64,000 nt of DNA from Candidatus Kaiserbacteria bacterium (GTDB lineage: Bacteria > Patescibacteriota > Minisyncoccia > Phycocordibacterales > UBA2100). The translations under genes were made by a program, and so were the position numbers. The notes under the pieces were generated by a model. The model was not told the origin of the DNA. It made no database searches and worked only from the letters and a program-made list of their open reading frames with translations. Numbering within the stretch: the first letter of the stretch is position 1; every line of letters begins with the position of its first letter. This document shows positions 1 through 64,000 of this stretch, one piece after another. The stretch lies in contig CP066682.1 of the NCBI GenBank assembly GCA_016432285.1, positions 730,274 through 794,273 on the forward strand. The letters are read 5' to 3'.

Positions 1-1577
1 GTTTGCCGGAATTCCGTAACGATCTGCTCGCCGTTTCCCAAGCCCGATTCCTCGATCTTGATTTTGAGCCGCTCGATTTCGCGGCGTCGTTTCTCTTGCA
101 CCGCTCTCTCCTCGGAAAGCGCGCCCTCGGGAATGCCCGCCTGCTCCCACCCGCGGACGCCGCCCCCCACGAGCGCCACGCCTTCGCGTACCTCTTCTTC
201 AAAGCGCTGCCGCGCGGCTGTCACGCTTGCGCGCGCTGCCTGGACGCTCGAGAGCTTGCCCTGCGCTTCCCGCACCGCCGACTCGAGCTCCACCAGCTCC
301 CGCTCGGCGCTGAATCCTTCTTCTCGGGTCGACGCAATTTTCTTGCGGAGATTTTCGAGATCGTCGGCGAGCGCCGATTCTTCTTGCTGTACGCGCTCGA
401 GCGACTGAGAGAGCGATTGCACCTGCTGCCGCGCCTCTTCGTTGGTGACGGGTGCGGCGCCCGAGAGACCCTCGATGAAGGACGAGATCTTTCCGCGGAT
501 CCCTTGGAGGCGGCGGCGCACGCTCGAGAGATCGTCGTCGCGCTCGATTTCGGCCACGCTCGCGTCCACTTCGCGCGCGAAGGCGCGTACGTGCGGCACC
601 GGCACGATGGCCTCGACCGTTACATTGTTGGCCTCGAGGGCCCCTTCGGCGCGGCCGAGCTCGCGCACCAACTTTTCGCTCTCGCGGCGCGCCTCGGAGA
701 GCTTGCCCTCTCGCTCAGAGAGCTTCTGCTGCAAACCGCGAAGCGCCGACTCGGCGGAGCCGCCGCCTTTGTGGCGCGCGTCGGTAACGCGCGCGCCGAG
801 CTGCTTCAGCTCGCTTTCGTGCGCCTTCACTTCCTCAAGGAGGCGCGTGTCTTCCTGCGTGATCCAGGCGCTCTCGCGCGAGAGATAGTCGTTCAGTTTG
901 TGCGAAAGCTCATCTTTCATCTCGCGCGCTTTCTCGATCTTCTCCACTTGTCCCCGCAAGAAGGTGAGGTGCGGCGCGAGCTCGCGACGAAGCGATTTGG
1001 TCTTGTCGATATTCACGCCTGTTTCCTCGAGCTTGCGCTCACTCTCCGCTTTTTTGTGCTGGTAGAGCTTGAGGCCGAGCGCGTCTTCCACCATCTCGCG
1101 GCGCTCGCGCGGCGAGGCGTTGAGGATTCGATCGGCCTCTCCCTGCGAGATGATCTGGTAGCCGGAGCCACCGATGTTGGCGCCCGCAAGGAGGCGGATC
1201 ACGTCCTTGAGCCGCACCACCGTGCCGTTCATGAGGTACTCGTTGACGCCGTCGCGGTGCACGACGCGTTCGACCACGACTTCCGGAAAGTCGATGTCGA
1301 GAAGGCGTTTGCTGTTGTCGAAGGTTACCTTCACGCTCGCCCGATTCATGCGTGAAAGCCCTGGAGAGCCGCCCCAGATAAGATCCTCACCCTTTTTGGA
1401 GCGCATCGATTTCATCGACTGCTCGCCGAGCACAAAGCGGAACGCCTCGGCCACGTTGGACTTGCCGGAGCCGTTGGGGCCGACGATCGAAGCGATCGGG
1501 GAGCCGAAAACGAGCTCCGTTTTCTTGCCGAACGACTTAAAGCCCGCGAGCTCGATCGATTTAAGACTAAGAAACAT
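1..1577 (-). CDS. smc: Chromosome segregation protein SMC, N-terminal part (gene continues beyond window start)
   Basis: Minus-strand translation from ATG at 1575-1577 reads MFLSLKSIELAGFKSFGKKTELVFGSPIASIVGPNGSGKSNVAEAFRFVLGEQS, with a Walker A GPNGSGKS motif and then long coiled-coil-like sequence. There is no stop before position 1. The listed + ORF 3..1355 is its antisense. Confidence 0.85.
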   Translation of the reverse strand, partial: MFLSLKSIELAGFKSFGKKTELVFGSPIASIVGPNGSGKSNVAEAFRFVLGEQSMKSMRSKKGEDLIWGGSPGLSRMNRASVKVTFDNSKRLLDIDFPEVVVERVVHRDGVNEYLMNGTVVRLKDVIRLLAGANIGGSGYQIISQGEADRILNASPRERREMVEDALGLKLYQHKKAESERKLEETGVNIDKTKSLRRELAPHLTFLRGQVEKIEKAREMKDELSHKLNDYLSRESAWITQEDTRLLEEVKAHESELKQLGARVTDARHKGGGSAESALRGLQQKLSEREGKLSEARRESEKLVRELGRAEGALEANNVTVEAIVPVPHVRAFAREVDASVAEIERDDDLSSVRRRLQGIRGKISSFIEGLSGAAPVTNEEARQQVQSLSQSLERVQQEESALADDLENLRKKIASTREEGFSAERELVELESAVREAQGKLSSVQAARASVTAARQRFEEEVREGVALVGGGVRGWEQAGIPEGALSEERAVQEKRRREIERLKIKIEESGLGNGEQIVTEFRQ

Positions 1578-1956
1578 TGAAGATAATTGTATCAAAAGAA
1601 TGAGGCACGGACCGTCTTCGGTCCGCGCCTCAGAAACTCATTCGGGCACTTCTACCTCGCAGCACGAAGCGAGTGGGAAGGCCGTCCGGCCGTGATCCGG
1701 CCTTCCCCGGTGCGAGTTCGGCGAATTCGGATACGCGACCGCACCACGGCCGACGTCTGTCTTCGTGCACCAGTCCGTGCCGTTCACAAGCGCGGACTGC
1801 CCGATGGGAACTTCTTCCCACCGGATTCTTTTGGTAACCGGCTTTCTCAACTTGTCCTCCCGACCTCTCGAGTGTTGAACGCGGATGACGATGGAACACA
1901 CGCAGGCGCCAGTCTGACATTCTCGCCCTCTACCTGCAAGCGCGGTCGATAAAAAA

Positions 1957-1990
1957 ATCGAGCCTCGGACCGAATTGTCCGAGGCTACAT
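1957..1990 (-). terminator. Rho-independent terminator for the 2003..2425 gene
   Basis: Hairpin gagcctcggac/gtccgaggct (1960-1988) with a run of A on the + strand at 1951-1958, which is a U-tract after the stem on the minus-strand transcript. Confidence 0.6.
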
Positions 1991-2002
1991 TGTGGCCCGC
2001 AT

Positions 2003-2425
2003 TTACGCGGCACGCCGACGTCTGCGTCGGAGCGTAATCTCGCGGGGAAAGTCGGTGGACCCGTTGAACCACGCGAACAAGGCCATCGCGAACCCGAACA
2101 ACAGCGACACGTTTTCCGGCGGAGTGGCGGTCGCCTGCCCCCACGGCGCGAAAGATACGGCCGCGAGGAATGCCAGAAAGGCGGAAATCCACGCCATCAT
2201 GGTGGCATCGGCGTACCAGCCACTGAGCAGGTTGACGAGAGATCGCATTGCGAACAAGACGCTGACGCCAAGGAGCACCGCACCGACCAAGACAGGGTCC
2301 CAGCGTTGCTCGGCAATTCCGAACCCGGCGACAACGGCAGCGACGACTCCAGCCGTGAGCACCACGGTCCAACCACCGTCAATCATCCTTCCGGAAATAA
2401 ATCCGGTTCGTTTCGTTCTCTTCAT
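2003..2425 (-). CDS. Small integral membrane protein (hypothetical)
   Basis: ATG at 2423-2425 with an AAGGA RBS about 9 nt upstream. 140 aa with several hydrophobic helices (VVLTAGVVAAVVAGFGIA, VGAVLLGVSVLFAM, AWISAFLAFLAAV). A terminator follows at 1957-1990. Confidence 0.55.
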   Translation of the reverse strand: MKRTKRTGFISGRMIDGGWTVVLTAGVVAAVVAGFGIAEQRWDPVLVGAVLLGVSVLFAMRSLVNLLSGWYADATMMAWISAFLAFLAAVSFAPWGQATATPPENVSLLFGFAMALFAWFNGSTDFPREITLRRRRRRAA

Positions 2426-2522
2426 CTGTCAAATCCTTCTGTACATGCACTTGCGAAGGCAAGTGCGTGCATGCTTTATAGCGCCACGAACCTTCCGCAG
2501 CAAGTACGAACGCTCATTCCTG

Positions 2523-2610
2523 AATACCGAGGTTTAACCTCGGTATACAGGTTTAACCTCGGTATTCACCTGGTTGTCGCCCCTCCGCACCGAGGTTTAA
2601 CCTCGGTGCG
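2523..2610. repeat. REP cluster (family 1): three palindromic copies built on cgaggtttaacctcg
   Basis: ataccgaggtttaacctcggtat (2523-2545), caggtttaacctcggtat (2547-2564) and ccgcaccgaggtttaacctcggtgcgg (2584-2610), immediately upstream of RAYT1. Confidence 0.85.
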
Positions 2611-2628
2611 GAATGGTAGTATGACGAG

Positions 2629-3303
2629 ATGAATCGCCAACCCATCGAGATCGGTGAGTGGTACCACTGCTACAACAGAGGCGTCGATAAAAGAAAAGTT
2701 TTTCTTGGACCAGGAGACTACGATCGTTTCTTGCTGCTCATGTATACGGCGAATGGTCATCTGCCCTCACACACCTTCCATCTTCGCGAAAAGCAACTAC
2801 AGAGATTCCTTGCGGAGGACAAGACGAAGCGCGACCAGATTGTGGAGATCGGAGCATATTCCCTGATGCCGAATCACTTCCACTTTGTGCTCAAGGAAAC
2901 ACGCGCGGGCGGCATCGCTCTGTTCATGCAAAAAGTACTGACCGGATACACCATGTTCTTCAACAAGAAAAACGAACGTACGGGGGCTTTATTTGCAGGG
3001 ACGTTCAAATCAAAGCACATCGACGATGACGATTACTTAAAGCTACTCATCCCCTACGTTCACCTCAACAGCGTCGAGCTGTTTGATCCCAAGTGGAAAA
3101 GCGGGAGAGGCAGCACCGCTGCCGTGCAGCAGCGAGTTTCGCAATACCCCTACTCGAGTTTGATGGATTTCATCGGCAAACCACGTCCCGAAAGGAAAAT
3201 CATTGGAGACGCGATTTTCGAACTGTATGACTCACTTCCGTCTGCACGCGAAATGCTTGACGACGCGAAGGAGTACTTCACGCAAACGAATACCGAGGTT
3301 TAA
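2629..3303 (+). CDS. REP-associated tyrosine transposase (RAYT, IS200/IS605 TnpA-like Y1 HuH family), copy 1
   Basis: 224 aa with a HuH motif (PNHFHFVLKE) and a C-terminal Tyr region (YPYSSLMDF), about 45% identical to the two other copies in the window. Flanked by cognate REPs, and its stop TAA lies in the centre of REP 3291-3311. Confidence 0.85.
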   Translation: MNRQPIEIGEWYHCYNRGVDKRKVFLGPGDYDRFLLLMYTANGHLPSHTFHLREKQLQRFLAEDKTKRDQIVEIGAYSLMPNHFHFVLKETRAGGIALFMQKVLTGYTMFFNKKNERTGALFAGTFKSKHIDDDDYLKLLIPYVHLNSVELFDPKWKSGRGSTAAVQQRVSQYPYSSLMDFIGKPRPERKIIGDAIFELYDSLPSAREMLDDAKEYFTQTNTEV

Positions 3304-3311
3304 CCTCGGTA
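3291..3311. repeat. REP (family 1) copy between convergent RAYT1 and rnc
   Basis: Perfect palindrome taccgaggtttaacctcggta. It contains the RAYT1 stop codon and abuts the rnc stop codon (3312-3314), so it probably acts as a bidirectional terminator hairpin. Confidence 0.85.
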
Positions 3312-4001
3312 CTACCAACCCTTTGCGGTCAGGGCTTTTTGTGCGGCGTCTTGTTCGGCCTCTTGCTTCGAGCGGCCTTCGCCGGAGGCGATTTTCTCCT
3401 TGCCGATATGCGCCGCCACCACGAAGCGTTTGTCGTGATCCGGGCCGCTCTGATCCACAAGCTCGTATTTCGGCGTGACGCCAAGCTGCTCCTGCGCGAT
3501 CTCCTGGAAGCGGCTCTTCGCGTCTTGCCACAAGCGCTTCGAGACCACCTCCTCGGTCTTGTGGAAAAGCTGATCCGCGATGAATTTTTTTGCGGCCTCG
3601 TAGCCGGCGTCGAGGTAGACTGCGCCGATCAGCGCTTCAAAGGCGTTGGCGAGGATGATTTGCCGCGCACGACCGGTGTCTCTCGACTCGCCGCGCGAGA
3701 GAAAGAGGTGATCGTTCATCTGGAGCACGGTTGCCGAAGCTGCGAGCGAGATCGTATTGACGAGCGCTGCCCGGTAGGCGGTGAGATCCCCTTCCGGCCG
3801 GTCGGGAAATTTGGCGTACAAAAATTCGGTAACCACGAGCTCCAGGACCGCGTCGCCCAAAAACTCCAGCCGTTCGTTGTGTTCGCGCCCGAGAGCGCGG
3901 TTTTCGTTGAGGTACGAGCGATGCGTAAACGCCTGCTCCAGGAGGCCCTTTTCCCGGAAGGTGTACCCGATCTTTTTTTCAAAACCAGCGAAGTCGGACA
4001 T
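3312..4001 (-). CDS. rnc: Ribonuclease III
   Basis: RNase III signature ERLEFLGDAVLE near the N-terminus, a C-terminal dsRBD-like region, 229 aa. Confidence 0.9.
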   Translation of the reverse strand: MSDFAGFEKKIGYTFREKGLLEQAFTHRSYLNENRALGREHNERLEFLGDAVLELVVTEFLYAKFPDRPEGDLTAYRAALVNTISLAASATVLQMNDHLFLSRGESRDTGRARQIILANAFEALIGAVYLDAGYEAAKKFIADQLFHKTEEVVSKRLWQDAKSRFQEIAQEQLGVTPKYELVDQSGPDHDKRFVVAAHIGKEKIASGEGRSKQEAEQDAAQKALTAKGW

Positions 4002-4013
4002 GGGTCGATGCTT

Positions 4014-4943
4014 CTATTTCCTGTCTCGCTGCGCGAGGAGATTGATGGCGGGAATAATGATCTTCAGCGTGTCGTCATAGAAATTGAGATCCCCCACCGC
4101 CGCAAGCGGAAACCACTGTGCGTCGTCGAGCCCGCCGGTTTGCTTCAGCTTCAGCTCGGAAAAGGGCGACTCCGCGAGGAAGTAGGTAACGTGCTTTTTC
4201 TTTTTGCCGCCCTCCACCTTGGAGTCGTTGGCCACGTACGTGTTTTCACCGAGCTTCTCCCTGATCATGATATCGAGTCCCATTTCTTCCTTGATCTCGC
4301 GCACCGCCGCCTCCTCGATCGTCTCGTCGCTGATTTCAGGCTTGTCGCCCACCTTGCCCTTCGAGATCGTCCAGTGGCCGAAGATGTCGTGCACGAATGC
4401 GAGGTATGTCTCGTCGCCGTTTTTGGCGTAGACCACGGCACCCGCGAGATGCTCCGTCAGGATCTTGCCCGACTTCGTCGCTTCCTTTTTCCTTGTGCTG
4501 CCCTCGTTTTTGCCGGGTTCCCCCAGCTCGATGTAGACGGCCCCCAAAACACCGTTGACGAATCGCCCTGAAGAGGAGCTGCCAAAAGTTTTCGCAAGCT
4601 CGATGGCCTCGTTGATCGCCACTTTGGCGGGCACTTGCGTGCGGTCGGCATAGAGGAGTTCAGAGAGGCCGAGCCGCAGCACGTTGCGGTCGATCGCCGC
4701 GATCTTTTCGAGCGGCCACTCGGGTGCCGCACGCACGATCACATCGTCGACTTCGCGCTGTTTCGCGATTGCCGTTTGGAGGACGTTTTTCATGAACGGC
4801 ATGTCCGACTCGCGCGCGCCGAACTCTTTCGCGTAGTCAGCGAGTCTTTGTACCGCTTCTTCGTTCGTCATCTTCCCTCCTCCAGCATCACGCTCGAAGA
4901 GAACCTGAAGAACGACGGAGCGGGCTAAGTGTCGATTTGCCAT
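4014..4943 (-). CDS. nusB: NusB-like antitermination domain fused to a C-terminal NUDIX hydrolase domain
   Basis: The N-terminal half carries the NusB hallmarks ARSVVLQVLFE ... VPAKVAINEAIELAKTFG ... FVNGVLG. The C-terminal half has a Nudix box GHWTISKGKVGDKPEISDETIEEAAVREIKEEMGL. A single continuous 309-aa ORF. Confidence 0.75.
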   Translation of the reverse strand: MANRHLARSVVLQVLFERDAGGGKMTNEEAVQRLADYAKEFGARESDMPFMKNVLQTAIAKQREVDDVIVRAAPEWPLEKIAAIDRNVLRLGLSELLYADRTQVPAKVAINEAIELAKTFGSSSSGRFVNGVLGAVYIELGEPGKNEGSTRKKEATKSGKILTEHLAGAVVYAKNGDETYLAFVHDIFGHWTISKGKVGDKPEISDETIEEAAVREIKEEMGLDIMIREKLGENTYVANDSKVEGGKKKKHVTYFLAESPFSELKLKQTGGLDDAQWFPLAAVGDLNFYDDTLKIIIPAINLLAQRDRK

Positions 4944-5035
4944 ACAAAAGAACGGAAAACTACTCTCACCTCTTCAGCTTACAGGAAATACATGAAAAAA
5001 CCGTAAAGAACGGCGCGAACGTGTGAATAGTGTGA

Positions 5036-5317
5036 TTATGCGGAGGTCGTCGCTTCTTCTTTCTTCGTTTCCGTTTGTGCGCCGGCGCCCGCTTGCGGCT
5101 GTTCGGCTTGACGGCGCTTTGCGCGACGTTGCTCACGCTTCGTACGAGCAACCACATCGATCACGACACGGCCGTTGTACTTGCCGCATTCGGGGCATGC
5201 ACGGTGCGGAATGCGGAGCGCGCCGCACTCGCAGGTGGCGAGCTTCTGCGCTTTCAGGGCGTGATGAGAGCGCCGCTTGGCGGTCTCGGATCGATTGCGA
5301 CGCATTCGTACGACCAT
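5036..5317 (-). CDS. rpmF: 50S ribosomal protein L32 with a K/E/A-rich C-terminal extension
   Basis: From the ATG at 5315-5317: MVVRMRRNRSETAKRRSHHALKA, then a CxxC...CxxC zinc ribbon (CECG...CPECGKYNGR) typical of L32, then an extension AKRRQAEQPQAGAGAQTETKKEE. Confidence 0.7.
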   Translation of the reverse strand: MVVRMRRNRSETAKRRSHHALKAQKLATCECGALRIPHRACPECGKYNGRVVIDVVARTKREQRRAKRRQAEQPQAGAGAQTETKKEEATTSA

Positions 5318-5433
5318 AGTCGCAGCACTATACAAAAAAAGCTCGGAATATTCAACCCCTCACACGGTTCCTCCGTTTTTTCAAAAAAGAGAAGACTGCT
5401 CTGCGTGGTATCAACGCTGCCCCGTGTGTGGGG

Positions 5434-6051
5434 TCAAGCGTGCACGGGCTGCTGCATTTTTGGGCCGATCCGCAGGCGCGAGCAGAATGAGACACGGTGC
5501 AGGTCGCTGAGACCATGGCGCGCGATCGCTCGGCGGTGCGCGAGTGTCGCGTAGCCTTTGTGCACGTCGAAGCCGTAGTCCGGATAGTGCTCCGAAAGCT
5601 CCTCCATGCGCCGATCGCGCAAGACTTTGGCCGCGATCGAGGCGAGGGAGATCACGGGCTCGGTCTCGTCGCCGCGTATGATCGTGTGCTGATCAAAAAA
5701 TTCGCGCGGAGCCCGGAGCCCGCCGTCGAGCAGTACCGTACTTTGTGCCACCTGCGGCTCCAGCGCGTAAATCGCCGAATAGAGTGCGCGACGAATCGCC
5801 GATACGATGCCGAACTCATCGATGTAGTCGCACGAGGAAAAGCGCACCGCATAGCGGATTTTGCCTCTGCTCTCGAGTACCTGCATCTGCTCGAATATCG
5901 AATCGCGCACTTGCGGCCGTAGCTGCTTCGAATCGCGTACGCCTTCGAGGAGCAACCAGTCGAAATCTTCGGGAAGAAGCACCGCGCCGACAGCCACGGG
6001 GCCCGCAAGAGGGCCGCGGCCGGCCTCATCGATGCCGATCACGTACCGCAT
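5434..6051 (-). CDS. rnhB: Ribonuclease HII
   Basis: N-terminus MRYVIGIDEAGRGPLAGPVAVGAV, the classic RNase HII catalytic motif. 205 aa. Confidence 0.9.
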   Translation of the reverse strand: MRYVIGIDEAGRGPLAGPVAVGAVLLPEDFDWLLLEGVRDSKQLRPQVRDSIFEQMQVLESRGKIRYAVRFSSCDYIDEFGIVSAIRRALYSAIYALEPQVAQSTVLLDGGLRAPREFFDQHTIIRGDETEPVISLASIAAKVLRDRRMEELSEHYPDYGFDVHKGYATLAHRRAIARHGLSDLHRVSFCSRLRIGPKMQQPVHA

Positions 6052-6124
6052 TACTCAATAAGTATAGCAATCAAAAGGGGCGGAACCGGTGGTCCGCCCC
6101 CTTCTGTTGACAACGCTCGATGCG

Positions 6125-6364
6125 TTAGCCGTTGCCGGTGTCCGGATCGCGAACACCGCGACCGGCGTGTTCACCATGGAACATGCCGCTGGTGTCCGAG
6201 GGACCTGCGGCGTCGGCCTGAACCTGCTGCTGCTGTTGTTGTTGTTGCGGCTGCGCAACAACATCGCCGGGGTGAACGCCGTAGCGCTCCTCCTCGACCG
6301 CCTGCCCTGCGCGAGCATTCTCGTCGGAGGCTGCGCGGCCTCCCTGGGACGTGTGTTTACGCAT
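6125..6364 (-). CDS. Small hypothetical protein with a poly-Gln tract
   Basis: ATG at 6362-6364 with AAGGAA 9-10 nt upstream. 79 aa containing QPQQQQQQQQVQ, encoded by a (CTG)4(TTG)4 tract on the + strand at 6228-6251. No homology recognised. Confidence 0.3.
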   Translation of the reverse strand: MRKHTSQGGRAASDENARAGQAVEEERYGVHPGDVVAQPQQQQQQQQVQADAAGPSDTSGMFHGEHAGRGVRDPDTGNG

Positions 6365-6590
6365 TTCCAAATTCCTTCTTGCAGGTTTGTTGGTCGGAGT
6401 GGGTCCGACACCGCCCGGCTACGCGTACTCTTTTGTGCCACGGTGATACTAGCCCCCACCGTGGCGGCGGTCAACGCCAAAATCCCCAGTGCTATACTCG
6501 CTTTATGAGCGTGCGCGGCTTCACCCATGTGCACCCCAGTACCACAACGCTTCGCGTTGGCTACGGGGCAGGTACCCACTCTCTTACGGT

Positions 6591-9500
6591 ATGAAAGCTG
6601 AGTTTGCGCATCTCCACACACATAGTCACTATTCCCTGCTCGAAGCACTCCCCAAAATACCTGAGCTCGTCGACGCCGCAGTAGCCGACGGACAGAGCGC
6701 GCTCGCTCTCACCGACAACGGCAACCTCTACGGCGCGATCGAGTTTTACAAGGAGGCCAAGGCAAAAGGGATCAAGCCGATCATCGGCGTCAATTTCTTT
6801 GTGGCCCCGCGCACGCGGCACGACAAAGAGCACCGCGTCGACGACGCCCTCTCGCGCCTGCTGCTCTTGGCCAAAAATCTGGAGGGCTACCGCAATCTGA
6901 TACAGCTCGTTTCGCGCTCGCATCTCGAAGGTTTCTTCGACCGCCCCCGCATTGACCGCGAGCTTATTTCGGAGCATCGCGGGGGTCTCATCGCAATCCT
7001 GCCGTCGTACGGCGGCAACCATGCGCACGCACTTCGCCATGGCGCACCCGATCGGGCGTCGCAGGAAATTGAATGGATGAAAAAAGTGTACGGCGACGAC
7101 CTCTACCTCGAGATCACCACGCACCCGGAGATCGACACGCACGAAGATGAGATGCAAAAGATCGTGGAGCTTGGGCGTGCGCAGGGCGTAAAGCTCGTGG
7201 CCGCGCACGATGTGTACTACCTTCGCGAAGACGACGGCCTCGCGAGCGATCTTGTCAACAAAATCCGCACCGGAAGTACTCTCCAGCGCGACGTCGACAC
7301 GGTGCGGCGCGACTTTTCCTTTAAGAAACAAGCAGAGATGAAAAAGCGTTTCGCAGATCTTCCGGAGGCCCTGCACAACAACGCCCGCATCGCCGACATG
7401 TGCGATCTGGAACTGACGCTCGGCTCCTGGGTCTTCCCCGATTACCCCGTGGAAAAGGGCTCGAGCCACGATGGGGAGCTGCGCTCGCTCGCGCACCAAG
7501 GATTCAAGACGCGCGGCGTGCCGGAGAGTGCAGAAAATAAGGAGCGGGTAGAGTACGAACTCTCGATCATCGCCAAAAAAGGCTACTCACCCTACTTTCT
7601 CGTGGTCGCCGACCTCTTGCGGCACGCGCGCGAAGAAGGAATCCTCACCAACACCCGTGGGTCCGCCGCCGGCTCTCTGGTCTCCTACCTCTGCGGGATT
7701 ACCACCGTGAATCCGCTGGAGTACCAGCTCCCCTTCGAGCGCTTCCTCAATCCGGAGCGCCCCTCTCCTCCCGACATCGACATGGACCTCGCCGACAACC
7801 GCCGCGACGAGCTGATCGCCTACGTGCGAAAAAAGTATGGCGAAGAGAAAGTCGCGCAGATCGGCACCTTCGGCACCATGATGGCGCGCGCCGCAGTGCG
7901 CGACGTGGCGCGCGCGCTCGGACTTTCATACGGCACGGGAGATGTGATCGCGAAAATGATCCCTTTTGGGAAGCAGGGCTTTCCCGTCTCGATCGAATCC
8001 TCGCTCCGGGACGTACCCGAGCTCGCCAAAGCGCAGAAGTCTGATCCGACAGTGCGCGAGGTGTTGGATCTCGCGCAAAAAATCGAGGGCAACGCGCGGC
8101 ACGTGGGCGTGCATGCAGCAGGCGTGGTGATCGCTCCCACTGCGGTAACGGATTTCTCACCGGTGCAGCTCGATCCGAAGGGCGGCAAGATCATCACGCA
8201 GTACGACATGTATGCGGTTGAGGAAGCGGGACTCCTCAAGTTCGACTTCCTCGGTCTCACCAACCTCTCGGTCTTGGCCGATGCGGTGTCGCGCGTGAAA
8301 GAGCGCATCGGTGTGGAGGTCGATCTCGATCGGCTCCCGCTCGACGACAAAAAAACCTTCGAGCTGCTCTCGCGCGGCGAGACGCTCGGCGTCTTCCAGC
8401 TCGCGGGAGGCGGCATGACGAGCTACCTTGTCGACCTCGAGCCTTCCTCGATCCACGACATCAACGCCATGGTGGCGCTCTACCGCCCGGGCCCCATGGC
8501 TTTTATCCCCGCGTACATCGAGCGCAAGAAAAATCCGAAGCTTGTGAAGTACCTCGATCCGCGCATGGAGCCGATTCTCAAAAAATCGTACGGCGTCATC
8601 ACCTACCAGGACGACGTCTTGGAGATCGCGATTAAGCTTGCCGGCTACTCGTGGCTTGAGGCGGACGGTTTCCGCAAGGCCATGGGCAAGAAGATCCCGA
8701 AGGAGATGGCCGCACAGAAGGAGAAATTTACCAAAGGCTGCGTTGCGGGCGGCATGAAAAAGGAGACTGTGCAGAAAATCTGGGAGCAGATCGAGACATT
8801 CGCCGCCTACGGCTTCAACAAGGCGCACGCCGCAAGCTACGGCAACCTTGCCTACAAGACCGCGTACATGAAGGCCAACTTCGCGGTCGATTACATGGCC
8901 GCGCTCCTCACGGCCGACGCGGGCGACGTGGAGAAGATTTCGGAAGCTGTGGCGGAGTGCAAGCGCCTGGAGATCACCGTGTGGCCGCCGTCGGTCAAGG
9001 AGAGCGCGGGCACTTTCACGGTGATCGACGACAAGAATATCCGCTTCGGACTCTACTCGATCAAAAACTTCGGCACCGGCGTCGCTGATTCGATCATCGC
9101 GGCACGCCAAAAAGACGGGCCCTTCAAAGACATTGCCGACTTTCTTTCGCGTGTTACCGACAAGAATCTCAACCGCAAATCACTCGAGTCGCTGATCCAG
9201 TGCGGCGCCTTCGACGACATGGGGATCACGCGCGGCGAGCTGATGGCCAACATCGAGACACTGCTCACCTTCCACCGTGAGCACCTCAAAGCGCCGCAAG
9301 ACCAGGGCTCGCTTTTCGGCGCGCTCGCTCCTGCGAAGATCTCGCTCTCGCTCGAAAAAGCGCAGCCGGTACCGCTCGACGTGCTGCTCGAATGGGAGAA
9401 GGAGCTCCTCGGGCTCTACGTGTCGGGCCACCCGCTCGACAAGCACAAAGATAAGCTCACGCGCCAGAAGATGGACATCAAAACCGGCAAGGAAAAGTTC

Positions 9501-9752
9501 CCCCGCGGCGTGGAAACGGTGATCGCGGGTCTCCTCGAGACCGTGCAGCCGATCCTCACCAAAAAAGGCGAGCGCATGCTCTTCGCGCGGCTCGCTGACT
9601 ATTCCGACGGCGTGGAGATTGTGGCCTTTCCGCGCGTCGTGAAAGAGAACGAGCAGCTCTTTTTGGCCGGCACATGCATTCTGGTGAAGGGCAAATTTTC
9701 CGAGCGCAATGGAGAAGCCAGTTTTGTTGTTGAGCGAGCGAAGGCTCTCTAA
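6591..9752 (+). CDS. dnaE: DNA polymerase III alpha subunit (short form, about 1053 aa)
   Basis: The N-terminal PHP domain begins MKAEFAHLHTHSHYSLLEALPKIPELVDAAVADGQSALALTDNGNLYGAIEFYK. Polymerase core motifs include GVHAAGVVI and FNKAHAASYG. An OB domain is near the C-terminus. The ORF is open from 6489, but the conserved start is M at 6591. Confidence 0.9.
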   Translation: MKAEFAHLHTHSHYSLLEALPKIPELVDAAVADGQSALALTDNGNLYGAIEFYKEAKAKGIKPIIGVNFFVAPRTRHDKEHRVDDALSRLLLLAKNLEGYRNLIQLVSRSHLEGFFDRPRIDRELISEHRGGLIAILPSYGGNHAHALRHGAPDRASQEIEWMKKVYGDDLYLEITTHPEIDTHEDEMQKIVELGRAQGVKLVAAHDVYYLREDDGLASDLVNKIRTGSTLQRDVDTVRRDFSFKKQAEMKKRFADLPEALHNNARIADMCDLELTLGSWVFPDYPVEKGSSHDGELRSLAHQGFKTRGVPESAENKERVEYELSIIAKKGYSPYFLVVADLLRHAREEGILTNTRGSAAGSLVSYLCGITTVNPLEYQLPFERFLNPERPSPPDIDMDLADNRRDELIAYVRKKYGEEKVAQIGTFGTMMARAAVRDVARALGLSYGTGDVIAKMIPFGKQGFPVSIESSLRDVPELAKAQKSDPTVREVLDLAQKIEGNARHVGVHAAGVVIAPTAVTDFSPVQLDPKGGKIITQYDMYAVEEAGLLKFDFLGLTNLSVLADAVSRVKERIGVEVDLDRLPLDDKKTFELLSRGETLGVFQLAGGGMTSYLVDLEPSSIHDINAMVALYRPGPMAFIPAYIERKKNPKLVKYLDPRMEPILKKSYGVITYQDDVLEIAIKLAGYSWLEADGFRKAMGKKIPKEMAAQKEKFTKGCVAGGMKKETVQKIWEQIETFAAYGFNKAHAASYGNLAYKTAYMKANFAVDYMAALLTADAGDVEKISEAVAECKRLEITVWPPSVKESAGTFTVIDDKNIRFGLYSIKNFGTGVADSIIAARQKDGPFKDIADFLSRVTDKNLNRKSLESLIQCGAFDDMGITRGELMANIETLLTFHREHLKAPQDQGSLFGALAPAKISLSLEKAQPVPLDVLLEWEKELLGLYVSGHPLDKHKDKLTRQKMDIKTGKEKFPRGVETVIAGLLETVQPILTKKGERMLFARLADYSDGVEIVAFPRVVKENEQLFLAGTCILVKGKFSERNGEASFVVERAKAL

Positions 9753-9762
9753 ACGCCTGTGG

Positions 9763-9792
9763 CCTGCCCCGTTGGAAGCGAAGCTTTCCAAC
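9763..9792 (+). terminator. Strong hairpin just after the dnaE stop (no U-tract)
   Basis: ccccgttggaagc-gaa-gctttccaacgggg, a stem of about 13 bp with one bulge. No T-run follows, so it is classed as a hairpin or possible non-canonical terminator. Confidence 0.35.
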
Positions 9793-9892
9793 GGGGTGGA
9801 GCGCGCAATGGTGCGCAAAGCTTGACGAACGACCTCTTTTGGGTTAAAAACAGGACTGAAACTTCACCGTTCTTCAACAAGGGGGCTACACG

Positions 9893-10303
9893 ATGCGGAA
9901 ACGCACCGAGATCCAGGTATTCGACGAAACTGCCAGCGAACTTGAGGAAGTGCTCCTGTCCGAGCGGGCCGGGGCCAACATCGTCTTCGATTCCGAGATG
10001 TTTTCTTCGTGCCTCACAAAAATGAGCACGCTGCGCAACGGCTTCAAGCCGACACGCAACGAATCCGGCATCAACCTGTTCGACGAAATCAGCGGCGCGA
10101 TCAAGCCGCTCTATACGGGCAGCGCTCCGTGGAGCGATGAGCTGAGACGCACGCTCTTCGACGCGCACATCGGCACGATCGACGAGTTCATGGAAGGAAG
10201 CGTGCCGGACAAGGACAAGCTTCGCGAGGCGGCGATGTTCTTGCGGTGCCTCATCACCGGCGTCGACAACTTCAAAAAGAAGTTGCTGTACCCGAAGGGG
10301 TAG
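9893..10303 (+). CDS. Hypothetical protein (136 aa)
   Basis: Non-repetitive composition, followed directly by a canonical terminator. The overlapping minus ORF is R/L/A-rich, antisense-like sequence. No recognisable domain. Confidence 0.45.
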   Translation: MRKRTEIQVFDETASELEEVLLSERAGANIVFDSEMFSSCLTKMSTLRNGFKPTRNESGINLFDEISGAIKPLYTGSAPWSDELRRTLFDAHIGTIDEFMEGSVPDKDKLREAAMFLRCLITGVDNFKKKLLYPKG

Positions 10304-10312
10304 CACCACTTA

Positions 10313-10355
10313 TGGCGGCGGCGCGAGAAATCTCGTGCCGCCGTTTCGTTTTTTA
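10313..10355 (+). terminator. Rho-independent terminator
   Basis: Stem ggcggcgcgag/ctcgtgccgcc with loop aaat, then gtttcgtttttt. Confidence 0.7.
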
Positions 10356-10378
10356 AGATATTTGCTAGTATCGTTTCT

Positions 10379-11596
10379 ATGTCAGACAAGGACGCGCTCC
10401 CCGACCACCGACGCCTCGGGCAGGAACTCGACCTCTTCGTCTTTTCGGATCTCGTGGGAAGTGGTCTCCCGCTCTGGACTCCGCGTGGCACGCTCTTGAG
10501 AAATCTGCTCGACGACTACGTGTGGGAGATGCGCAAGGCCCGCGGGTACGAAAAAGTCGAGATCCCGCACATCACCAAGAAGGAGCTCTACGAAACGAGT
10601 GGCCACTGGGACAAATTTAAGGACGATCTCTTCCGCATCACGACCCGCGAGGGCCACGAGTTTGCGATGAAGCCGATGAACTGCCCGCATCACACGCAGA
10701 TCTACGCCCGGAGGCCGTGGAGTTACCGAGAGATTCCGCAGCGCTACGCCAACAGCACCATGTGCTACCGCGACGAACAGTCGGGAGAGCTGAACGGCCT
10801 CTCGCGCGTTCGTGCCTTTACCCAGGACGATGCGCACGTTTTCTGCCGCGAACCCCAAGCGAAAGAGGAGTTTCTCAAGATTTGGGACATCATTGAGGAG
10901 TTCTATGGAACATTTGGTTTCAATCTCAAGATCCGCCTCTCCCTTCATGATCCAAAGGAACCGGACAAATATCTGGGAGACAAGAAGCGCTGGACAGCGG
11001 CGGAGCGGACGCTTACGGACATTGCAAAGGAAAGAGGCGTCGAATCCTCAATGGGAGTGGGCGAGGCAGCCTTCTACGGACCGAAAGTCGACTTTATGGC
11101 GGAAGACAGTCTCGGGCGGGAGTGGCAGGTGGCGACGATCCAACTCGATCTCAACATGCCGGAGCGCTTCGATCTCACGTGTGTGAACGAAAAAGGCGAG
11201 AAAGAGCGGGTCGTGATGATCCACGCGGCGATCATGGGATCGATCGAGCGCTTCCTTTCGATACTGCTGGAGCACCTCGACGGCAAACTCCCCACGTGGC
11301 TCTCCCCGGTACAGGTAGCAGTGCTCCCAGTCTCAGAAAGACACGCCCCGTACGCAGCGCAAATCCTCGAAGGGCTGCAACAGGCCGGGATTCGCGCGGA
11401 AATCAACGCCGACGACCCGCTGGGCAAGCGCATCCGGGAATCTAAAGTAAAAAAGATCCCGTACACGATCGTCGTCGGCGACGAAGAAATGAGCGCGAAG
11501 ACCGCCACACTCGAAGGCCGTACCGGCAAACTGGGCGTTCTTCCGATCGCGGATATTGTTTCAAAACTGGAAGAAGAAATACGAAATCGAGCCTAA
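10379..11596 (+). CDS. thrS: Threonyl-tRNA synthetase, catalytic plus anticodon-binding domains only (N-terminal TGS/editing domains absent)
   Basis: A class II aaRS core with ThrRS-specific zinc-site residues (KPMNCPHH...; motif 2 MCYRDEQSGELNGLSRVRAFTQDDAHVFC; motif 3 GSIERF) and a C-terminal anticodon-binding domain. Only 405 aa, against about 640 for canonical bacterial ThrRS. Confidence 0.85.
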   Translation: MSDKDALPDHRRLGQELDLFVFSDLVGSGLPLWTPRGTLLRNLLDDYVWEMRKARGYEKVEIPHITKKELYETSGHWDKFKDDLFRITTREGHEFAMKPMNCPHHTQIYARRPWSYREIPQRYANSTMCYRDEQSGELNGLSRVRAFTQDDAHVFCREPQAKEEFLKIWDIIEEFYGTFGFNLKIRLSLHDPKEPDKYLGDKKRWTAAERTLTDIAKERGVESSMGVGEAAFYGPKVDFMAEDSLGREWQVATIQLDLNMPERFDLTCVNEKGEKERVVMIHAAIMGSIERFLSILLEHLDGKLPTWLSPVQVAVLPVSERHAPYAAQILEGLQQAGIRAEINADDPLGKRIRESKVKKIPYTIVVGDEEMSAKTATLEGRTGKLGVLPIADIVSKLEEEIRNRA

Positions 11597-11602
11597 ACAA
11601 AA

Positions 11603-11633
11603 ACCCCGCCTAAAGGCGGGGTTTTTGTTTCTA
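11603..11633. terminator. Bidirectional rho-independent terminator
   Basis: aaaaccccgcc-taa-aggcggggtttttgttt, with an A-tract before the stem and a T-tract after it, lying between the convergent thrS and the 11673..13385 gene. Confidence 0.8.
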
Positions 11634-11672
11634 CTTTGGAGCGTTGGGGACGGCGGTCCGCCAGCTGGCGGA

Positions 11673-13385
11673 TTAGCTGCGCGCGATCACGATGCGCGGA
11701 GCGGCGCCGTCTTCCGGGCGAACGAAGCTCATCGCGTCTTTCGGTGCTTCGACAAAGAAGCGGGGTGCCTCTTCGCGAACCGGGAGGTTTGCGAGGCTAG
11801 CCGAACGAGCGATTGCCGGAGCCACTTTCTTTCCAAAGAGTGCCGGAGCTGCGACGGAGCCCGAGGACTGTGCCACCGGGGAGCGCTTCGGAGTGGCGAC
11901 CGCGAGCTTCGGAAAACCGAGACCCATGTTCGGGATGTAGTAGAGCGCGAGGTAGGCGCCGGCTGCCGCGAAGACAAGGAGCGAGCCGTAGAAGGCAGCG
12001 TTGCCCAAAAGCCCTGCGTCGAATCCGGTGTACGGAATCTGCGAGAGCGAGACCGAGGGACCGGCGACGTTGACCGCGACGTTGCAGGTGCGCGTGCCGC
12101 CTTGGCCCTGCACCGTGAGCACGTAGTTGGTCGAGACGTTGGGGCGCACCGTCAGAGAGCCGTTCGGTGAGACGTTGCCGATGCCGTCGGAGAGCCACGC
12201 CGAGTACGCGCCGTAGCTGGTCCACGAGAGCACCGTCGCCTGACCGTTTTGGATGTACGACTGCGAGGTCGTGATGATGCAGTAGAGGCCCTGCTGCGGA
12301 TACACCGGCGTTTGCGGGTAGACCGGGTACTGCGGATAAACGTACTGCACCGGGTACTGGATCGGGGTCTGATAGACCGGCGTTACTGTCGAGACGTTGG
12401 TGTTGCAGCTGCCGCCTGTGCACGTGTTGGTGTTGATGTTCGTGTTGGTGTTCGTGTTGACGATGTTGGTGCTCGGCGTCGGGAAGTAGACCGGAGGCTG
12501 TGGCTGCGGACGCGGAGGCTGTGGATAGACCGGAGGATAGCTCGGCGGCTGCGGCCGGATGACCGGCGGAGTCGTGTAGCTCGGCGGATAGCTCACCGAA
12601 CGCGGAGCCGAGTAGCTCGGAGCCGAGACGCGGAACGGCGCTGCGGCGGAAGCGTACTGCGGGTTCGAGTAGTTCTGCATCGAGTACCGCGTACCGAATT
12701 CATCAACATAGGTGTCGTAGATGCCGTACTCACTGTAGAGACCGTAAATATCGTACGGAGAAGAGTCACCGAAAAGCGCGCCTGTTCCATCACCAAAGAG
12801 TGCGCCGGAACCATCGCCGAAGTACGGATTGGAGCCGTCGCCAAAGAGACTGCCGGCACCATCGCCGAAGTACGAGCCAAGGCCATCGCCGTAGAAGTTA
12901 CCGAGGCCATCACCGAAGTACGAACCGGAGCCGTCCCCGAAGTACGAACTGAGACCATCGCCAAAGTACGAGCCGGAGCCATCGCCGAAGTACGGATCGG
13001 ATCCGTCGCCAAAGAGAGAGCCTGAGCCATCGCCATAGTAATAGCCGGAGCCGTCGCCGTAGATTGAACCGGAGCCGTCATCGAAGTAGGCGCCCCCTCC
13101 GTCGCCGTAATAGTAGCTTGCGCCATCACCGTAGAGGTTGCCAGCACCGTCTCCAAAGTAGAAACCACTCCCGTCATCATAGACAGAGCCGCCGCCGTCG
13201 CCGTAGTAGTAGCTTGCGCCATCACCGTAGAGGTTGCCGACACCATCACCAAAGAAACTTCCAAGTTCGTCGCCGCCGTAGGTATCGGCCGCCTCAGCGA
13301 CGCCAAAACTGCCCGCAAAAACGAGTGCGAGAGCGATGAGCCCGCCAAGAAATACGTTTGCATTTACACTGGATGCGGTTTTCAT
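11673..13385 (-). CDS. Secreted, C-terminally anchored protein with about 25 tandem octapeptide (F/Y)GDGxGx(Y/F/L) repeats
   Basis: Signal peptide MKTASSVNANVFLGGLIALALVFAGSFGVAEA. Residues about 40-240 are FGDGSGSY/FGDGLGNF/YGDGGGSV repeats, which show as a 24-nt DNA period from 12700 to 13300. These are followed by a Pro/Tyr/Gln-rich linker, an NTNTNINTNT tract, a beta-rich domain, an IPYTG motif, then a hydrophobic segment and a basic tail. Confidence 0.7.
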   Translation of the reverse strand: MKTASSVNANVFLGGLIALALVFAGSFGVAEAADTYGGDELGSFFGDGVGNLYGDGASYYYGDGGGSVYDDGSGFYFGDGAGNLYGDGASYYYGDGGGAYFDDGSGSIYGDGSGYYYGDGSGSLFGDGSDPYFGDGSGSYFGDGLSSYFGDGSGSYFGDGLGNFYGDGLGSYFGDGAGSLFGDGSNPYFGDGSGALFGDGTGALFGDSSPYDIYGLYSEYGIYDTYVDEFGTRYSMQNYSNPQYASAAAPFRVSAPSYSAPRSVSYPPSYTTPPVIRPQPPSYPPVYPQPPRPQPQPPVYFPTPSTNIVNTNTNTNINTNTCTGGSCNTNVSTVTPVYQTPIQYPVQYVYPQYPVYPQTPVYPQQGLYCIITTSQSYIQNGQATVLSWTSYGAYSAWLSDGIGNVSPNGSLTVRPNVSTNYVLTVQGQGGTRTCNVAVNVAGPSVSLSQIPYTGFDAGLLGNAAFYGSLLVFAAAGAYLALYYIPNMGLGFPKLAVATPKRSPVAQSSGSVAAPALFGKKVAPAIARSASLANLPVREEAPRFFVEAPKDAMSFVRPEDGAAPRIVIARS

Positions 13386-13537
13386 AATTATGTATGACGA
13401 CGTTTGCTAATTGCTTCAAACTACTACGACTTGTAATGCAGCTATTATATAACCCAAAAAAGGGTATGTCAAGTCCGAAGAATTGGCTGCGAGGCGCGCT
13501 GTTGGCGGGCCTCGCAACCGAAAACGCTCGATCTGGA

Positions 13538-14039
13538 TCAGGGTTTTTTGAGGATGACGATCCACTCACCTTTTTCGATCGTCCACTCCCCTTTGTACGC
13601 CACGCCCGCGATGAGCGCCCGCATCGAGGATCGCTTCGTCGCGACATCGGCCGGCACGGTGAGCATCGTTTCGAGCCACACGTACCGAGTGCCGTTTTTC
13701 ACGTACTCGGCGCGAAGCGCTTCGACGGTGTACTGGGCGGTCCCTTTTTTTGCCGCACGATCCGAACAGACGTAGATCTGCTTGATCCAGAGATTCTGAT
13801 CGGCTCTCGCGCGGGTGGGTTCGTCCATCTCAACGATGAGCGGGTATGTGAGCGGACGCTTCGCGTCCGGGTACGCACTCCAGTCGTAGAGCAATACGAC
13901 GCGCACGACCGACCAGCCGGGCGTGTTCGCTCTGATGAGCGTCTTGTGTGTGATCTTGATTTGATCACACGCCGCCTTACTTTCGGCGACTCCGATGAGG
14001 AGAGCCAAAAGAAGGATAAACATCCTGACAATGAACATC
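13538..14039 (-). CDS. Secreted hypothetical protein (167 aa)
   Basis: ATG at 14037-14039 with RBS AAAGGAAGGAACG. Signal peptide MFIVRMFILLLALLIGVAESKAA. The ORF track's longer 210-aa version is an upstream extension. Confidence 0.5.
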
Positions 14040-14121
14040 GTTCCTTCCTTTCTGCCCTCGTTCGTGAGAGCTCGACTGCACTTCGAGAAAAGTGCACGCG
14101 AGCGTTCGCGATAAACAGAGG

Positions 14122-14157
14122 CGCGCGAGGAGTGGTCGAAACCAACTCCTCGCGCGA
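14122..14157 (-). terminator. Candidate terminator hairpin downstream of the 14206..14574 gene
   Basis: Perfect 11-bp stem gcgcgaggagt/actcctcgcgc with loop ggtcgaaacca. Only a weak T-tract on the minus-strand side. Confidence 0.35.
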
Positions 14158-14205
14158 TCCTCAGACTCAATAGCCCTTGCTCGCGCTCGGGCTGCGGACG
14201 AGGCT

Positions 14206-14574
14206 TTACTTACGCTTCGGCCAGCCTTTGACGTTCGCCGCATCGCCGCCCGAGACCTTGGCCGGAGACAGCGCAGCGTACGTGTAGCGCAAGGGGCAGT
14301 CGGCAGCGAGCGCGACTTCCACCTTGTAGCCGATCGGCGCCTCGATGACCTTTTCGTCCGGCATGATCCATTCGGTCGGGCTCTTCTGCTTGGCCGCGAC
14401 CGGATCGCGCCAGGCGACCTGCGAGTTCGGGATCTGGAAGTTGCCGTCCTGCCCGACATTCAGCAGTTGCTGATTGGGACAGGCTTTCAGCGGGACCTCC
14501 TTGGTCTGCGCAAACGCAGACGTCGAGAGGGCGAGAACAGCCGCCGAGGCGGCAAGAGTGAAGAACTTGGTCAT
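14206..14574 (-). CDS. Small secreted hypothetical protein (122 aa)
   Basis: ATG at 14572-14574 with RBS AGGAGA. Signal peptide MTKFFTLAASAAVLALSTSAFAQ. Two Cys residues. No domain recognised. Confidence 0.5.
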   Translation of the reverse strand: MTKFFTLAASAAVLALSTSAFAQTKEVPLKACPNQQLLNVGQDGNFQIPNSQVAWRDPVAAKQKSPTEWIMPDEKVIEAPIGYKVEVALAADCPLRYTYAALSPAKVSGGDAANVKGWPKRK

Positions 14575-14904
14575 AGGAGTCTCCTGATACCCCTCGCAGT
14601 TGTTGAAGTTTGCGAGGGTTATATGCGCACCAAAATCGCGCGCAGGTAACCCTCGCAAATCGAGTCTGAGTTTAGTGAAAGAGCACGGGCTTGCGGGCCC
14701 TGCTCTGGCGCCCCGGACAGGAGGCTACAGAGCCGGGCAAACAATACAGAAAACGTGGAGAGATTTCAGCTTCGAGTGCCATTATAGCACCTCTGGAGCG
14801 ATTGTCAAGTCCCCTATTCGCCTTTAGGTAAGCCACGAAAAAGGATCCCGCGGCGGTGCTGAGTGCCGCCGCGGGTCGAAAGAACACTTCGGAACCTCAT
14901 CCTC

Positions 14905-15936
14905 TCAGTTGCAGACGCCCATGTTATTGGGGGCGATGCTGCAACCTTCCCGTGATGGCGGCTGAGGCTGTTGCACCGGAGCGGGCGGAGCAGGAGGCTG
15001 GATTACCGGCGATTGGACTGCCGGTGCTACGGGCGGAGGAGCTTCTTCCGACGGCTTGACTACCGGAGGCGAAGTCGGTTGCTCGAGCACAGGTGGCTTC
15101 TGCACAGGAACTTGCGGCTCCGGTGCAAGCTGCGTAGGCTTTTCCGTCTTGACCATTGGTGGTGCCGGTTGATCCGGCTTCACCTCCGCAGGCTTCTCCA
15201 CCGGTGCCGGTGGCAACACGGCCGGCTTCTCGATGGGAGCCGGAACAGGATCGGGCGGACCCTTCTCCCCCGCCCGCTCGGCCGGAGGCATCTGTACGTC
15301 CACCCCCGGCAGCTTGAGGCTCTTGAGGTGCGTCGCGACACGCTCCTTCACGAGATCGACGTCGGCGCGCTTGAACTCAATCACGCCAGTGCCGAGAAAG
15401 ACCGCGAGCACGAGCAGCACACCGACAACGGCACCCAGAAACATTTTGAGCGTGCTGCCGGTCGGCATATCGAGCGCCTCCGGCGAATTCGCCGGAGCCG
15501 TACCCCACCCCGCTCTCGCGGCGATACGCTTCAAGGTGTGCAACTGGTTGAAGCCGAGATCCCAGATGACCCACGCCGCAATCAGGCTGATCAGGATTTG
15601 ATCGTGCATCAGCGCCCAGAGATTGCTCCATGGAATCGGGTTTTCCCCAATGTATTTATTCCATGTCGGCAGCACGCGGTACGCCGCGTACAGCGATCCG
15701 CCGAGATCCGCGAGCCAGAACCACCAGTTGGCGGGTGCGAGCCGCGCGGAGAGGCGGTTGAAGTAGACGGCCGCGCCGAGTGCCACCCAACCGAGAATAT
15801 CGAGTGCGACCATACCGAGAATCGGAAGATCGATGATCGTCTTCTTCTCGATGAAGTAGATGGGCGTGATGTAGCCGATCACGTAGCTCGTGAAAATTGC
15901 GAGCGAAAGCAGCGCGAGTCCAAAGATGTAACGCAT
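14905..15936 (-). CDS. Polytopic membrane protein with a Pro-rich C-terminal repeat region
   Basis: Start MRYIFGLALLSLAIF at the ATG 15934-15936. At least five hydrophobic helices. The C-terminus carries PAPIEKPAVLPPAPVEKPAEVKPDQPAPP...PPVVKPSEEAPPPVAPAVQSP, then CSIAPNNMGVCN. Confidence 0.55.
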   Translation of the reverse strand: MRYIFGLALLSLAIFTSYVIGYITPIYFIEKKTIIDLPILGMVALDILGWVALGAAVYFNRLSARLAPANWWFWLADLGGSLYAAYRVLPTWNKYIGENPIPWSNLWALMHDQILISLIAAWVIWDLGFNQLHTLKRIAARAGWGTAPANSPEALDMPTGSTLKMFLGAVVGVLLVLAVFLGTGVIEFKRADVDLVKERVATHLKSLKLPGVDVQMPPAERAGEKGPPDPVPAPIEKPAVLPPAPVEKPAEVKPDQPAPPMVKTEKPTQLAPEPQVPVQKPPVLEQPTSPPVVKPSEEAPPPVAPAVQSPVIQPPAPPAPVQQPQPPSREGCSIAPNNMGVCN

Positions 15937-16098
15937 GGCGTTGTCCTTTCCACGATGAGAGGAGGGTTTGATTTCAGAGCCTGGAGACTGCCCCAGGAGC
16001 CGGGTACAGCAGTACGTCAAAATCGCTTACGCGTCAATGAAAAGAAGACCGGCGGCAACGAGGGTTGCCGCCGGCTATTTTGAGCCTCGTCAGCGTTT

Positions 16099-16647
16099 TC
16101 AACTGACTCTGTCGGAAGAGATCTCGTCGGTCAGCCGTGCGAAGCGGAAAGCGACCCACTGGAGGATCACAACGTCGAACTGCACGGTCCACCAGCCGAT
16201 GAAGATCACGAGAACCTGCTCCCACGTGAACCACGCAAGCGGGTTATACGCGCGGGAATCCCACTGCCACGGCCACCACGAGCGCGCGATGCCGAAGAGC
16301 AGAACGTAGGTGGCGATCTTCAGCGCCACCACGAGGTAGAGCGAGATCTTCGGCATGTAGGAGCGCCGTTGGTCGGCGATTGCCGCCGTTTCCCTGCCCG
16401 GGGGCCGGAAAAAGATCGGCAACGACTGCGCAAAGAGGTATCCGATCGAACCAAGCGCGAACGCGTACACGCACAGCCGGAAAATAAGGCCAGTTGTGCT
16501 GTTGTGGTCGATGGCCGCCGCCGGAACGACAAGCAGGATGACGAGGGCGATCGTGTAGATCACGATCGAACGCGTGCAAATACCCTCCCAGTTCTTGTTG
16601 GCCGCCCAGCTGTGCTGAGCGAGGAATTCGTGCGCCGGAGTTGGCAT
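16099..16647 (-). CDS. Integral membrane protein (hypothetical, 182 aa)
   Basis: Start MPTPAHEFLAQHSW at the ATG 16645-16647. Four hydrophobic helices. Trp-rich. Confidence 0.5.
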   Translation of the reverse strand: MPTPAHEFLAQHSWAANKNWEGICTRSIVIYTIALVILLVVPAAAIDHNSTTGLIFRLCVYAFALGSIGYLFAQSLPIFFRPPGRETAAIADQRRSYMPKISLYLVVALKIATYVLLFGIARSWWPWQWDSRAYNPLAWFTWEQVLVIFIGWWTVQFDVVILQWVAFRFARLTDEISSDRVS

Positions 16648-16794
16648 GATGATTCTCCACTTTGTCGATCCCCACGGATCGATCCAGAAAGATACAACCA
16701 CTAAAAGGTCGGGGTGTCAAAAGAAAACAGCGCGCGGGTCCAGAAGGATCTCCGCGCGCCGTGTTGATGGATGCTCGCCGCATTCGGTAGCGAA

Positions 16795-17175
16795 TCAGTA
16801 TCCGCCGGGACGCATCAGCAGCGGGGGCCGTCCGTCGAGAGGCTGTAGCACGAATCCCTCGAACTGGAGATAGGTGCCCGTCCGCCTGCTGCGCGCCCAC
16901 GCTTCGTAGGTTTCGATGGAACCCCCGCCGTTGTTTCCGTATCCGTTATGGTACGGATCGCGGTAACCGCCGCCGTATTGCGGCTGGTAGCCGCCGTACG
17001 ATTTACCGGGATAACCCCGGCGACCATACGGTGCCGGAGGCGGCGGATACGGTGAATGATCGGGTCCGCAGACGCCTCCCTGGTATGGGGAGCACGGGTG
17101 GCGGGCTTCCGCTGCCGACGGCAGCGCGAGCGCGAAACCCACCGCCACAATGGCGATGCCAAAGATCTTCTGCAT
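16795..17175 (-). CDS. Small secreted Gly/Tyr/Pro-rich protein
   Basis: Signal peptide MQKIFGIAIVAVGFALALPSAAEA, then HPCSPYQGGVCGPDHSPYPPPPAPYGRRGYPGKSYGGYQPQYGGGYRDPYHNGYGNNGGG, which is low-complexity. Confidence 0.55.
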   Translation of the reverse strand: MQKIFGIAIVAVGFALALPSAAEARHPCSPYQGGVCGPDHSPYPPPPAPYGRRGYPGKSYGGYQPQYGGGYRDPYHNGYGNNGGGSIETYEAWARSRRTGTYLQFEGFVLQPLDGRPPLLMRPGGY

Positions 17176-17300
17176 TTCTCTATTCCTTTCTCCGGATTTC
17201 AGGAACGCCCTCTCAAAATCGTTCGATCTTGCGAGAGCCCGCCACTTCGCAATCGCGCAAAGCGAAGTGGCGGGCGCTTACAAGCCCGGCTCAAAGAGCG

Positions 17301-17771
17301 TTAGCGGCCGACCGGCACCGCGTAGCCGATGTCGATCGGACGGCCGATTTCGACAGCGTACCCGAGATCGATCGCGTGTCCGATTTCCACGCCGTACCCG
17401 ATCGTGATTGGACGACCCACGTTGACGCCATAACCAATCGGCACCGCGTATCCCAAGGTGATCGGACGGCCCACCGGCACGGGGTAGCCGAGCGTAATCG
17501 GACGGCCCGTCGGCACTGGATAGCCGGTCGGTACGGGAGAGCCCGTCGGATACGGGCGCCCGACGGAGGCGGGCGAGCCGGTGTAGCCGGGAGAGCCGTA
17601 TGAGCTCGGCGAAGCGTACGCCGACGGATATGCGTAGCCCGCGGAATAAGCGTAGGCAGAAGGGTACGCGTACGCGGAGTCGTACGAAGCGTACGACGGA
17701 TACGCCTGCGCGCTCGCGCTCCCGATGCTGACGGCAAAGAAAGCGATTGTGATGAGAAGAATTTTTTTCAT
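17301..17771 (-). CDS. Secreted repetitive protein (Tyr/Ala/Ser-rich, then GRPIT(L/I)GY(A/P)VPVG repeats)
   Basis: Signal peptide MKKILLITIAFFAVSIGSASAQA. Then AYPSYASYDSAYAYPSAYAYSAGYAYPSAYASPSSYGSPGY. Then six or seven 13-aa repeats GRPITLGYPVPVG, GRPITLGYAVPIG, GRPITIGYGVEIG, GRPIDIGYAVPVG. Confidence 0.6.
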   Translation of the reverse strand: MKKILLITIAFFAVSIGSASAQAYPSYASYDSAYAYPSAYAYSAGYAYPSAYASPSSYGSPGYTGSPASVGRPYPTGSPVPTGYPVPTGRPITLGYPVPVGRPITLGYAVPIGYGVNVGRPITIGYGVEIGHAIDLGYAVEIGRPIDIGYAVPVGR

Positions 17772-17773
17772 AG

Positions 17774-18436
17774 TTAGATTTCCGCCACGAAGTCGGCAGT
17801 CAGGACGAAGCGCGCCGTCTCACCCGTCAGCGTGTCGCACGTAACGAGCGTGAGGCGCCTCCCCTCTTTTGCGAGACTGATCACAGAGGTTGGATCCTCC
17901 ACATCCATGCGCTCCACCGAGACGACGCTGTAGAGATACTCTCGCCCGTCGCCCGAGACGCGGATTGAATCGCCCGCCTCGAGCTCCGAGATGCGGTTGA
18001 AGGCTTTGTACATTTGGTTGCGCACGACGGCGACACGCGAAGAGTGCCCGAAGATGAGCACGTTGCCGCTCTCTCCGAGAAGCGCCGAGTCCACGTAGCG
18101 GATCGGACCCGCTTTGAGGTTGTCGTACAGGACCTCAATGTCGCGGCTCTCGATGTTCTGCACGGGCAGATCAAGGTCGATCTCGGGGATCACGATCCGC
18201 TCCGGCTTCACTCCCGGCACCGGTGCCTCCTTTTGCGCGAGAATCGAAAGCGGCCCGAGCTGCGGCAGCTCCGAGAGCGTTACGCTCGCGCTGGAGCAGG
18301 TGTCGTCGATGTAGCACGGCACGAAGCCGACCGATTCGGCGGCCGAGAGCGACAAAAAGAAAATGACGATCGTCGCCGCGAGGAACGCCGCTTTAGGCGG
18401 CTTCTGAGCCGAGGAATTGCGCGATATTTCGTTCAT
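17774..18436 (-). CDS. srt: Sortase-family transpeptidase
   Basis: N-terminal TM anchor (AAFLAATIVIFFLSLSAA). The catalytic region has ...NVLIFGHSS... and the sortase TLxTC motif (RLTLVTCDT) near the C-terminus. Start M at 18436, or the alternative M at 18442. Confidence 0.75.
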   Translation of the reverse strand: MNEISRNSSAQKPPKAAFLAATIVIFFLSLSAAESVGFVPCYIDDTCSSASVTLSELPQLGPLSILAQKEAPVPGVKPERIVIPEIDLDLPVQNIESRDIEVLYDNLKAGPIRYVDSALLGESGNVLIFGHSSRVAVVRNQMYKAFNRISELEAGDSIRVSGDGREYLYSVVSVERMDVEDPTSVISLAKEGRRLTLVTCDTLTGETARFVLTADFVAEI

Positions 18437-18604
18437 ACACATTGCAATAATACCCCGTGAATGCCCATCTGTCAAGATCTCTTTGTCGGAATCGTCGCCT
18501 CTTTACACACAGGGCCTTGCCCAGAGGACTGTCCTCTGGGGTTTTCCGCTTTGGGGTATTTAAATGGAACCGAGAGGCTTGACAAAGCAAAAATATGTAG
18601 TAGT

Positions 18605-19663
18605 ATGGCGCCACCTATGGCTGATACCAACGGCGAAACTCGCCCCAGCATTTTTGCGAATATCCTTGCGATTGTCGGATTCATCATCCTGATCGTTGTG
18701 GTTATTTGGGGCCTCATCAATCTTGCCTCGATTTCTCGGGGCTGGCTCTCTTCCCTTTTTGGCGGAAGCCGTGGCGCCGCGATCGAAGTGCGGGCTCCCG
18801 CGAGCACGACCTCCGGCACGCCCTTCACCGTCTCGTGGACATACGAGGAGAGCGATGAGGGCACGTACGCACTTTTGTATCAGTGCCAGCCGGGAATTCG
18901 TTTGCAGGTTGCTCCGTCGCAAAACGGCATCCCCTGTGGCGCCGCCTTCAATGTTGGGAGCTCCGAGAAACAAGTTTCCGTGATTCCGATCTTGAGCGGC
19001 CAGAGCACGACGAACCTCCCGATTTCGATCATCTTTTTGCCGACGGCTACCGGCACGCAGGCAGAAGGCTCAGCGACGGTTGCCGTACTTCCCGCTTCCG
19101 GTGCGACCCCAGAGCCCACGACGCCGACCCCGACGCCCTCGTCTCCTGAAACGCCGGCGCTGCCTGTCGGCCCTGCCGACCTTTCCGTTCAGATCCTTTC
19201 GGTGAGCATCGATTCCTCGGGCAACGGCACAGCCACCTTCGACATCGGTAACGTGGGACTTTCGGGATCCGGTACCTACTACTTCACGGCGCAGCTCCCG
19301 ACTCAGAGCGGCTACACCTACTCTTCGCCCGCGCAAAGCTCGCTCTCCCCCGGCTCGCACGTCGTGAACACGCTTCGCTTCAGTGCAGGCACGGGTGGAG
19401 TCTTCAGCGTGACCGTCGATCCTTCGAATGCGGTCCAGGAGTCCAACGAGGGCAACAACTTCGCCTCGCAAAATGCGAGTGCGCAGTACTACAACTACAA
19501 CAACTCCTACAACTACAATTACTCGCAGACCGCGGGCTACCCGTACACGTATAATCAGTATCAGTACTCGTATCAGGACTACAACGCGTACAACCAGTAT
19601 CCGTACAACTACAATTACAACTATCAATACCCGTACCAAACCTCCTACCCGTACGCATACTAG
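18605..19663 (+). CDS. Membrane-anchored cell-surface protein with CARDB-like beta-sandwich and a Tyr/Asn-rich tail
   Basis: ATG at 18605. N-terminal TM (IFANILAIVGFIILIVVVIWGLI). A Pro/Thr linker (PEPTTPTPTPSSPETPALP). A domain ending ...SVTVDPSNAVQESNEGNNFAS, an E-x-NE-x-NN motif typical of CARDB. The C-terminus is YYNYNNSYNYNYSQTAGYPYTYNQYQYSYQDYNAYNQYPYNYNYNYQYPYQTSYPYAY. Confidence 0.6.
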   Translation: MAPPMADTNGETRPSIFANILAIVGFIILIVVVIWGLINLASISRGWLSSLFGGSRGAAIEVRAPASTTSGTPFTVSWTYEESDEGTYALLYQCQPGIRLQVAPSQNGIPCGAAFNVGSSEKQVSVIPILSGQSTTNLPISIIFLPTATGTQAEGSATVAVLPASGATPEPTTPTPTPSSPETPALPVGPADLSVQILSVSIDSSGNGTATFDIGNVGLSGSGTYYFTAQLPTQSGYTYSSPAQSSLSPGSHVVNTLRFSAGTGGVFSVTVDPSNAVQESNEGNNFASQNASAQYYNYNNSYNYNYSQTAGYPYTYNQYQYSYQDYNAYNQYPYNYNYNYQYPYQTSYPYAY

Positions 19664-19763
19664 GACTCACGAGCCTCATCATAAAGGCGCCGCACGGCGC
19701 CTTTTTGATTTGTCGCCTGCGTGCAATAGTGCTCACATCCCATGAGCTCACAGGAGGATAGTC

Positions 19764-20435
19764 ATGGTTGGTCTTTCACTTTCTCTGCCCTGGCGCAGAA
19801 AGGCGCGCGCGCAAGCAGTACCGAGCGCGCTCGAGGCTGCCACAAGTTGTCTGGAACAAAATTGGGATGCGGCTGCTCTCAACCGGTACTACCAGACCCA
19901 ACCATCGAAAGGTGAGCGGGCAGATGCCGCGTGGCGTTTTCTGTTCAACTGGCCGAAGCATCCGATTTTCCTTGTCGATCACGAACCGTATACCGTACCC
20001 GTGTTCGCCGACATGGCACAGGCGGCGGCGCACGTTCGCTCACTTCTTCCGGCGAATGTCTTCGACGACGGTTTTCTCCAGAACATCGGCGTCTGGTACT
20101 ACCAGACGAGAAACCGACCACTGCCACTTAGTTGGTGCGGTGCGACCGGCAAGTGCATCACGCGGATGGCCGCAGTCGAGCAAACCTTCCGCGACCTCGT
20201 GAGCAACGAGGCCGTCGAGGTGGCGATTGCATTCTTCCGGCATGTACTGGTCAATTCCGGGGATGCCATTAGCGACACCGAGTGGATGCACGCGCTCGCC
20301 TACATGAAGCGTATGGCGGAAGTGAGGCGGGCGAAGAAGCACCTGATTCGCGAAGAGCTGCTGCAAATCCGGAATGCCGCGATTCCGCACAGATACGGGC
20401 TTGCGCTCGTGATTCAGCGGGAGATGTCGCGCTAA
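19764..20435 (+). CDS. Hypothetical protein (223 aa)
   Basis: AGGAGGA RBS 5 nt upstream of the ATG at 19764. Followed by a terminator at 20463-20493. No recognisable domain. Confidence 0.45.
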   Translation: MVGLSLSLPWRRKARAQAVPSALEAATSCLEQNWDAAALNRYYQTQPSKGERADAAWRFLFNWPKHPIFLVDHEPYTVPVFADMAQAAAHVRSLLPANVFDDGFLQNIGVWYYQTRNRPLPLSWCGATGKCITRMAAVEQTFRDLVSNEAVEVAIAFFRHVLVNSGDAISDTEWMHALAYMKRMAEVRRAKKHLIREELLQIRNAAIPHRYGLALVIQREMSR

Positions 20436-20462
20436 GCGCTTCTGATGCTTTCGAGAACTAAA

Positions 20463-20493
20463 GCGGCTCCGGGATGCGGGGCCGTTTTCTTTT
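20463..20493 (+). terminator. Rho-independent terminator overlapping the gyrB 3' end
   Basis: Stem cggctccg/cggggccg (one G-U wobble), loop ggatg, then ttttcttttat. The gyrB stop codon lies within the T-tract. Confidence 0.6.
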
Positions 20494-22552
20494 ATATATC
20501 GAGTGTTGCTTCCTTCGCGTGGGATTGGATGAATGACTTGCGCGCCGGCACATCGGTGCCCATGAGCATGTCGAAAATCTGGTCGGCCTCCTGCGCGTCC
20601 TCTATCGCTACCTGCTTCAGGATGCGGCGCGCCGGATCCATGGTCGTCTCCCACAACTCCTCCGCGTTCATCTCGCCGAGACCCTTGTAGCGCTGTACTG
20701 ATACCTTTGGAGTTTTCTTCGCCTTCGTTTCCTCCTCGGGCTCTTCCGTTTCTTCTGCCTCTGCCGGAGCTTCCGATTCGATCGGGAGGTCGGCACCCAC
20801 GAGTTTGATCCGCTCCTCGTCGGAATACGCATAGAAAATCTCCTTGCCCTTGCGCACCTTAAAGAGCGGCGGCTGCGCGATGTAGAGGTAGCCGCCGTCG
20901 ATCACGGGGCGGAAGTGGCGGTAGAGGAGCGTCAGGAGGAGCGTGCGGATGTGCGCGCCGTCCACGTCGGCATCCGTGGCGATGATGACTTTGTGGTAGC
21001 GCAGCTTTGTGATGTCGAAGATGTCGCCGATCGCGGTCCCGAGCGCGACCACGAGATTCTTGATCTGCTCCGAGGAGAGCATCTTATCGAGACGCGCTCG
21101 CTCGATGTTGAGAATCTTGCCGCGAAGCGGCAAGATCGCCTGCGTGCGCCGGTCGCGCCCCATCTTGGCGGTGCCGCCGGCCGAATCCCCTTCCACGATG
21201 AAGAGCTCGGATTCCTCGGCACTCTTCGTCTGGCAGTCGGCGAGCTTTCCCGGGAGCGTGAGGCCGTCGAGCGCGCCTTTGCGGAGGATCGAGTCCTTCG
21301 CCGCTTTCGCCGCTTTGCGTGCCTTCATCGCAAGTGCGACCTTGCCGACGATCGCTCTCGCGTCATCGGGATGCTCTTCGAGGAAGGCCTGGAATGCCTC
21401 ACCGAAGACAGCCTCGGTAGCTCCGCGCGCCTCGACGCTGCCGAGCTTGCCCTTGGTCTGACCCTCAAACTGCACCTCGCGCATTTTCACCGAGATCACG
21501 GCCGTGAGACCCTCGAGCACATCGTCGCCGGTGAAGCTGTCGCTTTCCTTGCCGCCGTTTTTGTTGACCGTGTTGAGCGTGCGGGTAAGTGCCGTTTTGA
21601 AACCGGTAACGTGCATGCCGCCTTCGGCGTTGTAGATATTGTTGGCGAAAGCCATGAGGCGCGCCGATACGTCGTCCACGTACTGGAGCGCGACTTCCAC
21701 ACTCACGCCGTCCTGCTCCTTTTCCACGTAGAAAATATTTTTGTGCATCGGCTCCTGGTGGCGGTTCTGGAACGCGACGAGGCTTCGGAGGCCTCCCTCG
21801 AAGTAGAAGGTCATCGACGGAGCGTCGAGGCCGAGCTCGCGGAGGTAAAAGACGTCTTCGTCGTTGACCTTTCCTGAATTACGCAGATCGATTACTGAAA
21901 TGCGGAGCCCCTTCACGAGATAGGCCTGCTGCCGCATGTGCGCCACGATCGTATCCCAGTTGAACTCGCGCTCGGGGAAGATCGAAGCGTCGGGCTCGAA
22001 GGTGATGATGGTGCCGTGCAGCTTCGAGGCGCCGACCTTTTTCGTTTTGCCGATCGGCTTGCCGCCATTTTTATATTCCTGCACATGCTCGCCGCCGTCT
22101 CGGTGCACCTGCGCACGGACGTTGGTCGAGAGCGCGTTGACGACCGAGACACCGACGCCGTGGAGTCCTCCCGATACTTTATATCCATCACCGCCGAACT
22201 TCCCTCCTGCGTGGAGAATCGTCATCACTGTCTCGAGGGCGGAGACTTTTGTCTTGGGGTGAATGTCGACCGGAATGCCGCGGCCGTTGTCGGCGACCCG
22301 CACGCGATTTTCCGGGAGCAGCACGACCTCGATGTCGTTGGCAAAACCGCCCATCGCCTCGTCGCGCGAGTTGTCGAAGACTTCCCAAATGAGGTGGTGC
22401 AGTCCGGCTGCGCCGGTCGTGCCGATGTACATGCCAGGGCGGCGGCGCACGGCCTCGAGCCCCTCGAGCACCGTGATGTCGCTCGCGCCGTACGAAGAAC
22501 CGCCCTTTTTCGGGGCGATTTCTTTGGCCTTTTTGACGTTATTTTTAGCCAT
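20492..22552 (-). CDS. gyrB: DNA gyrase subunit B
   Basis: GHKL ATPase N-terminus (...LEGLEAVRRRPGMYIGTTGAAGLHHLIWEVFDNSRDEA...), the transducer domain, the TOPRIM region (ELFIVEGDSAGG) and the C-terminal tail EATLDI. 686 aa. Confidence 0.9.
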   Translation of the reverse strand: MAKNNVKKAKEIAPKKGGSSYGASDITVLEGLEAVRRRPGMYIGTTGAAGLHHLIWEVFDNSRDEAMGGFANDIEVVLLPENRVRVADNGRGIPVDIHPKTKVSALETVMTILHAGGKFGGDGYKVSGGLHGVGVSVVNALSTNVRAQVHRDGGEHVQEYKNGGKPIGKTKKVGASKLHGTIITFEPDASIFPEREFNWDTIVAHMRQQAYLVKGLRISVIDLRNSGKVNDEDVFYLRELGLDAPSMTFYFEGGLRSLVAFQNRHQEPMHKNIFYVEKEQDGVSVEVALQYVDDVSARLMAFANNIYNAEGGMHVTGFKTALTRTLNTVNKNGGKESDSFTGDDVLEGLTAVISVKMREVQFEGQTKGKLGSVEARGATEAVFGEAFQAFLEEHPDDARAIVGKVALAMKARKAAKAAKDSILRKGALDGLTLPGKLADCQTKSAEESELFIVEGDSAGGTAKMGRDRRTQAILPLRGKILNIERARLDKMLSSEQIKNLVVALGTAIGDIFDITKLRYHKVIIATDADVDGAHIRTLLLTLLYRHFRPVIDGGYLYIAQPPLFKVRKGKEIFYAYSDEERIKLVGADLPIESEAPAEAEETEEPEEETKAKKTPKVSVQRYKGLGEMNAEELWETTMDPARRILKQVAIEDAQEADQIFDMLMGTDVPARKSFIQSHAKEATLDI

Positions 22553-22627
22553 TGTTTGAGTTTTAAGTATAGCAGATTTTGGGGCAAGATGCTACCGTGG
22601 AGTGGGGCAATTTGCAGGGAGCAGACG

Positions 22628-23047
22628 ATGAAAATGATCTTTGGCGGGCTACTGCTTGCGGCTCTTTCGGCGACACCCTCGAATGCGACTGTCGTGATAA
22701 CCAACGATCCGGGAGGCCGTATCGAGGACTATGTCAAACGTCTTTCGTCGCTTCGCGCACAGGGCGAAGAGTTCATCATCGACGGACCGTGCATCTCGGC
22801 GTGCACGCTCATCGTCGCGATAATCCCGCTCAAACGCGTCTGCGCAACCGGACGCTCAACGCTTGGTTTTCATGCAGCATGGAATCCAGGATGGTTCGGC
22901 CAGCAAGTGCCGAATGCGGAAGCGACGCGCGCGTTGATGAAGCGTTACCCGCGGCACGTTCGGAGAGTCATCGCAAAGAACGGCGGCCTCACGTCAAAGA
23001 TGTTCTTCGTGAGCGCGGCCGAGGTCGGCATCAGCCAATGCCGGTAG
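22628..23047 (+). CDS. Small secreted hypothetical protein (139 aa)
   Basis: ATG at 22628 with a GGGAG RBS. Signal peptide MKMIFGGLLLAALSATPSNA. Followed by a perfect terminator. Confidence 0.5.
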   Translation: MKMIFGGLLLAALSATPSNATVVITNDPGGRIEDYVKRLSSLRAQGEEFIIDGPCISACTLIVAIIPLKRVCATGRSTLGFHAAWNPGWFGQQVPNAEATRALMKRYPRHVRRVIAKNGGLTSKMFFVSAAEVGISQCR

Positions 23048-23058
23048 CGAACAATGCA

Positions 23059-23094
23059 ATTCGCGGGAGCAAACCTCCCGCGAATCTGTTTTCG
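23059..23094 (+). terminator. Rho-independent terminator
   Basis: Perfect 11-bp stem attcgcgggag/ctcccgcgaat with loop caaac, then ctgttttcg. Confidence 0.7.
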
Positions 23095-23162
23095 CAACCT
23101 AACCTCACTCGACGTACACGACCTCGGTAAAGTACGAGCGGATAACGACCCGCTTGTAGAAC

Positions 23163-24974
23163 CTATCGGATCTCGAAGCCCTTTGCGGCGAGCTCCTTCT
23201 GTACCCGATCCATCACGGCGTTGGCCTCCTCGTCGGTGAGTGTCTTTTCGAACGATTGGAGCACGAGCCGGAAGGCGTACGATACCCGCCCTTCTTTTTT
23301 GAACTGGTCGAAGAGCTCGACATGCCGCAGGAGCCCTTGTGAATGTGCCGCGAACAGGCTGATGACCTCGGTAAAGGAGTTGGAAGTGTCGGGTACCCAC
23401 ATCGAAATATCGCGCACGATGAAGGGATACTTCGAGAACGGCTGATAGCGCTCAGTCTGAGAGATCGGCAGGTCGTCGTACCGCTCTGCCGCCATCGCTT
23501 GAAGGAGTGCTTCTTTCATGCCGGATGAGTCTGCGCTGCCTACCATCGTGAGCTCTTTGCCCCCCTTCCAGACCGTACCGATCTCGAAGAGCTTCACTTC
23601 CTTGAGACCGAGGAGATCGCGACTGCGCGCATTGCGCTCAAGGGCCTCCCGGAGACCGTCCACGAGCGTGGTCCGCAGGTACGGCCGCTCGCCGCCTACC
23701 TTGTTGAGGACCGCGCGCTCGCCCTTTTCGGCAAAGACCGACGTGTACACCTCAGAATAGCCCTTCGATACAAAATCTTCCCGCACGCGCTCTGCCGCAT
23801 AAAAGTGCGCATTGATTTCGGGCTTTTTTGAAAACGGCGGCAGCGGCGTAGCAGGCACCTTCTCGTACCCCACGATGCGGCCGACCTCTTCGATCAAGTC
23901 CTCTGGTCCGCCGGCTGGCGGATTCAGATCGAGTCGTTGGAACGGCACGTCGATGGCGTATTCCCCATTTTTGTTCCGATACGTGAGGGCGAGCTTGCGG
24001 AACACACTTTCCACCTCCGATGCATCGAGATTCGTGCCGAGCACCTTGTTGATTTTCTCGAGCGAGACGGAGACCGTCTTTCTTTCTTGCGGCGCCGGAT
24101 ATTCGTCGACGAAACCGTGCAGCTCACCGCCGGCGATTGCGGCGACGAGATCTACCGTTTGTCGGAGTCCGTACGCACAGAGCTCGGGAGAAATGATCTG
24201 CTGGAAACGATCCGACGCGTCCGTGCGCAGCTTCAGCGCCTGGGACGTTTTGCGGATCATGGGGCCGTCCCAATTCGCCGCCTCCAGAATCACGTCGACG
24301 GTGGTCTCGTCGATACCGGTTGGCTTGCCACCCTTTATGCCGGCGATGCTGACTGCTTCCTTGGTGTGCCCGTCGGCGATCAGTAGCGTCGAGGGAGTGA
24401 GCGCGTATTGCTTATCGTCGAGGCCGAGCATCTTTTCTCCCGATTTCGCGCTCCTGACATGGAGAAAGTAGCCGTCTTTCTGCGTGAGTCTCCGGGCATC
24501 GAACGCATGCAGCGGTTGGCCCGTGTTGAACATGACGAGATTGGTCGCATCGACGACGTTGTTGATGGTTTTTTGCCCGACCGCATGGAGCGCTTCCACG
24601 AGCCACTCTGGCGATGGGCCTACTGTAATGCCCGTTATGTACGCCGCGGTAAAGCGCTTGCAGAGATTTGTGTCGTCAATCAAGACTTTCACCGCATCAG
24701 TCTTTTGTGAGAGATCCGGCAATTTCGCGAGCGGATCGCGCTCCGCGTTGAGCGGTATCTCCAAAATCGCCGAAAGCTCCGCTGCGATGCCACGGTGCGA
24801 CAGGCAATCATGTCCGCGATTGGGCGTTACTTTTACATCAAGCACATCGTCGCTGCCGACTTTCTCGACACTCTCGATTTCAAACGCGTGAAAAGTAAGC
24901 GCGTCCGCCAATTGTTCCGCGCTCGGAAGCGGTGCCTCAAAATAATTCTGGAGCCAATTTCTGGAGATTTTCAT
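23163..24974 (-). CDS. pheT: Phenylalanyl-tRNA synthetase beta subunit (603 aa, lacks the N-terminal tRNA-binding domain)
   Basis: PheT B3/B4 and B5 regions, a class II-like catalytic-like domain, and the C-terminal FDX-ACB anticodon-binding domain (...HVELFDQFKKEGRVSYAFRLVLQSFEKTLTDEEANAVMDRV...). It overlaps the upstream ORF by ATGA. Confidence 0.85.
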   Translation of the reverse strand: MKISRNWLQNYFEAPLPSAEQLADALTFHAFEIESVEKVGSDDVLDVKVTPNRGHDCLSHRGIAAELSAILEIPLNAERDPLAKLPDLSQKTDAVKVLIDDTNLCKRFTAAYITGITVGPSPEWLVEALHAVGQKTINNVVDATNLVMFNTGQPLHAFDARRLTQKDGYFLHVRSAKSGEKMLGLDDKQYALTPSTLLIADGHTKEAVSIAGIKGGKPTGIDETTVDVILEAANWDGPMIRKTSQALKLRTDASDRFQQIISPELCAYGLRQTVDLVAAIAGGELHGFVDEYPAPQERKTVSVSLEKINKVLGTNLDASEVESVFRKLALTYRNKNGEYAIDVPFQRLDLNPPAGGPEDLIEEVGRIVGYEKVPATPLPPFSKKPEINAHFYAAERVREDFVSKGYSEVYTSVFAEKGERAVLNKVGGERPYLRTTLVDGLREALERNARSRDLLGLKEVKLFEIGTVWKGGKELTMVGSADSSGMKEALLQAMAAERYDDLPISQTERYQPFSKYPFIVRDISMWVPDTSNSFTEVISLFAAHSQGLLRHVELFDQFKKEGRVSYAFRLVLQSFEKTLTDEEANAVMDRVQKELAAKGFEIR

Positions 24975-25480
24975 AGAAGAGAATATCGTTTTTTACCCTC
25001 TGGTAAGACGATTTCTTGGGCCACCCCTTCACTCACTAAGTGTTCCCAAAATTTATCTCCATCCGGACTCCTCACTTGGCTTGACTGGACTCCTTTCCCG
25101 AGACGCTCCCTACATATCTGATCAATCAGTTGGATTCGGCGCTTCGCCAAGCCGGTCTTTCTGAGACCCGATTCTGTTCTTGTGCTCAAAATAGTGGGGG
25201 TCCCCTCCGTATCAAGAGTGAAAGAAGTCGTGCCAACTATATCTTCACCCACGATATCGAGAACTTTCCCGAACGTATTATTTGGCTGTTCTCCGACCAA
25301 GAGTGAGGCGAAGGTTCTGCTTCCATCAGTGTTCCGAACTACATATCTCTCAGATCCGGTTAAAAACTCACCTGCAACAGCGAATGGAAATTTTTCCGAA
25401 CCTCGATCGTTGTCGTCAATCGGTTCTAAGCAAAAACTAACCCTTACTCGCTCTGATGTTTTTTTAAGCCCTTCACTCAT
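24971..25480 (-). CDS. Orphan hypothetical protein inserted between pheS and pheT; markedly lower GC than its surroundings
   Basis: A 169-aa ORF that exactly fills the pheS-pheT gap. Its stop is 2 nt from the pheS stop, and its ATGA overlaps the pheT start. Local GC is about 47-50% by eye, against about 60% in the flanking pheS and pheT. No domain recognised. Confidence 0.45.
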   Translation of the reverse strand: MSEGLKKTSERVRVSFCLEPIDDNDRGSEKFPFAVAGEFLTGSERYVVRNTDGSRTFASLLVGEQPNNTFGKVLDIVGEDIVGTTSFTLDTEGTPTILSTRTESGLRKTGLAKRRIQLIDQICRERLGKGVQSSQVRSPDGDKFWEHLVSEGVAQEIVLPEGKKRYSLL

Positions 25481-25482
25481 AC

Positions 25483-26229
25483 CTAAAATTGATTAACGAA
25501 CCGGAGGTCGCCAGAGTGCATGAGACGCACATCATCGATGCCCCACTTCAGCATCGCGAGGCGATCGAGCCCCATGCCAAAAGCGAACCCCTGATACTTC
25601 GCGGAATCGACGCCAGCGTTCTCCAACACGCTAGGATGTACCATACCCGCTCCCATCATCTCGATCCACTTGTCGCGCAATTTCTCTGGAACACTTTCTC
25701 CAACGAGGCGCGCGTCGACTTCGACCCCCGGCTCTACAAACGGGAAAAAGCTGGGGCGAAATCGCACCTCAACTTTCGCGCCCTTAAAGATGTGCGAATA
25801 GAAGTTCTCAAGCGTCCCCTTGAGGTTCGCGAGCGAATATCCCTCGCCGATCGCGAGCCCTTCGAGTTGCCAGAATTCCGCCTCATGGGTCATATCGGTC
25901 GCTTCATTGCGGAAGGCACGCCCCGGGACGATGACACGGTACGGCGGCGGGTTTCCCTTCTTGATCTCTCGTTCCATGTATCGGATCTGGACGGGCGAGG
26001 TGTGGGTACGAAGCACGAACCCTTCCTCGCCTTGTATGAAAAACGTGTCCTGCATGTCGCGCGCCGGATGATCCTTCGGCACATTGAGGGAGTCAAAGTT
26101 GTACCATTCGCTCTCGATCAGCGGCCCCTCAGCAAGGGTAAAACCCATATCAAAAAAGATCCGGTTTGCTTCCCGGATCAGACTTGAGATCGGGTGTACG
26201 TGACCTCGCGGCGTGTCCGTCATCTTCAC
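25483..26229 (-). CDS. pheS: Phenylalanyl-tRNA synthetase alpha subunit (short, 248 aa)
   Basis: Class II motifs: FDSLNVPKDHPARDMQDTFF (motif 1 region), RTHTSPVQIRYM, and GAGMVHPSVLENAGVD...GFAFGMGLDRLAML (motif 3). Confidence 0.9.
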   Translation of the reverse strand: MKMTDTPRGHVHPISSLIREANRIFFDMGFTLAEGPLIESEWYNFDSLNVPKDHPARDMQDTFFIQGEEGFVLRTHTSPVQIRYMEREIKKGNPPPYRVIVPGRAFRNEATDMTHEAEFWQLEGLAIGEGYSLANLKGTLENFYSHIFKGAKVEVRFRPSFFPFVEPGVEVDARLVGESVPEKLRDKWIEMMGAGMVHPSVLENAGVDSAKYQGFAFGMGLDRLAMLKWGIDDVRLMHSGDLRFVNQF

Positions 26230-26315
26230 AGTATACCCATAGTGCCGATGCTTTTCTATTGAAACGCGTCGCTAGAAGAGGGCGTGTCCTTCTGGTATAC
26301 TTTTCCGCTACTACA

Positions 26316-27548
26316 ATGGAAATTGTTACGTACGTGCTTCTCTTTGTTTCCCTCTACTTTGAGGTGTTCCTTTTGCTTTCGTTCCTCGAGCGACGTCGCG
26401 GCGTCGCGATCAAAAAGGGTCCAGGCGCGGCACTCCTCCCCTCTGTTGCGATCGTGGTGCCGTGCTTCAATGAAGAGGACGGTGTGCGATCGACGCTCCT
26501 CTCGCTCCTCTCGCTCCGATATCCCAGCGAGAAGATCGAGATCCTCCTCATAGACGACGGATCGACGGACCGCACGGTGGCGGTAGCGCAGGATCTGATC
26601 GCGGCGACTCCGGGCGCGGCGGAGCGTATAAAAATATTTTCAAAAGAGAACGGTGGCAAGCACACCGCGATGAATTTCGCGCTGGAGCGCACGGAGACAG
26701 ATCTCATCGGTTGCCTCGACGCCGATTCCGTGGTCGATCCGCACGCGCTCTCGCGCATCGTGCAGGTACTCGAGGATAGTGCGATCTCCGCTGTCACACC
26801 CGGCATTCATGCCAAAGAGCCCGAAACCTGGCTCCAGCACATGCAGCACGTAGAGTACCGCATCTCGATTTTCAACCGCTTCATGCTCGCGGCGCTCGGC
26901 TCTGCATTCATCACGCCCGGCCCCTTCTCGATATTCCGCACCGCTGTCGTACGGGAGCTCGGCGGCTGGAAGTACGGGCACTCGACCGAAGATATGGAGC
27001 TTGCGCTTCGCATGCAGAAGCACGGGCATCTCATCGCGAACGCTCCTTCGGCCACCGTCCACACCGGGATCCCGCGCACCTTTTCCGGCCTCTTTCGCCA
27101 GCGCGTCCGTTGGACCTACGGCTTTCTCAAAAATGCGATCGACTACCGCGCTATGATCTTCAACAGGTCGTACGGCAACCTCGGGCTCCTCGTGCTGCCG
27201 CTCGCACTCTTTTCGATCGCCGCCGCGATCTACTTCTTCTGCCAGATGATCTTCAGCGCGGCGCTTTCCCTCATGACCACCTTCACCCGGATCGAGCTTA
27301 CGGGCACGCTCCCAAGCCCGACGCTTGAGCTTTTCTATATCAACACGAGCGCGATGTGGATTCTCGTGATCGTCTCGGTGGCGCTCGTGCTCGCACTCAT
27401 CATGGCGGGCTCGCGGATCGGCACCGGCTCGAAGAGGCCTCCCATGGGCACGCCGCTCTTCATGCTCTTCTACAGCTTTTTGGTGCCGCTCTGGCTCGGA
27501 GCGGCCGTCGTTCGCGCGATTTTTAATACTGGTGTAAGGTGGCGCTGA
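26316..27548 (+). CDS. Family-2 glycosyltransferase, processive polysaccharide synthase type
   Basis: ATG at 26316. N-terminal TM. GT2 motifs VPCFNEE, LIDDGSTD, DADS and the QRVRW (QxxRW) motif of processive synthases (cellulose/chitin/PNAG-like). Several C-terminal TM helices. 410 aa. Confidence 0.8.
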   Translation: MEIVTYVLLFVSLYFEVFLLLSFLERRRGVAIKKGPGAALLPSVAIVVPCFNEEDGVRSTLLSLLSLRYPSEKIEILLIDDGSTDRTVAVAQDLIAATPGAAERIKIFSKENGGKHTAMNFALERTETDLIGCLDADSVVDPHALSRIVQVLEDSAISAVTPGIHAKEPETWLQHMQHVEYRISIFNRFMLAALGSAFITPGPFSIFRTAVVRELGGWKYGHSTEDMELALRMQKHGHLIANAPSATVHTGIPRTFSGLFRQRVRWTYGFLKNAIDYRAMIFNRSYGNLGLLVLPLALFSIAAAIYFFCQMIFSAALSLMTTFTRIELTGTLPSPTLELFYINTSAMWILVIVSVALVLALIMAGSRIGTGSKRPPMGTPLFMLFYSFLVPLWLGAAVVRAIFNTGVRWR

Positions 27549-28255
27549 TGGAAGAAGCGATCGTCAACTCAAGGGCCGCAAAGTGGAGCACGTACGCGGT
27601 CGCGTTTGTCATCACCGCCCTCATCTTCGGGACGGCCTTCGCGGCGAGCGTGTACTTTAACGGCCGGCGCGCGGCCGAGATCCGGACCGCGCAGGATTCG
27701 ATCTCGATCGACATCCTCTCACTTGAGACGCAGTTCGACCTCCTGGCGGAGCACTCCTGCCGCGACATATCGGAAAACTCCGTACTCTCCAAAGAGATCC
27801 GGCCGGTGGGAGAGCGGCTCTCCTTCCTCGAGGGCCAGCGCAACGTCGACCAGGACGAGCTGCTGCGGCTGAAGCGTTACTACTCGCTTCTCCAGATCAA
27901 GGATCTCCTTCTCATGCAGCGCGTCGCGCAAAAATGCGGCCTCGAGCCGGTCTTTATCCTCTACTTCTATTCCAACGCAGGCGACTGCGAAGACTGCGAG
28001 GAGCAGGGGTATGTGCTGACCGCGCTCTCGGAGCAGTATCCGCAGCTTCGCATCTACTCCTTCGACTACAATCTCGACCTCTCTGCCCTCCAGACTCTGA
28101 TCGACGTCAACGACGTGCAAAACAGCCTGCCCGCTCTCATCATCAACGACCGCGTGCAATACGGCCTCAAGACGATCGGCGACATCGAGAAGATACTGCC
28201 CGAGCTCGCGACGCTAAAAAAGGCCGAGTCGAAAAACGCGACCTCAACGGAGTAG
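27548..28255 (+). CDS. Membrane-anchored hypothetical protein, translationally coupled to the GT2 synthase
   Basis: Its ATG overlaps the GT2 stop (TGATG) and is preceded by a GGTGG RBS. One N-terminal TM (WSTYAVAFVITALIFGTAFAA). Contains YFYSNAGDCEDCEEQGYVL, which may be a CxxC redox-like motif. Confidence 0.55.
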   Translation: MEEAIVNSRAAKWSTYAVAFVITALIFGTAFAASVYFNGRRAAEIRTAQDSISIDILSLETQFDLLAEHSCRDISENSVLSKEIRPVGERLSFLEGQRNVDQDELLRLKRYYSLLQIKDLLLMQRVAQKCGLEPVFILYFYSNAGDCEDCEEQGYVLTALSEQYPQLRIYSFDYNLDLSALQTLIDVNDVQNSLPALIINDRVQYGLKTIGDIEKILPELATLKKAESKNATSTE

Positions 28256-28272
28256 TTTGGAGCGCCACCGCG

Positions 28273-28345
28273 GACATCTGGGAAACCCACGGTTTTCCCA
28301 GACCTTCCTCCACGGGGAACCAGCCGGTTCCCCGGTCCCCTCCTC
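28273..28345 (+). terminator. Two consecutive hairpins downstream of the 27548..28255 gene
   Basis: ctgggaaa-cccacgg-ttttcccag and ggggaacc-agcc-ggttcccc. No long U-tract, so this may be a terminator or a processing structure ahead of the tRNA. Confidence 0.3.
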
Positions 28346-28369
28346 GTCCGGGAGTCGCACTTTATTGAG

Positions 28370-28442
28370 AGCCGCCTCCCGGACTCGAACCGGGGACCTT
28401 CACTTTACAAAAGTGTTGCTCTACCAACTGAGCTAAGGCGGC
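28370..28442 (-). tRNA. tRNA-Thr (anticodon UGU)
   Basis: The reverse complement folds as a cloverleaf: acceptor GCCGCCU/AGGCGGC, D-arm GCUC-AGUUGGUA-GAGC, anticodon loop UUUGUAA (anticodon UGU), T-arm CCCGG-UUCGAGU-CCGGG, discriminator U. 73 nt, CCA not encoded. Confidence 0.85.
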
Positions 28443-28455
28443 AACTGCCGCACGA

Positions 28456-28863
28456 TTATACGCGCGTTGTCTCGTCCTGACTATCGCCGCTACTGCCATT
28501 CTTGTGCTCGATCACTTTCTGCAAAAACTCCGAGCGCGGAGCCCGGCGCGTGAAGCGACCCTTGTGAGAGACGAGGTCGGCGAGCCGGTGCGCCTGGCGC
28601 TCGAATCCGCGCGCCACCGATGCCGCACCGAGTGCCGTTTTGTGTACGAGAATCCGGGCAAGGTGTAGCGTCTCCGGCGGCAATTTTTCAAGATCTTTCT
28701 GCAGCGCAAAGAGGAGGTCCTTCAATCGGAGCGCCTCCGCGTCGAGCTTGCCGCGAAGCGCGGGCGCGAGGGTGCGGCTCTTGCTCTCTTCCCAGCGCTT
28801 CAGCCCAAAGAGCGAGAGAATGCCAAAAAGCGAGAGGAGGAAAACGATGATCGCAAACGTCAT
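28456..28863 (-). CDS. Small membrane protein (135 aa)
   Basis: Start MTFAIIVFLLSLFGILSLFGL at the ATG 28861-28863, 4 nt downstream of the tsf stop. A single TM then a charged coiled region. Confidence 0.45.
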   Translation of the reverse strand: MTFAIIVFLLSLFGILSLFGLKRWEESKSRTLAPALRGKLDAEALRLKDLLFALQKDLEKLPPETLHLARILVHKTALGAASVARGFERQAHRLADLVSHKGRFTRRAPRSEFLQKVIEHKNGSSGDSQDETTRV

Positions 28864-28867
28864 AGAT

Positions 28868-29449
28868 TTAGCGCACCGAGAGTCGCTCGAATCGCACGAC
28901 TTCAATCTTTTCGCCGAATTTCTGGACGGCGGATTCGATGAGCTGCCGCACCGTGAGGCTCGGGTCCTTCACAAAAGGCTGGTCGAGAAGCACGCGCTCG
29001 CGGAGATAGCTCTCCATCTTGCCGTCGATCGCCTTCCTGCGCGCTACCTCGGGGATGTTGGCCGCCTCTTTTTCAAAAACCTCGCGTGCGGCGCGCACGT
29101 CTTCGTCCTTCACATCTTCTTTGCTGCGAAACTGCGGGTTCATGGCCGCCACGTGCATCGCGATGTCGTACGCCAGTTTGCCAAACTCCTCGTTGCGGGA
29201 GACGAAGTCGGTCTCGCTTGCGAGCACGACCGCTCCCACCACCGAGCCGCCCGCGTGCGTGTAGGCTGCGGCCACTCCGGCGCCGAGCTCACGATCGCTC
29301 TTTTTCGTGGCCACCGATGCACTGATCTTGCGGAGGATCACCTTCGCCTTTTCGATATCTCCCCCCGCCTCTTCAAGCGCCTTTTTGCACTGCATCACTG
29401 AAACGCCGGTTTCGTCTCGGAGCGCTTTGATTTCTTCGGTGGTAGCCAT
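28868..29449 (-). CDS. tsf: Elongation factor Ts
   Basis: MATTEEIKALRDETGVSVMQCKKALEEAGGDIEKA (UBA-like N-terminus) plus the EF-Ts core. 193 aa. Confidence 0.9.
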   Translation of the reverse strand: MATTEEIKALRDETGVSVMQCKKALEEAGGDIEKAKVILRKISASVATKKSDRELGAGVAAAYTHAGGSVVGAVVLASETDFVSRNEEFGKLAYDIAMHVAAMNPQFRSKEDVKDEDVRAAREVFEKEAANIPEVARRKAIDGKMESYLRERVLLDQPFVKDPSLTVRQLIESAVQKFGEKIEVVRFERLSVR

Positions 29450-29491
29450 AACAAAAAAATGTAGCCGAAGCTACAGTCTACACGAAAACGA

Positions 29492-30187
29492 TTAATTCTT
29501 CGAGGGAGCGACTTTCTTTCCGGCTTGCACCGCTTCGCACATCCGTTCGCACACGAGACTCACGCTCCTGACCGACGTGTCATTGGCGGGGATCGGCCGC
29601 TGCACGAGCGAAAAATCGCAGTCCGAGCTCGAGAGCCCGATCACCGGAATACCGAGCTGATTCGCCTCCTGGACCGCCGTGTCCTCGTGACGCGTATCGA
29701 CGATAAAGAGCGCGCCCGGAAGCTCCGTCATGGAGACGAGCCCGCCAAAGCGCGCCAAGAGCTCCTCGATCTCGCGATCGATAAGCAAGCGCTCGCGCTT
29801 CGTGTACTTTTCGAGCTCCCCCTTTTCGCGCTCGTCCTGGAGTTTCTGAAGGCGGTCGATGCGCTTGCGGATATTTTTGAAATTGGTGAGCGTACCTCCG
29901 ATCCAGCGGCCCGCGACGTACGGCATTCCGGCCTTTTCGGCTGCCGCCTTCACGAAATCGGCCACCTCTGGCTTGCCGCCGACGAAGAGCACTTGCCGCG
30001 TCGCCGCCACTCCCTTTGCAAACTCAAGCGCTTCAGCGAAGCGCGCGTGGGTAGCCTCGAGATCGAAGATATCGGATCGGTCCTTCGTGGTGAAGATAAA
30101 AGGGGTCGCGCTCGGATGTCGCCTCGCGCGTGGCAGCGCAAAGTGCGCACCCGCGTCGAAAAGGCTCTGAATATCCGATACTTTCAT
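29492..30187 (-). CDS. rpsB: 30S ribosomal protein S2
   Basis: MKVSDIQSLFDAGAHFA..., VLFVGGKPE, IPVIGLSSSDCD, which are typical S2 blocks. Sits in the conserved rpsB-tsf arrangement. Confidence 0.85.
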   Translation of the reverse strand: MKVSDIQSLFDAGAHFALPRARRHPSATPFIFTTKDRSDIFDLEATHARFAEALEFAKGVAATRQVLFVGGKPEVADFVKAAAEKAGMPYVAGRWIGGTLTNFKNIRKRIDRLQKLQDEREKGELEKYTKRERLLIDREIEELLARFGGLVSMTELPGALFIVDTRHEDTAVQEANQLGIPVIGLSSSDCDFSLVQRPIPANDTSVRSVSLVCERMCEAVQAGKKVAPSKN

Positions 30188-30214
30188 AGTCCCGAGATAC
30201 TAGCAAAGCCGTCC

Positions 30215-31189
<975 letters not shown>

Positions 31190-31206
31190 GCAGCAAGTAT
31201 ACGCCG

Positions 31207-31235
31207 CGCCCCGCATGATGCGGGGCGCGGCACGA
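31207..31235. terminator. GC-rich hairpin between rpmE and prfA
   Basis: gccgcgccccgcat-gatgcggggcgcggc, a perfect palindrome. The T-tract is on the + side only, so orientation and function are ambiguous. Possibly a terminator, attenuator or processing site between co-directional genes. Confidence 0.35.
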
Positions 31236-31241
31236 GGGTCG

Positions 31242-31514
31242 TTATTTCTTTTTGGCAGCCTTTGGCTTTGCGGCGGCGGCGCGCTTTTTGAACTTGTCGA
31301 CGCGTCCGGCGGTGTCGATGGTCTTCGCTTGTCCTGTGTAGAAGGGGTGCGAGGCGCTCGAGATTTCCACCTGGTAGAGCGGATACTCTTTGCCGTCATC
31401 CCACTTGTCGGTCTTCGAGGTCTCCACGGTCGAACCAATCAAAAAACGCTTCCCCGAGGTGGAATCCTCGAAGATGACCGCTCTATAGTCTTTGGGGTGA
31501 AGATCCTTTTTCAT
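31242..31514 (-). CDS. rpmE: 50S ribosomal protein L31 (type B, no Cys) with a K/A-rich tail
   Basis: [35 protein letters not shown]...[23 protein letters not shown], then [12 protein letters not shown]. Start M at 31514, in-frame with a longer ORF-track version. Confidence 0.8.
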
Positions 31515-31548
31515 TGTCGGCACACTATAGAGGAATCGGGCTGAAATA

Positions 31549-32889
31549 TCAACGTCCCTCAAGAATGTCGATCTCGGCCTGGATTTCATCGACATGCTCC
31601 ATGACCGAGTCGCCGTACCGGGCGTTGGCGGCTTTGTTCCAGTTGGCGCCGGCGAAATACTTCAGAGCCGCACGGCGCTCAGCCGTACGCGTCCCCTCAT
31701 CGGCGCCGTTGTCCTTCATGAGGAAGGCGGTCGCGAAGACTGCGGTGCGCGCATTCCACGGATTCGGGAATGTCTCTCCGCTTGCCGCGGCAAGGCGCGT
31801 CTTGTAGAGCATCCAGGTCGAAGGAATGAACTGCGCCGGGCCCATGGCTCCCCCGTACCCGGAGCCTTGCGGGCACGACACCGGCGTGTTGGACCAGTCG
31901 CGGCCGAGTGCTTCGGTGATCGTCTGGAAGGGGGTCGTGTCGCGCGGCGCCTTCATCACGTTGGAAATGGCGCGACCAGTGTTCTTGCCGACGCCGCCGC
32001 CAGTGAGGAGATTCGTTACGTAGCACGAACCCACGTTGACTCCGAGATCGGATTCCTGCGTCAGAATCGCGAGCACGAGCGCGGGCCGGACGCCCGTGGA
32101 AGCGCTCGCTGCTTTGGCGTATTCGTACGCCGTGCCGAAGGGAATCGCCTCCGAGTCGCGCAGTCCAAAGAGCGCTGCGCGGATCGCATCGGCCTGGCGC
32201 TGCTTCTGCGCAATGATCTGCTCGTACGATTTTTCAACGCCCTTGGTGGCAGTCAAAATCCCCTGCTTTTCCTTTTCGTCGCGCTCCACGGCCTGCTTCG
32301 CGAGTACCTGCGCCGTGCGGACTTTCTGCGCCTCATCTTCTTCCTCTTCGAGCGCCTGTTTGCGGCCCGAGAGATCCTCCCGGAGCGCCGAAATCTGCGC
32401 AAAAGAAACGTCGAGCGATCGCTGGATTGCCTCGAAGTTGTCGATATCCTGAAAGAGATCCGAGAGCGATCCGCCGAGCGCGAGCTCGACGATCGTGAGG
32501 TCGTCGATCTCGCGGGTGCGCCGCAAAATCTGCGCGAGCGATTCCTCGCTGCGAAGCGCCTTCGCGTCGAGCTCGCGGATCGCGGATTGCTTTTCTGAAA
32601 TGCCGCCCTGGAGCTGCTTGAGGGCGAGGTCGGTCTGCTTGATCTGGAGCTGGGCGGTCTTAATCTTATTGTCGAGAATCGAGATGTCGCGCTCAAGCGA
32701 CGTGCGCTTTTTCTGAAGCTCGCTCAAGGTGCCTTTGTTGTTGGCGATATCGCGCTCGATCTGGTCGAGCTCCGCCTGGAGGCGCGCCCGCTCGGCCGCA
32801 TCCTGCACCTGCGCCCCAAGAGAAAGCGGCAGGGCCGAAAGGAATAGCAAAAGGATGGCACACAAAAAAAATCTCCGCGCGAGCACCAT
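31549..32889 (-). CDS. Secreted coiled-coil protein with a C-terminal SLT-type lytic transglycosylase domain
   Basis: Signal peptide [26 protein letters not shown]. About 230 aa of coiled-coil heptads. The C-terminal domain has [14 protein letters not shown] (catalytic Glu-Ser of the family-1 LT/lysozyme-like fold) and ...[13 protein letters not shown]... Confidence 0.7.
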
Positions 32890-32945
32890 ACTACTTATAG
32901 ACAGCAGTATAGCAGTTTTCTTTCTTCACTCTCAAAAAATCCGCG

Positions 32946-33593
32946 CTACTCCTTCTTCTCCTCCGCTGGGGCTTCGCCTCCCTCGGCTTCCTTCTTCTCC
33001 TCTTCGCCGATGATGACCGTTTCGGGTGCGGGTGCGACCTCGATCGGCACTTCCTTAAACTCCTTCACCGATGCGACGATTTCTTCTCCGTGCGTGATGA
33101 GCGATGCGCTTCCCGGAAGCTTGATCTGCGACGCCGCGATGTGATCTCCCACGTTTGCGAGCGAGGAAAGATCGACTTCGAGCGTGTGCGGAAGCTCCTG
33201 CGGCGTGACTTCGATCTCGACTTCGTGGAGCGTCTTCACGACGATGTGGCCCATCTTTTCCGCTGGTGCCTGTCCAACGAACTCGAGCGGAACCTTGATT
33301 TTCACTTTCTTGCCCTTTTCGATGACATAAAAATCCGCGTGCAAAAGTTTGCCGGTAACCGGGTGGAACTGCGCATCGTGAATCAGCGTGTCCTTTTCAG
33401 AGCCCACGCCCTTCAGCACGACGATCGTGGTCTCGCCCGCTTCCTTCCAGACGTGCTGGAGCCGGAGCGCTTCCACGGCGATCGGGGTCGACTCCTCTTT
33501 GGGGCCGTAAAAAATAGCAGGCACGAAGCCTCGCTTTCGCAGCTCCTCGGGCGACTCCGCCGCGTCGCGCGCTTTCACTTCAAGCGTCAACAT
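32946..33593 (-). CDS. rplY: 50S ribosomal protein L25 / general stress protein Ctc, with an E/K-rich tail
   Basis: Start MLTLEVKARDAAE... The L25 N-domain (GFVPAIFYGPKEESTPIAV), the Ctc beta-barrel C-domain, then ...EEEKKEAEGGEAPAEEKKE. Confidence 0.75.
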   Translation of the reverse strand: MLTLEVKARDAAESPEELRKRGFVPAIFYGPKEESTPIAVEALRLQHVWKEAGETTIVVLKGVGSEKDTLIHDAQFHPVTGKLLHADFYVIEKGKKVKIKVPLEFVGQAPAEKMGHIVVKTLHEVEIEVTPQELPHTLEVDLSSLANVGDHIAASQIKLPGSASLITHGEEIVASVKEFKEVPIEVAPAPETVIIGEEEKKEAEGGEAPAEEKKE

Positions 33594-33654
33594 AGTTTCA
33601 GGATTATACGGATTCTGCCCCCAAATGCAATGACGCCGTGCTACACTTTTCCCT

Positions 33655-34647
33655 ATGTCATTCGACGTGCTGGCGATCGGAGATACGACCATCGACGCCT
33701 TTATCAAGCTCACTGACGCCGTCGCCACCTGCGACGAACACGGCGAGCACTGTAAGCTGTGCCTGCGATATGCGGACAAGGTGCCGTACGAATCCGTCGA
33801 GGTGCTCGCGGGCGTCGGCAATTCCGCCAACGCCGCGGTCGCCTGCGCGCGCCTCGGCCTCTCAAGCGCACTCCGGGCTTACGTGGGCGACGATCGTGAA
33901 GGCACCGAGTGCATCGAGTACTTCAAGAGCCAGCATGTCGACACTTCTCTTGTTGAACGAGCGCCGGGCGTGAAGACAAATTACCACTACGTGCTCTGGT
34001 ACAAAGCCGACCGCACCATCCTCATCAAGCACGAGCGCTACGCGTACGCGATGCCGGCGACAACCCCGGAGCCGAAGTGGGTCTATCTCTCCTCGATGGC
34101 CGACAACTCGCTCGAGTACCACAAAGAGATCGCCACGTATCTTATGGCGCATCCTGGTGTGAAGGTCGCCTTTCAACCGGGCACCTTCCAGATGAAGCTC
34201 GGCGTCGACGTGCTGAAAGACATCTACGCACGCTCAGAAATTCTGTTCTGCAACAAAGAGGAGTCGCAGCGCATATTGAAAACGCAGGAGGACGACGTGA
34301 AGAAGCTCCTCGAGGGAATCCGAGCGCTCGGGCCCAAGCTCGCCGTCATCACCGACGGCCCCAGCGGGCTCTCCGCTTCAGACGGCAACGAGCAATTCCA
34401 TCTCCCCATGTATCCTGATCCGAAGCCACCGGTGGAGCGCACCGGCGCGGGAGACGCCACATCTTCAACGACAGTCGCCTATCTCGAGAAGGGTCTCTCG
34501 CTCCAGGAGGCCCTGAAGCGCGGGCTCATCAATTCCGCAAGCGTGGTGCAGCACGTGGGCGCTCAAAAGGGCCTGCTCTCGGCAGAAGAGATCGAGGAAT
34601 GGTACGTGCGGCGTCCCGCACATTTCGTAGCCGCACCTCTCTCATAA
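33655..34647 (+). CDS. PfkB-family carbohydrate kinase (ribokinase-like)
   Basis: MSFDVLAIGDTTIDAFIKL (N-terminal GD motif) and the C-terminal anion hole/ATP motif TGAGDATSSTTV. 330 aa. Confidence 0.75.
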   Translation: MSFDVLAIGDTTIDAFIKLTDAVATCDEHGEHCKLCLRYADKVPYESVEVLAGVGNSANAAVACARLGLSSALRAYVGDDREGTECIEYFKSQHVDTSLVERAPGVKTNYHYVLWYKADRTILIKHERYAYAMPATTPEPKWVYLSSMADNSLEYHKEIATYLMAHPGVKVAFQPGTFQMKLGVDVLKDIYARSEILFCNKEESQRILKTQEDDVKKLLEGIRALGPKLAVITDGPSGLSASDGNEQFHLPMYPDPKPPVERTGAGDATSSTTVAYLEKGLSLQEALKRGLINSASVVQHVGAQKGLLSAEEIEEWYVRRPAHFVAAPLS

Positions 34648-34650
34648 CGC

Positions 34651-34669
34651 CGGGATTTCGTAAATCCCG
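34651..34669. repeat. REP (family 2) copy upstream of RAYT2
   Basis: cgggatttcgtaaatcccg palindrome, 4 nt after the pfkB stop and 8 nt before the RAYT2 start. Confidence 0.8.
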
Positions 34670-34676
34670 ATTCCGC

Positions 34677-35330
34677 ATGGAGTTTTACCACGCACTCAAC
34701 AGGGGCGTTGAAGGCCGCAAACTCTTCCTCGACGACAGAGATCGTTTTCGATTCGTGCACGATCTGTGGGAATTCAACGACTCTGCACCTGCACCCGAAT
34801 TCTCCCGATATCGGGATTTACGAAATCCCGATACCTTGCCCGCACGTGAGCGCATCGTTGATATTCACGGTTGGTGCCTGATGAGCAATCACTACCACCT
34901 CTTACTCTCCGAGTGCCGCGAGGGAGGCCTTTCCTACTTTCTTCGAAAACTCAACGTGGGATACGCCAACTATTTTAACGAAAGATATGAAAGGCAGGGG
35001 TCCTTGTTCCAAGGACGAACGAAGAAAATCCTCATCGCGTCAGACGCACACTTTCTTCACATTCTGCACTACATACACCTCAATCCACTCGACTTCCTTC
35101 GAGCGACCCGTGATTGGCGCGCCGGGCGCATTGTTGGTCGCGGGCGAGCGATTGAGCACCTACAGAAGTATCGTTGGAGCAGCTATCTGGACTATTGCAG
35201 CCGAAAAAATTTCCCCTCCGTCGTTACAACGGAGTTGTTCGTAGATGTCTTCAAGAACTATGAAAAAGTGATTCGTTCCTACCTACAAGATATGGAGTTT
35301 GACGACGTACGTCCCCTGCTGCTTGAGTAG
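34677..35330 (+). CDS. REP-associated tyrosine transposase (RAYT), copy 2, with a REP-derived in-frame insert
   Basis: MEFYHALNRGVEGRKLF...GWCLMSNHYHLLLSE (HuH)...YRWSSYLDY (Tyr). An 11-bp-arm REP palindrome at 34807-34834 encodes residues ...RYRDLRNPDT... inside the ORF. Confidence 0.85.
   Translation: MEFYHALNRGVEGRKLFLDDRDRFRFVHDLWEFNDSAPAPEFSRYRDLRNPDTLPARERIVDIHGWCLMSNHYHLLLSECREGGLSYFLRKLNVGYANYFNERYERQGSLFQGRTKKILIASDAHFLHILHYIHLNPLDFLRATRDWRAGRIVGRGRAIEHLQKYRWSSYLDYCSRKNFPSVVTTELFVDVFKNYEKVIRSYLQDMEFDDVRPLLLE
34807..34834. repeat. REP (family 2) copy embedded in-frame within the RAYT2 coding sequence
   Basis: tatcgggatttacgaaatcccgata is a perfect palindrome with 11-bp arms and the same family as the flanking copies. 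The ORF frame stays open across it. Confidence 0.8.
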
Positions 35331-35341
35331 TTTCGGCCGGA

Positions 35342-36360
35342 TTACCGGGATTTACGAAATCCCGGTGTGGGTGATCGCCGGGCGGCCGCGCGGATCACCG
35401 CCTCTTTGATCGCGGTGTGAGACATGCCGAAGTGCTCGATAAGCTCCTGCGCCTCTCCCGACTGGCCGAAGCGATCCTGCATGCCGATAAACTCGATCGG
35501 CACCGGAGCCTCTCGCGAGAGGAGCTCGGCGATCGCGCCCCCGAAGCCCCCGTGCACCTGGTGCTCCTCCACGGTAACGACCGCACCCGCGCGCGTCGCC
35601 TCGCTAACGATCGTCTCCCGGTCGAGCGGCTTCACCGTGTGCACGTTGACCACGCTCACCTCGGTACCTTCGGCCTCCAGATCGCGCGCCGCAAGGAGCG
35701 CCTGATAGAGAAGAGAGCCTGTCGCGAAAATCGCGACCGATGGATTTTTGGATTGCCAGAAGAGCTGCGCCTTGCCGATCTGAAACGGCGTATCGGGAGT
35801 CGTCATGACAGGACTCTTTTCCCTGCCCCATCGCATGTACACGGGAGTGCCGAGCTTGGCAGCCGCGATCGTCGCCTTCCTGCCCTCCTCCGAATCGCAC
35901 GCGGAAATCACGGTAAAGCGCGGGATCGCGCGCATCATCGCGAGATCTTCGAGCGCCTGATGCGTCGCGCCGTCGGGGCCGACGGAAACGCCCGCGTGCA
36001 TGCCGCAGACGATGACCGGCACGTTGTTGATCCCGATCGTGGTGCGAATCTGCTCCCAGTTGCGGCCCGGATTGAACGCCGCGTAGGAGGTGATGAACGG
36101 AATCTTGCCGTAATTGGCCATGCCCGCCGCAACCGTCGCGAGGTTCTGCTCCGCGACGCCCACCTGCACGAAGCGCTCGGGAAATGCCTTTTCGAAATGG
36201 TGCGCCTGCGTGCTCTCCGCGAGGTCTGCCGTCAGCACGACGACGCGCTCATCGGCTTTTCCCGCTTCGACGACCCCTTTGCCAAACCCTTCGCGCGTCG
36301 AAGCCATCGCGGGCTTCTCGAAGATATTCTCGGCGAGTTTTGCGTCGGGATTGATCATAC
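35342..36360 (-). CDS. tkt: Transketolase, C-terminal subunit (pyrimidine-binding plus C-terminal domains)
   Basis: Start MINPDAKLAENIF at the ATG 36358-36360. Transketolase Pyr domain (...FPERFVQVGVAEQNLATVAAGMA...) and the C-terminal domain. The last 7 codons and the stop are REP-derived. Confidence 0.85.
35344..35366. repeat. REP (family 2) copy at the tktC 3' end
   Basis: accgggatttacgaaatcccggt. Read on the minus strand it encodes the last residues PGFRKSR, and the stop codon of the transketolase C-subunit ORF sits beside it. Confidence 0.8.
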
Positions 36361-37224
36361 GTTGTTTCCTTTTTCGAGCTCTTGTAAAAACATGGCTTTC
36401 TGCTGATCGGCGGGAAACTTGTCTGAGGGGCCCTTGCCGGGCGGCGCGCCATGCCAGCGGTAGTCGTTCTCGATAGAGGGCACGCCCTTGCCCGGAGTCG
36501 TATGGGCGAGGATCAGCGTCGGTTTTTCCTTGATCGATCTCGCCTCGTCGCATGCGGCAACAAACTGCCCCACGTTGTGGCCGTCTATGGGGATCACGTG
36601 CCAGCCGAACGCGCGGTACTTTTCATCAAGCGGCTCGAGCGGCATCACGTCTTCGGTATTGCCGTCGATCTGGATGTTGTTGCGATCCATCACCTGCACC
36701 AGATTGGTCAGCCGGTATTTGGCGGCAAACATCGCCCCTTCCCACGTGTTGCCTTCCTCTTGCTCGCCGTCGGAGGTGAGACAAAAGACGCGAAATGGTT
36801 TGCCGTCCATTCGCGCGGCAAGCGCGTAGCCCGCCGCCTGCGAGAGCCCCGAGCCAAGCGGCCCGGAAGTAGTCTCGAGCCCCGGCAACGATTCGCGCTC
36901 GGGGTGCCCCTGCAAGCGGGAGCCGAATGTGCGCAAGGTGAGGCACTCCTCCACCGGAAAGTATCCGGCGTGCGCCATGGCGGCGTACCGCACGGGCGTG
37001 ATGTGGCCGTTGGAGAGGATGAGGCGGTCGCGCTCTGCCCATGCAGGATTTTTCGGGTCGTGCTTCAGCACATGAAAATAGAGCGCCGCGAAAATATCCG
37101 CCATGCCTAAGGGGCCAGCGGTGTGCCCCGACTTAGCCGCGGCGAGCATCTCGATGATCGTCTTTCGTATCTCGAGGGCTTTTCCTTCGATCGCTTTTAT
37201 TTCGGCGTCGGTGATGGCGTTCAT
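36355..37224 (-). CDS. tkt: Transketolase, N-terminal subunit (TPP-binding domain)
   Basis: Start MNAITDAEIKAIEGKALEIRK... The TPP motif region is ...GHTAGPLGMADIFAALYFHVL...GPLGSGLSQAAG... Its stop overlaps the tktC start (ATGA). 289 aa. Confidence 0.85.
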   Translation of the reverse strand: MNAITDAEIKAIEGKALEIRKTIIEMLAAAKSGHTAGPLGMADIFAALYFHVLKHDPKNPAWAERDRLILSNGHITPVRYAAMAHAGYFPVEECLTLRTFGSRLQGHPERESLPGLETTSGPLGSGLSQAAGYALAARMDGKPFRVFCLTSDGEQEEGNTWEGAMFAAKYRLTNLVQVMDRNNIQIDGNTEDVMPLEPLDEKYRAFGWHVIPIDGHNVGQFVAACDEARSIKEKPTLILAHTTPGKGVPSIENDYRWHGAPPGKGPSDKFPADQQKAMFLQELEKGNNV

Positions 37225-37652
37225 ACGGCGACGTTGATGAGATTGAGGCCCGTTTCCTCGTCGAAGCCGCGCACGAGGGGCTGCGTAACCTCCCACATGC
37301 ACACCTCGAGCGTGAGCGCGACGACCGCTTTCCTTACATGCCCGCCGATCGTCTCGAGCGTTTCGTCGCAACGGGAGAGCACGGCGTGCACATGTGGCGA
37401 AGGCAGCTCGTTGAGCTCGGTGATGTTGCCGTCCATGCTGGAAACTTCAAACGGGCCCGCCTCCTGCCGGAATACGTACTGCCTCGTCGGAAGGTCGTAG
37501 TATCCGATCTCCACGTCTTCGACGGCGCCGATGGCCTGAAATTGCGCCCAGTGGATCTGATGCTCCTCGCAGTAGCGGCGGAGCGTCGCGATCAGCTCCT
37601 CGCCCCGCTCGAGTACGAGAAAGGTACCGTTGTGAATCTGCACGGCCTGCAT
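37221..37652 (-). CDS. DUF296 / PPC-domain protein (hypothetical)
   Basis: A 143-aa protein whose pattern GTFLVLERGEELIATLRRYCEEH...AIGAVEDVEIGYYD matches the plant-and-prokaryote-conserved (PPC/DUF296) fold. Its stop overlaps the tktN start (ATGA). Confidence 0.45.
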   Translation of the reverse strand: MQAVQIHNGTFLVLERGEELIATLRRYCEEHQIHWAQFQAIGAVEDVEIGYYDLPTRQYVFRQEAGPFEVSSMDGNITELNELPSPHVHAVLSRCDETLETIGGHVRKAVVALTLEVCMWEVTQPLVRGFDEETGLNLINVAV

Positions 37653-37770
37653 ACACGGAGTATACCCCGTGAGATAATGAAAATCACCGGGCAGTTTCCC
37701 ACAGAAAGTCTATGCGCCTCATGGATATGCGTGCGCGTTCGCGTATCTATCTCACGGGGTAGAGCCCGAT

Positions 37771-38889
37771 TTAGCGGGCGGCGAGAGATTGGAGCGCCTC
37801 GCGGACGGTCCTTTCCTCCACCGCATGCGCATACTCGCCGTCAGAGGTATCCACTGCTCCGCGGGATTGGAGGAGGACGAACTGCGGCACGCCAGCCCTC
37901 GTTTTTTTGTCAGCCTTCATCGCCTCCAGTATTTTTTCTGTGGAGAATTGCGGTACGTCTCTTTGGAGAATGCCCAAGCGGGAAAGAATATCGACGATGG
38001 CTGCCCTCTCCGTTGCGGACAAGATGCCGAGCAGCTCGGCAATTTTCATTTCCACGAGCATGCCATACCCCACCGCAAAGCCATGCGGCAACGAGTACTC
38101 GGAGAGGAGCTCGAACGCATGCCCCACCGTGTGCCCGAAATTCAAAATCTGCCGCTCGTTGCCCTCGCGCTCGTCACGGGAGACGACTTCCGCCTTGAAA
38201 GCGATCGAGCGTGCGACGAGATCCAATAGGAGGTCGGGCCTCCCGAGCGGATTATTGAGATCAAGCTCTTCGGCAAGCGTGAGCGCCTCCACGTCGGAAG
38301 TGATGAACGACTTCACAGCCTCCAAAAGGCCGCTCTGAAACTCCCGCTCTGGGAGCGAGCGCAAAAAATCGAGATCCGCGATCACGGCTTTCGGCTGCGC
38401 GAAGGCTCCGACCGTGTTTTTGCCGTACGGCGTGTCGACGCCGACCTTGCCGCCGATGGAGCTGTCGACCATAGCAAGGAGCGTGGTCGGCACATGCACG
38501 TACGGCACGCCGCGCATGTACGTGGCAGCTACGTAGCCTCCGAGATCTCCCGCGACGCCACCGCCAAGCGCGATCACGAGTGTGTCGCGGCCAAATCCCT
38601 TTTTGAGAAGCTCGTGCTGCACCCGCGTGGCCGTCTCCTGCGTTTTGTTTTTTTCTCCGTGCGGAAAGGTGAAGAGCTCGGCCTCGAAGGAAATCGTCTG
38701 GAGCGTGGCCAGAAAGCCCGGGGCGATCGCGCTCCCGACGCGGTCGTCGGTGATGATCGCGATGCGCCGCTTCCGGGCCTCTTTTTCGAGCACAGCCTTC
38801 AGTTCTTTACTGAGACCGAAACCCACGAAAACGCTATACGCGCCGCCCTGCGTCGTTACCGGAATCTCGCGCACTCCCTCGCTACGCAT
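37771..38889 (-). CDS. aroB: 3-dehydroquinate synthase
   Basis: The Gly-rich NAD site VIALGGGVAGDLGGYVAATYMRGVPYVHVPTTLLAMVDSSIGGKVGV and the metal-binding FGHTVGHAFE. 372 aa. Confidence 0.9.
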   Translation of the reverse strand: MRSEGVREIPVTTQGGAYSVFVGFGLSKELKAVLEKEARKRRIAIITDDRVGSAIAPGFLATLQTISFEAELFTFPHGEKNKTQETATRVQHELLKKGFGRDTLVIALGGGVAGDLGGYVAATYMRGVPYVHVPTTLLAMVDSSIGGKVGVDTPYGKNTVGAFAQPKAVIADLDFLRSLPEREFQSGLLEAVKSFITSDVEALTLAEELDLNNPLGRPDLLLDLVARSIAFKAEVVSRDEREGNERQILNFGHTVGHAFELLSEYSLPHGFAVGYGMLVEMKIAELLGILSATERAAIVDILSRLGILQRDVPQFSTEKILEAMKADKKTRAGVPQFVLLQSRGAVDTSDGEYAHAVEERTVREALQSLAAR

Positions 38890-39931
38890 GGTGCTTTGCC
38901 ATCTCGCGGATCAGCTGCTCCGTTTCTTCCCAGCCCATGCACGGGTCGGTGACAGACAGCCCCTCGCGATCGATTGTCTCCGGATCGAGCGATTCGATCT
39001 TTTGCGCTCCGGGCTTCAGGAAGCTTTCGATCATAAAACCTTTCACCAGTTTTTTCACTTCCGGGTTGACGGCGCGTACCGCCAAGACCTCCTTCACCAC
39101 CATGGCCTGCCGGCTCGGATCTTTGACGCCGTTGAAGCGGCAGTTGTCGTGGCTCGCGTCGACGATGATCGCCGGATTGTGCACTTTCTGTTTTTCAAAA
39201 AGCGTTTTCGCCTCCATGACATGCTCGACGCCGTAGTTGGGGCCGTCGGAGCCGCCCCGCAGCACGAGGTGCGCGTACTTGTTGCCCTTCGTCTCCACCT
39301 GATTGCCATCCCACACCGCGTGGTGCTTGTGCTGCGCCGCGACGATGCCGTTGACGGCCACTTCGATCGATCCCGTCGTGCCGTTTTTCATGCCGACCGG
39401 ACAGTCCGTGCCCGAGGCGAAGATGCGGTGCTCCTGATCTTCCACACTGCGTGCGCCGATCGCCATCCACGAAAGCAGCTCCGCGAAACCTTTTGCGTTG
39501 TGCGTGAAGACCGCCTCATCCGCGATGGGGAGGCCCATCTCTACCGCTTGCACCATCATGTCGCGGCAGTACGCGGCACCCTCTGGAATGTCAGGCGCCT
39601 GAAACGGATCCGGCTGGTTGACCGGCCCGAGCCAGCCCTTGATCGTCCGGGGCTTTTGGATGTACACGCGCATGACGAGCTTGATCCGCTTCTCGACGTC
39701 GGCGGAAAGATTCTTGAGCCGCTTGGCGAACTCCAAAACCGCCGGCGAAGGCCACGCGGAGCAGGGCCCCACGATGAGGAGAAGTCGATCATCGCGGCCG
39801 TCGAGGATTGTGCGGATCTCGTCGCGGTCAGCGAATACTTTTTTTTGAGCGCTCTTTGAGAGCGGGTAGCGCGCGATGATGTCGTCGATCTGCGGCAGCT
39901 TCCTGACGACCGTGAAATTCGCGTCCATCAA
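38882..39931 (-). CDS. aroG: 3-deoxy-D-arabino-heptulosonate-7-phosphate synthase, class I (AroG/F/H type)
   Basis: DDRLLLIVGPCSA, KPRTIKGWLGPVN and AIGARSVEDQEHR match class I-alpha DAHP synthase. It overlaps the aroB start by 8 nt. Confidence 0.85.
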   Translation of the reverse strand: MMDANFTVVRKLPQIDDIIARYPLSKSAQKKVFADRDEIRTILDGRDDRLLLIVGPCSAWPSPAVLEFAKRLKNLSADVEKRIKLVMRVYIQKPRTIKGWLGPVNQPDPFQAPDIPEGAAYCRDMMVQAVEMGLPIADEAVFTHNAKGFAELLSWMAIGARSVEDQEHRIFASGTDCPVGMKNGTTGSIEVAVNGIVAAQHKHHAVWDGNQVETKGNKYAHLVLRGGSDGPNYGVEHVMEAKTLFEKQKVHNPAIIVDASHDNCRFNGVKDPSRQAMVVKEVLAVRAVNPEVKKLVKGFMIESFLKPGAQKIESLDPETIDREGLSVTDPCMGWEETEQLIREMAKHHA

Positions 39932-39937
39932 GGGAGC

Positions 39938-40753
39938 TTAGCGCTCTCGCACTGCTTTTTCAAGCACAGGCGCGTACGCCGCGCTCTCAATGTCTCGTTG
40001 GAGCCATAAACGCTCCTGTTCGATTCCCTGCTCCAAAAACATCGTGAGGCCCGAGATCGTCGTCGCACCTTTTTCCTTCGCGGCACGCAGGAGCCCCGTC
40101 TCGAGCGGCGCGTACACGAGATCGAAAACCGCCGCACCAGAGCGGATGAGCGATGCATCAACTGGCAAACCCTCATGGTCCGGCGCCATACCGATCGGGG
40201 TCGCGTTGACGATGACGTCGTATGAAGTGCGCGCAAGATCGCCAGTCGCGACAAACGTGCCGCCGAAAGCGGCAACGAGCTCCCGTGCCTGCCCTTCGTC
40301 GCGATTTGTGCAAAAAATATGCGCCCCGGCTTCCTTGAGATGGAAGGCGACGCAGCGCGCGGCGCCTCCGGCGCCTACGAGGAGCACGTTGGCTTCCGCG
40401 AGGCGCACCTGGCCGAGCGCCTTGCTGATGCCGACCACGTCGGTGTTGTATCCAATGAGTTTCCCGCCTCGATTCACAACCGTGTTGACGGCACCGATCG
40501 CTTTTGCGGTGGCATCGATCTCATCGAGGAGCGGCATGATCGTCTGCTTGTGCGGCATGGTAACGGCCGCGAGATGGATCGGAAGAGATCTCTGGGCGGC
40601 CACAAGTGGCGCGACATCCGCGTGCGCGAAGGCGAGCATCACTGCATCGATCTTCTCGCGCTCGTAGATCGCGTTGTGCAAAAGCGGCGACAGCGAGTGC
40701 TTCACCGGGTTGCCGAAAATCGCCGTGAGTTTTGTCGCGGGAGAAAAGTGCAT
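39938..40753 (-). CDS. aroE: Shikimate 5-dehydrogenase
   Basis: Start MHFSPATKLTAIFGNPVKHSLSPLLHNAIY (substrate-binding N-domain). The NADP Rossmann motif is LLVGAGGAARCVAF. 271 aa. Confidence 0.85.
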   Translation of the reverse strand: MHFSPATKLTAIFGNPVKHSLSPLLHNAIYEREKIDAVMLAFAHADVAPLVAAQRSLPIHLAAVTMPHKQTIMPLLDEIDATAKAIGAVNTVVNRGGKLIGYNTDVVGISKALGQVRLAEANVLLVGAGGAARCVAFHLKEAGAHIFCTNRDEGQARELVAAFGGTFVATGDLARTSYDVIVNATPIGMAPDHEGLPVDASLIRSGAAVFDLVYAPLETGLLRAAKEKGATTISGLTMFLEQGIEQERLWLQRDIESAAYAPVLEKAVRER

Positions 40754-40755
40754 GG

Positions 40756-41190
40756 TTACTGTAGGTGCGGCGCGAGCGTCTCCAGCGCTTCGATGTATCC
40801 GTGCTCCTTCTTGCCGCTTATCTGCGCGATGCATGCGGGAGCGGTCACGGAGACCGTGCGCCAGCTCTCTCGTGAGATGATGTCCGAAAGATGCACTTCG
40901 ACGGCGGGAAGCTTGGTGTCGAGGAGCGCGTCGTGGAGGGCGTAGCTGTAGTGCGTGAGCGCCCCAGGATTGACGATGATGCCGCGGGCGCCTTCGCTCT
41001 CCTTCTGGAGCCAGTCGATGAGGGCACCCTCGTGGTTGGATTGAAATGCTTTCACTGTGTGCCCGCGCGCCTCGGCCTCCTTTTTCACAAGCGCTTCGAG
41101 CGCCGGGAGTGAAAGCGAGCCGTACTGCGCCGCGTCGCGCTTCCCAAGCTGGTTGAGGTTTGGCCCGTGAAGAAGAAGGATGGTGGCCAT
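40756..41190 (-). CDS. aroQ: 3-dehydroquinate dehydratase, type II
   Basis: MATILLLHGPNLNQLGKRDAAQYGSLSL...IIVNPGALTHYSYALHDAL, typical of AroQ type II. 144 aa. Confidence 0.85.
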   Translation of the reverse strand: MATILLLHGPNLNQLGKRDAAQYGSLSLPALEALVKKEAEARGHTVKAFQSNHEGALIDWLQKESEGARGIIVNPGALTHYSYALHDALLDTKLPAVEVHLSDIISRESWRTVSVTAPACIAQISGKKEHGYIEALETLAPHLQ

Positions 41191-41206
41191 GGAAAAAGAA
41201 ATCGTA

Positions 41207-41899
41207 CTACAGGAGCGCGTCTTCGGCGAGCGCCGAAAGGCGTTGAAAAGCGGCCGCCGGATCGGGAGCGCGCGCGATGGCCGCGCCCACGCCAAAGCGC
41301 CGCGCGCCAGCGCGCACCAGATCCTTCATGTTGGTTTCGGACACGCCGCCATCGACGCTGATGGTGATTTCAGGATAGCGGTCGTGGAATGCTGCGATGC
41401 GCGTCGGCGCGCTCGGCTCGTACGGAATCCCCTGCGTGCCGATCCGCGTGATCGACATCAGGTGCACGACGTCAACGATATATTTGTGGTGCTCCATCAC
41501 TTCAAGCGGCGTATCCCAGAGCATGGCGAGCCCCACCTCTGCCGCACCGTGGCGCTTCCATGCGTCGAGCGCGCCGTGCGCGTCGTTTTCGCCGGCGAAG
41601 GCCTCGACGTGCGCGATGATTCGGTTCGCACCCGCTTTGGCAAATTCGATCCCCAGAAGCCGCGGATCTTGCACCATGAGATGTATCTCGGGAAGGACGC
41701 CGACCACCATGGAAAGGTCGACGGCGCCGTATTCGCCTGCCTTTTCGTACGGCCATGTCGTAACGGGCGCGAAGCGCCCGTCGTCGATGTCGATATGTAT
41801 TTCGGAAGCGAACGGCTTGATCAGAGACACGCAGGCGCGTATCTCCTCTGCGCTTTGCGGCACGCACGTGGGCACGATCGCGATTCCTTTTTCGCTCAT
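41207..41899 (-). CDS. rpe: Ribulose-phosphate 3-epimerase
   Basis: Start MSEKGIAIVPT... IHIDIDDGRFAPVTTWP and IHLMVQDP are Rpe metal-site motifs. A TIM barrel, 230 aa. The longer ORF-track N-terminus is R-rich noise. Confidence 0.7.
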   Translation of the reverse strand: MSEKGIAIVPTCVPQSAEEIRACVSLIKPFASEIHIDIDDGRFAPVTTWPYEKAGEYGAVDLSMVVGVLPEIHLMVQDPRLLGIEFAKAGANRIIAHVEAFAGENDAHGALDAWKRHGAAEVGLAMLWDTPLEVMEHHKYIVDVVHLMSITRIGTQGIPYEPSAPTRIAAFHDRYPEITISVDGGVSETNMKDLVRAGARRFGVGAAIARAPDPAAAFQRLSALAEDALL

Positions 41900-42384
41900 G
41901 TGAGGGAATCGATTTGCTTGATACGGCGCACGTGCCGCTCCTCGCCCGGAAATGCGCGATCGAGCCATGCGGCGACGACCTCCTTTGCCTCGCTTTCTCT
42001 GATGAAGCGCGCGCCGAGCGAGAGCGCGTTGGAGTCGTTGTGCTCGCGGGTCGAGGCGATCATGTCGAGCGATGTGCCGCCCGCGTCTTTCTGCACGCCG
42101 GCCGCACCATAGTAGAGCGCGCACCGCACGCCTCGGAAGCGGTTGGCGACGATCGCCTCTCCTTGCCCCGAGGCGCCAAGGACGATGGCGCGGCTTTCCA
42201 CGCCGGAGCGGGCGTCGTCGGAGAGTTTTTTGGCGGCGGCCGCGATGAAGTGCGGATAGTCGTCGTCTTTATCAAAAGCAAATGCGCCGCAATCTTCCGC
42301 CTCGTGCCCGAGCGTGCGAACGTATTCTATGAGCGCGTTCTTCAGCTCGAAGCCCGCGTGATCGGCCGCGAAATAAATCTTCAT
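41896..42384 (-). CDS. rpiB: Ribose-5-phosphate isomerase B (RpiB/LacAB family)
   Basis: MKIYFAADHAGFELKNALIEYV...IVLGASGQGEAIVANRFRGVRCAL. It overlaps the rpe start (ATGA). Confidence 0.85.
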   Translation of the reverse strand: MKIYFAADHAGFELKNALIEYVRTLGHEAEDCGAFAFDKDDDYPHFIAAAAKKLSDDARSGVESRAIVLGASGQGEAIVANRFRGVRCALYYGAAGVQKDAGGTSLDMIASTREHNDSNALSLGARFIRESEAKEVVAAWLDRAFPGEERHVRRIKQIDSLT

Positions 42385-42385
42385 G

Positions 42386-43390
42386 CTACAGGCGCTTTGC
42401 CACCTCGGCGACGTGCTCCAGAAGCGTATGCGTGTACCCGGCCTCGTTGTCGTACCATGCCATTACCTTCACCAGCGTGCCGTCGACGACGCGCGTCATG
42501 GAAAGATCGGCGATCGCGCCGTAGGGCTGCCCGAGAATGTCGGAGGAGACGAGCGGCTCGTCGGTGATCGCAAACACGCGCTTCCATCGGTCGCTCGAAG
42601 CGGCTTTTCGTAAGGCGTCGTTGATTTCTTCCACGGTGGTCGGGCGTTTCGATACGAAGGTCACGTCGACAAGCGAGCCCGCGGGCACCGGGACGCGCAC
42701 CGAAATGCCGTCGAACTTGCCTTTCAGCTGCGGATACGCGAGCGCGGTCGCCTTTGCCGCACCGGTGGAGGTGGGCACGAGGTTTTGCGCCGCAGCGCGA
42801 CTCTCGCGAAGATCCTTGGCGCGGCCGCCGTCGACGATCGCTTGCGAGGCGGTGTAGCCGTGCGTCGTATTCAAAATCGCGCGCTCCACGCCCACCGCTT
42901 CGTCGAGAATGCCGACGAGCGGAGAGGCCGCGTTGGTGGTGCAGGAGGCATTGGAGGTGATGTCGCACTTCCCAAACTGCTCCTCGTTGGCGCCGATGAG
43001 AATCGTCTCCACGCCCTCGCCCTTGCCGGGAGCGGAGATCACCACCTTCTTGGCACCGGCCATGAGGTGCGCCTTCGCTTTTTCACCGTCGGTAAAGAGG
43101 CCAGTCGACTCGATTACGATGTCGACGCCGAGAGCTTTCCACGGCAGCGCCGCAGGATCCTTCTCGGTGTACACCGGCACGGTTGTGCCGTCAATCACGA
43201 TGGCCTTGTCGGCGGCTGCGACGGAAAACGGCGCCCTCCCGTACACGGTGTCATATTTCAAAAGGTACGCGAGGCTTTCCGGCGGAGTGATGTCGTTGAC
43301 GGCGACGAGCTCCATGTCCTTCCGGGCGTGCATCGCCCGCGCGAGCCCCCTGCCGATTCTGCCAAAACCGTTGATCGCGATTTTCACCAT
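42386..43390 (-). CDS. gap: Glyceraldehyde-3-phosphate dehydrogenase
   Basis: MVKIAINGFGRIGRGLARA and the catalytic region ASCTTNAASP. 334 aa. Confidence 0.9.
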   Translation of the reverse strand: MVKIAINGFGRIGRGLARAMHARKDMELVAVNDITPPESLAYLLKYDTVYGRAPFSVAAADKAIVIDGTTVPVYTEKDPAALPWKALGVDIVIESTGLFTDGEKAKAHLMAGAKKVVISAPGKGEGVETILIGANEEQFGKCDITSNASCTTNAASPLVGILDEAVGVERAILNTTHGYTASQAIVDGGRAKDLRESRAAAQNLVPTSTGAAKATALAYPQLKGKFDGISVRVPVPAGSLVDVTFVSKRPTTVEEINDALRKAASSDRWKRVFAITDEPLVSSDILGQPYGAIADLSMTRVVDGTLVKVMAWYDNEAGYTHTLLEHVAEVAKRL

Positions 43391-43416
43391 GCGCAGAATG
43401 ATACTATATCTCCGCG

Positions 43417-44412
43417 CTATTCGCTCGTTGTGGATGTGGCTGTATCAGTGGTTTCTGATTCGGGCTGCGGCTCTGGTTCTGGTTCTGCGCTCGGTGTGCT
43501 TGAGGCCGTTTCTTGCACGATCGGCGCATACGGGTCGTAAATCTCCACGATGCGCGTGGCCGTGCCCCTGTTGCCGCTGCTGTCGCTCGCCTCATACCGC
43601 ACCGTCCATGTCCCCGGCGCCGACGTGTCGATGGAAATCGCCGGCGTGTGGATGTCGTTGAGGTAGAGATCGATGAGGATCGACTGGCCGTCCGCTCCGG
43701 TCGCAAAGGCGCCGAGGTCGGCGTAGCGGTATCCCTTTTCGATGCGCGCCGGATTTTTGCCGAGCACCTGCACGTTGATCGTGCCGCCCGAAGCGGGCGC
43801 GGTGCTCACGCTTCCGCCACCCGAATCTCCCGAAGATGCGCTTCCGGAAGAAGCGTCAGAGCTCGTGGAAGCGATCGGCGCGGGCGGCGTCACGACCGGC
43901 TGATAGCCGGGGATCACTTCCGAGCTATCGTCGAGGAGCGCACCGACAAGCCCGCCGTATGTGGTGGCGACCGTTTTTTGCGTGATGCTCTTGCGCTCGA
44001 TCGCCTGCACCTCCTTGAGGAAGGAGATCTCGCGATCGATTTTCTGCTTCAGCTGCGCCATGGCGTAGAGGCCAAGGTCGCGGTACGGCCCGAGATCGGC
44101 CTTCGAGACGTTCATCGTCTCTTCGACGATGACGTCGCGCCACACGTAATCTTGGAGCGCGATCGTTCTGAACTGATACTTCACGTAGTAGTTGTCTTGA
44201 TCTTCTGTCACTTCCACAATCTGCACTTTGGGAGACCAGCTCGTAAAGTCTTTGCCCGAAATGTAGGTGTTGTCGACCGAGACGACTGTTTCCGATGCCG
44301 AGTAGATCGCCTCCGGATTCGTGGCCGCGAAGACGCCTCCCGCACCGAGGACGAGAATGCCGATCGCAATCGGCACGGCGTTGTGGTACTGCAAGAAGTG
44401 CCAAAATGACAT
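43417..44412 (-). CDS. Membrane-anchored protein with an Ig-like C-terminal domain and an acidic Ser/Thr/Pro/Glu tail
   Basis: Start MSFWHFLQYHNAVPIAIGILVLGAGGVFAA (TM). Then a Ser-rich linker, then the domain ...INVQVLGKNPARIEKGYRYADLGAFATGADGQSILIDLYLNDIHTPAISIDTSAPGTWTVRYEASDSSGNRGTATRIVEIYD, then the tail PSAEPEPEPQPESETTD. Confidence 0.55.
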   Translation of the reverse strand: MSFWHFLQYHNAVPIAIGILVLGAGGVFAATNPEAIYSASETVVSVDNTYISGKDFTSWSPKVQIVEVTEDQDNYYVKYQFRTIALQDYVWRDVIVEETMNVSKADLGPYRDLGLYAMAQLKQKIDREISFLKEVQAIERKSITQKTVATTYGGLVGALLDDSSEVIPGYQPVVTPPAPIASTSSDASSGSASSGDSGGGSVSTAPASGGTINVQVLGKNPARIEKGYRYADLGAFATGADGQSILIDLYLNDIHTPAISIDTSAPGTWTVRYEASDSSGNRGTATRIVEIYDPYAPIVQETASSTPSAEPEPEPQPESETTDTATSTTSE

Positions 44413-44479
44413 GGTCCCTTTCAGTATATAAGAGGAATGCCTCTCGCGTGGCATTGTCCCCACGAGTACGTCTTGTATT

Positions 44480-45637
44480 TCATCGCGTAGTGCAGAAAAG
44501 GTCGAACGACCGCCCGGCCGTCGCACAGAAACGTTTATACTCCCTCGTGTTTGACCCGAAAATAAACTCCGCCCGCAATACGAGAGCCTCGGCGCACGAA
44601 TGTCGAAGATCTACAGGCGCGGATTCGCAGAGACTGAGGGCTCGCTCGCCTTGCGAGCGGTCTTCCTCGAGCACAGCCTGCGCGACGGCAGTGAGGCATG
44701 CGAGACGCCTTTCTGCACCAACCGCTTTGCAGGCACGAACCGCTCCTCCGGGATTATCGAGCGACATTCTGCCAAGAATGGCGAACGCCGTGTCGTAGCA
44801 GTACCCTTGCTGCTCTTGATTTGGGTACCCTTCGCAAAACGAATCAATGCCGACTCCGGCGACAATCCCCTCCCGCGCGTATGGCCAACTTTCTCTGAGG
44901 CAGGCGCCTTCATACTGATCCTCCCCAAACTGCGAACAATACGTGCGGACGGTCGTGGTCGACGGTTTTTGAGACATGCGTTCGATTAACAAAAAATCAT
45001 CCGGTTCCAGGGGTTGGTAAATCTGCATGAAGACCCCTTCGAGACACATGCGTTGTGTACGATCGGACGTCGTTTTTTTGCACAATTGGAGCGAGCGCGG
45101 AATGTCTGCATCGGTGAGAAACACATACAGATGCCCGAGACCGTGATAGCAGATAGCCTTGTCGAGCTCGCTCGGATTCCAAGAACCTCGCGGCTCGCAT
45201 GCGCGGGAGAAATCCGGTATGAGTTTCTGGAGCGCATCCTCGGTCAGCACTTCCGCTCGGAACCTTCCTCCGATGACGCCGTGCATGAACCCGTTCGAGC
45301 ACAGACCGTCCGGGGGATTCAGCGGAATCGCGTCGAGCCACGCATCCGGATTGTCGGCAACGATGCGCTCTCCCAGCTTGTGCGCGAGCACATGGCAGAA
45401 CTGGTAACCAGAATCTGCGCGCCGAATTTCTCGAACGATCGCGAAGATAGCCTTCAATGGCATCTCGGGATAGAGAGCGGCCACTTCGCGCTCATAGCAG
45501 AACGCATGATTCGATTCCTTGTCGCATGCGGCGATGATGGAACGGGCACTCTCAGTCGTTGTTTCGCGTACGAACGCGAATACGCCGAGAAGCAGCAGCA
45601 TCGAGAACAAGAGAGGTAGCGCCGTGCTTCTTTGCAT
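44480..45637 (-). CDS. Secreted or membrane Cys-rich protein, paralog A (CYHGLGH motif)
   Basis: N-terminal hydrophobic leader (ALPLLFSMLLLLGVFAFV), about 16 Cys residues, and the motifs CHVLAHKLGE, CSNGFMHGVIGG and AICYHGLGHLYVF, which are shared with the downstream paralog. The start is uncertain (45637, 45646 or 45658). Confidence 0.55.
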   Translation of the reverse strand: MQRSTALPLLFSMLLLLGVFAFVRETTTESARSIIAACDKESNHAFCYEREVAALYPEMPLKAIFAIVREIRRADSGYQFCHVLAHKLGERIVADNPDAWLDAIPLNPPDGLCSNGFMHGVIGGRFRAEVLTEDALQKLIPDFSRACEPRGSWNPSELDKAICYHGLGHLYVFLTDADIPRSLQLCKKTTSDRTQRMCLEGVFMQIYQPLEPDDFLLIERMSQKPSTTTVRTYCSQFGEDQYEGACLRESWPYAREGIVAGVGIDSFCEGYPNQEQQGYCYDTAFAILGRMSLDNPGGAVRACKAVGAERRLACLTAVAQAVLEEDRSQGERALSLCESAPVDLRHSCAEALVLRAEFIFGSNTREYKRFCATAGRSFDLFCTTR

Positions 45638-45645
45638 ATCGCGCA

Positions 45646-46815
45646 TCAAACAGAGCACGAAGCTCTATATTCGACGGGCAATCTGTCGCAAAGCTTCCGG
45701 GTGCGCCCGCCTCCATATGAGCGTATGTCTTTCGAGAGGCGCATATAGCACGCCCCTCTCATTTGATCACTCACGAGTGCGCAGAAGCGAAACGACGCCT
45801 CCGGATCATTTTCACCGCCCCAAAAGATTGAGGCGACCGCGTCCGCAATACATGCGTCCCGCCCGTCAGCAGCAACAATCAGCCCACACCAGGAAATCGC
45901 CGTGCGAAATTCGTCGTCGGAAAAGCGGTCGACTTTGCGGATGTCTCGCTTCCCGGCGAGCGGAACAAACTCTTTGCCGAATCCCCCGAAGCACGCGTCG
46001 CGCCAATCCTGCCGCTCCTGCGGTATCGCCTCGCAGTACGACGACGCCGTACCGAAGAAAGCCGGATCTGGCGCCCCAAGACGTGCGCCTGCCACCTCGA
46101 GGAGGCGCGGCGTCAGGTAGATGAGACAGAGTGTCTTGGTCGGATCAGGCAGGAGATCGCTCATGCAGGGTGCGAGCGCATCGTTTGCGGAAAAATAGCG
46201 AACACGAGCTTTCATCCATGCGGATCGGTCGTGGCCCCCACCGCCCACGAGCTCCATGATCGCGCCGCCCACGCACTCCGTGTACTCCTGCTGTCCATGT
46301 CCGTCGGTACCTGTCTTTTTACAGAAATCGACCGTCGCAGGAAGATCGTAATCAAAAAAGGCGAAGACGCCGTGCCCGAGGCCGTGGTAGCACATGGTGT
46401 ACGCACCCGAGCGCCCGGGCGCAGTTTCGCAGGCTTCGCGGATACGCGGGAGCGCGGCCTCGCCGCCATATTCCTCGAGTGCGCCAATCACGATCGAGTG
46501 TGAGCACGCATTGCGAAAATCCTGCGAGCAGAGCGCGATTCCCTCGACACCTTTCTGCCGATAAAGTTCGTCGCCTACTGTATGCCCGAGGAGGTGGAGA
46601 TCGGTTTGCGGTGGGAGGGATGCAGCACGGAGCACCTCAAAGGCGTGCTCGGCACCCTTCTCCTTCGCAAGCGCAACGAATCGGTCTTGAATTTCCTGAA
46701 AATTGCGGGCGTCTTTCCCAATACGCTGCGCGTCCCAGGCACTTGATCCTGCGTTTAGAAGAAGTACCGAGACAAGTAGGAAAATAACAACCGCCACTCC
46801 CCTCCAGATCGTCAT
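45646..46815 (-). CDS. Secreted or membrane Cys-rich protein, paralog B (CYHGLGH motif)
   Basis: N-terminal TM (VAVVIFLLVSVLLLNAG). Motifs HLLGHTVGDE, TMCYHGLGHGVFAF and FCKKTGTD are colinear with paralog A. 389 aa. Confidence 0.55.
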   Translation of the reverse strand: MTIWRGVAVVIFLLVSVLLLNAGSSAWDAQRIGKDARNFQEIQDRFVALAKEKGAEHAFEVLRAASLPPQTDLHLLGHTVGDELYRQKGVEGIALCSQDFRNACSHSIVIGALEEYGGEAALPRIREACETAPGRSGAYTMCYHGLGHGVFAFFDYDLPATVDFCKKTGTDGHGQQEYTECVGGAIMELVGGGGHDRSAWMKARVRYFSANDALAPCMSDLLPDPTKTLCLIYLTPRLLEVAGARLGAPDPAFFGTASSYCEAIPQERQDWRDACFGGFGKEFVPLAGKRDIRKVDRFSDDEFRTAISWCGLIVAADGRDACIADAVASIFWGGENDPEASFRFCALVSDQMRGACYMRLSKDIRSYGGGRTRKLCDRLPVEYRASCSV

Positions 46816-46840
46816 GCGACAATTATAAACTTTCGAGATC

Positions 46841-47380
46841 TCAGAATTTGAACAGAACGGTGCCGATCATCTCCGAGGGCTGGATTGTGCCCCAGACCCG
46901 GCTGTCTTCACTTTGCGCGCGGTTGTCTCCCATGAGGAAATAATCTTCAGGACCCAGCTTCATTTCAAAATCCGGGCCGTTCCCCGCCTTTTCCCCTTCT
47001 TCCCATTTCTCAATGTTCGCCCCTTTCTCCTCTGCTCCCCCTTCCTCCCATTTTCCCCCTTTTCCCCTTTCTGCTGTCACCGATCCGTTCGCAATGCGGA
47101 TCGTTTCGTTCGGCAGTCCGATTACGCGCTTGAGGATGATCGGGTGCTGCGGATTACGCGGATCGCGGAACACCACCGGCGAGCCGCGGAAAAGCCCGAT
47201 AAGCCGCGGCGAGATCTTTTCCACGAGCAGGTAATCACCTTCCTGAAAAGTCGGCTGCATAGAAATTCCCGTCACGATATACGGCCGTATCAGAAAAGGC
47301 AGGAGCAAAATCAGAGTTGCAACAACGGTCAAGACTGGATCCCTCCGAATTCCTGGGAGGTTTAGCCTTCCAATTTTCAT
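46841..47380 (-). CDS. lepB: Signal peptidase I
   Basis: SPase I boxes: GISMQPT (Ser nucleophile), KRVIGLPNETI (Lys general base box) and GDNRAQSEDSRVWG. It has an unusual Gly/Glu/Lys-rich insertion (GKGGKWEEGGAEEKGANIEKWEEGEKAG). The ATG at 47378-47380 overlaps the RAYT3 stop (ATGA), and the first about 10 codons are REP-derived. Confidence 0.8.
   Translation of the reverse strand: MKIGRLNLPGIRRDPVLTVVATLILLLPFLIRPYIVTGISMQPTFQEGDYLLVEKISPRLIGLFRGSPVVFRDPRNPQHPIILKRVIGLPNETIRIANGSVTAERGKGGKWEEGGAEEKGANIEKWEEGEKAGNGPDFEMKLGPEDYFLMGDNRAQSEDSRVWGTIQPSEMIGTVLFKF
47352..47373. repeat. REP (family 3) copy at the RAYT3/lepB junction
   Basis: cctgggaggtttagccttccaa with arms gggagg/ccttcc. It lies within the first codons of lepB. 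Confidence 0.8.
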
Positions 47381-48036
47381 ACGCCGACATCTTTGTATCG
47401 TAGCCAATAATCCACATGATCCTGAACTTCCCTAGCGCTCGATAGGTACCCGGGGAAAGCTCGCGGAGAAGTAATTACGTGACGGTTGTTGATATATTCT
47501 CCCAGGCTCGAATACTGATACTCGCTTACATGTCTCTGTAGTTTCCCAAAGTCGCGTGCTCCGAATTTCTTCCAATTTGGATCTTTCAATTTGGCTGGAT
47601 TTAGATGAATATAGGAAAATAAATATTTAGCATACGCATCACCCTCCACGTGCGAGGCCTTAAACGTCCCCTGAAAAAGCGCGCCACTTCGCTCATGTTT
47701 TTCATTGAAATACATCGTATACGCAGTCTGTAGTCTCTGCATAAATTTCGAGATACCGCCGTCGACCAGCGGTGTCAGATACAGATGAAAATGATTGGGC
47801 ATCAAACAATACGCGCCTATTGCCACTAAAGAACTGGAAGGTTTAGCCTCCCAGATCCGGCTCGAGGTTTTAGAAGAGAATAGAAAATCGATTCTTTTGT
47901 TTTCTCTATCATTGAGCAGGAAAAGGTACACCAGAAATCTTTTGTACTCCGCTGGCGACATGAACACTCGGCGTTTATCAACGCCTCTATTGTAAATGTG
48001 ATAGAACTCGCCTTCTGCAAAGGTGATGCGTCTCAT
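47377..48036 (-). CDS. REP-associated tyrosine transposase (RAYT), copy 3, with a REP-derived in-frame insert
   Basis: MRRITFAEGEFYHIYNRGVDKRRVF...GAYCLMPNHFHLYLTP (HuH)...SEYQYSSLGEY (Tyr). The internal REP at 47834-47854 encodes ...RIWEAKPSSS... Its start ATG overlaps the stop of the giant upstream ORF, and its stop overlaps the lepB ATG. Confidence 0.85.
   Translation of the reverse strand: MRRITFAEGEFYHIYNRGVDKRRVFMSPAEYKRFLVYLFLLNDRENKRIDFLFSSKTSSRIWEAKPSSSLVAIGAYCLMPNHFHLYLTPLVDGGISKFMQRLQTAYTMYFNEKHERSGALFQGTFKASHVEGDAYAKYLFSYIHLNPAKLKDPNWKKFGARDFGKLQRHVSEYQYSSLGEYINNRHVITSPRAFPGYLSSAREVQDHVDYWLRYKDVGV
47834..47854. repeat. REP (family 3) copy embedded in-frame within the RAYT3 coding sequence
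   Basis: ctggaaggtttagcctcccag. The reading frame is maintained across it. It sits in the same protein loop as the embedded REP in RAYT2. Confidence 0.8.
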
Positions 48037-51000
48037 AGAGTGGGCGGATCGCGGCGCTCACTGGAAGGTTTAGCCTTCCAACGGGAGCGGGGCGGAGCGT
48101 CTACTGGAAGGTTTAGCCTTCCAGTGGGGGGCTTCCCTCTTGGGACGGGGAGGATGAAGAAGGACATGCCGATGAGGAAGGCGATGGCTTGGACGAAAGA
48201 GGAGACGACGGAGGCGGCGGAAGCGGCGGAGTATTTGAAGGGCTGCTCGGCAAATGCCATGTACACGTACGTCCCCCCGCTCGCATTTGCACCAGCTGCC
48301 GTGTTTCGCTGCTTGAACCCATTGGCGAGAAAATCCATATCGTTGCAGGACGCGGTTTCCGCTGCGTTGGACTCCAATCCAAAACACGGACTGATCGGAT
48401 TACTCGTATCTCGCGCCGCATCGTATGTATTCCAAGAGTATCCGAGCGTGTCTGTCCGTTTGATCACTACGTACTTAGGTTTGAACCCCGTGTACACAAA
48501 CGGCCCATCGGCCGAGCCGTTGCCGGTGTAGGAGCCGAAGTCGGAGAAGCCGGAGATTTCATCAAAAAGATAGGCGACATAGTTGTTGCCGCTGGTATTC
48601 ACATCAGCATTGGTACCGAGCGAGAAGACGGATGCGGTCGGCGCGGTGTCGTTCCAGTAGGTGGCATCGTCGGCGGTCGCGGCTGTGCCGTTCATCAAGA
48701 GGTAATCGGTCTCCGGCGCTGAAGTATTGGCAGCGTGGTAGACCGCCCAGTCGTTGGTCGCGCCGCGGTCTTTTACGATCATAAATTCTGGTGCAGAAGA
48801 GAGCGAATGGCTGATTGTGCGATTGGCACCGGTGCCGGCGTACGGCACGATATCGAATCCGCTCGTCGGATCTTCCTTCCAAAGCCACGAGATGTAGTTG
48901 TTGCCGCTTGTGTTGAAGAGCGAATTTGTGCCGAGCGTGAAGCCGTTTTCCAAGAATGCGGTGAGTGCCGATGCCGAGCTCGTCTCAATCGTCGTCGCGT
49001 TTGAAGAAAGATACGGAAACGTACTGCGTAGCGAATCGAAGAGCCCGTGCGCATTCGCGCTCGTTCTGTCTTTTATCCATGTGAGCGTCGGCGTGAAGTC
49101 GAGCCCCGTCACCGAGAGCGCGGCCCCCGTCCCCGTGTACGTGAGCGCATCGAAGTAATCATCGGGCTGCGTAATCGTCGGCGTAGGAAGATTCGTGGTC
49201 GAGAGGGCTTTGAAATCCGTCGGTGGTGCGTATTGGAAGTACCCTCCTGCCGATGAGCGGTATGGAAGTACCGTTGCTGTTGATGTCGGCGAAGAAGACT
49301 GGCCGAAGTTGAAATTGTACGAATGAGTCTGCCCGCTGGTTTGGCCAGCACCCGCGCCAATGAAGAGCGGGCCAGTGAGACCAGTAAATGCCGAGTTCGT
49401 GCCCGCTGCCGGATCACCGCTCGCCTGCCACGTGCCATTTTTTGAAAACCAAATCTTTCCGTTATCCAAATCGAGCGCAACGCCAATAACGTCGTTGGTC
49501 GTAAAGGTGTCGCCATAGGCGCTGTCACTGCTGCTATTTCGCTTGTTTCCACCACCTGCGTACGTGTACGCGAGATAATTGCTCTCGAGAATACAGTTTT
49601 GAACGGATGACGCGCCGATGAGATATCCTCCGCTAACGCCCGTAGTTCCGGTCGGGACGATCTCGGCGTACCATTTGCCCGATGTGGGTCCGATGGAAGA
49701 GCGACCGAATGTATAACAAGCCGGCGACGCGGGAAAGCTGTCTATCGTTGCCGTGAGGTTTCCTTGAGCAGCCGTCAGATCACTCGACGAATTTGCCAGT
49801 ATGTTTAGAGTCGCAGACCCATTCGTCGGGGAATCCTTGACGTTGTCGGTCGCGTCGAGGTTGTTGGCCGTCCAGTCATTGTTGTTGCTACTCGTATCGT
49901 CGCCGGGGCTGGTGGAGGTGAGCGGCAGGTGGAATCCATTAGTGCCATACGTCCCCGAATATGTCTTCGGTCGCCAGTAGCCCGATGCGTCGTATTCGCC
50001 GAAGTCGGAGGGGGTGAGTGCTTGTCCGTCGATGGCGTAGAAATCCGCAAGGTAGCCGTCGTAGTAAGAGGTCCCGCTATGCTGTTTGCCGAAAGCGTGT
50101 ATGACATTGTCGAGAACGTTCACGTCCGAGTTTTGCGTCATTGATGTATAGCCGGAGCCCGACCACGTTTGTGCAACGCCATTGACCCAAAGCCGGATTC
50201 TATCCGCGGCAGTTGCCTGCGTACTGTCTACGGTAAAGACAATGTGGAGCCACGCACCTGGATCGCGAAACTTCGCGTTTGTTGTATAGCTCCAGGTCTC
50301 ATTACCTGCATAGCCATACAACGTATCGCTGGTCGTAAACCGGAGGCCGTCTGCCGAGTATGCCGACCAGTTGATAAGAAATTGCTCGGTCCCCAGATTT
50401 GCCCGCTTGACCCAAAAGCTGAACGTCGCTGTCTTGCCCGCACCCGTCCCCGCAGATGAGAACGTTTTGGTTAGACTCGCACTATCGTCATCATTGAAAC
50501 GCGTGCTCGATGCGATGGTGAGGTTGTACGCTTGCGCGGATTGCTGGAAGGGCTGTTCGGCGAATGCGGCGTAGACGTACGTGGCACCACTGGCATTGTA
50601 GTTGGCATCCGTCGCACGCGGCTTGAATCCGTTTGAGAGAAAATCCATCTGCCTACTTGATCCGTCGTCTGCGTTTGTCAGATTGGCGTAGATCATGATG
50701 TCGCGGAGATTACCGTCGCCAGCAGCGCTACGTCGGTTGTCCCAGATGTACCAGCCGTTCGTTGAGGCACTGTCGCTTCTTTTTACAAGCAAGAACGCCG
50801 GCTTGAATCCCGTATACACGAACGGCCCATCGCTTGAGCCGTTGCCGGTGTAGGAGCCAAAAGATGAGTAGCCGGTGGTAGAGGCGAAGAGGTAGGCGAC
50901 GTAGTTGTTGCCGCTTGTATTTACATCCGCGTTGGTGCCGAGCGAGAAGACGGATGCGGTCGGAGCCGTATCGTTCCAATATGTAGCGTCGTCGGCAGTT

Positions 51001-53891
51001 GCCGCAGTCGAATTGAGAAGCAGGTAATCGGTCTTTGGGTCAGAGGTGTTTGCGGTGTGGTACACCGCCCAGTCGTTGGTGGCACCGCGATCTTTGATGA
51101 TCATAAAGTCGGGGGCGACACCGAGCGAGTGGCTCACGGTGCGATTGGCTCCCGTGCCCGTGTAATTCACGATGTCGAAGCGCGAGGTCGTGTCTTCTTT
51201 CCAGTTCCAGCTCACATAATTGTTGCCGCTCGTGTTGAAGAGCGCATTGGTGCCGAGGGTAAATCCATTCGAGAGGAAGCTCGTGAGCGTGGTCGAGGCA
51301 CCGCCGGTCTCCGCCGTCGTCGCATTGGACGAGAGGTACGGGAAGACGGAGCGGATGGCATCGAAGAGCCCGTGCGCGTTCGCGCTCGTGCGGTCTTTAA
51401 TCCAGACGAGGGAGGGGGTGAAGCCGAAGGATACGCCGGTCGAGACGTAGGTAATTTTGATGATGCCTTGCGCCCCCGCGCCGCCATTGCCCGTGGTCGT
51501 TCCTCCATATCCGCCCGAGCCGCCGCCGCCGCCGTAACTGCCCCCGTTGCCGCCGGCCGAACCGGTCGGCTCTTGCCCCGAACCGCCGGCGCCACCGCCA
51601 CCAGAGCCATGAGTGGCGTCCCACTCGGTACCGTTACCTCCGTTGCCGCCCGCCGCCCCCGCCACACCAGTGCCTCCGGCACCGCCTAAACCATTACCGC
51701 CCTGCCCGCCACTGGTGCCTGCAACTCCAGCACCAAGACCTGCAGTGCTAACGCCATCGGCACCCGCACCACTTGGGCCGCCGGCGCCACCACCACCCTG
51801 CCCGGCATAGTTGTTGGAGATATAGCCGCCTGTCCCGCCATTATATTTCGTACTCCCTACTGAAGCCGATGCAAGCCCGCCGGCTCCGGAACCCGTCAAG
51901 TAAACTGCACCATTGCCTGCCTTTGCACACACCGAAACAGTGTCGGCACAAGTGTTTGCTGACCCCGATGTCCGATTAAAGAATGTATCTGTTCCGGCAC
52001 TACCGTTCGACCCGTTGGTCGCGCCGCCTGCACCTCCTGCACCGACCTGAAAAGTGACGTTCCCGCCGGGAGTAAGAGAAAGATTTGATACTTTTGAATA
52101 AGCTCCGCCGCCGCCGCCGCCGTGGTCGCCATCGGCAGTCCCATCACGAACGCCGCCGCCGCCGCCGCCGATTACCTCAATAGTGTTGCTCGCATTGCCC
52201 CAATCGCTCGGCACCTGCCAAGTTTTGGCCGTCGTGTCCGTGAGATATACCGTGACGGTTTGCCCGGCAGTAGATGCGGCTGCCCGCGATACAGACTGTG
52301 CGGCGCCGCTACCCGTGTACGCCACCGCGTCAAAATAATTCTTCGGCACCGTGACCGCCGGCTCCGGAAGATTGGCAGTAGAAATTGCTTTGAACCCCGT
52401 CGGAGGCGTGTACATAAAGTAGCCGCCGGCTGCCGAGTCGTAGGTAAGTGTCGTTGCGGTGGAGGTCGGATTTTTGGATTGCCCGAAAATCAGATAGCTT
52501 TCCGTACTTCTGCTTACTCCAGCATCCATTCCTACTACCGGAAAAATCGGCGTGGTGGTGGAGATGTTGGAGAAGGCGGCATTTGTGCCCGCCACCGGAT
52601 CGGAAGATTCAAACCATCCGCTTTCGTCGCGGACGAAGAGTTTTCCGGCATCTGCATCGATCGCAACACCTAGGGTCAGATCGAGAGAACACGTGGAGTA
52701 CGTCGGCCCATACGCCGTGAGCGTCGTGTTGTAGATGGTGCACGATTTACCGCCGGTACACGAGCCCGAATTGGCGGGTAGCCATCCCCAGCTATTCGTA
52801 GTTTGCCCTACATATTCATCTTTACTTGCGTTGGTATTTGCTACTCCTACTTCAACATTGCAAATTCCCGACAAGTTCGCACTGCGAGCTTCAAAATACC
52901 ACTTGCCGCTGGTGATACCCATCGTTGCAAAATCGGTGGCGTTGGTACCGGTCCGGCTTGAATACAGATTGCCTTGAGAGTACGTCGAGATGGAAGGCTT
53001 GTTGAGCACGTTCAGGGTCGGATACATATTGGTCGGCGTATCAACCTCTTGATCCGTCGCGTTGATATTGTTGGCGGTCCAGTCGTTGTTTTGGCCGCTC
53101 ACGTCGTTACCAAGATCCGAGCCGCTCGCGAAATCAAGCTTAAAGCCGTTGGTGCCGTAGGTTCCGGTGTAGCTTTTGGGTCGCCAGTAGCCGTTGGCGT
53201 CCGTCTCGCCAAACGACGATGGCGTCAGCGCCTGGCCGTCGATCAGATAGACATCGGAAAGGTAACCATCAAAGTATGTTGAGTTTGAGTTACCGAATCG
53301 CCCTATTGCATGTGGATCCGTGCCATTTACTCTCGTGTCGACGTTTTGCGACGGGTCGTTTGCATCGCGAGCGATTCGCTGGCCATTCACATAAAATATG
53401 ACCCTGTCACCTGCGGTAGCTGCTGTCGTGTCCACAGCGACTACCACGTGCATCCATTGTGAAGGGTCTCGAAATACCGCGGTACTTTGTGTAGTCGGCG
53501 CGTTTGAACTGCTTTCTCGGCGTTGGAATTGGAGCTTATCGGAGTTGAAAGATATCGACGTGTGATGATCACCCGCCGTTGGTTCAGCGCTAAAGAGGAT
53601 ACCGTCTGTGAGATTCGCCCGCTTCACCCATGCACTCCACGTCCACGTCTTTTTATTTCCTGCGCTACTGGGCGTGCGCGACAGTCGAGCACTGTCGTCG
53701 TCGTTGAAGCGCGCGGAATTCGATATTGAATACGCGGCTTTGGCTTCCGGAAGCTGGAGGAGCACAAATTGCGTCGCAAATATCGCCAAGGAGATGAGAA
53801 GCGCGGTCGCGATACGGTGATGCCAGAGGTATCCCCCGATTGCGGGAATATATTTAGAGTTTAAAGATTTAAATGTTGGAAGCGGGAGCAT
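48033..53891 (-). CDS. Giant membrane-anchored surface protein (1952 aa) with two LamG-like (concanavalin-A-like lectin) domains in a duplicated ~800-aa super-repeat and a Gly-rich core
   Basis: N-terminal anchor (IATALLISLAIFATQFVLLQL). Two LamG-like jelly-roll signatures (TWTWSAWVKRANL...WMHVVVAVD...VIFYVNGQ and TATFSFWVKRANL...WLHIVFTVD...IRLWVNGV). A duplicated block ending NYVAYLF...FGSYTGNGS(A/S)DGPFVYTGFKP...YVYMAFAEQPF. A central tract of about 250 aa that is more than 50% Gly (GGGGGVRDGTADGDHGGGGGGAYS...GGNGGSYGGGGGSGGYGG). The last about 40 codons are REP-derived. Confidence 0.7.
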   Translation of the reverse strand: MLPLPTFKSLNSKYIPAIGGYLWHHRIATALLISLAIFATQFVLLQLPEAKAAYSISNSARFNDDDSARLSRTPSSAGNKKTWTWSAWVKRANLTDGILFSAEPTAGDHHTSISFNSDKLQFQRRESSSNAPTTQSTAVFRDPSQWMHVVVAVDTTAATAGDRVIFYVNGQRIARDANDPSQNVDTRVNGTDPHAIGRFGNSNSTYFDGYLSDVYLIDGQALTPSSFGETDANGYWRPKSYTGTYGTNGFKLDFASGSDLGNDVSGQNNDWTANNINATDQEVDTPTNMYPTLNVLNKPSISTYSQGNLYSSRTGTNATDFATMGITSGKWYFEARSANLSGICNVEVGVANTNASKDEYVGQTTNSWGWLPANSGSCTGGKSCTIYNTTLTAYGPTYSTCSLDLTLGVAIDADAGKLFVRDESGWFESSDPVAGTNAAFSNISTTTPIFPVVGMDAGVSRSTESYLIFGQSKNPTSTATTLTYDSAAGGYFMYTPPTGFKAISTANLPEPAVTVPKNYFDAVAYTGSGAAQSVSRAAASTAGQTVTVYLTDTTAKTWQVPSDWGNASNTIEVIGGGGGGVRDGTADGDHGGGGGGAYSKVSNLSLTPGGNVTFQVGAGGAGGATNGSNGSAGTDTFFNRTSGSANTCADTVSVCAKAGNGAVYLTGSGAGGLASASVGSTKYNGGTGGYISNNYAGQGGGGAGGPSGAGADGVSTAGLGAGVAGTSGGQGGNGLGGAGGTGVAGAAGGNGGNGTEWDATHGSGGGGAGGSGQEPTGSAGGNGGSYGGGGGSGGYGGTTTGNGGAGAQGIIKITYVSTGVSFGFTPSLVWIKDRTSANAHGLFDAIRSVFPYLSSNATTAETGGASTTLTSFLSNGFTLGTNALFNTSGNNYVSWNWKEDTTSRFDIVNYTGTGANRTVSHSLGVAPDFMIIKDRGATNDWAVYHTANTSDPKTDYLLLNSTAATADDATYWNDTAPTASVFSLGTNADVNTSGNNYVAYLFASTTGYSSFGSYTGNGSSDGPFVYTGFKPAFLLVKRSDSASTNGWYIWDNRRSAAGDGNLRDIMIYANLTNADDGSSRQMDFLSNGFKPRATDANYNASGATYVYAAFAEQPFQQSAQAYNLTIASSTRFNDDDSASLTKTFSSAGTGAGKTATFSFWVKRANLGTEQFLINWSAYSADGLRFTTSDTLYGYAGNETWSYTTNAKFRDPGAWLHIVFTVDSTQATAADRIRLWVNGVAQTWSGSGYTSMTQNSDVNVLDNVIHAFGKQHSGTSYYDGYLADFYAIDGQALTPSDFGEYDASGYWRPKTYSGTYGTNGFHLPLTSTSPGDDTSSNNNDWTANNLDATDNVKDSPTNGSATLNILANSSSDLTAAQGNLTATIDSFPASPACYTFGRSSIGPTSGKWYAEIVPTGTTGVSGGYLIGASSVQNCILESNYLAYTYAGGGNKRNSSSDSAYGDTFTTNDVIGVALDLDNGKIWFSKNGTWQASGDPAAGTNSAFTGLTGPLFIGAGAGQTSGQTHSYNFNFGQSSSPTSTATVLPYRSSAGGYFQYAPPTDFKALSTTNLPTPTITQPDDYFDALTYTGTGAALSVTGLDFTPTLTWIKDRTSANAHGLFDSLRSTFPYLSSNATTIETSSASALTAFLENGFTLGTNSLFNTSGNNYISWLWKEDPTSGFDIVPYAGTGANRTISHSLSSAPEFMIVKDRGATNDWAVYHAANTSAPETDYLLMNGTAATADDATYWNDTAPTASVFSLGTNADVNTSGNNYVAYLFDEISGFSDFGSYTGNGSADGPFVYTGFKPKYVVIKRTDTLGYSWNTYDAARDTSNPISPCFGLESNAAETASCNDMDFLANGFKQRNTAAGANASGGTYVYMAFAEQPFKYSAASAASVVSSFVQAIAFLIGMSFFILPVPRGKPPTGRLNLPVDAPPRSRWKAKPSSERRDPPTL
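48061..48124. repeat. Two REP (family 3) copies at the 3' end of the giant gene
   Basis: ctggaaggtttagccttcca (48061-48080) and ctggaaggtttagccttccag (48104-48124). The giant ORF reads through both (...GRLNLPV... and ...WKAKPSS...) before stopping at 48033. Confidence 0.85.
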
Positions 53892-53892
53892 A

Positions 53893-54384
53893 TCAGGATT
53901 TTATATCACCTCCCGGTGTGTAGAGGTGTGGATGAATCTTTGAAAGCTCCTTGCGTGCATTGCGCATAAACTCTTGCGCTTCTCGCTCGTCCTTGCTCAA
54001 TTCCCGTTTGCGTTGCAAACCGCTGTGCGGAGATGATTTGAGTGCCCTGATGAACGACGCGGTAAGTCTCGATGCCTGCTCTGCCAAATCATTTAAATAT
54101 TTAAATGTTTGAATATTCAAATACCCTATGTCATTTGCGATGTAGAGCTGTGCCCGCACCTCGCCGCACGATGCTTTTGCAATATAGAGGTAATTCAAAA
54201 ACCCCTCGCGTGTTCCCGACTCAAATCCTTCCGCGATGTTTGATACGACCGATACCAAAGCTCGCTGTATTTGATCGGTGAATCCTCTATCGTGACAACC
54301 ACGAAACACCTTGTAGACTTCGCGTGCTAGTTCTCGCCCCTTTTTCCAGGCCAGCAGCTCTTCAAATCTGTGCACAGTCGCCAT
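53893..54384 (-). CDS. Four-helix-bundle protein (TIGR02436-like; the family often called '23S rRNA intervening sequence protein')
   Basis: A 163-aa protein with the characteristic pattern ...FTDQIQRALVSVVSNIAEGFESGTREGFLNYLYIAKASCGEVRAQLYIANDIGYL... Visibly lower GC than its neighbours, and wedged 1 nt from the next gene's start. Confidence 0.6.
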   Translation of the reverse strand: MATVHRFEELLAWKKGRELAREVYKVFRGCHDRGFTDQIQRALVSVVSNIAEGFESGTREGFLNYLYIAKASCGEVRAQLYIANDIGYLNIQTFKYLNDLAEQASRLTASFIRALKSSPHSGLQRKRELSKDEREAQEFMRNARKELSKIHPHLYTPGGDIKS

Positions 54385-54387
54385 GCA

Positions 54388-57300
54388 CTAGAAGTTGGTC
54401 GCGGCAGCGCCGAATACTTGCGTCGCGGAAGAAGTGGCGTAGGTAGCGATGAATGTCGCGAGGTCGCACTTATTTGCAGTCGTGGTGAGGGTTGGCGCCG
54501 TGCCGCTTTGCCAGTTGACGCTGCCCCACGTGACAGTGCGCGATCCTGTGCCGTCCTGACACACCACAAGCCGCAAGATCTGTCCGGCGACATAGTTGGA
54601 GAAGTTGATTGTGCGGTTGCCACCGAGCGTTACGCGCTGCTGGTTGCCGTCACGCCAGTTGACTGTGATCGTCGCTCCATCAGTGAGCGCGTTCTCCACC
54701 GTCGTGATGGCGCCTCCGGCACCCACGGTGAATTTCGCCCACGGACTTGAGGTGCCCACACCGAGCTTGCCGTCGCTCGTGAAGACGAGGAGCGACTGAT
54801 TCGTCGTCGAAGCGATTTGCAAGAAGTTGCTTGTATCGTCGCTCGTCTCGATCGTGAGTTTGTATGCGGGCGTAGATGTGCCGATGCCGATTTTATTTTC
54901 CGCGACAATATTTCCGGTGCCAGTGGGATTGCCCGAAGGGCACGAGCCGCCGGTGCAAGACCAGAGATTATCGTCGTTGAGGAAGATGTCGTTGCCCGAC
55001 GGATCGATCGTTAGATCACCCGAAGCGTCGGTGAGGAATTGCGTGTAGCGTCCGGCATCGTACGCGAGTGCGAGTTGGGCGGTAGAGACCGCATCGGCGA
55101 CCGAAAGCTTGCGGAAAGGCGTCGTCGTGCCGACACCGAGGTACCCGGCGCTCGAAAGGCGCATCGCCTCGGTGAGCGAGCCCGACTGGAGCGTTGAGAA
55201 GACGAGATCCCCTTGGCCAGCTCCATAGTTCTGCTGGAGGATCGACGCGATTGCGGCCGTCGAAGTGCTGTTGCCGAGCACGTCGAGCGCTCGGAAGGTG
55301 AGGCGCGAAGCGCTCGAGGTGGCGCTCGCGAGATTCGAGAGGAAGAGGTTGTCGAAGGTGGAACCGCTCGAAGCGCCTGCAATCTCCATCTTAGCTGACG
55401 GAGTCGTGGTGCCGACACCGAAGTTGCCAGACGTCGTAAGGAAGATTGTAGAAGTTGCAGTAAGACTTGTTCCTGCTGCTTGGTAGAACGGAAGTTGTCC
55501 TTGCGTGCCGCTTCCGACGCTCCCGCCGAGACACGATCCGTTGACCGAAAAGCAGCCATCGTTGAGGTTGATGCCGTTCGCGGCAGTGGAGGTGGCACTG
55601 CCTGTCAGATTGAAAGCGGTCATTTGCAGGGCTCCGTACACTGTTGAGGTTCCACTATTTATAAAGTTGGCCACGTTGCCGATTGAAAAGACTGACGCGG
55701 GCGAGGAGGTACCGATCCCCACGAGCCCGTTGGCGTCGATAGCGAAGACGCTGGACGTAGCAAAACCCGAAGTGGAGGAAGAGATCGCAAAGAGCGGTGC
55801 CGTACCTCCCGCAGCGCCCGCGACCGAGAGCCGGGCAAAGGGCGAAGTGGTGCCCACACCGAAGCCCGTCGATGTCCAGCGCGTCAGCTCCGAGCCGCCG
55901 ACGATCGCGTTGATGTTGCCGGAGACGCCGGCCGCAAAACCGGTCGTGGAATCGCCGCGGCTGACGATGATATTTGGAGTCGTTTGTGTAACTCCGCTTG
56001 CATTCAAGAGCGAGAAACCCGCGGAGTTTGTCGAGCTCAAGGTGCCGCCGGTCGTGATCGCGCTTCCCACAGTGAGTCGAGCCGTACCTGCGGAGGAAAT
56101 AACGACCGAGCCACTGCTGTTGTAAATTCCCGAGTTTGAGTTGTTGGTAAAGGCGAGTGCGGGCGAGGATGCCGAGCCATCAGCGAGATAGCCGACGCCA
56201 GCGATCGAAAGCGCGGTGGTGGAAGCGTACGGGAACGTGTTGGCGGAGGTGGAGGTGACGGTAATCGCGCCGGTGGTGTCGATGGTCGTCGTTGCAGTGG
56301 CGCCGAAATACGCAGGGCCGTACGAAGAGAAGAGTGTCGTGGAAGCGCGCGGCAGTGTGGTGAGGCCGCTTACCGTGAGCGTTCCCGCACCCGAAATATT
56401 ACCCGCAGTGTCGATTGTGGTTGTGGCGGTCGAACCGAAGTAGGCGGGACCGTAGGCGGAGAGAAGAGTCGTCGAGGCGCGCGGCAGTGTGGTGAGGCCG
56501 CTCACCGTGAGCGATGAGAGCACCGTGGCACCCGCGTCGAGCGTATCGGCACCGATGTTGATCGCTCCGAAACCGGTGGTGATCTGACCGCTGTCGAGCG
56601 CTCCGACCGAAGTGAGCGACGAGCCGACTACGCTTGACCCGAGCGTCGTGCCGTTTAGCGCGAGCGCGTTGTTGATGAGGAACGCGCCGCCCGAAGCGAG
56701 GTTGAGGTTGCCGCCAGTGAGCGTGATGCCGCCCGAGAAAGTAGAGGTGGCGCTGTTGCCCACGATCGAGGTGGTGGCTGTACCGCCGATACTCAAGGTG
56801 CCGTAGCTTGTTGCGGACGAGAAGGTACTGGCACCCGCGGTGAGAGCACTGGATCCGATGTTGATGGAACTAAATCCGGAGCCGATGGACCCGGCGGTGA
56901 GTGCGCCGACTGTCGTGATCGAGGTCTGACCAACGTACGTAGAAGAAATATCGATCGCGTCGGCCGTCACCGAAATCCTGTTGGCCGTTCCCACCGCATT
57001 CACCGTATTACCGCTTTTGGTGAGACCATCGCCCGCGGTGATCTCGGATGATCCCGAGAATTGAGTGAATGAGAGCGAGGTGCTGTCGAGCGTGATGGTG
57101 GCCGGAGTAATCAGGGACCAGCCGGTGTTGGCGTATGCGGTTCCCTCAGTTACGAACGTGTACATCCCGGTAATCACTTCCGAATTCTCATTGGCGTCTG
57201 ACGAGCGCGACCACGCGCCAGCCGCGACTACATAGATGCCGTTGGCGCTCGCCGTACTCTGCCCCATCACCAACACGCGATCGCCCGCGATCGCCGAGAC

Positions 57301-60300
57301 GCCATCGATCGTCTGCGTGCCGGAGAGCGTGATATTGGAAGTGGTCGCGAGGCGCACCGATGCTCTCACCGAAAGCCCCTGCGCGATCGCGTCGACGTAC
57401 GCCTTCGTCGCTGCTTCTTGTGCGGAAGTCGGATCCGCAAGACCGGTGATCTTCTTGCCTCCGAATGCCACATCACCCGAAAACGTGGTGGTCGCCGCCG
57501 AGAGTGTGCCCGTAACCGACACATTGCCCGTGAAAGATCCCGTGCCATTGATGGTGAGATTGCCGGACCCGGTGATTGCGGAGCCGACGATCGAAGAGAA
57601 GGTCGCGGCACCGCCGGTGATCGGCGACGAGCCGATGTCGATAGCGCCAAAACCGCTGCCGAGCGCTCCGGATGTGAGCGTGCCGACCGTCGTGATCGAC
57701 GTTTGTCCGACGTAGCTCGAGGAGATATCGACGCTGTCAGCGTTGACCGTGATGCGGTTGCTCGTCCCGACCACGTCGAGCGTGTTGCCAGATTTAGTGA
57801 GCCCACTGCCAGCCGTGATCTGCCCCGCACCGGAGAACTGCGTGAATGCGAGGAGCGAGGTACCAAGCGTAATCGGATCCGCCGTTGTGAGCACCCAGCC
57901 CGAGTTCGCGTTGATCGTGCCTTCAGAAATGAACGTGAAGAGTCCGGAGCCGACCTCCGCGTTCGTGTCCGCGTCTTCCGAGCGGGTCCACACACCGGCA
58001 GACACCGCATACAGACCGTTCTTCGTTTGGTCGGTCTGATTTTTCACAAGCACGCGATCACCCGCCACGAGCGACACGCCGTCGACCGTCTGCTCACCGG
58101 AGAGTGTGATGTTCGCCGTGGTGGCCGCGCGCACCGAATCCTTGAGGTCAAGTCCTTGCGCCACCGAATCGACGTAGGATTTGTTGGCCGCGTCGCCGCT
58201 GTCGCTCGGCGTGGCGACGCCCGTGATCTTTTTCGTATTGAGCTGTAGCTCGCCCGAGAGAGTGGTGGTCGCGGCGGCGAGCGTGGTGCCGACCGAAAGC
58301 GAGCTAGAGAGTGTGGCGGCGCCTGTCACACCGAGCGTGCCGCCGATCGAGGCGTTGTTGGTGACAGAGAGTCCGGTGCCCGTGCCTGCAGCAGTGAGCG
58401 TGCCGTCGGCGCGGAGTGTCGAGTAAAAGCGGCTCGCGCCGGTAGCTTGGAGCGTCGAGGAGGCCGCAAATGCACTCGTCAGCCCGAGCGTGCCCGCGAT
58501 CGTCGTATTGCCTGTTGCGGGGGCGACGATGAAGCTGCTGCCGCCCACGGTGAAGTTGCCGGTCGTCACGTCGAGGCCATTCGTGGCGTCGACGTTGCCC
58601 GCAAACGTAACCTGCCCCGTGCCCGTCTGGTTGATAGGCCCAGTCGCAGAAAATGTGAGTGAGCTACCGCCCGAGATCGTAAGATCACCCGAGATGTCAG
58701 TGGCTACGTCGACATCGAGTCCGGTCGTGGGAGCAGCAGTGCCGATCCCAACGCGGCCGGAGTTTTGCTGCACGACGAATTTGCTGGTCTGTGCCGTGAT
58801 GCCGCCCGCAAAGGTCGAGGTCGCACTCGAGGAAGTCGCGACCAGATTCGCGGCGTCGAGGAAGGAGGAGAAGCGGCCGCCGCCCGTTACTTCGAAGGGA
58901 TAGCTGGGAGAAGCGGTGAGCACTCCGAGCCTTCCCGAGGAGTCGAAGGTGGATGTCGCGGAGCCGCCAAAGTATGCGCGGTCGAAGACCGAAAGCCGTG
59001 TCGTCGATGCTCCGGAGGAAAAGAGCTGCAACGCGCTCCACGAATTCGAGACGCTCGGCGACGCATAGTCGCTTCCTGCGGTGGCCACCGAAACGAGGCC
59101 GACCGAAGAGGTTTTCAAGATACCGCTTGGCGAACCGGAGACCGTAAGATTCGTCGTGCTTGCCGTGCCGAAATAGCCGGTGCCGGAAACCGAGAGCGCG
59201 GTCGACGACGCATACGGAAATACGTTGGCAAAGACCGCTGTCACGGTGATCGCGCCCGTCGTACCGATTGTGGTCGTGCCAGTCGCGCCGAAATACGAAG
59301 GGCCGTACGAGGAGAGAAGTGTTGTCGATGCGCGCGCGAATGACGCGAGGCCCGTGGCGCTCAAGGTGCCGCCCACCGAGAGGTTGCCCGATGCGTCAAG
59401 CGACGATGTCGCCGTCCCGCCGAAGTACGCCGTGCCGAAATTGGAAAAGTTCGTACTGGACGCGCCTGCGGAGAAGAGCTGGAGCGCGGTCCAGGTGTTG
59501 GCAGATGTCGTCCCAAACGCGGTGGAAAGCGTACCGGAAGTGAACACCAAACCATTGCCAACGGTCGCAGCTTGCACGCCCCCGGAGCTATTCGTCGACA
59601 GCAGCGAAGAAGGCGCGCCGGAAATAGTTAGATTGCTTGTTGAGGCAGTCGTGAAGTAGCCGCTTGTGGCGCTAAAGGCGGTCGAGCTTCCGTAGGTGAG
59701 GGTAAGCTTACCTGCCGAGTCGAACGACGATGTCGCCGTCCCGCCGAAGTACGCCGTGCCGAAATTGGAAAAGTTCGTACTGGACGCTCCCGCAGAAAAA
59801 AGCTGCAAGGCGGTCCAGGTGTTGGCATCGGAGAGCGAAGCGCCTCCACCGCCTCCCACGATGCACGTGCCGTCGACCGCAAAACAACCATCGGAAATAT
59901 CGATGCCGTTTGCAAAAGTCGTGGTTGCCGAACCTGTAACCGCAAGACGTGTTGATGTCGCGTTGCCAAATGAGACGTCGCCGGAGATGCTGAGAGAGGA
60001 CCCGGAAATTGATGCGCCGCTGATCGAACCGCCGGAGAATGTCGAGTTGGTAATGCTGACGCTCGAGAGGTTGTCGATACGCTGCGTTACCGCGATCATG
60101 TTGACCACGCCCCCCGAAGCAACGGGCGACGACGCGCTCGTGATTCCGTAGATCTGTGCAACAAGCTTGTTGTCGAGTTCGTTCAGCTTCGATTCCAAAA
60201 TCGATTCAGTGATGCCACCGACACTCACAATACGCTCCGTCTCAATCACGCGTTCGATGACCGGCTGGTTGATGATGGTTTGCGCAAGCGCCGCGCCGCC

Positions 60301-61158
60301 TTGGACTGAAGGTGTGGAAGTCGCCGATCGGGGAATCACACGCACGCGCACTCCGTCGCTCGCGATATTTTGATCCGAAGCCTTCGCAAGTGTCGTGCTC
60401 GTCGCAGGATCGTGGAAAACGAGGCGGTACATGAACGAGTCGATACGCTCGTTCCACGCGCGCGCGATACCCGAAAGAAAATCATTCATGGCGCCGCCCG
60501 GGTCGTTGGCCGCGGCAGCCAATTGCTCGCGCGCCGATTCGATCAGTGAAATGTTTGACGCAGCAGAGCGAACGGCGACGCTCGCATACTGCTGATCCAC
60601 GAAGGCGAACGTGCCCGCGGTAAAAAGGACGGCCACGAACACCGCGATCAACTTATGCACGAACTCCATCGCGGGCGTCAGCGCGTAGGCGCTCGTGAGC
60701 GGCGCGGTCGGAAGTTTCATCGCGATATCGGCGATGTGGGCAGCGTGCGCGTGCACGCTCGGAGAGCGCGCAATTTTTTCGAGCGCGGATTGCACGTGAT
60801 AGCTGCGGTAGCTCGAATCGGCGGCGAAGCGCCTGCTCGCCGCATACTGCATGTCGTACGCGGAGCTTTTTTCGCGCGAGGCCGCGCTCGTTTTGCCGCT
60901 TCCGGACCACGCGGCTCGGTACTCCTCCTTTCGCTGCCGGGCAAGATCCTGTGCGCGCTCGGCGCGTTGCTTGCTCTGATTTTTTACAAAAGTGTCGAGC
61001 GAGTCGCTTGAGACATACCAATTCGTGCCAATCCGCCGGCCCTGGACCCTGCCGTCCTTACAGAGGCGTGCGACATAGTCGCGGGTAAATCCCGCTGTGC
61101 GCGCCGCTTCCGCAGCGGAGATATATCGTGTGCCGTCAAAAAAAATTTCGTCAGTCAT
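54388..61158 (-). CDS. Giant type-II membrane protein (2256 aa): N-terminal cytoplasmic excisionase-like HTH module, one TM, then about 2050 aa of extracellular Ser/Thr/Gly/Ala-rich beta-type repeats
   Basis: N-terminus MTDEIFFDGTRYISAAEAARTAGFTRDYVARLCKDGRVQGRRIGTNWYVSSDSLDTFV, which fits the HTH_17/Xis-like pattern (EAA..G.s...v.rl...G......iG..W.v....L..f). A basic stretch, then the TM helix LIAVFVAVLFTAGTFAFV near residue 175. Several families of internal repeats follow: three near-identical ANTWTALQLFSAGASSTNFSNFGTAYFGGTATSS units; two ~190-aa units beginning KKITG(V/L)A(T/D)P...AA(N/T)K(S/A)YVD...GDRVLV...NG(L/I)Y; and TVSGLTTLPRASTTL units. Confidence 0.7.
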   Translation of the reverse strand: MTDEIFFDGTRYISAAEAARTAGFTRDYVARLCKDGRVQGRRIGTNWYVSSDSLDTFVKNQSKQRAERAQDLARQRKEEYRAAWSGSGKTSAASREKSSAYDMQYAASRRFAADSSYRSYHVQSALEKIARSPSVHAHAAHIADIAMKLPTAPLTSAYALTPAMEFVHKLIAVFVAVLFTAGTFAFVDQQYASVAVRSAASNISLIESAREQLAAAANDPGGAMNDFLSGIARAWNERIDSFMYRLVFHDPATSTTLAKASDQNIASDGVRVRVIPRSATSTPSVQGGAALAQTIINQPVIERVIETERIVSVGGITESILESKLNELDNKLVAQIYGITSASSPVASGGVVNMIAVTQRIDNLSSVSITNSTFSGGSISGASISGSSLSISGDVSFGNATSTRLAVTGSATTTFANGIDISDGCFAVDGTCIVGGGGGASLSDANTWTALQLFSAGASSTNFSNFGTAYFGGTATSSFDSAGKLTLTYGSSTAFSATSGYFTTASTSNLTISGAPSSLLSTNSSGGVQAATVGNGLVFTSGTLSTAFGTTSANTWTALQLFSAGASSTNFSNFGTAYFGGTATSSLDASGNLSVGGTLSATGLASFARASTTLLSSYGPSYFGATGTTTIGTTGAITVTAVFANVFPYASSTALSVSGTGYFGTASTTNLTVSGSPSGILKTSSVGLVSVATAGSDYASPSVSNSWSALQLFSSGASTTRLSVFDRAYFGGSATSTFDSSGRLGVLTASPSYPFEVTGGGRFSSFLDAANLVATSSSATSTFAGGITAQTSKFVVQQNSGRVGIGTAAPTTGLDVDVATDISGDLTISGGSSLTFSATGPINQTGTGQVTFAGNVDATNGLDVTTGNFTVGGSSFIVAPATGNTTIAGTLGLTSAFAASSTLQATGASRFYSTLRADGTLTAAGTGTGLSVTNNASIGGTLGVTGAATLSSSLSVGTTLAAATTTLSGELQLNTKKITGVATPSDSGDAANKSYVDSVAQGLDLKDSVRAATTANITLSGEQTVDGVSLVAGDRVLVKNQTDQTKNGLYAVSAGVWTRSEDADTNAEVGSGLFTFISEGTINANSGWVLTTADPITLGTSLLAFTQFSGAGQITAGSGLTKSGNTLDVVGTSNRITVNADSVDISSSYVGQTSITTVGTLTSGALGSGFGAIDIGSSPITGGAATFSSIVGSAITGSGNLTINGTGSFTGNVSVTGTLSAATTTFSGDVAFGGKKITGLADPTSAQEAATKAYVDAIAQGLSVRASVRLATTSNITLSGTQTIDGVSAIAGDRVLVMGQSTASANGIYVVAAGAWSRSSDANENSEVITGMYTFVTEGTAYANTGWSLITPATITLDSTSLSFTQFSGSSEITAGDGLTKSGNTVNAVGTANRISVTADAIDISSTYVGQTSITTVGALTAGSIGSGFSSINIGSSALTAGASTFSSATSYGTLSIGGTATTSIVGNSATSTFSGGITLTGGNLNLASGGAFLINNALALNGTTLGSSVVGSSLTSVGALDSGQITTGFGAINIGADTLDAGATVLSSLTVSGLTTLPRASTTLLSAYGPAYFGSTATTTIDTAGNISGAGTLTVSGLTTLPRASTTLFSSYGPAYFGATATTTIDTTGAITVTSTSANTFPYASTTALSIAGVGYLADGSASSPALAFTNNSNSGIYNSSGSVVISSAGTARLTVGSAITTGGTLSSTNSAGFSLLNASGVTQTTPNIIVSRGDSTTGFAAGVSGNINAIVGGSELTRWTSTGFGVGTTSPFARLSVAGAAGGTAPLFAISSSTSGFATSSVFAIDANGLVGIGTSSPASVFSIGNVANFINSGTSTVYGALQMTAFNLTGSATSTAANGINLNDGCFSVNGSCLGGSVGSGTQGQLPFYQAAGTSLTATSTIFLTTSGNFGVGTTTPSAKMEIAGASSGSTFDNLFLSNLASATSSASRLTFRALDVLGNSTSTAAIASILQQNYGAGQGDLVFSTLQSGSLTEAMRLSSAGYLGVGTTTPFRKLSVADAVSTAQLALAYDAGRYTQFLTDASGDLTIDPSGNDIFLNDDNLWSCTGGSCPSGNPTGTGNIVAENKIGIGTSTPAYKLTIETSDDTSNFLQIASTTNQSLLVFTSDGKLGVGTSSPWAKFTVGAGGAITTVENALTDGATITVNWRDGNQQRVTLGGNRTINFSNYVAGQILRLVVCQDGTGSRTVTWGSVNWQSGTAPTLTTTANKCDLATFIATYATSSATQVFGAAATNF

Positions 61159-61494
61159 AAAGACTGCCTTCAGAATTGGAGGCTTCTTGCTATCCGTGAG
61201 CCGCTTCCGATGCGACGTGAATGAATCGAAAGCTACTCACCAACACACGTCGTAGCTAGATTTTACTAGATATTTCGGGCATCCTGTTGAAAAAGGGTGT
61301 GCAAATATGGGGATAACTGTGAGATAAGGTGTTGGCAGTCACGCCACGGTGAGGGCCGGAGCGCATCAAGCGCCGCGGAATCACGTGGTGACTGTTTGAG
61401 GCTGAAATACCTCGCCATTTCTCGACCAAAGTCCAGTGCACGCCGGACGCGCAATCGATCTCGGCTATGCGAGATACGAAAACAAGGCGGAAAA

Positions 61495-62460
61495 TCAGCG
61501 TTCGCGGCGGAACGAGACGCCCGGTACGATCAACTGTTCAAGAAAATCGCCAATCTTCGCGAGAGTGCTCGCAGCGCTCGCCGTGAGAGCCTCTGTACCC
61601 TCCCGTAGCTTCAGATTTTGTGTATAGAGGGACGACGACTTCAGCGAGACAAATCCCACTGAGAGGAATATGACGACCGTGGCAACGGCCCCAGCGAGAG
61701 TGATGGACTTACGCATTGAAGTACGGGGCGCCTTCCTGCCGACCCGGATCCCCGCGATGAGGTGCGAGGGAATGCGCTGCTCGGCTTCCCGAGGTATGTG
61801 TTTTCGAATCGGGATGGGGTGTTCGATGCCTTCAGTTTCGAGCGGCAAGGTCGGCTCGGCCGAAGCGGGAGCATAATTTTCCGCCGACGAAGCAGTTCTC
61901 GGAAGCAAATCGCGACTATCAGATACGTATGTATAAAAAGGTTCTGCTCCGTTGTATCTATATATTCCTAACGATTCCGGTTGGACCGACTGCGACTCCG
62001 GCTTTCGGAGACCAACCGATTCCGCCTGCACTGCTGCGAGGAGCGAATCCTTTTTGTGCTTATGCCCGACTATGTCCGATTTCCCGACGTACCACCGATT
62101 CCCCACCTGCCGCGCCATGATCGCGCCGCTTCGCGCGAGTTGCGAGACGTAGTCCTGGTGGTAGCCCGTCAGCTCGGCCGCCTTTGATGCCGAGATGTAG
62201 TCCTTGCCGTCAAACGAGACGAGCGCTTCAGGATTCGCGACCGGAGGTTTGCGGGGCGGCTCGGGCTTATAGCTTTCCGCACGCTGCTTGTATTCCTGGA
62301 GCGATTCAAGCGAGACGTACCAGAGCGTGCCGATACGATGTGCATCGATCTGACCCGAGCGTGCGAGCTGTCCTACGTAATCTTGCGCGTATCCGCATTC
62401 CTGCGCTGCTTTTTTTGAGGGGATGTAGGTTTTCCCGGCGACGGCGATCTCATCGGTCAT
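61495..62460 (-). CDS. Membrane protein with two tandem N-terminal excisionase-like HTH modules and a C-terminal TM; paralogous to the N-terminus of the giant downstream gene
   Basis: MTDEIAVAGKTYIPSKKAAQECGYAQDYVGQLARSGQIDAHRIGTLWYV (module 1) and DGKDYISASKAAELTGYHQDYVSQLARSGAIMARQVGNRWYV (module 2), the same module as residues 1-50 of the 2256-aa protein. A C-terminal TM ITLAGAVATVVIFLSVGFV. 321 aa. Confidence 0.6.
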   Translation of the reverse strand: MTDEIAVAGKTYIPSKKAAQECGYAQDYVGQLARSGQIDAHRIGTLWYVSLESLQEYKQRAESYKPEPPRKPPVANPEALVSFDGKDYISASKAAELTGYHQDYVSQLARSGAIMARQVGNRWYVGKSDIVGHKHKKDSLLAAVQAESVGLRKPESQSVQPESLGIYRYNGAEPFYTYVSDSRDLLPRTASSAENYAPASAEPTLPLETEGIEHPIPIRKHIPREAEQRIPSHLIAGIRVGRKAPRTSMRKSITLAGAVATVVIFLSVGFVSLKSSSLYTQNLKLREGTEALTASAASTLAKIGDFLEQLIVPGVSFRRER

Positions 62461-62567
62461 ACAAAAAGTATATCCTGTCTTTCACCGTGCTGATTCGCCC
62501 ATGGGGACAGCGATGTCTCGGCACGGAAGTAAGCCAATCTCGGACCCGAGATACGAAATCTCGAAAG

Positions 62568-64000
62568 TCAGGAAATCGCCTCGAAGATCATTTTCTTGAG
62601 AAGTGCTGGATCCGCGGCTCCTTTGGTGGCCCGCATGCCCTGTCCAATGAGGAACTGGAGCGCCGCCTGCTTGCCGCTCTTGAAATCCGCCACAACTGAA
62701 GGATTAGCCTCTAGGACGGATTTCACAGAGGCCTCGAGGCCCTTCGAATCGCTGATCTGTAGGAGGCTGCGGTCCTTAGCGACCGCTTCAAGATCGCCGT
62801 CGATTCCCTCTCTCGCAACCGCAGAAATGAGATCCTTCGCTCCCCGTGACGACAATGCTCCCTGCCCCGCCATATCGACGATTTTGGCTAAACTGTGTGC
62901 CGAGATCGGGATATCGGCACTGTAATCCGAATCTCGTTTCTGGATATCTCGGAGCACGCTGACGAGATCGTTCGCGATGTAGTTGGCCGCGGTGAGACGT
63001 CGGTCCTTGGGGAGCTCTCGTGCGACGGCATCAAAAAAGTCCCCAAGAGCGCCTTCCGCAGTGAAAAGCTGGGCGTCGTCGGGCTTCAGCCCCATCTGCA
63101 GATAACCCTCGCGCCGTACGGAGGGCAACACTGGCAGCTCTGCGGCCAGCGCATCGGCACGAAAATCACCAATCTCTGAAATCTGAAGCGAGGGCAGATC
63201 CGGATCGGGAAAGTAGCGGTAGTCCGCGCTTCCCTCCTTCGTGCGCTGCGCAAACGTCTGCTGCTTCCCCTCGTCCCATCCCCGAGTCTCCTGGCGCACC
63301 TGCTCCCCGCTTTGAAGCGTCTTTTTTTGCCGCTCTATTTCGTACGCGACTGCTTTCTCCATGATCTTGAACGAGTTGAGGTTTTTGATTTCAACTTTTG
63401 TGCCGAGCTCACCCTTCTTGCCGACCGACACATTGGCTTCGACGCGCATCTCACCTTTTTCCATGTTGGCTTCCGATGCGCCGAGGTAGCGTAGGAGAAG
63501 CTGCAATTCTTTCGCGAATGCAGACGCATCTTCCGCGCTGTGAATCTCCGGTTCCGTCACGAGTTCCATGAGCGGCACGCCCGATCGGTTGAAATCGATC
63601 GTCGTCGTGCCTTCGTCGTCGCTGTGAATCGAGCTCGCCGTGTCTTCCTCGAGATGCACGCGCGTGATCGGCACGCCGAGGAGTGCTCCCCCGGAAACCA
63701 GCGGGTACTCGTACTGACTGAGCTGATAGCCTTTTGGGAGATCGGGGTAGAAGTAATTTTTGCGGTCGAACTCTGTGTAGTCGGCAAGCCGTCCGCCAAG
63801 CGCGAGACCAACCTTTAAGACGTGCTTCACCGCTTCCCTATTGATCACCGGGAGAGAGCCCGGATGCGCGAGGCATACCGGGCAGATATTTACGTTCGGC
63901 TTTTTTTCGTCGGGATCGTTTTTCGAAGTGCAGAACATCTTCGTCGCGGTCCGCAGCTCAGCGTGGATCTCGAGACCGATGGTCGCTTCGTACTCACTCA
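62568..64000 (-). CDS. gatB: Asp-tRNA(Asn)/Glu-tRNA(Gln) amidotransferase subunit B (5' end lies beyond the window)
   Basis: Translation of 64000 back to 63939 gives ...YEATIGLEIHAELRTATKMFCTS..., the conserved GatB N-terminus, so the ORF-track start MFCTS is internal. The remainder matches GatB through the C-terminal YqeY-like domain. Confidence 0.85.
   Translation of the reverse strand, partial: SEYEATIGLEIHAELRTATKMFCTSKNDPDEKKPNVNICPVCLAHPGSLPVINREAVKHVLKVGLALGGRLADYTEFDRKNYFYPDLPKGYQLSQYEYPLVSGGALLGVPITRVHLEEDTASSIHSDDEGTTTIDFNRSGVPLMELVTEPEIHSAEDASAFAKELQLLLRYLGASEANMEKGEMRVEANVSVGKKGELGTKVEIKNLNSFKIMEKAVAYEIERQKKTLQSGEQVRQETRGWDEGKQQTFAQRTKEGSADYRYFPDPDLPSLQISEIGDFRADALAAELPVLPSVRREGYLQMGLKPDDAQLFTAEGALGDFFDAVARELPKDRRLTAANYIANDLVSVLRDIQKRDSDYSADIPISAHSLAKIVDMAGQGALSSRGAKDLISAVAREGIDGDLEAVAKDRSLLQISDSKGLEASVKSVLEANPSVVADFKSGKQAALQFLIGQGMRATKGAADPALLKKMIFEAIS

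Follow-up and report, generated by a model that had tools for sequence, protein, structure and literature searches.

Three RAYT-like Y1 HUH genes in a Kaiserbacteria genome, each paired with its own palindrome family in a layout that recurs across Patescibacteria

According to earlier work (PMC6006769), Y1 transposase genes that do not belong to insertion sequences (non-IS TnpA-Y1 genes) occur preferentially in large genomes and are missing from small ones. Why, then, does a Candidatus Kaiserbacteria MAG with a genome of ~0.86 Mb carry at least three such genes, and what are the short palindromes that surround them? The three lie within a 64-kb stretch of its 859-kb contig; this stretch was analyzed in full and is referred to as the window. 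RAYT1 (2629–3303, plus strand) encodes a 224-aa protein, QQG37812.1, annotated by NCBI as a ‘transposase’, RAYT2 (34677–35330, plus strand) the 217-aa QQG37846.1, and RAYT3 (47377–48036, minus strand) the 219-aa QQG37861.1; the start codon of RAYT3 overlaps the stop codon of a giant 1952-aa ORF (ATGA). All three are surrounded by housekeeping genes. A preliminary description of this DNA had recognized three IS200-like Y1 HUH genes, and the ORFs, with their HUH and tyrosine motifs, were confirmed at these positions. The proteins are less alike than the 40–50% identity first given, with 47% between RAYT1 and RAYT3, 29% between RAYT1 and RAYT2 and about 30–34% between RAYT2 and RAYT3 in alignments, and they represent, as had been proposed, three distinct RAYT-like lineages, each with relatives at 60–73% identity in other Patescibacteria. 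What had been considered an unusual density is only mild clustering (P about 0.1), and the arrangement is the rule for this protein family in Patescibacteria.

Based on motifs, Pfam matches and fold, RAYT1–3 belong to the Y1 HUH endonuclease superfamily. The HUH motif is NHFH in RAYT1 and RAYT3 and NHYH in RAYT2, and the tyrosine motif Y[VI]HLN[PS] reads YVHLNS in RAYT1 and YIHLNP in the other two proteins. The catalytic tyrosines Y143, Y132 and Y142 align, and the HUH motif and the tyrosine are invariant in 119 relatives. The Pfam family Y1_Tnp (PF01797) matches with E-values of 5e-4 to 1e-8 and scores of 20.6, 23.8 and 35.3 bits, RAYT1 (20.6) falling just under the 23-bit cut-off, and the NCBIfam model RayT (NF047646) gives 29.6, 36.6 and 37.1 bits, far short of its 80-bit cut-off. 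The best PDB match of the AF2 model of RAYT3 (pLDDT 88.8) is 4ER8 (E 1e-5, TMt 0.66), followed by the TnpA proteins of ISDra2, IS608 and IS200, and a sequence profile search likewise places 4ER8 first. This entry is Escherichia coli TnpA-REP bound to a REP hairpin. The class-2 signature Y-x-x-x-N-P is present, with S for P in RAYT1, and the motifs, as opposed to a phylogeny, suggest an assignment to TnpA-Y1 subclass 2.1 (RAYT group 1, TIRYT). This subclass is characterized by NH[YF]H, FQ, Y[IV]HLNP, SS in the tail and a median length of 238 aa (Table 1 in PMC6006769), and the FQ and SS motifs were read directly in the RAYT1–3 alignments. A C-terminal HTH-like domain (Bac_DnaA_C, HTH_23, HTH_28) is a further subclass 2.1 feature (PMC6006769), whereas no Pfam family matches the C-terminal tails of about 75 aa in the three proteins at E-values up to 10. 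In their motifs RAYT1–3 differ from groups 2 and 3, the classical REP-associated groups of proteobacteria, and the Y-x-x-x-N motif, the protein lengths of 217–224 aa, the 29–47% identity between paralogues and the absence of tnpB speak against IS200/IS605 subclass 1.1.

Each gene is associated with its own palindrome family. The F1 palindrome CGAGGTTTAACCTCG matches at four positions around RAYT1 (2528, 2547 with 2 mismatches, 2591 and 3294). Its distal upstream copy ATACCGAGGTTTAACCTCGGTAT (2524–2546; folding energy −9.9 kcal/mol, z = −6.3) is abutted by the degenerate copy ATACAGGTTTAACCTCGGT (2545–2563), and the proximal upstream copy (2584–2612), with a 14-bp stem and −17.1 kcal/mol, ends 16 nt before the RAYT1 ATG. 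The downstream copy (3291–3311) has the TAA stop codon of RAYT1 in its centre, a layout repeated in the orthologous loci L088 and L008. The F2 palindrome GGGATTTCGTAAATCCC matches three times (34652, 34813 and 35347). The upstream copy (34651–34669) is squeezed between the pfkB stop codon, 4 nt away, and the RAYT2 ATG, 8 nt away, and the downstream copy (35344–35366) overlaps the last codons of a minus-strand transketolase-C ORF. The third copy (34809–34833) is located in frame within RAYT2, where it encodes YRDLRNPD and has its loop in the opposite orientation to that of the upstream copy; in orthologues it is 100% conserved except that a flipped loop turns the peptide DLRN into DFVN. Four matches to the F3 palindrome GGAAGGTTTAGCCTTCC (47355, 47836, 48063 and 48106) accompany RAYT3: one copy with 1 mismatch between RAYT3 and lepB (47353–47372), an in-frame internal copy encoding IWEAKPSS (47834–47854), which adds 8 aa to a surface loop that the AF2 model predicts with low confidence, and a proximal (48061–48081) and a distal (48103–48125) upstream copy within the 3'-terminal part of the 1952-aa ORF, the distal one belonging to a 43-nt tandem unit. 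When folded as single-stranded DNA, 8 of 10 tested copies reach −6.4 to −17.1 kcal/mol and do better than all 200 shuffles; the remaining two, both imperfect F3 copies, do not beat their shuffles. Such perfect symmetry would be expected, too, of a site for a dimeric regulator that binds double-stranded DNA.

In the 64-kb window, no further copy of F1–F3 was found with up to 4 mismatches allowed, and the pairing of gene and palindrome is therefore strictly one-to-one. The assignment of a different palindrome family to each gene in the preliminary description thus stands, and no family occurs near the RAYT gene of another within the window. The description had also placed every copy exactly between gene ends, which is wrong for 6 of the 11 copies (3294, 34813, 35347, 47836, 48063 and 48106), two of them (34813 in RAYT2 and 47836 in RAYT3) lying in frame inside their own gene. 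REPs are defined by abundant copies dispersed across a genome. Since there is no dispersed copy in the 64 kb, and direct reading of the flanks of all 11 copies revealed no consistent 5' GTAG or GTGG (GT[AG]G) tag, naming the F1–F3 palindromes REPs is not justified. In relatives, copies away from the genes are few: 10 distant copies were detected across all the flanks surveyed, and one Nomurabacteria MAG contains three occurrences of the F3 20-mer with no RAYT gene within 4 kb.

The hairpin-gene-hairpin layout is found family-wide in Patescibacteria, where the protein family comprises about 1,500 clusters at 50% identity, and recurs rather than being a one-off. The upstream and downstream flanks have a word of at least 12 nt in common (median 19 nt) at 60 of 78 non-redundant homologous loci, compared with 9 of 600 mismatched flank pairs, and 73 of the 90 homologous genes with enough flank have their own palindrome on both sides. 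The hairpins are fixed relative to the start and stop codons, one about 10–45 nt upstream of the start (median about 24 nt) and the other at the stop codon or immediately downstream of it. AGG-N5-CCT is the shared core of 46 of 59 distinct palindromes, an ATTT-N3-AAAT core also being seen, and on contigs with two paralogues each gene has a separate palindrome. The copies of one locus vary in concert. For instance, in one syntenic lineage TACCGAGG (in the window and L088) is replaced by TATTGAGG (in L105) at both ends, and about a quarter of the loci possess an in-frame internal copy whose sequence changes along with that of the flanks, the palindrome being kept while adjacent codons diverge and a loop flip rewriting two codons. 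Hairpin distance is related to protein identity (Spearman −0.37, 0 of 500 permutations). Stem mismatches on the coding strand comprise 8 G-T and 18 A-C cells, 8 of the latter from one tandem array (locus L084), giving no G-T excess, and the loops of the two ends are in direct or inverted orientation at about 50:50, which suggests that the hairpins act at the DNA rather than the RNA level.

RAYT1 orthologues (59–72% identity) occupy the same SMC/rnc position and RAYT3 orthologues are located downstream of an ORF of roughly 2000 aa, and both hold their chromosomal position down to 59–67% identity. Hence, a single, vertically inherited copy of each type, the distribution resembling that of housekeeping genes which is a RAYT characteristic (Bertels 2017), describes RAYT1 and RAYT3, with the RAYT2 clade as the exception. 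Cassettes of this clade with identical hairpins are found at a GAPDH/Ig-like site in L092 and L094 and at the pfkB/tktC site in the window, the alternative site being empty in each case, while in L067 the pfkB/tktC site holds a cassette of a different clade in the opposite orientation. The different RAYT2 sites fit occasional mobility and also paralogy combined with differential loss.

Taking these findings together, we consider it probable that the three loci represent paralogous cassettes of the REPtron/TIRtron type, from a lineage that is widespread in Patescibacteria, and that the genes have long resided in these genomes, passed on mostly by vertical descent, rather than being active multi-copy insertion sequences. 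Each cassette is predicted to encode a RAYT-like class-2 Y1 HUH single-strand endonuclease/ligase and would carry its own recognition hairpin upstream of the start codon, at or shortly after the stop codon and, in many cases, in frame in a surface loop. The palindromes may extrude as hairpins on single-stranded DNA, where the enzyme would read the constant AGG/CCT top of the stem together with the gene-specific outer stem and then cut and rejoin nearby. Binding and cleavage are proposed here from the fold and by analogy with 4ER8 and IS608. Either the cut-and-rejoin activity or selection for a match with the enzyme may homogenize the copies and so keep those of one cassette identical while the cassettes diverge, with solitary copies occasionally seeded or whole cassettes relocated. 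A bolder proposal, which we regard as possible but rather doubtful, is that these cassettes constitute a Y1 HUH element class of their own, found throughout the phylum in ultra-small genomes and neither IS nor REP/REPIN, in which the enzyme actively copies or repairs its own recognition hairpin at three fixed sites, namely the 5' flank, the ORF loop and the stop codon. If true, a nucleic-acid signal embedded in an ORF would evolve with the flanks and override codon conservation, as in the change from DLRN to DFVN, and the cassette would be self-addressed and occasionally relocating.

Alternatively, each cassette could be an autonomous minimal IS200/IS605-type insertion sequence, the hairpins being subterminal ends and the gene being moved by single-strand ‘peel and paste’. 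The hairpin-gene-hairpin layout is that of IS608, the fold is common to the TnpA proteins of IS608 and ISDra2, the RAYT2-clade cassettes and the reversed occupant of pfkB/tktC in L067 agree with movement, and the GC3 of the RAYT genes (0.47–0.62) is below that of neighbouring genes (0.64–0.80). However, near-identical duplicates are absent and paralogues on one contig are only 29–47% identical and have different hairpins, the RAYT1 and RAYT3 orthologues stay in place, and loop orientation, direct or inverted, is random, whereas IS ends are strand-specific. With Y-x-x-x-N instead of the Y-x-x-x-Q of IS200, a tail of ~75 aa, no tnpB and essentially no occurrence on viral contigs, this explanation is unlikely. 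We give still less credence to purely cis-regulatory palindromes, that is operators, terminators or mRNA hairpins that control gene expression without DNA breakage or copying. Such a role would account for the fixed positions relative to the start and stop codons, for symmetric sites suited to dimeric binding, for the simple terminator pattern that two F3 copies fit and for the very few copies away from genes. Yet the invariant catalytic HUH and Tyr residues argue for retained nuclease chemistry, solitary copies away from genes do exist, one locus contains a 17-nt tandem array, the mRNA strand has no G-U bias, and a regulator alone does not explain how as many as four copies, including a coding one, change together. 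Only the short length of the repeats would speak for coincidence or faulty assembly, which is refuted by the shuffle expectations of 0.15 (F1), 0.01 (F2) and 0.00 (F3) matches against the 3–4 copies observed per family, by the recovery of the same sequence in independent Logan assemblies and by the reproduction of the pattern at 60 of 78 independent loci.

No paper on RAYTs in Patescibacteria was found within the searchable library. The many natural protein-hairpin pairs with a constant AGG/CCT core and a variable outer stem provide a ready data set on hairpin reading by HUH enzymes, a question relevant to HUH-tag and ssDNA-editing tools, and the cassettes bear on the persistence of ‘domesticated’ transposases in streamlined genomes.

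Among known systems, the TIRtron/TIRYT genes (subclass 2.1, Bertels group 1) resemble the Kaiserbacteria cassettes in the NH[YF]H, FQ, Y[IV]HLNP and tail SS motifs, a length of about 220–240 aa, low copy number and low identity between the copies of one genome, and in the presence of several distinct genes per genome, each with its own flanking repeats, some self-complementary, dispersed repeats being scarce or absent (Di Nocera 2013, PMC3733652; Quentin 2018, PMC6006769; Bertels 2017, PMC5581495). However, TIRYT flanks are long TIRs, many with GGGGWSAS, whereas short, perfect palindromes around an AGG-N5-CCT core flank the genes described here, and the in-frame internal copy in about a quarter of the Patescibacteria genes is a further difference. 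Also, no REP-like structures were found adjacent to subclass 2.1 genes (Quentin 2018, PMC6006769), in contrast to the hairpin-bracketed layout that recurs in the Patescibacteria family. The REPtron of E. coli TnpA-REP (RAYT group 2, subclass 2.2), which provides the best structural match (PDB 4ER8), is likewise a single-copy, vertically inherited gene bracketed by cognate hairpins with one-to-one gene-repeat pairing (Ton-Hoang 2012; Messing 2012). It differs in sequence (12% identity; 30–37 bits against the 80-bit cut-off of NF047646), in the GTAG guide tetranucleotide and bulged long stems of its REPs, both absent from the Kaiserbacteria palindromes, and in hundreds of dispersed REP copies, compared with none in the 64 kb. 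Cognate palindromes in frame within their own gene, in a peripheral loop, are also known from subclass 2.4 (group 4 RAYT, Quentin 2018), but there the motifs are YIxNNP and WQ, and the internal copies described here (aa 45–66) are upstream of the HUH motif. The IS200/IS605 elements IS608 and ISDra2 have the Y1 HUH fold and hairpins on both sides of tnpA in common with the cassettes; unlike these, they encode short proteins of 130–150 aa with Y-x-x-x-Q and occur as multiple near-identical copies, often with tnpB. Their subterminal hairpins are recognized as single-stranded DNA, and their ends are strand-specific, the left differing from the right, unlike the ends of the Kaiserbacteria cassettes.

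Three genes for Y1 HUH proteins are present in the window where the preliminary description placed them, namely RAYT1 (2629-3303, + strand; QQG37812.1), RAYT2 (34677-35330, + strand; QQG37846.1) and RAYT3 (47377-48036, - strand; QQG37861.1), which are encoded on an 859,170-bp contig and annotated as 'MAG: transposase [Candidatus Kaiserbacteria bacterium]'. The HUH motif is NHFH in RAYT1 and RAYT3 and NHYH in RAYT2, and all three proteins possess the tyrosine motif Y[VI]HLN[PS]. Matches to Pfam Y1_Tnp are weak (E 5e-4, 5e-5 and 1e-8 for RAYT1, RAYT2 and RAYT3, respectively, with RAYT1 scoring slightly below the gathering score), and the sole NCBIfam match, the RayT equivalog model, scores 30-37 bits, where the cut-off is 80. 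The identity of about 40-50% first attributed to the three genes is true of one pair only, since global protein identity is 47% between RAYT1 and RAYT3, 29% between RAYT1 and RAYT2 and 30-34% between RAYT2 and RAYT3. With a three-protein profile, more than 5,900 relatives, mainly from Patescibacteria, were recognized among 8,000 candidates scored, and when 1.84 billion cluster representatives were searched exhaustively with a profile, 1,489 clusters scored at or below E 1e-30 and 17,028 at or below 1e-10. The best 120 relatives fall into three clades, and each window gene has its own relatives at 60-73% identity. Hence, RAYT1-3 represent three lineages of long standing rather than recent duplications.

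Each gene is bracketed by its own palindrome family, F1, F2 and F3 for RAYT1, RAYT2 and RAYT3, respectively. The families have four (one degenerate), three and four copies, compared with 0.15, 0.01 and 0.00 expected, which excludes chance as the source of the association. None of them adjoins the gene of another family, and no further F1, F2 or F3 copy was found in the 64-kb window with up to 4 mismatches allowed. Folded as single-stranded DNA, eight of the ten tested copies have energies between -6.4 and -17.1 kcal/mol and outperform 200 of 200 shuffles; the two imperfect F3 copies do not surpass all 200. Contrary to the initial view that all copies are placed precisely between the ends of genes, several touch coding sequence: internal copies of F2 (34813) and F3 (47836) are in-frame parts of RAYT2 and RAYT3, respectively, the downstream F1 copy (3294) contains the RAYT1 TAA stop codon, the downstream F2 copy (35347) falls within the final codons of a transketolase-C ORF, and the upstream F3 copies (48063 and 48106) are located in the 3' tail of a 1952-aa ORF (48033-53891, - strand). 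The last ~30 codons of this giant ORF are the two F3 hairpins, its stop codon overlaps the RAYT3 start (ATGA), and it carries a large internal duplication with blocks of ~300 nt, 2.3 kb apart and 72-88% identical. Other repeats in the window include a very strong hairpin with a 17-bp stem at 11595-11630 (AAACAAAAACCCCGCC-TA-AAGGCGGGGTTTTTGTTT), which resembles a bidirectional intrinsic terminator, a direct-repeat array with a 24-nt period at 12763-13290 (13 copies of 168 nt that overlap and are 60-73% identical), presumably repetitive coding sequence, and direct repeats with a 36/54-nt period at 17308-17528 (five copies, 63-73% identical), which probably encode a repeat protein.

The hairpin-gene-hairpin architecture is general among homologous loci. 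In a sample of 80 metagenome loci encoding homologues at 35-54% identity, plus closer orthologues, a locus-specific palindrome is present both upstream and downstream of 73 of the 90 genes with enough flank; the median distance from the end of the upstream core to the ATG is ~24 nt, and downstream copies begin -22 to +27 nt from the stop codon. A detector-free comparison of 120 nt upstream with 125 nt around the stop codon revealed a shared word of at least 12 nt in 60 of 78 non-redundant loci (median 19 nt), compared with 9 of 600 mismatched locus pairs (median 7). On four contigs with two paralogues (L043, L047, L048 and L083), each gene has a different palindrome. Thus, the proposed one-to-one pairing of gene and palindrome is borne out by the lack of cross-occurrence in the window and the similar layout in relatives, to which it generalizes strikingly, and the preliminary description was largely right. 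An invariant AGG-N5-CCT core is common to 46 of 59 distinct palindromes, F1 and F3 among them, and their outer stem and centre vary; the RAYT2 clade has another core. An additional, intragenic copy is found in 20 of 78 loci, about a quarter, and mostly falls between +136 and +183 nt. This is where the internal F2 and F3 copies of the window lie, and it maps to a low-confidence loop (aa 50-70) of the RAYT3 structural model. Directly downstream of one RAYT homologue (L084, 948-1083), the locus's own palindrome CGAGGCCCGGCCTCG forms a 17-nt-period tandem array of 8 copies.

The copies belonging to one gene change together. For RAYT1 and its syntenic orthologues, the window and L088 (72% protein identity) have TACCGAGGTT[T/A]AACCTCGGTA at both ends, whereas L105, the locus of a 59% identical orthologue, has ATATTGAGGTTTAACCTCAATAT at both; the stem changes are therefore compensatory and common to both ends. 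The internal copy of the RAYT3 lineage always encodes [EK]AKP and in one orthologue, L098, has changed along with the flanks. The 25-nt internal palindrome of the RAYT2 lineage is identical across three species while adjacent codons have diverged, and a 3-nt loop inversion turns DLRN into DFVN, both of which are found in relatives (7 vs 4). Between loci, hairpin distance falls as protein identity rises (Spearman -0.37, reached in 0 of 500 permutations). One could argue that the palindromes are purely regulatory, and two F3 copies do fit a terminator pattern; promoter and terminator scans gave nothing else, and when the window was searched for Rfam families and tRNAs, only a tRNA-Thr was found and the palindromes matched no RNA family. 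Selection on RNA was assessed by G-U versus A-C mismatches in coding-strand stems, and there is no G-T excess (8 G-T vs 18 A-C, with eight of the A-C cells coming from the tandem array in L084). Since, in addition, the loops of left and right copies have the same orientation about as often as the opposite one (34 direct vs 32 inverted), the constraint looks strand-symmetric, which argues for a structure in the DNA and not in the mRNA.

A second alternative is that each gene with its palindromes is an autonomous IS200-like element. RAYT1 orthologues (72% and 59%) occupy the same site, between SMC and rnc-nusB/NUDIX-L32-RNase HII, and RAYT3 orthologues (64-67%; L097 and L098) also follow a ~2000-aa ORF. 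The RAYT2-clade orthologues (70-73%) have the same three hairpins but are sited between GAPDH and an Ig-like gene, a junction that in the window is an empty 26 nt. Thus, inheritance of these cassettes, each a RAYT-like gene plus its own palindromes, is mostly vertical, with signs that on rare occasions the whole unit has moved; near-identical cassette duplicates were not seen. The insert at the convergent pfkB/transketolase-C junction varies between relatives, and this site appears to be a hot spot for insertions: L067 carries an oppositely oriented RAYT from another clade (1154-2154), L092 a 182-aa ORF flanked by repeats containing CCTATAGGTA (4178-4895), and L094, without a RAYT, a 152-nt long palindrome (3261-3412). 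GC3 is 0.62, 0.59 and 0.47 for RAYT1, RAYT2 and RAYT3, respectively, compared with 0.64-0.80 for neighbours; recent horizontal transfer is rejected as the main explanation, since RAYT3, with the lowest value, has syntenic orthologues. The cassettes are also not phage-borne, as viral contigs gave a single remote match (18% identity). A tblastn search of plasmids found only 24-32% identical genes annotated 'transposase'.

The label 'REP' needs correction, as dispersal of the palindromes exists but appears sparse, with no distant F1-F3 copies in the window and few in relatives; they are therefore probably not high-copy REPs. The flanks of relatives contain 10 distant copies, compared with ~0.05 expected by our estimate, and L080 has six copies in 9.4 kb. 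An F3 20-mer scan of a genome-contig collection without the source MAG gave 6 matches, compared with ~4 expected by chance, and only four appear to be real, three in one Nomurabacteria MAG and one in a Patescibacteria MAG. The exact 22-nt F3 palindrome CTGGAAGGTTTAGCCTTCCAG is solitary in L003, L004 and L005 (Ca. Nomurabacteria MAG TH-Jun18-118) and in L007 (MAG H43-bin093_1), with no RAYT within 4 kb in these 8-kb loci; the L007 copy lies in the 3' end of a 266-aa ORF, and the same MAG encodes a RAYT2-clade cassette (L092). The window has six AGG-N5-CCT palindromes versus 0.19 expected. A solitary perfect one at 18520-18540, CCCAGAGGACTGTCCTCTGGG, is apparently intergenic between divergent genes, far from any RAYT, and may be the orphan of a cassette elsewhere in the genome. 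Another orphan, ACGGCAAGGTCTTACCTTGCCGT (L105, 2840-2862; Kaiserbacteria GCA_001783375.1), lies 4.4 kb from the RAYT1 orthologue and differs from that gene's own hairpin. Around the metagenome loci, the flanks hold one further paralogue per ~122 kb; a group of three within 64 kb is only a mild cluster (P ~0.1). The arrangement, previously considered unusual, is thus normal for the phylum.

AlphaFold2 gave a confident model of RAYT3 (pLDDT 88.8, pTM 0.86), whose closest PDB structure is 4ER8, E. coli TnpA-REP with a REP hairpin (E 1e-5, TM 0.66 on target), followed by the ISDra2, IS608 and IS200 transposases. 4ER8 also ranks first, weakly, by sequence profile (E 0.033); a single-sequence PDB search found no match. 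The best-supported reading is that these are REPtron/TIRtron-like cassettes, in which a class-2 Y1 HUH enzyme would act on recognition hairpins of its own that occupy fixed positions, one of them within the gene that encodes it. Either the cut-and-rejoin activity of the enzyme, which we infer from the fold and the 4ER8 and IS608 precedents, or selection for recognition would keep the copies of a cassette matched. In the literature library searched, we found no paper treating RAYTs in Patescibacteria, the matches listed being microbiome papers or otherwise unrelated to these elements, and the small-genome host departs from the reported preference of non-IS TnpA-Y1 genes for large genomes (PMC6006769). 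At the motif level, RAYT1-3 match TnpA-Y1 subclass 2.1, as NH[YF]H, FQ replacing WQ/WE, Y[IV]HLNP, SS in a C-terminal tail of ~75 aa and a length of ~220 aa agree with Table 1 of Quentin et al. 2018 (PMC6006769). However, the HTH-like tail domain reported for that subclass is undetectable here, with no Pfam match in the three tails. Subclass 2.1, which corresponds to Bertels group 1 and largely to the TIRYTs of Di Nocera 2013 (PMC6006769, PMC5581495, PMC3733652), has been reported without association to REP-like structures (PMC6006769). The cassettes are a variant of already known systems pairing a Y1 HUH gene with hairpins.

Follow-up and report, generated by a model that had tools for sequence, protein, structure and literature searches.

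A widespread NusB variant of Paceibacterota carries an Ap4A-hydrolase-type Nudix domain and may be a ligand-binding antitermination factor

The locus lies in a 64-kb window, by which we mean the whole stretch of Candidatus Kaiserbacteria DNA that was analysed, and comprises rnhB, rpmF, a gene that we call nusB::nudix, and rnc, all on one strand (Table 1). The first-pass annotation had described nusB::nudix as one open reading frame uniting a full NusB and a Nudix domain beside rnc and rpmF, and had named the alignment of its C-terminal half to Nudix models as a check; the list of open reading frames and the domain matches bear this out. Pfam NusB (PF01029) matches residues 7-136 (E=2.3e-29; 102.9 bits, cut-off 23.1), and the C-terminal half aligns to Pfam NUDIX (PF00293) over residues 171-285 (E=5.7e-13; 49.5 bits, cut-off 21.1). 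Both domains of the protein are authentic, and the AlphaFold2 model of all 309 residues has a mean pLDDT of 91.3. Conservation of at least 83% already at R4, R8, and Q13, near the N-terminus, shows that the true start is the ATG at 4943 and not Met25. Searches with tblastn found no second nusB or Nudix paralogue within the window.

Table 1. Features of the nusB::nudix locus, in window coordinates
Feature	Position	Strand	Basis or remark
rnc (RNase III)	3312..4001	-	TIGR02191, 255.6 bits; 12 nt after the stop of the fusion; position conserved
nusB::nudix	4014..4943	-	Open reading frame of 309 codons plus stop, ATG start; both Pfam domains above cut-offs
Nudix-fold domain, asymmetrical Ap4A-hydrolase type, residues 163-308	4020..4457	-	Pfam, profile, Foldseek
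Nudix box, G196...E207-x7-R215-E216-I-K-E219-E220-M-G222-L223	4275..4358	-	Sequence and alignments
Lineage-specific 5-residue insertion KPEIS, residues 201-205	4329..4343	-	Alignments
Lys/Glu/Gly-rich flexible linker, residues 141-162, starting with a semi-conserved GEPGK	4458..4523	-	Model
NusB domain, residues 1-140, seven helices	4524..4943	-	TIGR01951, fold match
BoxA-like element 2, GUUCUUUU	4946..4953	-	Ends 2 nt before the start codon
BoxA-like element 1, GUUCUUUA	5004..5011	-	Exact match to the 8-nt core of GYTCTTTAANA
rpmF (ribosomal protein L32)	5036..5335	-	TIGR01031 and PF01783; conserved upstream neighbour
Promoter-like site	5355..5327	-	At rpmF
rnhB	5434..6051	-	Neighbour on the same strand

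The two-domain protein, in the gene order rnhB-rpmF-nusB::nudix-rnc, is present in at least 80 species-level genomes and in thousands of metagenomic sequences, its carriers being Kaiserbacteria, Adlerbacteria, Nomurabacteria, Moranbacteria, and other Paceibacterota. A search for the fusion in related genomes, as the first-pass annotation had proposed, finds it again and again: full-length colinear matches occur in 80 species-representative genomes at 60-81% identity, and both Pfam domains are found in the best 120 of 120 matches of one search and the best 120 of 120 of a profile search, these 240 listed homologues coming from NCBI, JGI, ENA, and Logan assemblies. Fused members reach down to about 30% identity in the Nudix domain. 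The genes of the rpmF-fusion-rnc context point the same way in essentially all 80 loci and in the distant locus L084, and the context is kept around a homologue that is only 37% identical; it differs from that of model bacteria, where nusB stands in a ribH-nusB or yqhY-nusB-folD context. Split nusB and nudix pairs were absent among the three Nudix-only matches inspected: the first (P0127) is a contig-edge fragment followed by rnc, the second (P0153) is a true stand-alone Nudix gene amid integrase, methylase, and Rep genes, and the third (P0170) lies on a contig of less than 1 kb. Judged by its homologues, the fusion is ancient, and in the set of best-scoring homologues obtained from Paceibacteria-type CPR bacteria NusB occurs in the fused form alone.

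The suspicion that an assembly, frameshift, or gene-calling artefact had joined two genes can be set aside as extremely improbable: the architecture is identical in all 240 listed homologues and in the 80 species-representative genomes and thus recurs in hundreds of independent genomes, the junction is confirmed by independent assemblies that carry the same fusion, and the structure model is confident over both domains. The fusion had also been flagged as unfamiliar, and a literature search over 8 million papers found no description of it, but what is undescribed is not rare: a large CPR class has this architecture as its regular, annotated 'NusB', and the PGAP name for these proteins is simply 'NusB'. 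We conclude that the NusB-Nudix fusion is a real, widespread, and previously undescribed NusB variant.

The N-terminal domain has the marks of a genuine NusB. It scores 110.2 bits against the NCBIfam nusB model TIGR01951 (equivalog cut-off 88.35), and its modelled helices (residues 3-20, 27-40, 45-60, 62-72, 83-98, 106-120, and 123-140, with pLDDT mostly above 90) superpose in Foldseek on 1tzv, 3r2c, and 3r2d with TM-scores of 0.84-0.87 and an rmsd of 1.7-2.0 Å. T. maritima NusB and the Aquifex NusB of the NusB-NusE-BoxA complex are among these fold matches. The last helix, alpha7 (residues 123-140), carries F128, which is 100% conserved across the fused family and aligns with F122 of Aquifex and E. 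coli NusB ('GKFVNGVL' here, 'GRFVNGVL' in Aquifex); in NusB, F122 on alpha7 stacks on U8 of BoxA, and the BoxA site runs along this helix (PMC3177189). Canonical NusB thus shares with residues 1-140 the seven-helix fold, the equivalog-level score, and the BoxA-U8-stacking phenylalanine, but it is a single domain of about 140 residues, whereas the fused protein extends beyond it, first with a disordered linker and then with a Nudix domain of 146 residues. The 16S rRNA methyltransferase RsmB/Sun, in which an N-terminal NusB-like domain precedes a C-terminal enzyme acting on rRNA, is a precedent for such an arrangement, and RsmB models match residues 33-139 of the protein described here. In RsmB, however, the C-terminal partner is a SAM methyltransferase and the NusB-like domain is not the cell's NusB, whereas the NusB domain of the fused protein passes the NusB equivalog cut-off.

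The gene's own leader contains two BoxA-like elements related to the BoxA consensus GYTCTTTAANA (PMC5725501). Just past rpmF, a weak terminator-like hairpin (5014..5000) followed by a U-run holds element 1 in its loop, and this element is the only one of the five GYTCTTTA sites in the window to fall outside the listed long open reading frames; the exact core is found in the leader of 14 of 78 relatives, against 0.54 expected. The looser motif G[CT]TC[CT]TT occurs within 80 nt upstream of the ATG at 48 of the 78 relatives' loci (about 4 expected), and across relatives the enrichment of GYTCTTT(A) in this leader is 12-26-fold and strand-specific. This pattern suggests that NusB regulates its own synthesis through the leader motif, and matches the Nus autoregulation that is known for suhB and predicted for nusE and ribH-nusB (PMC5725501). 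Together, the invariant F128 and the enrichment of a BoxA-like motif in the leader suggest that the NusB half is competent for BoxA. In the rpmF-nusB spacer, stable RNA structure was not significant (z = -0.53), and the window contains no rRNA operon or rRNA-leader BoxA, with Rfam and ARAGORN finding only one tRNA-Thr.

The linker begins in the fused family with the consensus 'VYxExGEPxK'. Over residues 146-156 the model falls below a pLDDT of 50, for 141-162 no secondary structure is predicted, and the pTM of the whole model is only 0.66 although both domains are confident. The model shows about 22 residues that are predicted to be disordered and to tether the two domains flexibly. The tether exits NusB where alpha7, the BoxA-site helix, ends.

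By profile and by modelled structure, the nearest characterised relatives of the Nudix domain are the asymmetrical Ap4A/Ap6A hydrolases. A family profile searched against the PDB ranks Aquifex Ap4A hydrolase first (3i7u, 1.6e-20), followed by CT771 (4ilq, 4.6e-16), Ndx1 (1vc8, 3.9e-15), human NUDT2 (3u53, 2.7e-12), and C. elegans Ap4A hydrolase (1kt9, 1e-11), with Dcp2 and the diadenosine polyphosphatase MutT1/Rv2985 coming after these hydrolases; 3i7u is also the first-ranked Foldseek match (TM 0.86). The Ap4A/ApnA hydrolases (aq_158, 3I7U; T. thermophilus Ndx1; C. trachomatis CT771; NUDT2; the C. elegans enzyme; and Rv2985/MutT1) have in common with the fused domain a W-T-x-x-K-G motif, a downstream adenine-stacking tyrosine, and an aromatic residue in the C-terminal helix. 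They differ in being stand-alone proteins (apart from MutT1, which is fused to a histidine phosphatase) with the full Nudix signature, which has eroded in most lineages of the NusB-fused family. The tyrosine in question, Y236, is 89% conserved in fused proteins; its counterparts in the alignment are the Tyr of 'NYVA' in NUDT2 and the equivalent Tyr in CT771 and in the Aquifex enzyme. In Ap4A hydrolases the adenine-stacking Tyr or Phe lies about 17 residues after the Nudix box (PMC2425470); Y236 lies at +13 because the intervening loop is shorter.

Two other Nudix types were considered for the domain. The RppH type is represented among the 60 best PDB profile matches by BdRppH alone (3ees, 4.5e-5 over 36 residues), which has fold rank 50, and the sequence matches do not include E. 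coli RppH; RppH/NudH is a stand-alone Nudix enzyme with no link to transcription factors and is not among the closest relatives of the fused domain. As for NudC, the NAD-cap chemistry that had been entertained for the fusion finds no support in either the profile or the fold ranking.

The Nudix box of the window's protein is not quite the complete one that had been reported. The signature E-x7-R-E-U-x-E-E-x-G-U is there in canonical form (E207-TIEEAAV-R215-E216-I-K-E219-E220-M-G222-L223), but the first glycine stands 10 rather than 5 residues before the glutamate, giving G-x10-E from G196 to E207 where most close relatives have the canonical G-x5-E. The difference is due to the KPEIS insertion, which is modelled as a short turn before the Nudix helix (pLDDT about 90) and which only the closest relatives share: it is found in the window's protein, in relatives 100% and 89% identical to it, and in one further sequence type (VGDKEEFKDE). 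Since the insertion sits in the metal-binding loop, the activity of the window's own protein is uncertain.

Across the family, the residues of catalysis and those of the binding pocket have fared differently. In motif-anchored MAFFT columns, the full E-R-E-E-E set is kept by 9 of 47 divergent fused representatives but by 21 of 24 Nudix-only representatives (88%), a few of which may themselves be fragments of fused genes, as P0127 is; at least one signature residue is lost in 81% of the fused set, and the EE pair survives in 25 of 47 fused representatives against 23 of 24 Nudix-only ones. The difference in box retention has a Fisher p of 5.8e-8, computed on 50%-identity cluster representatives that are phylogenetically non-independent, and a tree inferred with the box columns left out implies at least 14 state changes. 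The pocket set DWTKYYWY, in contrast, is kept in almost all representatives: D186, W191, T192, K195, Y236, Y254, W277, and Y289, which line the predicted adenine/phosphate pocket, are near-invariant, although some of the conserved aromatics could be fold-core rather than pocket residues. The aligned columns show that the catalytic Glu and Arg residues have been lost repeatedly after fusion, and this family-wide erosion predicts that many orthologues are poor enzymes or non-enzymes. Loss is not universal, however. E-R-E-E-E is intact in the window's protein and in 151 of 201 close relatives, and E220, which corresponds to the Ndx1 E50 that structure depositors mutated to trap substrate, is present in 89% of fused proteins, so many seemingly degenerate members could be slow enzymes instead of pure binders; the commonest change in the box is RE to RK.

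A box that erodes around a pocket that is kept argues that the conserved role of the Nudix module is probably to bind an adenine-nucleoside polyphosphate, not to hydrolyse it. We propose that the protein is the organism's NusB, that is, the factor that pairs with S10, binds BoxA RNA, and serves in the complex for rRNA antitermination and ribosome biogenesis, with such a binding module attached, and we give this explanation as a whole a probability of about one half. The putative ligand would be a free alarmone of the Ap4A type, ATP, or the pppA or Np4-capped 5' end of the same nascent transcript that bears the BoxA, and its binding would make the action of NusB on rRNA leaders and on its own BoxA leader responsive to the ligand. 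In the Kaiserbacteria lineage of the window, the module may also hydrolyse the ligand, resetting the signal or decapping the RNA; such hydrolysis is plausible, and probable for this lineage, given that E-R-E-E-E is retained. The first-pass annotation had imagined a coupling of antitermination to the hydrolysis of Np4N or capped RNA: the Np4N part fits the Ap4A/Ap6A family, but hydrolysis is probably not the conserved function. In its most specific form, the proposal is of a ligand-gated antitermination factor in which Ap4A, or a 5' end bearing Np4- or ppp-adenosine, tunes the NusB-S10-BoxA interaction, with hydrolysis following in some lineages; this form is tentative and less likely than not.

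Nudix domains have been put to comparable use elsewhere. CF Im25 (NUDT21), which contributes a Nudix fold to an RNA-processing machine, has lost catalytic Glu residues from its box and binds Ap4A (at about 2.4 µM) and ATP without hydrolysing them (PMC2425470). It is, however, a eukaryotic 3'-end processing factor with no NusB fusion and with its adenine-stacking residue upstream of the box, and we saw no close sequence relation between it and the fused Nudix domain. NrtR would be a parallel at the level of DNA, its Nudix domain sensing ADP-ribose for a DNA-binding domain. Like the NusB-Nudix protein, it combines a Nudix-derived effector domain with a nucleic-acid-binding regulator, and in both families intact and perturbed signatures are mixed; in NrtR, the intact (active) and the perturbed (inactive, ligand-binding) signatures arose after fusion to the DNA-binding domain, the proposed history there likewise being fusion first and loss of catalysis later (PMC2330246). 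Fold matches of the domain studied here include the Nudix domain of NrtR. The likeness is one of logic and not of membership: NrtR joins a Nudix domain of the ADP-ribose pyrophosphatase kind to a winged-helix DNA-binding domain acting at promoters, whereas the NusB-Nudix protein has an Ap4A-hydrolase-type domain at the C-terminus of an RNA-binding elongation/antitermination factor.

The strongest alternative, though we consider it unlikely, is in essence the idea of the first-pass annotation, that catalysis is the point of the fusion: NusB would dock on BoxA close to the 5' end of the pre-rRNA leader, and the tethered Nudix domain would leave a monophosphate in place of a 5'-triphosphate or Np4N cap; 5'-end-dependent RNases could then clear the leader after RNase III cleavage. 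Nudix enzymes of the Ap4A-hydrolase type are capable of such chemistry, since NUDT2 trims PPP-RNA to P-RNA (PMC8616924) and RppH strips 5' pyrophosphate and Np4 caps from bacterial RNA (PMC8833179, PMC7044304), and the appearance of Dcp2 among the profile matches favours an RNA-end enzyme. The exit of the linker beside the BoxA site (PMC3177189), the conserved position of rnc downstream, and the retention of E-R-E-E-E in the window's lineage all point the same way. Obligate catalysis should, however, have preserved the box as it is preserved in the stand-alone relatives, and most divergent fused representatives have instead lost part of the signature while keeping both the fusion and the pocket; nor are enzymes of the RppH type the closest relatives of the domain.

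That the Nudix fold is a structural subunit, a protein or RNA surface that stabilises the antitermination complex with no small-molecule ligand, is improbable. It would account for the dispensability of the catalytic residues, and it has models in SuhB, a phosphatase-fold protein that belongs to the rRNA antitermination complex of E. coli as an integral component with no catalytic role (PMC6614797, PMC5725501), and in the employment of a Nudix fold within an RNA-processing complex in CF Im25 (PMC2425470). But the invariant residues are those that define the Ap4A-hydrolase pocket, including the lysine of WT..KG and the adenine-stacking Tyr, and the stand-alone enzymes keep them just as constant, a pattern that favours ligand binding. 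The disordered linker and the low pTM likewise speak against a structural role, the domains having no confident fixed interface.

Slightly less probable again is an incidental fusion: in the course of genome streamlining, nusB would have been joined to the gene of a housekeeping Ap4A hydrolase, with each half still doing its own work. The compactness of CPR genomes, the apparent independence of the domains in the model on either side of a flexible linker, and the existence of stand-alone relatives, one of them in a mobile-element-like context, would all suit such an origin. On the other hand, the fusion has been kept down to about 30% identity along with a conserved gene order, and a housekeeping hydrolase would not tolerate repeated catalytic loss while its pocket remained under strong constraint.

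The usual picture of NusB is that of a simple adaptor with one domain, conserved in all bacteria. Its replacement by a two-domain protein in an entire class of Patescibacteria implies that rRNA antitermination and ribosome assembly in these organisms have an extra input that is absent in model bacteria, and the plain 'NusB' annotation hides the additional domain from any survey of CPR metabolism that relies on annotation. That catalytic residues were lost repeatedly while the pocket was retained amounts to a natural experiment in the passage from enzyme to sensor. To our knowledge, the physiological receptors of Ap4A and the readers of Np4 caps are long-standing open questions, and a pocket of the Ap4A-hydrolase type tethered to NusB is a concrete and testable candidate for such a receptor or cap reader. 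If the ligand-binding proposal is true, the status of stress nucleotides or 5' caps would bear directly on rRNA transcription, on the processing carried out by the co-transcribed RNase III, and, through the leader BoxA, on the synthesis of NusB itself. The protein would then be for RNA what NrtR is for DNA and would be the first Nus factor known to sense an effector, with a distribution spanning a major CPR class.

The locus encodes, as the first-pass annotation proposed, a single protein with both domains: the Pfam matches to NusB (residues 7-136, E=2.3e-29) and NUDIX (residues 171-285, E=5.7e-13) are over their curated thresholds, the NCBIfam nusB equivalog TIGR01951 scores 110.2 bits (cut-off, 88.35), and the membership tests applied place the fusion within NusB. 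The adjacent genes are rnc and rpmF, also as proposed. Residues 1-24 hold the conserved NusB positions R4, R8, and Q13, and therefore the start is the ATG at 4943 and not Met25, where one gene call (P0001) begins. A long antisense ORF is read as a by-product of the window's high GC content (58.8%).

Features of the nusB::nudix locus and of the surrounding window (window coordinates, or residues of the fusion protein)
Feature	Position	Strand	Remark
nusB::nudix ORF	4943 to 4014	-	309 codons, ATG start (ORF reading)
NusB domain	residues 3-140		seven helices (AlphaFold2 model)
Linker	residues 141-162		no secondary structure; pLDDT < 50 at 146-156 (AlphaFold2 model)
GEPGK motif	4503-4523 (residues 141-147)		linker start
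Nudix domain	residues 163-308		alpha/beta/alpha (AlphaFold2 model)
rnc (RNase III)	3312..4001	-	begins 12 nt past the fusion's stop
rpmF (L32)	5036..5335	-	same strand as fusion
rnhB (RNase HII)	5434..6051	-	same strand as fusion
dnaE	6489..9752	+	divergent from rnhB-rpmF-fusion-rnc
rpmF-nusB spacer	4944-5035		92 nt
BoxA-like GUUCUUUA	5011..5004	-	exact match to 8-nt core of GYTCTTTAANA
BoxA-like GUUCUUUU	4953..4946	-	ends 2 nt ahead of AUG
Antisense ORF	3339..4571	+	long
224-aa ORF	2629-3303	+	convergent to rnc
Giant ORF	48033-53891	-	
Giant ORF	54388-61158	-	beside the preceding

The suspicion that the fusion might be an assembly or frame artefact can be dismissed, as PF01029 and PF00293 are both present in 120/120 of the best full-protein homologues (75-100% identity), drawn from independent NCBI, JGI, ENA, and Logan assemblies; the named ones are annotated 'transcription antitermination factor NusB [Candidatus Kaiserbacteria]'. 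Related genomes, which the first-pass annotation proposed to search, were scanned at one per GTDB species; at least 547 relatives were confirmed, of which the best 80 are colinear with the query across residues 1 to ~306 at 60-81% identity and come from Kaiserbacteria, Adlerbacteria, and genomes bearing the labels Nomurabacteria, Paceibacterota, or Minisyncoccia. Essentially all 80 related loci retain the gene order rnhB-rpmF-fusion-rnc, and rpmF-fusion-rnc also surrounds a 37%-identical homologue (locus L084). A profile search with divergent members returned two-domain proteins only (120/120, Nomurabacteria and Moranbacteria among them), and when the Nudix domain alone was searched exhaustively against 1.84 billion proteins, no more than 541 clusters emerged, many of them NusB fusions of 290-310 aa. 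Their persistence down to ~30% identity argues that the fusion is old. The architecture is not rare, and the combination sits unremarked in public annotation; the literature searched contained no description of it, in line with the initial impression of novelty, and, while both domains are already known, no functional proposal for their combination.

Other genes of the window drew attention in their own right. The 224-aa ORF has a weak, sub-threshold likeness to REP-associated/IS200-type Y1 tyrosine transposases (NF047646, 29.6 bits; PF01797, 20.6 bits), and a homologue lies near the same operon in 8/80 related loci, downstream of rnc in 6/8 as in the window, so that the ORF may represent an element that was domesticated or that inserts recurrently. 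The giant ORFs encode a 1952-aa protein that matches Laminin_G_3, SPRY, and, very strongly, DUF7483 (E=5e-188) and a 2256-aa protein without any Pfam match, both of them possible surface or host-interaction proteins of CPR bacteria.

An AlphaFold2 model of the query built with a 43-sequence family alignment has a mean pLDDT of 91.3, and its pTM of 0.66 despite confidence in both domains indicates that the inter-domain orientation is not fixed. In Foldseek comparisons, the N-terminal domain resembles NusB of T. maritima (TM 0.84, rmsd 1.7 A) and Aquifex NusB in NusB-NusE-BoxA/dsRNA complexes (TM 0.87). The C-terminal domain is closest to the Aquifex Ap4A hydrolase 3I7U (TM 0.86, rmsd 2.5 A), followed by MutT1/Rv2985 ('Nudix diadenosine polyphosphatase'), the Ap6A hydrolase Ndx1, CT771, and the C. 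elegans and human Ap4A hydrolases, with the NrtR Nudix domain, Dcp2, and BdRppH at lower ranks. The sequence profile ranking agrees: 3I7U (1.6e-20), CT771 (4.6e-16), Ndx1 (3.9e-15), NUDT2 (2.7e-12), C. elegans Ap4A hydrolase (1e-11), Dcp2 (~5e-10), and MutT1 (9e-10). Both rankings, led by ApnA hydrolases, place the C-terminal half in the asymmetrical ApnA-hydrolase branch rather than the RppH, NudC, or MutT branches, and fold, profile, and a conserved Tyr all match the Ap4A-hydrolase subfamily. On this placement the protein is not an RppH, and its fusion partner, NusB, and Nudix type, Ap4A hydrolase, set it apart from NrtR.

The linker opens with a semi-conserved GEPGK motif (family-alignment consensus VYxExGEPxK), which in an otherwise disordered, low-complexity stretch may be a short docking motif or hinge. 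Many family members (fused examples are P0122, P0165, and P0240) carry a linker motif, (D/N)MP(V/I)E, with a conserved Met that the query lacks and at which several database 'Nudix-only' proteins (P0129, P0154) start exactly; most such calls are probably gene-calling or contig-edge fragments, or the Met may be an internal start giving a free Nudix domain.

Catalytic signature and nucleotide pocket have had different fates in this family. Among 50%-identity cluster representatives of the Nudix clade, aligned with columns anchored on the query, E207, R215, E216, E219, and E220 are all present in 9 of 47 proteins fused to NusB (19%; EE pair intact in 25) versus 21 of 24 Nudix-only relatives (88%; EE pair in 23), a difference with Fisher p = 5.8e-8 for the intact signature. 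On a neighbour-joining tree built without the signature columns, a basal fused clade and the stand-alone proteins have the signature intact, losses are dispersed over the large fused clade, and no fewer than 14 state changes are required; many replacements are non-conservative (E216 to K/V/I/A; E219 to K/D/S/Q/R/T/L). Nearly all sequences, fused and Nudix-only, keep D186, W191, T192, K195, Y236, Y254, W277, and Y289 ('DWTKYYWY'). Y236 pairs with the 'NYVA' Tyr of NUDT2 and the corresponding residues of CT771 and the Aquifex enzyme, and in Ap4A hydrolases adenine is stacked by a Tyr/Phe ~17 residues past the Nudix box (Coseno et al., PMC2425470). The query Tyr stands at +13 because the loop is four residues shorter. 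Y289, which may form the second face of an adenine sandwich, pairs with an aromatic residue of the C-terminal helix in the same enzymes. Repeated signature loss with a conserved pocket indicates that after fusion the constraint on catalysis was relaxed and that on nucleotide binding was not.

The same narrow Nudix clade also occurs in other architectures: behind an unrelated ~235-aa N-terminal region (P0208, 379 aa, box ERKEE), behind a NusB-like domain with a long N-terminal extension (P0214, 577 aa), behind a hydrophobic, membrane-protein-like region (P0261, 450 aa), and as a tandem Nudix-Nudix protein (P0217, 291 aa). A stand-alone intact-box member, P0153 (L081 4001-4453, ~42% identical to the query domain), has integrase, DNA methylase, and Phage_rep_O-like neighbours and thus appears to be borne by a mobile element or prophage.

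The first-pass description of a complete Nudix box holds in part: E207-x7-REIKEEMGL is kept, but the strict G-x5-E spacing is broken by a KPEIS insertion (residues 201-205) within the loop, confident in the model and, in the alignment, common to the query, the relatives nearest to it, and a single further sequence type. Hydrolytic competence of the query is therefore plausible but uncertain. Among 201 close Kaiserbacteria sequences (at least 60% identity), E-R-E-E-E is kept in 151, and a sister clade of 41 has RE changed to RK.

The NusB half looks fully functional from its sequence. The BoxA site follows the C-terminal helix alpha7, and F122 stacks on BoxA-U8 in a pocket made with NusE, F122D being defective (Stagno et al., PMC3177189). 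Aquifex 'GKF122VNGVL' pairs with query 'GRF128VNGVL'; F128, E95, and G131 are invariant in the fused family, and the canonical motifs DRN.LR and NEA.E are at least 80% conserved. Since the linker begins right after alpha7, the Nudix domain is tethered no more than ~22 residues from the RNA-binding site.

The leader itself carries BoxA-like elements. The coding strand of the rpmF-nusB spacer has two CCGUUCUUU motifs resembling the published BoxA consensus (PMC5725501), of which GUUCUUUA lies after rpmF, within the loop of a weak hairpin that resembles a terminator and is followed by a U-run; CGTTCTTT sites number only three in the entire 64-kb window, and RNA structure of the spacer as a whole is not unusual (z = -0.53). 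Relatives have UGCUCUUU[AU] or UGUUCUUU upstream of the ATG, often trailed 5-10 nt on by UGAUCUUU / TGATCTTT. Across 78 loci of L001-L080, the loci related to the query's, enrichment of GYTCTTT(A) is strong and strand-specific: G[CT]TC[CT]TT occurs within 80 nt upstream of the ATG in 48/78 (4.1 expected from dinucleotide shuffles, 2 on the opposite strand), [TC]G[CT]TCTTT in 28/78 (1.1 expected likewise, 0 opposite), and GYTCTTTA within 100 nt in 14/78 (0.54 expected from random windows, 0 opposite). In E. coli, the Nus complex represses suhB by way of a BoxA in the leader (Baniulyte et al., PMC5725501), and autoregulation has been predicted for further Nus-factor genes, nusE and ribH-nusB (PMC5725501). 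The nusB::nudix leader suggests the same kind of Nus-factor autoregulation: on the simplest reading, NusB::Nudix would control its own operon via BoxA, and this would in turn lend indirect support to BoxA binding by the NusB half. In the distant fused homologue's leader (L084 3552-3661), two copies of a 14-nt direct repeat, TAACAGCACCTTGT, lie immediately upstream of the ATG and adjoin the BoxA-resembling UUCCUUUAACA (9/11 consensus positions).

One possible role for the tethered domain is purely catalytic, as a decapping enzyme, a model against which the recurrent loss of box residues in the fused family counts. It may still hold for the window's lineage, and E220, equivalent to the Ndx1 E50 that structure depositors mutated to trap ATP, is still 89% conserved in fused proteins, so that some 'degenerate' members may be slow enzymes. 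Binding has precedents. NrtR joins an ADPR-pyrophosphatase-type Nudix domain to a DNA-binding domain, and most members have a perturbed signature and are inactive, yet bind ADP-ribose as effector; intact-signature members do show activity, and catalysis is proposed to have been lost after the fusion (Rodionov et al., PMC2330246), the same pattern of eroded signature and retained ligand pocket as in the NusB-fused family. CF Im25, a second precedent, has a Nudix fold in an RNA-processing factor and binds Ap4A at ~2.4 uM without hydrolysing it (PMC2425470).

The fusion is real, widespread, and biologically suggestive, and we infer by analogy a mechanism in which the conserved function of the NusB-tethered module would be to bind an adenine-nucleoside polyphosphate. 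Two ligand classes would fit: free Ap4A-type dinucleotides or ATP, and the 5' end of the BoxA-bearing nascent RNA, as pppA or an Np4 cap. Bacteria do have Np4 caps, which Nudix enzymes read (PMC7044304, PMC8833179), and PPP-RNA is a further substrate of the Ap4A hydrolase NUDT2 (PMC8616924). Where the box is intact, as it is in the window's own lineage, hydrolysis would probably accompany binding.

Follow-up and report, generated by a model that had tools for sequence, protein, structure and literature searches.

What a sortase acts upon when no LPxTG protein is evident near it is the question raised by a locus between thrS and gyrB in a Candidatus Kaiserbacteria genome (candidate phyla radiation). 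The locus was analyzed within a 64-kb stretch of an 859-kb contig, referred to here as the window. A preliminary description had listed nine genes in a row at this position, all for exported or membrane proteins, and had suggested that an IPYTG sequence in the first of them might be a non-canonical sorting signal, or else that the substrates might be encoded elsewhere. All nine ORFs (g1 to g9) are present at the coordinates given there (Table 1). As a correction to that description, several ORF starts lie 3' of the first possible start codon.

Table 1. Features of the sortase locus, in window coordinates.
Feature	Position	Strand	Description and basis
g1	11673..13385	-	Predicted sortase substrate, 570 aa; signal peptide, C-terminal helix, IPYTG
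g1 cytoplasmic tail (predicted)	11676..11942	-	Ends ...KDAMSFVRPEDGAAPRIVIARS; PRIVIARS at 11676-11699
g1 sorting-signal transmembrane helix	11943..11999	-	AAFYGSLLVFAAAGAYLAL; hydropathy 1.76 over 19 residues; translation checked
g1 sorting-signal core	12009..12053	-	VSLSQIPYTGFDAGL; IPYTG itself at 12024-12038; translation checked
g1 tandem repeats	12766..13254	-	24-nt / 8-aa unit GDGxGxxF/Y; Tandem Repeats Finder
Promoter-like site upstream of g1	13444..13472	-	TTGACA-17-TATAAT; 12/12 consensus match
g2	13538..14038	-	Small secreted protein, variable filler gene; signal peptide
g3	14206..14574	-	Small secreted protein, variable filler gene; signal peptide
g4	14905..15936	-	Four helices, Pro-rich C-terminal half, variable filler gene; hydropathy
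g5	16099..16647	-	Trp-rich membrane protein, four helices, variable filler gene; hydropathy
g6	16795..17175	-	Small secreted protein, Gly 18%, Pro 13%, Tyr 10%, variable filler gene; signal peptide
g7	17301..17771	-	Secreted, Tyr/Pro/Gly-rich, hexapeptide-like repeats xPIxIGY; signal peptide (hydropathy)
g8	17774..18436	-	Sortase, membrane-anchored cysteine transpeptidase; PF04203, TIGR01076, catalytic residues, AlphaFold fold
g8 catalytic residues	H144 18044-18046; C213 (in TLVTC) 17837-17839; R222 17810-17812	-	Numbering of the 233-aa ORF
g8 LPQLG motif	18254..18268	-	Linker between anchor helix and catalytic domain; context VTLSELPQLG
Divergent control region, sortase and g9	18437..18616		Promoter-like sites on both strands
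g9	18617..19663	+	N-terminally anchored; two beta-sandwich domains (second CARDB), disordered Tyr/Asn/Gln-rich tail; CARDB profile, AlphaFold

A conserved module between thrS and gyrB

About one-third of the window's other ORFs contain a hydrophobic segment (a crude hydropathy call, in which greedy ORF choice took some wrong frames), so the run of nine exported or membrane genes is unusual, although the statistic is rough. A tenth ORF between g9 and gyrB (19764-20435) has neither a signal peptide nor a helix. The locus had been called a secretome island with idiosyncratic repeats; it is instead a module conserved and vertically inherited among Kaiserbacteria and their close relatives, and neither idiosyncratic nor foreign DNA. 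The gene order gyrB, g9, sortase, g7, ..., g1, thrS, dnaE is found again in other Kaiserbacteria, and g1 orthologs adjoin thrS in related genomes. When related loci are compared, only g1, g7, g8 and g9 are conserved, and the locus comprises a fixed core with variable filler genes. This core consists of a divergent CARDB-like membrane protein, the sortase, a hexapeptide-repeat secreted protein, and one to three proteins in which [IV]PYTG is followed by a transmembrane helix. The window also encodes an SLT transglycosylase and related islands encode YkuD L,D-transpeptidases, so a cell wall in the host is plausible.

The sites in the control region match 11/12 (18475-18447, minus strand) and 10/12 (18579-18606, plus strand) positions of the sigma-70 consensus, as pattern matches only. 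g3 has a 12/12 promoter consensus at 14808-14781. The equally complete match upstream of g1 suggests that this gene may be transcribed on its own.

The sortase and its conserved linker

The g8 ORF spans 233 aa (220 aa counted from Met14) and has an N-terminal anchor helix by hydropathy. It matches PF04203 at 74.6 bits (7.8e-21; cut-off 26.6) and TIGR01076 at 41.6 bits (cut-off 39.35), carries the expected TLxTC motif as TLVTC, and is identical (100%) to the NCBI entry 'sortase [Candidatus Kaiserbacteria bacterium]'. The possibility of an inactive homolog had been raised; the catalytic His144, Cys213 and Arg222 are all present, align with those of solved sortases, and are invariant across 32 homologs. 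The AlphaFold model of g8 shows a sortase fold, with class A, E, C and D sortases matched at E ~1e-9 and class A and class E structures matched best. Among the curated models for classes A to F none reaches its threshold; class E is the best, yet far sub-threshold. That the sortase falls below every class-specific threshold counts against a sorting reading of the locus.

The linker motif of g8 resembles the substrate sequence VSLSQIPYTG, with Leu replacing the scissile Thr. LPxLG is found in 115 of 120 sortase homologs, and L70, P71, L73 and G74 are invariant (alignment A3). AlphaFold confidence at this segment is only 50-60, and the segment is not docked confidently.

IPYTG as a candidate sorting signal

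The predicted substrate g1 comprises a signal peptide (ending in AEA, followed by AD, by hydropathy and inspection of the N-terminus), GDGxGxxF octapeptide repeats, Pro-rich and Asn/Thr-rich linkers, an Ig-like domain, VSLSQIPYTGFD, a helix, and a cytoplasmic tail. Tandem Repeats Finder confirmed the GDG repeats as a 24-nt unit with higher-order periods of 48, 72 and 96 nt; the units of g1 orthologs differ and are acidic and aromatic (DNLGYYDSYG, DQPFYYDGS). Two features of g1 are unusual. Its outer part, Tyr-rich and acidic, is nearly without lysine (0.18% across the g1 family), and 116 residues follow IPYTG, in a tail ending PRIVIxR. The motif and helix noted in the preliminary description therefore stand, and the short basic end does not. 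Most substrates likewise have 95-135 residues after the motif, with the conserved terminal motif DSM...PRIVIxR; at this tail end, 145 long-tail g1 homologs share D (98%), M (97%), P (97%), R (93%), I (91%), V (81%), I (90%) and R (99%). The lack of a classical short basic end, and a long tail with its own conserved terminus, count against a sorting reading, since g1 could function uncut as a membrane protein. Similarly, about ten residues are conserved around the motif, more than in typical LPXTG signals, so the motif could be structural or serve in binding.

The conservation and reuse of the motif point to a signal. L-x-Q-I-P-Y-T-G-x-D-x-G is invariant in the 23 sequences aligned, and G-[FL]-D-x-G is conserved after the predicted cut site. 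A 46-residue profile of the signal matched 725 cluster representatives at E <= 1e-3, and QIPYTG is present in 162/162 proteins examined out of these. IPYTG was counted 62 times against 0.38 expected by chance, and permuted motifs 0-1 times. Paralogs encoded immediately upstream of the sortase, in ORFs that measure 675-916 aa from stop to stop, have the classical layout of ISYIPYTGxxxP, helix, and short RGGAR tail, and LTQLPYTG, LTQIPYTGDFG and LDKVPYTGDGFG are each followed by a helix and an Arg-rich C-terminus. Among the plausible genes of the 64-kb window, g1 alone has an xPxTG-type motif with a helix after it near the C-terminus, namely IPYTG. As the preliminary description had it, no canonical LPxTG substrate is evident: LPxTG-plus-helix candidates were found neither in the window nor in plausible genes of related sortase loci. 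The curated LPXTG anchor model does not recognize g1, and one short-tail paralog reaches 13.6 bits against it (cut-off 15.9). No curated model, nor the literature searched, describes an IPYTG sorting signal.

Motif gene and sortase are also linked in both directions. Of 42 genome sortase loci whose downstream flank extends 8 kb or more, 37 hold an [ILV]PYTG-plus-helix ORF no farther than 10 kb from the sortase, in every case on its strand; about 10% of long-flank sortase loci have no IPYTG gene nearby. Starting from the motif gene, the sortase lies upstream in 12/12 metagenome loci whose upstream flank reaches 8 kb or more, and in 13/14 when 5 kb or more is required. Some relatives carry several IPYTG genes in tandem. 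Together, the invariance, the reuse in paralogs and the two-way linkage strongly support the motif as a non-canonical signal, and IPYTG is very probably the sorting signal of this sortase clade.

Partner and filler genes

The CARDB-like protein of the preliminary description is g9, which scores 26.0 bits against CARDB (1.1e-5; cut-off 22.7). It is transcribed divergently from the sortase and begins with an anchor helix; AlphaFold and Foldseek reveal tandem Ig-like domains, matching the CARDB entry 3idu at TM 0.70. Its tail ends YPYAY (19646-19660), and among 120 homologs a C-terminal Tyr is found in 114 and a YPY[AVT]Y end in 69. A g9 homolog adjoins the sortase in 68/80 loci. On the other side, g7 begins 2 nt past the sortase stop codon, with a homolog directly downstream of the sortase in 28/80 loci. 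This is the GRPITLGY-repeat protein, for which Tandem Repeats Finder returned an 18/36-nt unit; its matches to LpxD hexapeptide-repeat models are weak (E = 0.02).

The remaining genes are far more restricted. No homologs of g6 were found in 160 related loci, nor of g4 in related loci, and g5 has a single homolog there, adjoining an IPYTG gene (L102). Homologs of g3 are confined to L094, L096 and L097, where they lie upstream of the IPYTG gene; those of g2 occur in the same three loci and L137.

A proposed sortase system and its alternatives

We consider it probable that in Candidatus Kaiserbacteria and its close relatives (Paceibacterota, candidate phyla radiation) this locus encodes a dedicated sortase system with IPYTG as its signal. 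Held in the membrane by its N-terminal helix, g8 would recognize [IV]PYTG just outside the C-terminal helix of g1, and, by analogy with characterized sortases, the Cys of TLVTC would attack the Thr-Gly bond. The outer part of g1 would thereby become covalently attached through its new C-terminal Thr, most likely to a peptidoglycan precursor, leaving in the membrane a fragment of ~117 residues comprising Gly-Phe-Asp, the helix and the tail. The conserved partners g7 and g9, in the latter of which a membrane stalk carries two Ig-like/CARDB domains, would probably belong to the same surface layer, and g2-g6 would be lineage-specific additions encoding exported proteins.

Alternatively, IPYTG could be a juxtamembrane structural or ligand-binding motif in a protein that stays uncut and membrane-anchored, signaling or being tethered through its cytoplasmic tail; the sortase would then have its substrates elsewhere, and the linkage would reflect a shared surface function. 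The strongly conserved tail end, conservation far beyond the pentapeptide, the strong promoter-like site of g1 itself, and the sortase loci without a nearby IPYTG gene are all consistent with this. We nevertheless regard it as unlikely: the pentapeptide recurs in paralogs that have no long tail and show the classical motif, helix and basic end, the linkage is near-complete both ways, and no other LPxTG-type substrate was found in the window or in plausible genes of related sortase loci. Somewhat less likely still is that the sortase serves mainly as a processing protease, releasing the outer part of g1 or making a membrane fragment whose conserved tail is the functional product. The conserved tail end and the conserved residues after the cut site would suit such a role, but sortases normally hydrolyze only as a side reaction, the short-tail paralogs share the motif without any tail for signaling, and the conserved core encodes no two-component system or obvious cytoplasmic partner. 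A precedent for sensing of such fragments exists in Streptococcus gordonii, where a two-component system senses the remnant C-peptide of sortase A substrates (PMC11326707).

A further possibility is that the sortase is a polymerase of the class C pilus-assembly kind, which would join g1, g7 and/or g9 into a covalent fiber or sheet instead of attaching proteins singly to the wall. Ig-like domains in g1 and g9, the tandem IPYTG genes of some relatives, and a class C sortase among the sequence and fold matches of g8 point this way. Against it, lysine is scarce in the outer part of the g1 family, the g9 alignment has no invariant or near-invariant lysine column, and g8 scores 33 bits against the class C model (cut-off 160); we judge this the least probable of the readings.

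Comparison with known sortase systems

The proposed IPYTG system resembles the housekeeping sortases (class A, LPXTG; class E, LAXTG) in the fold, His/Cys/Arg triad, TLxTC signature and N-terminal membrane anchor of g8. Its substrates, like theirs, have a signal peptide and a C-terminal xPxTG followed by a helix, with a short Arg-rich end in some paralogs. Unlike class A/E signals, [IV]PYTG opens with Ile or Val and has an invariant Tyr in third place, where the residue normally varies, and conservation reaches beyond the motif to L-[ST]-Q on its N-terminal side and [FL]-D-x-G on its C-terminal side. Most substrates here differ further in their long post-motif region with its conserved end, and g8 itself differs in falling short of each class model and in its candidate-phyla-radiation host. 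In class C pilus-assembly sortases a lid occupies the active site, and the conserved LPxLG segment of g8, modeled at low confidence, could occupy the substrate groove in a similar way. Several nearby substrates and Ig-like domains within them are also shared with class C pilus systems, whereas g8 has no DPW-type lid and the almost lysine-free substrates offer no conserved lysine nucleophile. The arrangement also recalls dedicated sortase-target pairs such as TIGR03784, which we take from TIGRFAMs descriptions to be the class GN ('marine') sortase with a single adjacent target protein. In both cases the sortase lies near one or a few cognate targets with a clade-specific motif, and the pairing is visible from the neighborhood. 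g8 scores 20.9 bits against TIGR03784 (cut-off 158), and the Kaiserbacteria system differs from it in motif, target family and taxon, and in its extra conserved partners, g9 and g7.

Gene Content of the Locus

The preliminary description had reported nine consecutive genes for exported or membrane proteins between thrS and gyrB, and ORF calls and hydropathy bear this out: all nine are present (g1 to g9, see table), gene starts having been re-set to the Met before each hydrophobic N-terminus. The repeats it claimed for g1 and g7 were likewise recovered by Tandem Repeats Finder. How unusual such a run of nine is could be estimated only roughly, as greedy ORF choice took the wrong frame in places, the DNA being GC-rich. 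Pfam and NCBIfam searches returned nothing significant for g1–g6. Promoter-like sites (10–12 of 12 consensus positions) lie ahead of g1, g3, the sortase gene g8 and g9, and hairpin terminators lie 3′ of g5 and g9, all of these being pattern matches only.

Coordinates of features in the window and in related loci (L numbers)
Feature	Sequence	Position	Strand	Description
thrS	window	10379-11596		one border of the nine-ORF run
g1	window	11673-13385	-	signal peptide; C-terminal helix
g1 tail end	window	11676-11765	-	D-A-M in place of the family D-S-M
g1 IPYTG	window	12024-12038		predicted sorting signal
g1 outer part	window	12051-13289	-	almost no lysine
g1 repeats	window	12766-13254	-
g1 ortholog repeats	L001	16997-18436
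g1 ortholog repeats	L005	14580-16037
g2	window	13538-14038	-	signal peptide
g3	window	14206-14574	-	signal peptide
g4	window	14905-15936	-	four helices; Pro-rich C-terminal half
g5	window	16099-16647	-	four helices
g6	window	16795-17175	-	signal peptide; Gly/Pro/Tyr-rich
g7	window	17301-17771	-	signal peptide; repeats
g8	window	17774-18436	-	sortase; N-terminal anchor
g8 linker segment	window	18254-18268	-	VTLSELPQLG
g9	window	18617-19663	+	N-terminal anchor; CARDB domain
g9 C-terminus	window	19646-19660	+	YPYAY
223-aa ORF	window			between g9 and gyrB
gyrB	window	20492-22552		far border of the run, beyond the 223-aa ORF
SLT protein	window	31549-32889	-	SLT transglycosylase domain
Signal peptidase I	window	46841-47407	-	Peptidase_S26, 1.1e-31
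Giant ORF	window	48033-53891	-	1952 aa
Giant ORF	window	54388-61158	-	2256 aa
dnaE	L167	4343-8800	-	1485 aa (1087 aa in the window)
HicA-type toxin gene and small neighbor	L003	16477-16902		among variable genes downstream of the sortase

A Sortase of an Unclassified Clade

The g8 ORF matches a database entry named 'sortase [Candidatus Kaiserbacteria bacterium]' at 100% identity, which places the window in a Kaiserbacteria genome of the candidate phyla radiation. It exceeds the thresholds of both PF04203 (74.6 bits, cut-off 26.6) and TIGR01076, the general sortase model (41.6 bits, cut-off 39.35). Its catalytic residues H144, C213 and R222 (numbered in the 233-aa ORF, codons checked) line up with those of solved sortases, the His lying within IFGHSS, the Cys within TLVTC (the TLxTC motif) and the Arg within ARFVL. 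The preliminary description had allowed for an inactive homolog, but all three residues are present and are invariant in 32 homologs of 53–74% identity. The AlphaFold model (pLDDT 72.8, core blocks 90–94) retrieved 126 PDB chains at E ≤ 1e-3, the best 50 of which are all sortases. The invariant triad, the sortase profiles and the fold together identify g8 as a bona fide and probably active sortase.

No sortase class emerged for g8. The curated class profiles of NCBIfam are all far below threshold (bits/cut-off: E 47.6/160, F 34.3/166, C 33.3/160, D 32.8/165, GN 20.9/158), such that class E is the best-scoring class model while nowhere near its threshold, and no match to the class A and class B models was listed at E ≤ 0.1. 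Nor do fold matches separate the classes, with class A, E, C and D structures matched about equally (E ~1e-9).

A Predicted IPYTG Sorting Signal

The N-terminus of g1 is a signal peptide (MKTASSVNANVFLGGLIALALVFAGSFGVAEA, followed by AD; a heuristic call, not SignalP), and towards its other end lies IPYTG, the sole xPxTG-type motif in the 64-kb window that a plausible gene carries ahead of a helix close to its C-terminus. IPYTG is followed by FDAGLLGN and then a helix of 19–21 residues, so that motif and helix lie within about 10 residues of each other. Sequences homologous to the last 207 residues of g1 all keep the pattern L-x-Q-I-P-Y-T-G-x-D-x-G. A 46-residue profile of the signal region, run against 1.84 billion cluster representatives, matched 725 proteins at E ≤ 1e-3 (330 at E ≤ 1e-10), and QIPYTG is found in all 162 that were examined. 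None of the curated models searched (Pfam, NCBIfam, LPXTG anchor) describes this signal, its long-tail variant or the locus; the LPXTG anchor model TIGR01167 leaves g1 unmatched even at E ≤ 10, and scores an LPYTG short-tail protein from the related locus L067 at 13.6 bits, below its cut-off of 15.9. A short positively charged protein end is absent from g1, in which 116 residues follow IPYTG.

Such ends occur in paralogs from other genomes, e.g. P0129, which ends ...IAARGVRR. In related loci, ORFs of 675–916 aa (stop to stop) directly upstream of the sortase carry ISYIPYTGxxxP, a helix and a short RGGAR... end, while up to three genes in tandem just before thrS encode proteins with LTQLPYTGDSDY, LTQIPYTGDFGPLG or LDKVPYTGDGFGPLG, each followed by a helix and an Arg-rich C-terminus. 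These IPYTG paralogs share the classical layout of LPXTG-type sorting signals. The element common to all contexts is [IVL]PYTG followed by a helix, and its reuse across contexts is expected of a sorting signal rather than of a family-specific structural motif.

The motif is also linked to the sortase by genomic position. A scan with the sortase alignment, limited to one genome per species, yielded 80 loci from Kaiserbacteria, Paceibacterota and Parcubacteria. An ORF with [ILV]PYTG and a helix lies within 10 kb of the sortase in 48 of the 80, and in 37 of the 42 whose downstream flank reaches 8 kb or more; in every case it shares the strand of the sortase. In the reverse test, starting from the motif in metagenome contigs, the sortase was found upstream and on the same strand in 12/12 loci whose upstream flank measures 8 kb or more and in 13/14 at 5 kb or more. 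Six-frame translation of the 80 sortase loci gave 62 copies of IPYTG within ORFs, where composition predicts 0.38; permuted versions of the motif turned up 0–1 times. No plausible gene of the 80 loci or the window carries LPxTG with a helix behind it close to the C-terminus, and the eight loci without IPYTG that were checked contained no variant motif. Many records with a Kaiserbacteria-type sortase locus (L011, L013, L014 and others) are TPA assemblies that bear the title 'uncultured Candidatus Saccharibacteria bacterium'. Since their sortase, g9 and IPYTG genes match those of Kaiserbacteria and Paceibacterota, the records may be mislabeled.

Conservation of the Locus and Partner Proteins

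The order gyrB, g9 (divergent), sortase, g7-like gene, variable genes, g1-like gene, thrS, dnaE recurs in other Kaiserbacteria. Among the 80 sortase loci, a g9 homolog flanks the sortase in 68, a g7 homolog follows it in 28 and a g1 homolog is present in 44. Homologs of g2–g6 occur in a few near relatives only, or not at all, which rules these genes out as conserved parts of the system. Unremarkable GC content and synteny across Kaiserbacteria likewise rule out a horizontally acquired island. The recurrent order, the core homologs and the sparse distribution of g2–g6 instead point to a module passed on by vertical descent, whose core is conserved and whose filler genes evolve fast. Among the variable genes of a Kaiserbacteria CG10 contig (L003) are a HicA-type toxin gene and a small neighbor, and the dnaE beside the syntenic island of Kaiserbacteria JACRFI010000007.1 (L167) has both intein and LAGLIDADG domains.

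The g9 protein has type II membrane topology and two β-sandwich domains, the second of which is CARDB (PF07705, 26.0 bits, cut-off 22.7; TM 0.70 between its model and CARDB structure 3idu). The fold search pointed to no specific function, returning only generic tandem Ig-like/CARDB matches and transglutaminases matched through their β-barrel domains. The disordered Tyr/Asn/Gln tail of g9 is Tyr-terminated in 114/120 homologs and ends in YPY[AVT]Y in 69/120. The end of the window's g9 resembles the P-Y-T core of IPYTG, and we note as a lead rather than a finding that the YPYxY end may be recognized by the sortase. The g7 protein, whose gene starts 2 nt past the sortase stop codon, is built of a six-residue repeat, xPIxIGY, and has only weak matches to LpxD-type hexapeptide-repeat models in Pfam and NCBIfam.

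The Tail and Outer Part of g1

In most of the 162 examined proteins 95–135 residues follow IPYTG, and in a minority 32–61. The long-tail end (n = 145) is conserved as ...T-x-D(98%)-S-M(97%)...G-x-x-P(97%)-R(93%)-I(91%)-V(81%)-I(90%)-x-R(99%)-x-COOH. This tail, predicted to be cytoplasmic, may act before cleavage, in recruitment or retention, or after it; in Streptococcus gordonii, a two-component system senses the remnant C-peptide of sortase substrates (PMC11326707). The outer part of the family is rich in Tyr (11.9%), Gly (10%), Pro (8.4%) and Asp (4.6%), and holds 0.18% Lys across 107–111 homologs (P0121–P0282), compared with 3.9% in the tail and about 5% in the outer part of the sortase. 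Its N-terminal repeat units differ wholly between genomes (GDGxGxxF, DNLGYYDSYG, DQPFYYDGS), with acidic and aromatic composition kept despite this; they evolve quickly within a constraint on composition.

A Proposed Dedicated Sortase System

The best-supported reading of these data is a dedicated sortase system with [IV]PYTG as its signal. By analogy with characterized sortases, g8 would cut the Thr-Gly bond of IPYTG and the cut protein would be joined to a wall precursor. A cell wall is plausible, given the SLT transglycosylase gene of the window and the YkuD transpeptidase genes of related islands. Both the SLT protein and a signal peptidase I encoded in the window fit a wall-bearing, heavily exporting organism. 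The window also holds two giant ORFs, the shorter of which has a hydrophobic segment at its N-terminus and domains of the Laminin_G_3, SPRY and DUF7483 families; an IPYTG-type signal occurs in neither.

Alternatively, g8 could polymerize its substrates into pili in the manner of class C sortases. This would call for a lysine nucleophile of the pilin-motif kind, which is not seen; the substrates are nearly lysine-free, and none of the columns listed as invariant or nearly so in the g9 alignment is a lysine, so pilus-type polymerization is unlikely. A more elaborate proposal, which we regard as improbable, extends the dedicated system to a self-regulated membrane-to-wall tether that builds a lysine-free, Tyr-rich coat on an ultra-small episymbiont. 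Here, the cut between Thr and Gly would leave a functional membrane fragment with the conserved cytoplasmic end (DSM...PRIVIxR-COOH), which would report surface assembly to the cell interior or couple the two. The proposal also draws on a segment of the sortase linker, LS-x-LP-x-LG, present in 115/120 g8 homologs, whose window copy parallels VSLSQIPYTG of g1 with Leu where the scissile Thr stands. This segment, modeled by AlphaFold with a confidence of only 50–60, may be a built-in pseudo-substrate or lid, again a lead and not a finding; as part of the tether it would mimic LSQIPYTG with an uncleavable Leu, and YPY[AVT]Y of g9 would serve either as a second sorting signal, minimal in form and releasing a single residue, or as a mimic of the product.

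Implications of the Proposed Sortase System

In Kaiserbacteria and their relatives, which are uncultured, host contact is thought to rely on proteins of the cell surface. The clade-wide invariance of [IV]PYTG would allow surface-displayed proteins to be listed directly in these lineages. Three oddities are concrete enough to be checked, namely the conserved, predicted cytoplasmic tail of g1, the scarcity of lysine in its displayed part, and the look-alike motifs of the sortase linker and the g9 C-terminus. Sortase genes are already known from the candidate phyla radiation, where they are reported from more than half of genomes (PMC6744442). In the literature searched, we found no account of the substrates or signals of these sortases, and searches for PYTG-type motifs and for sortases of Patescibacteria/CPR returned no description of the IPYTG signal, the long-tail form or the conserved locus. 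The motif nominates g8 as a sortase whose specificity is distinct from LPXTG, LAXTG and NPQTN and which could serve as an orthogonal ligation tool.
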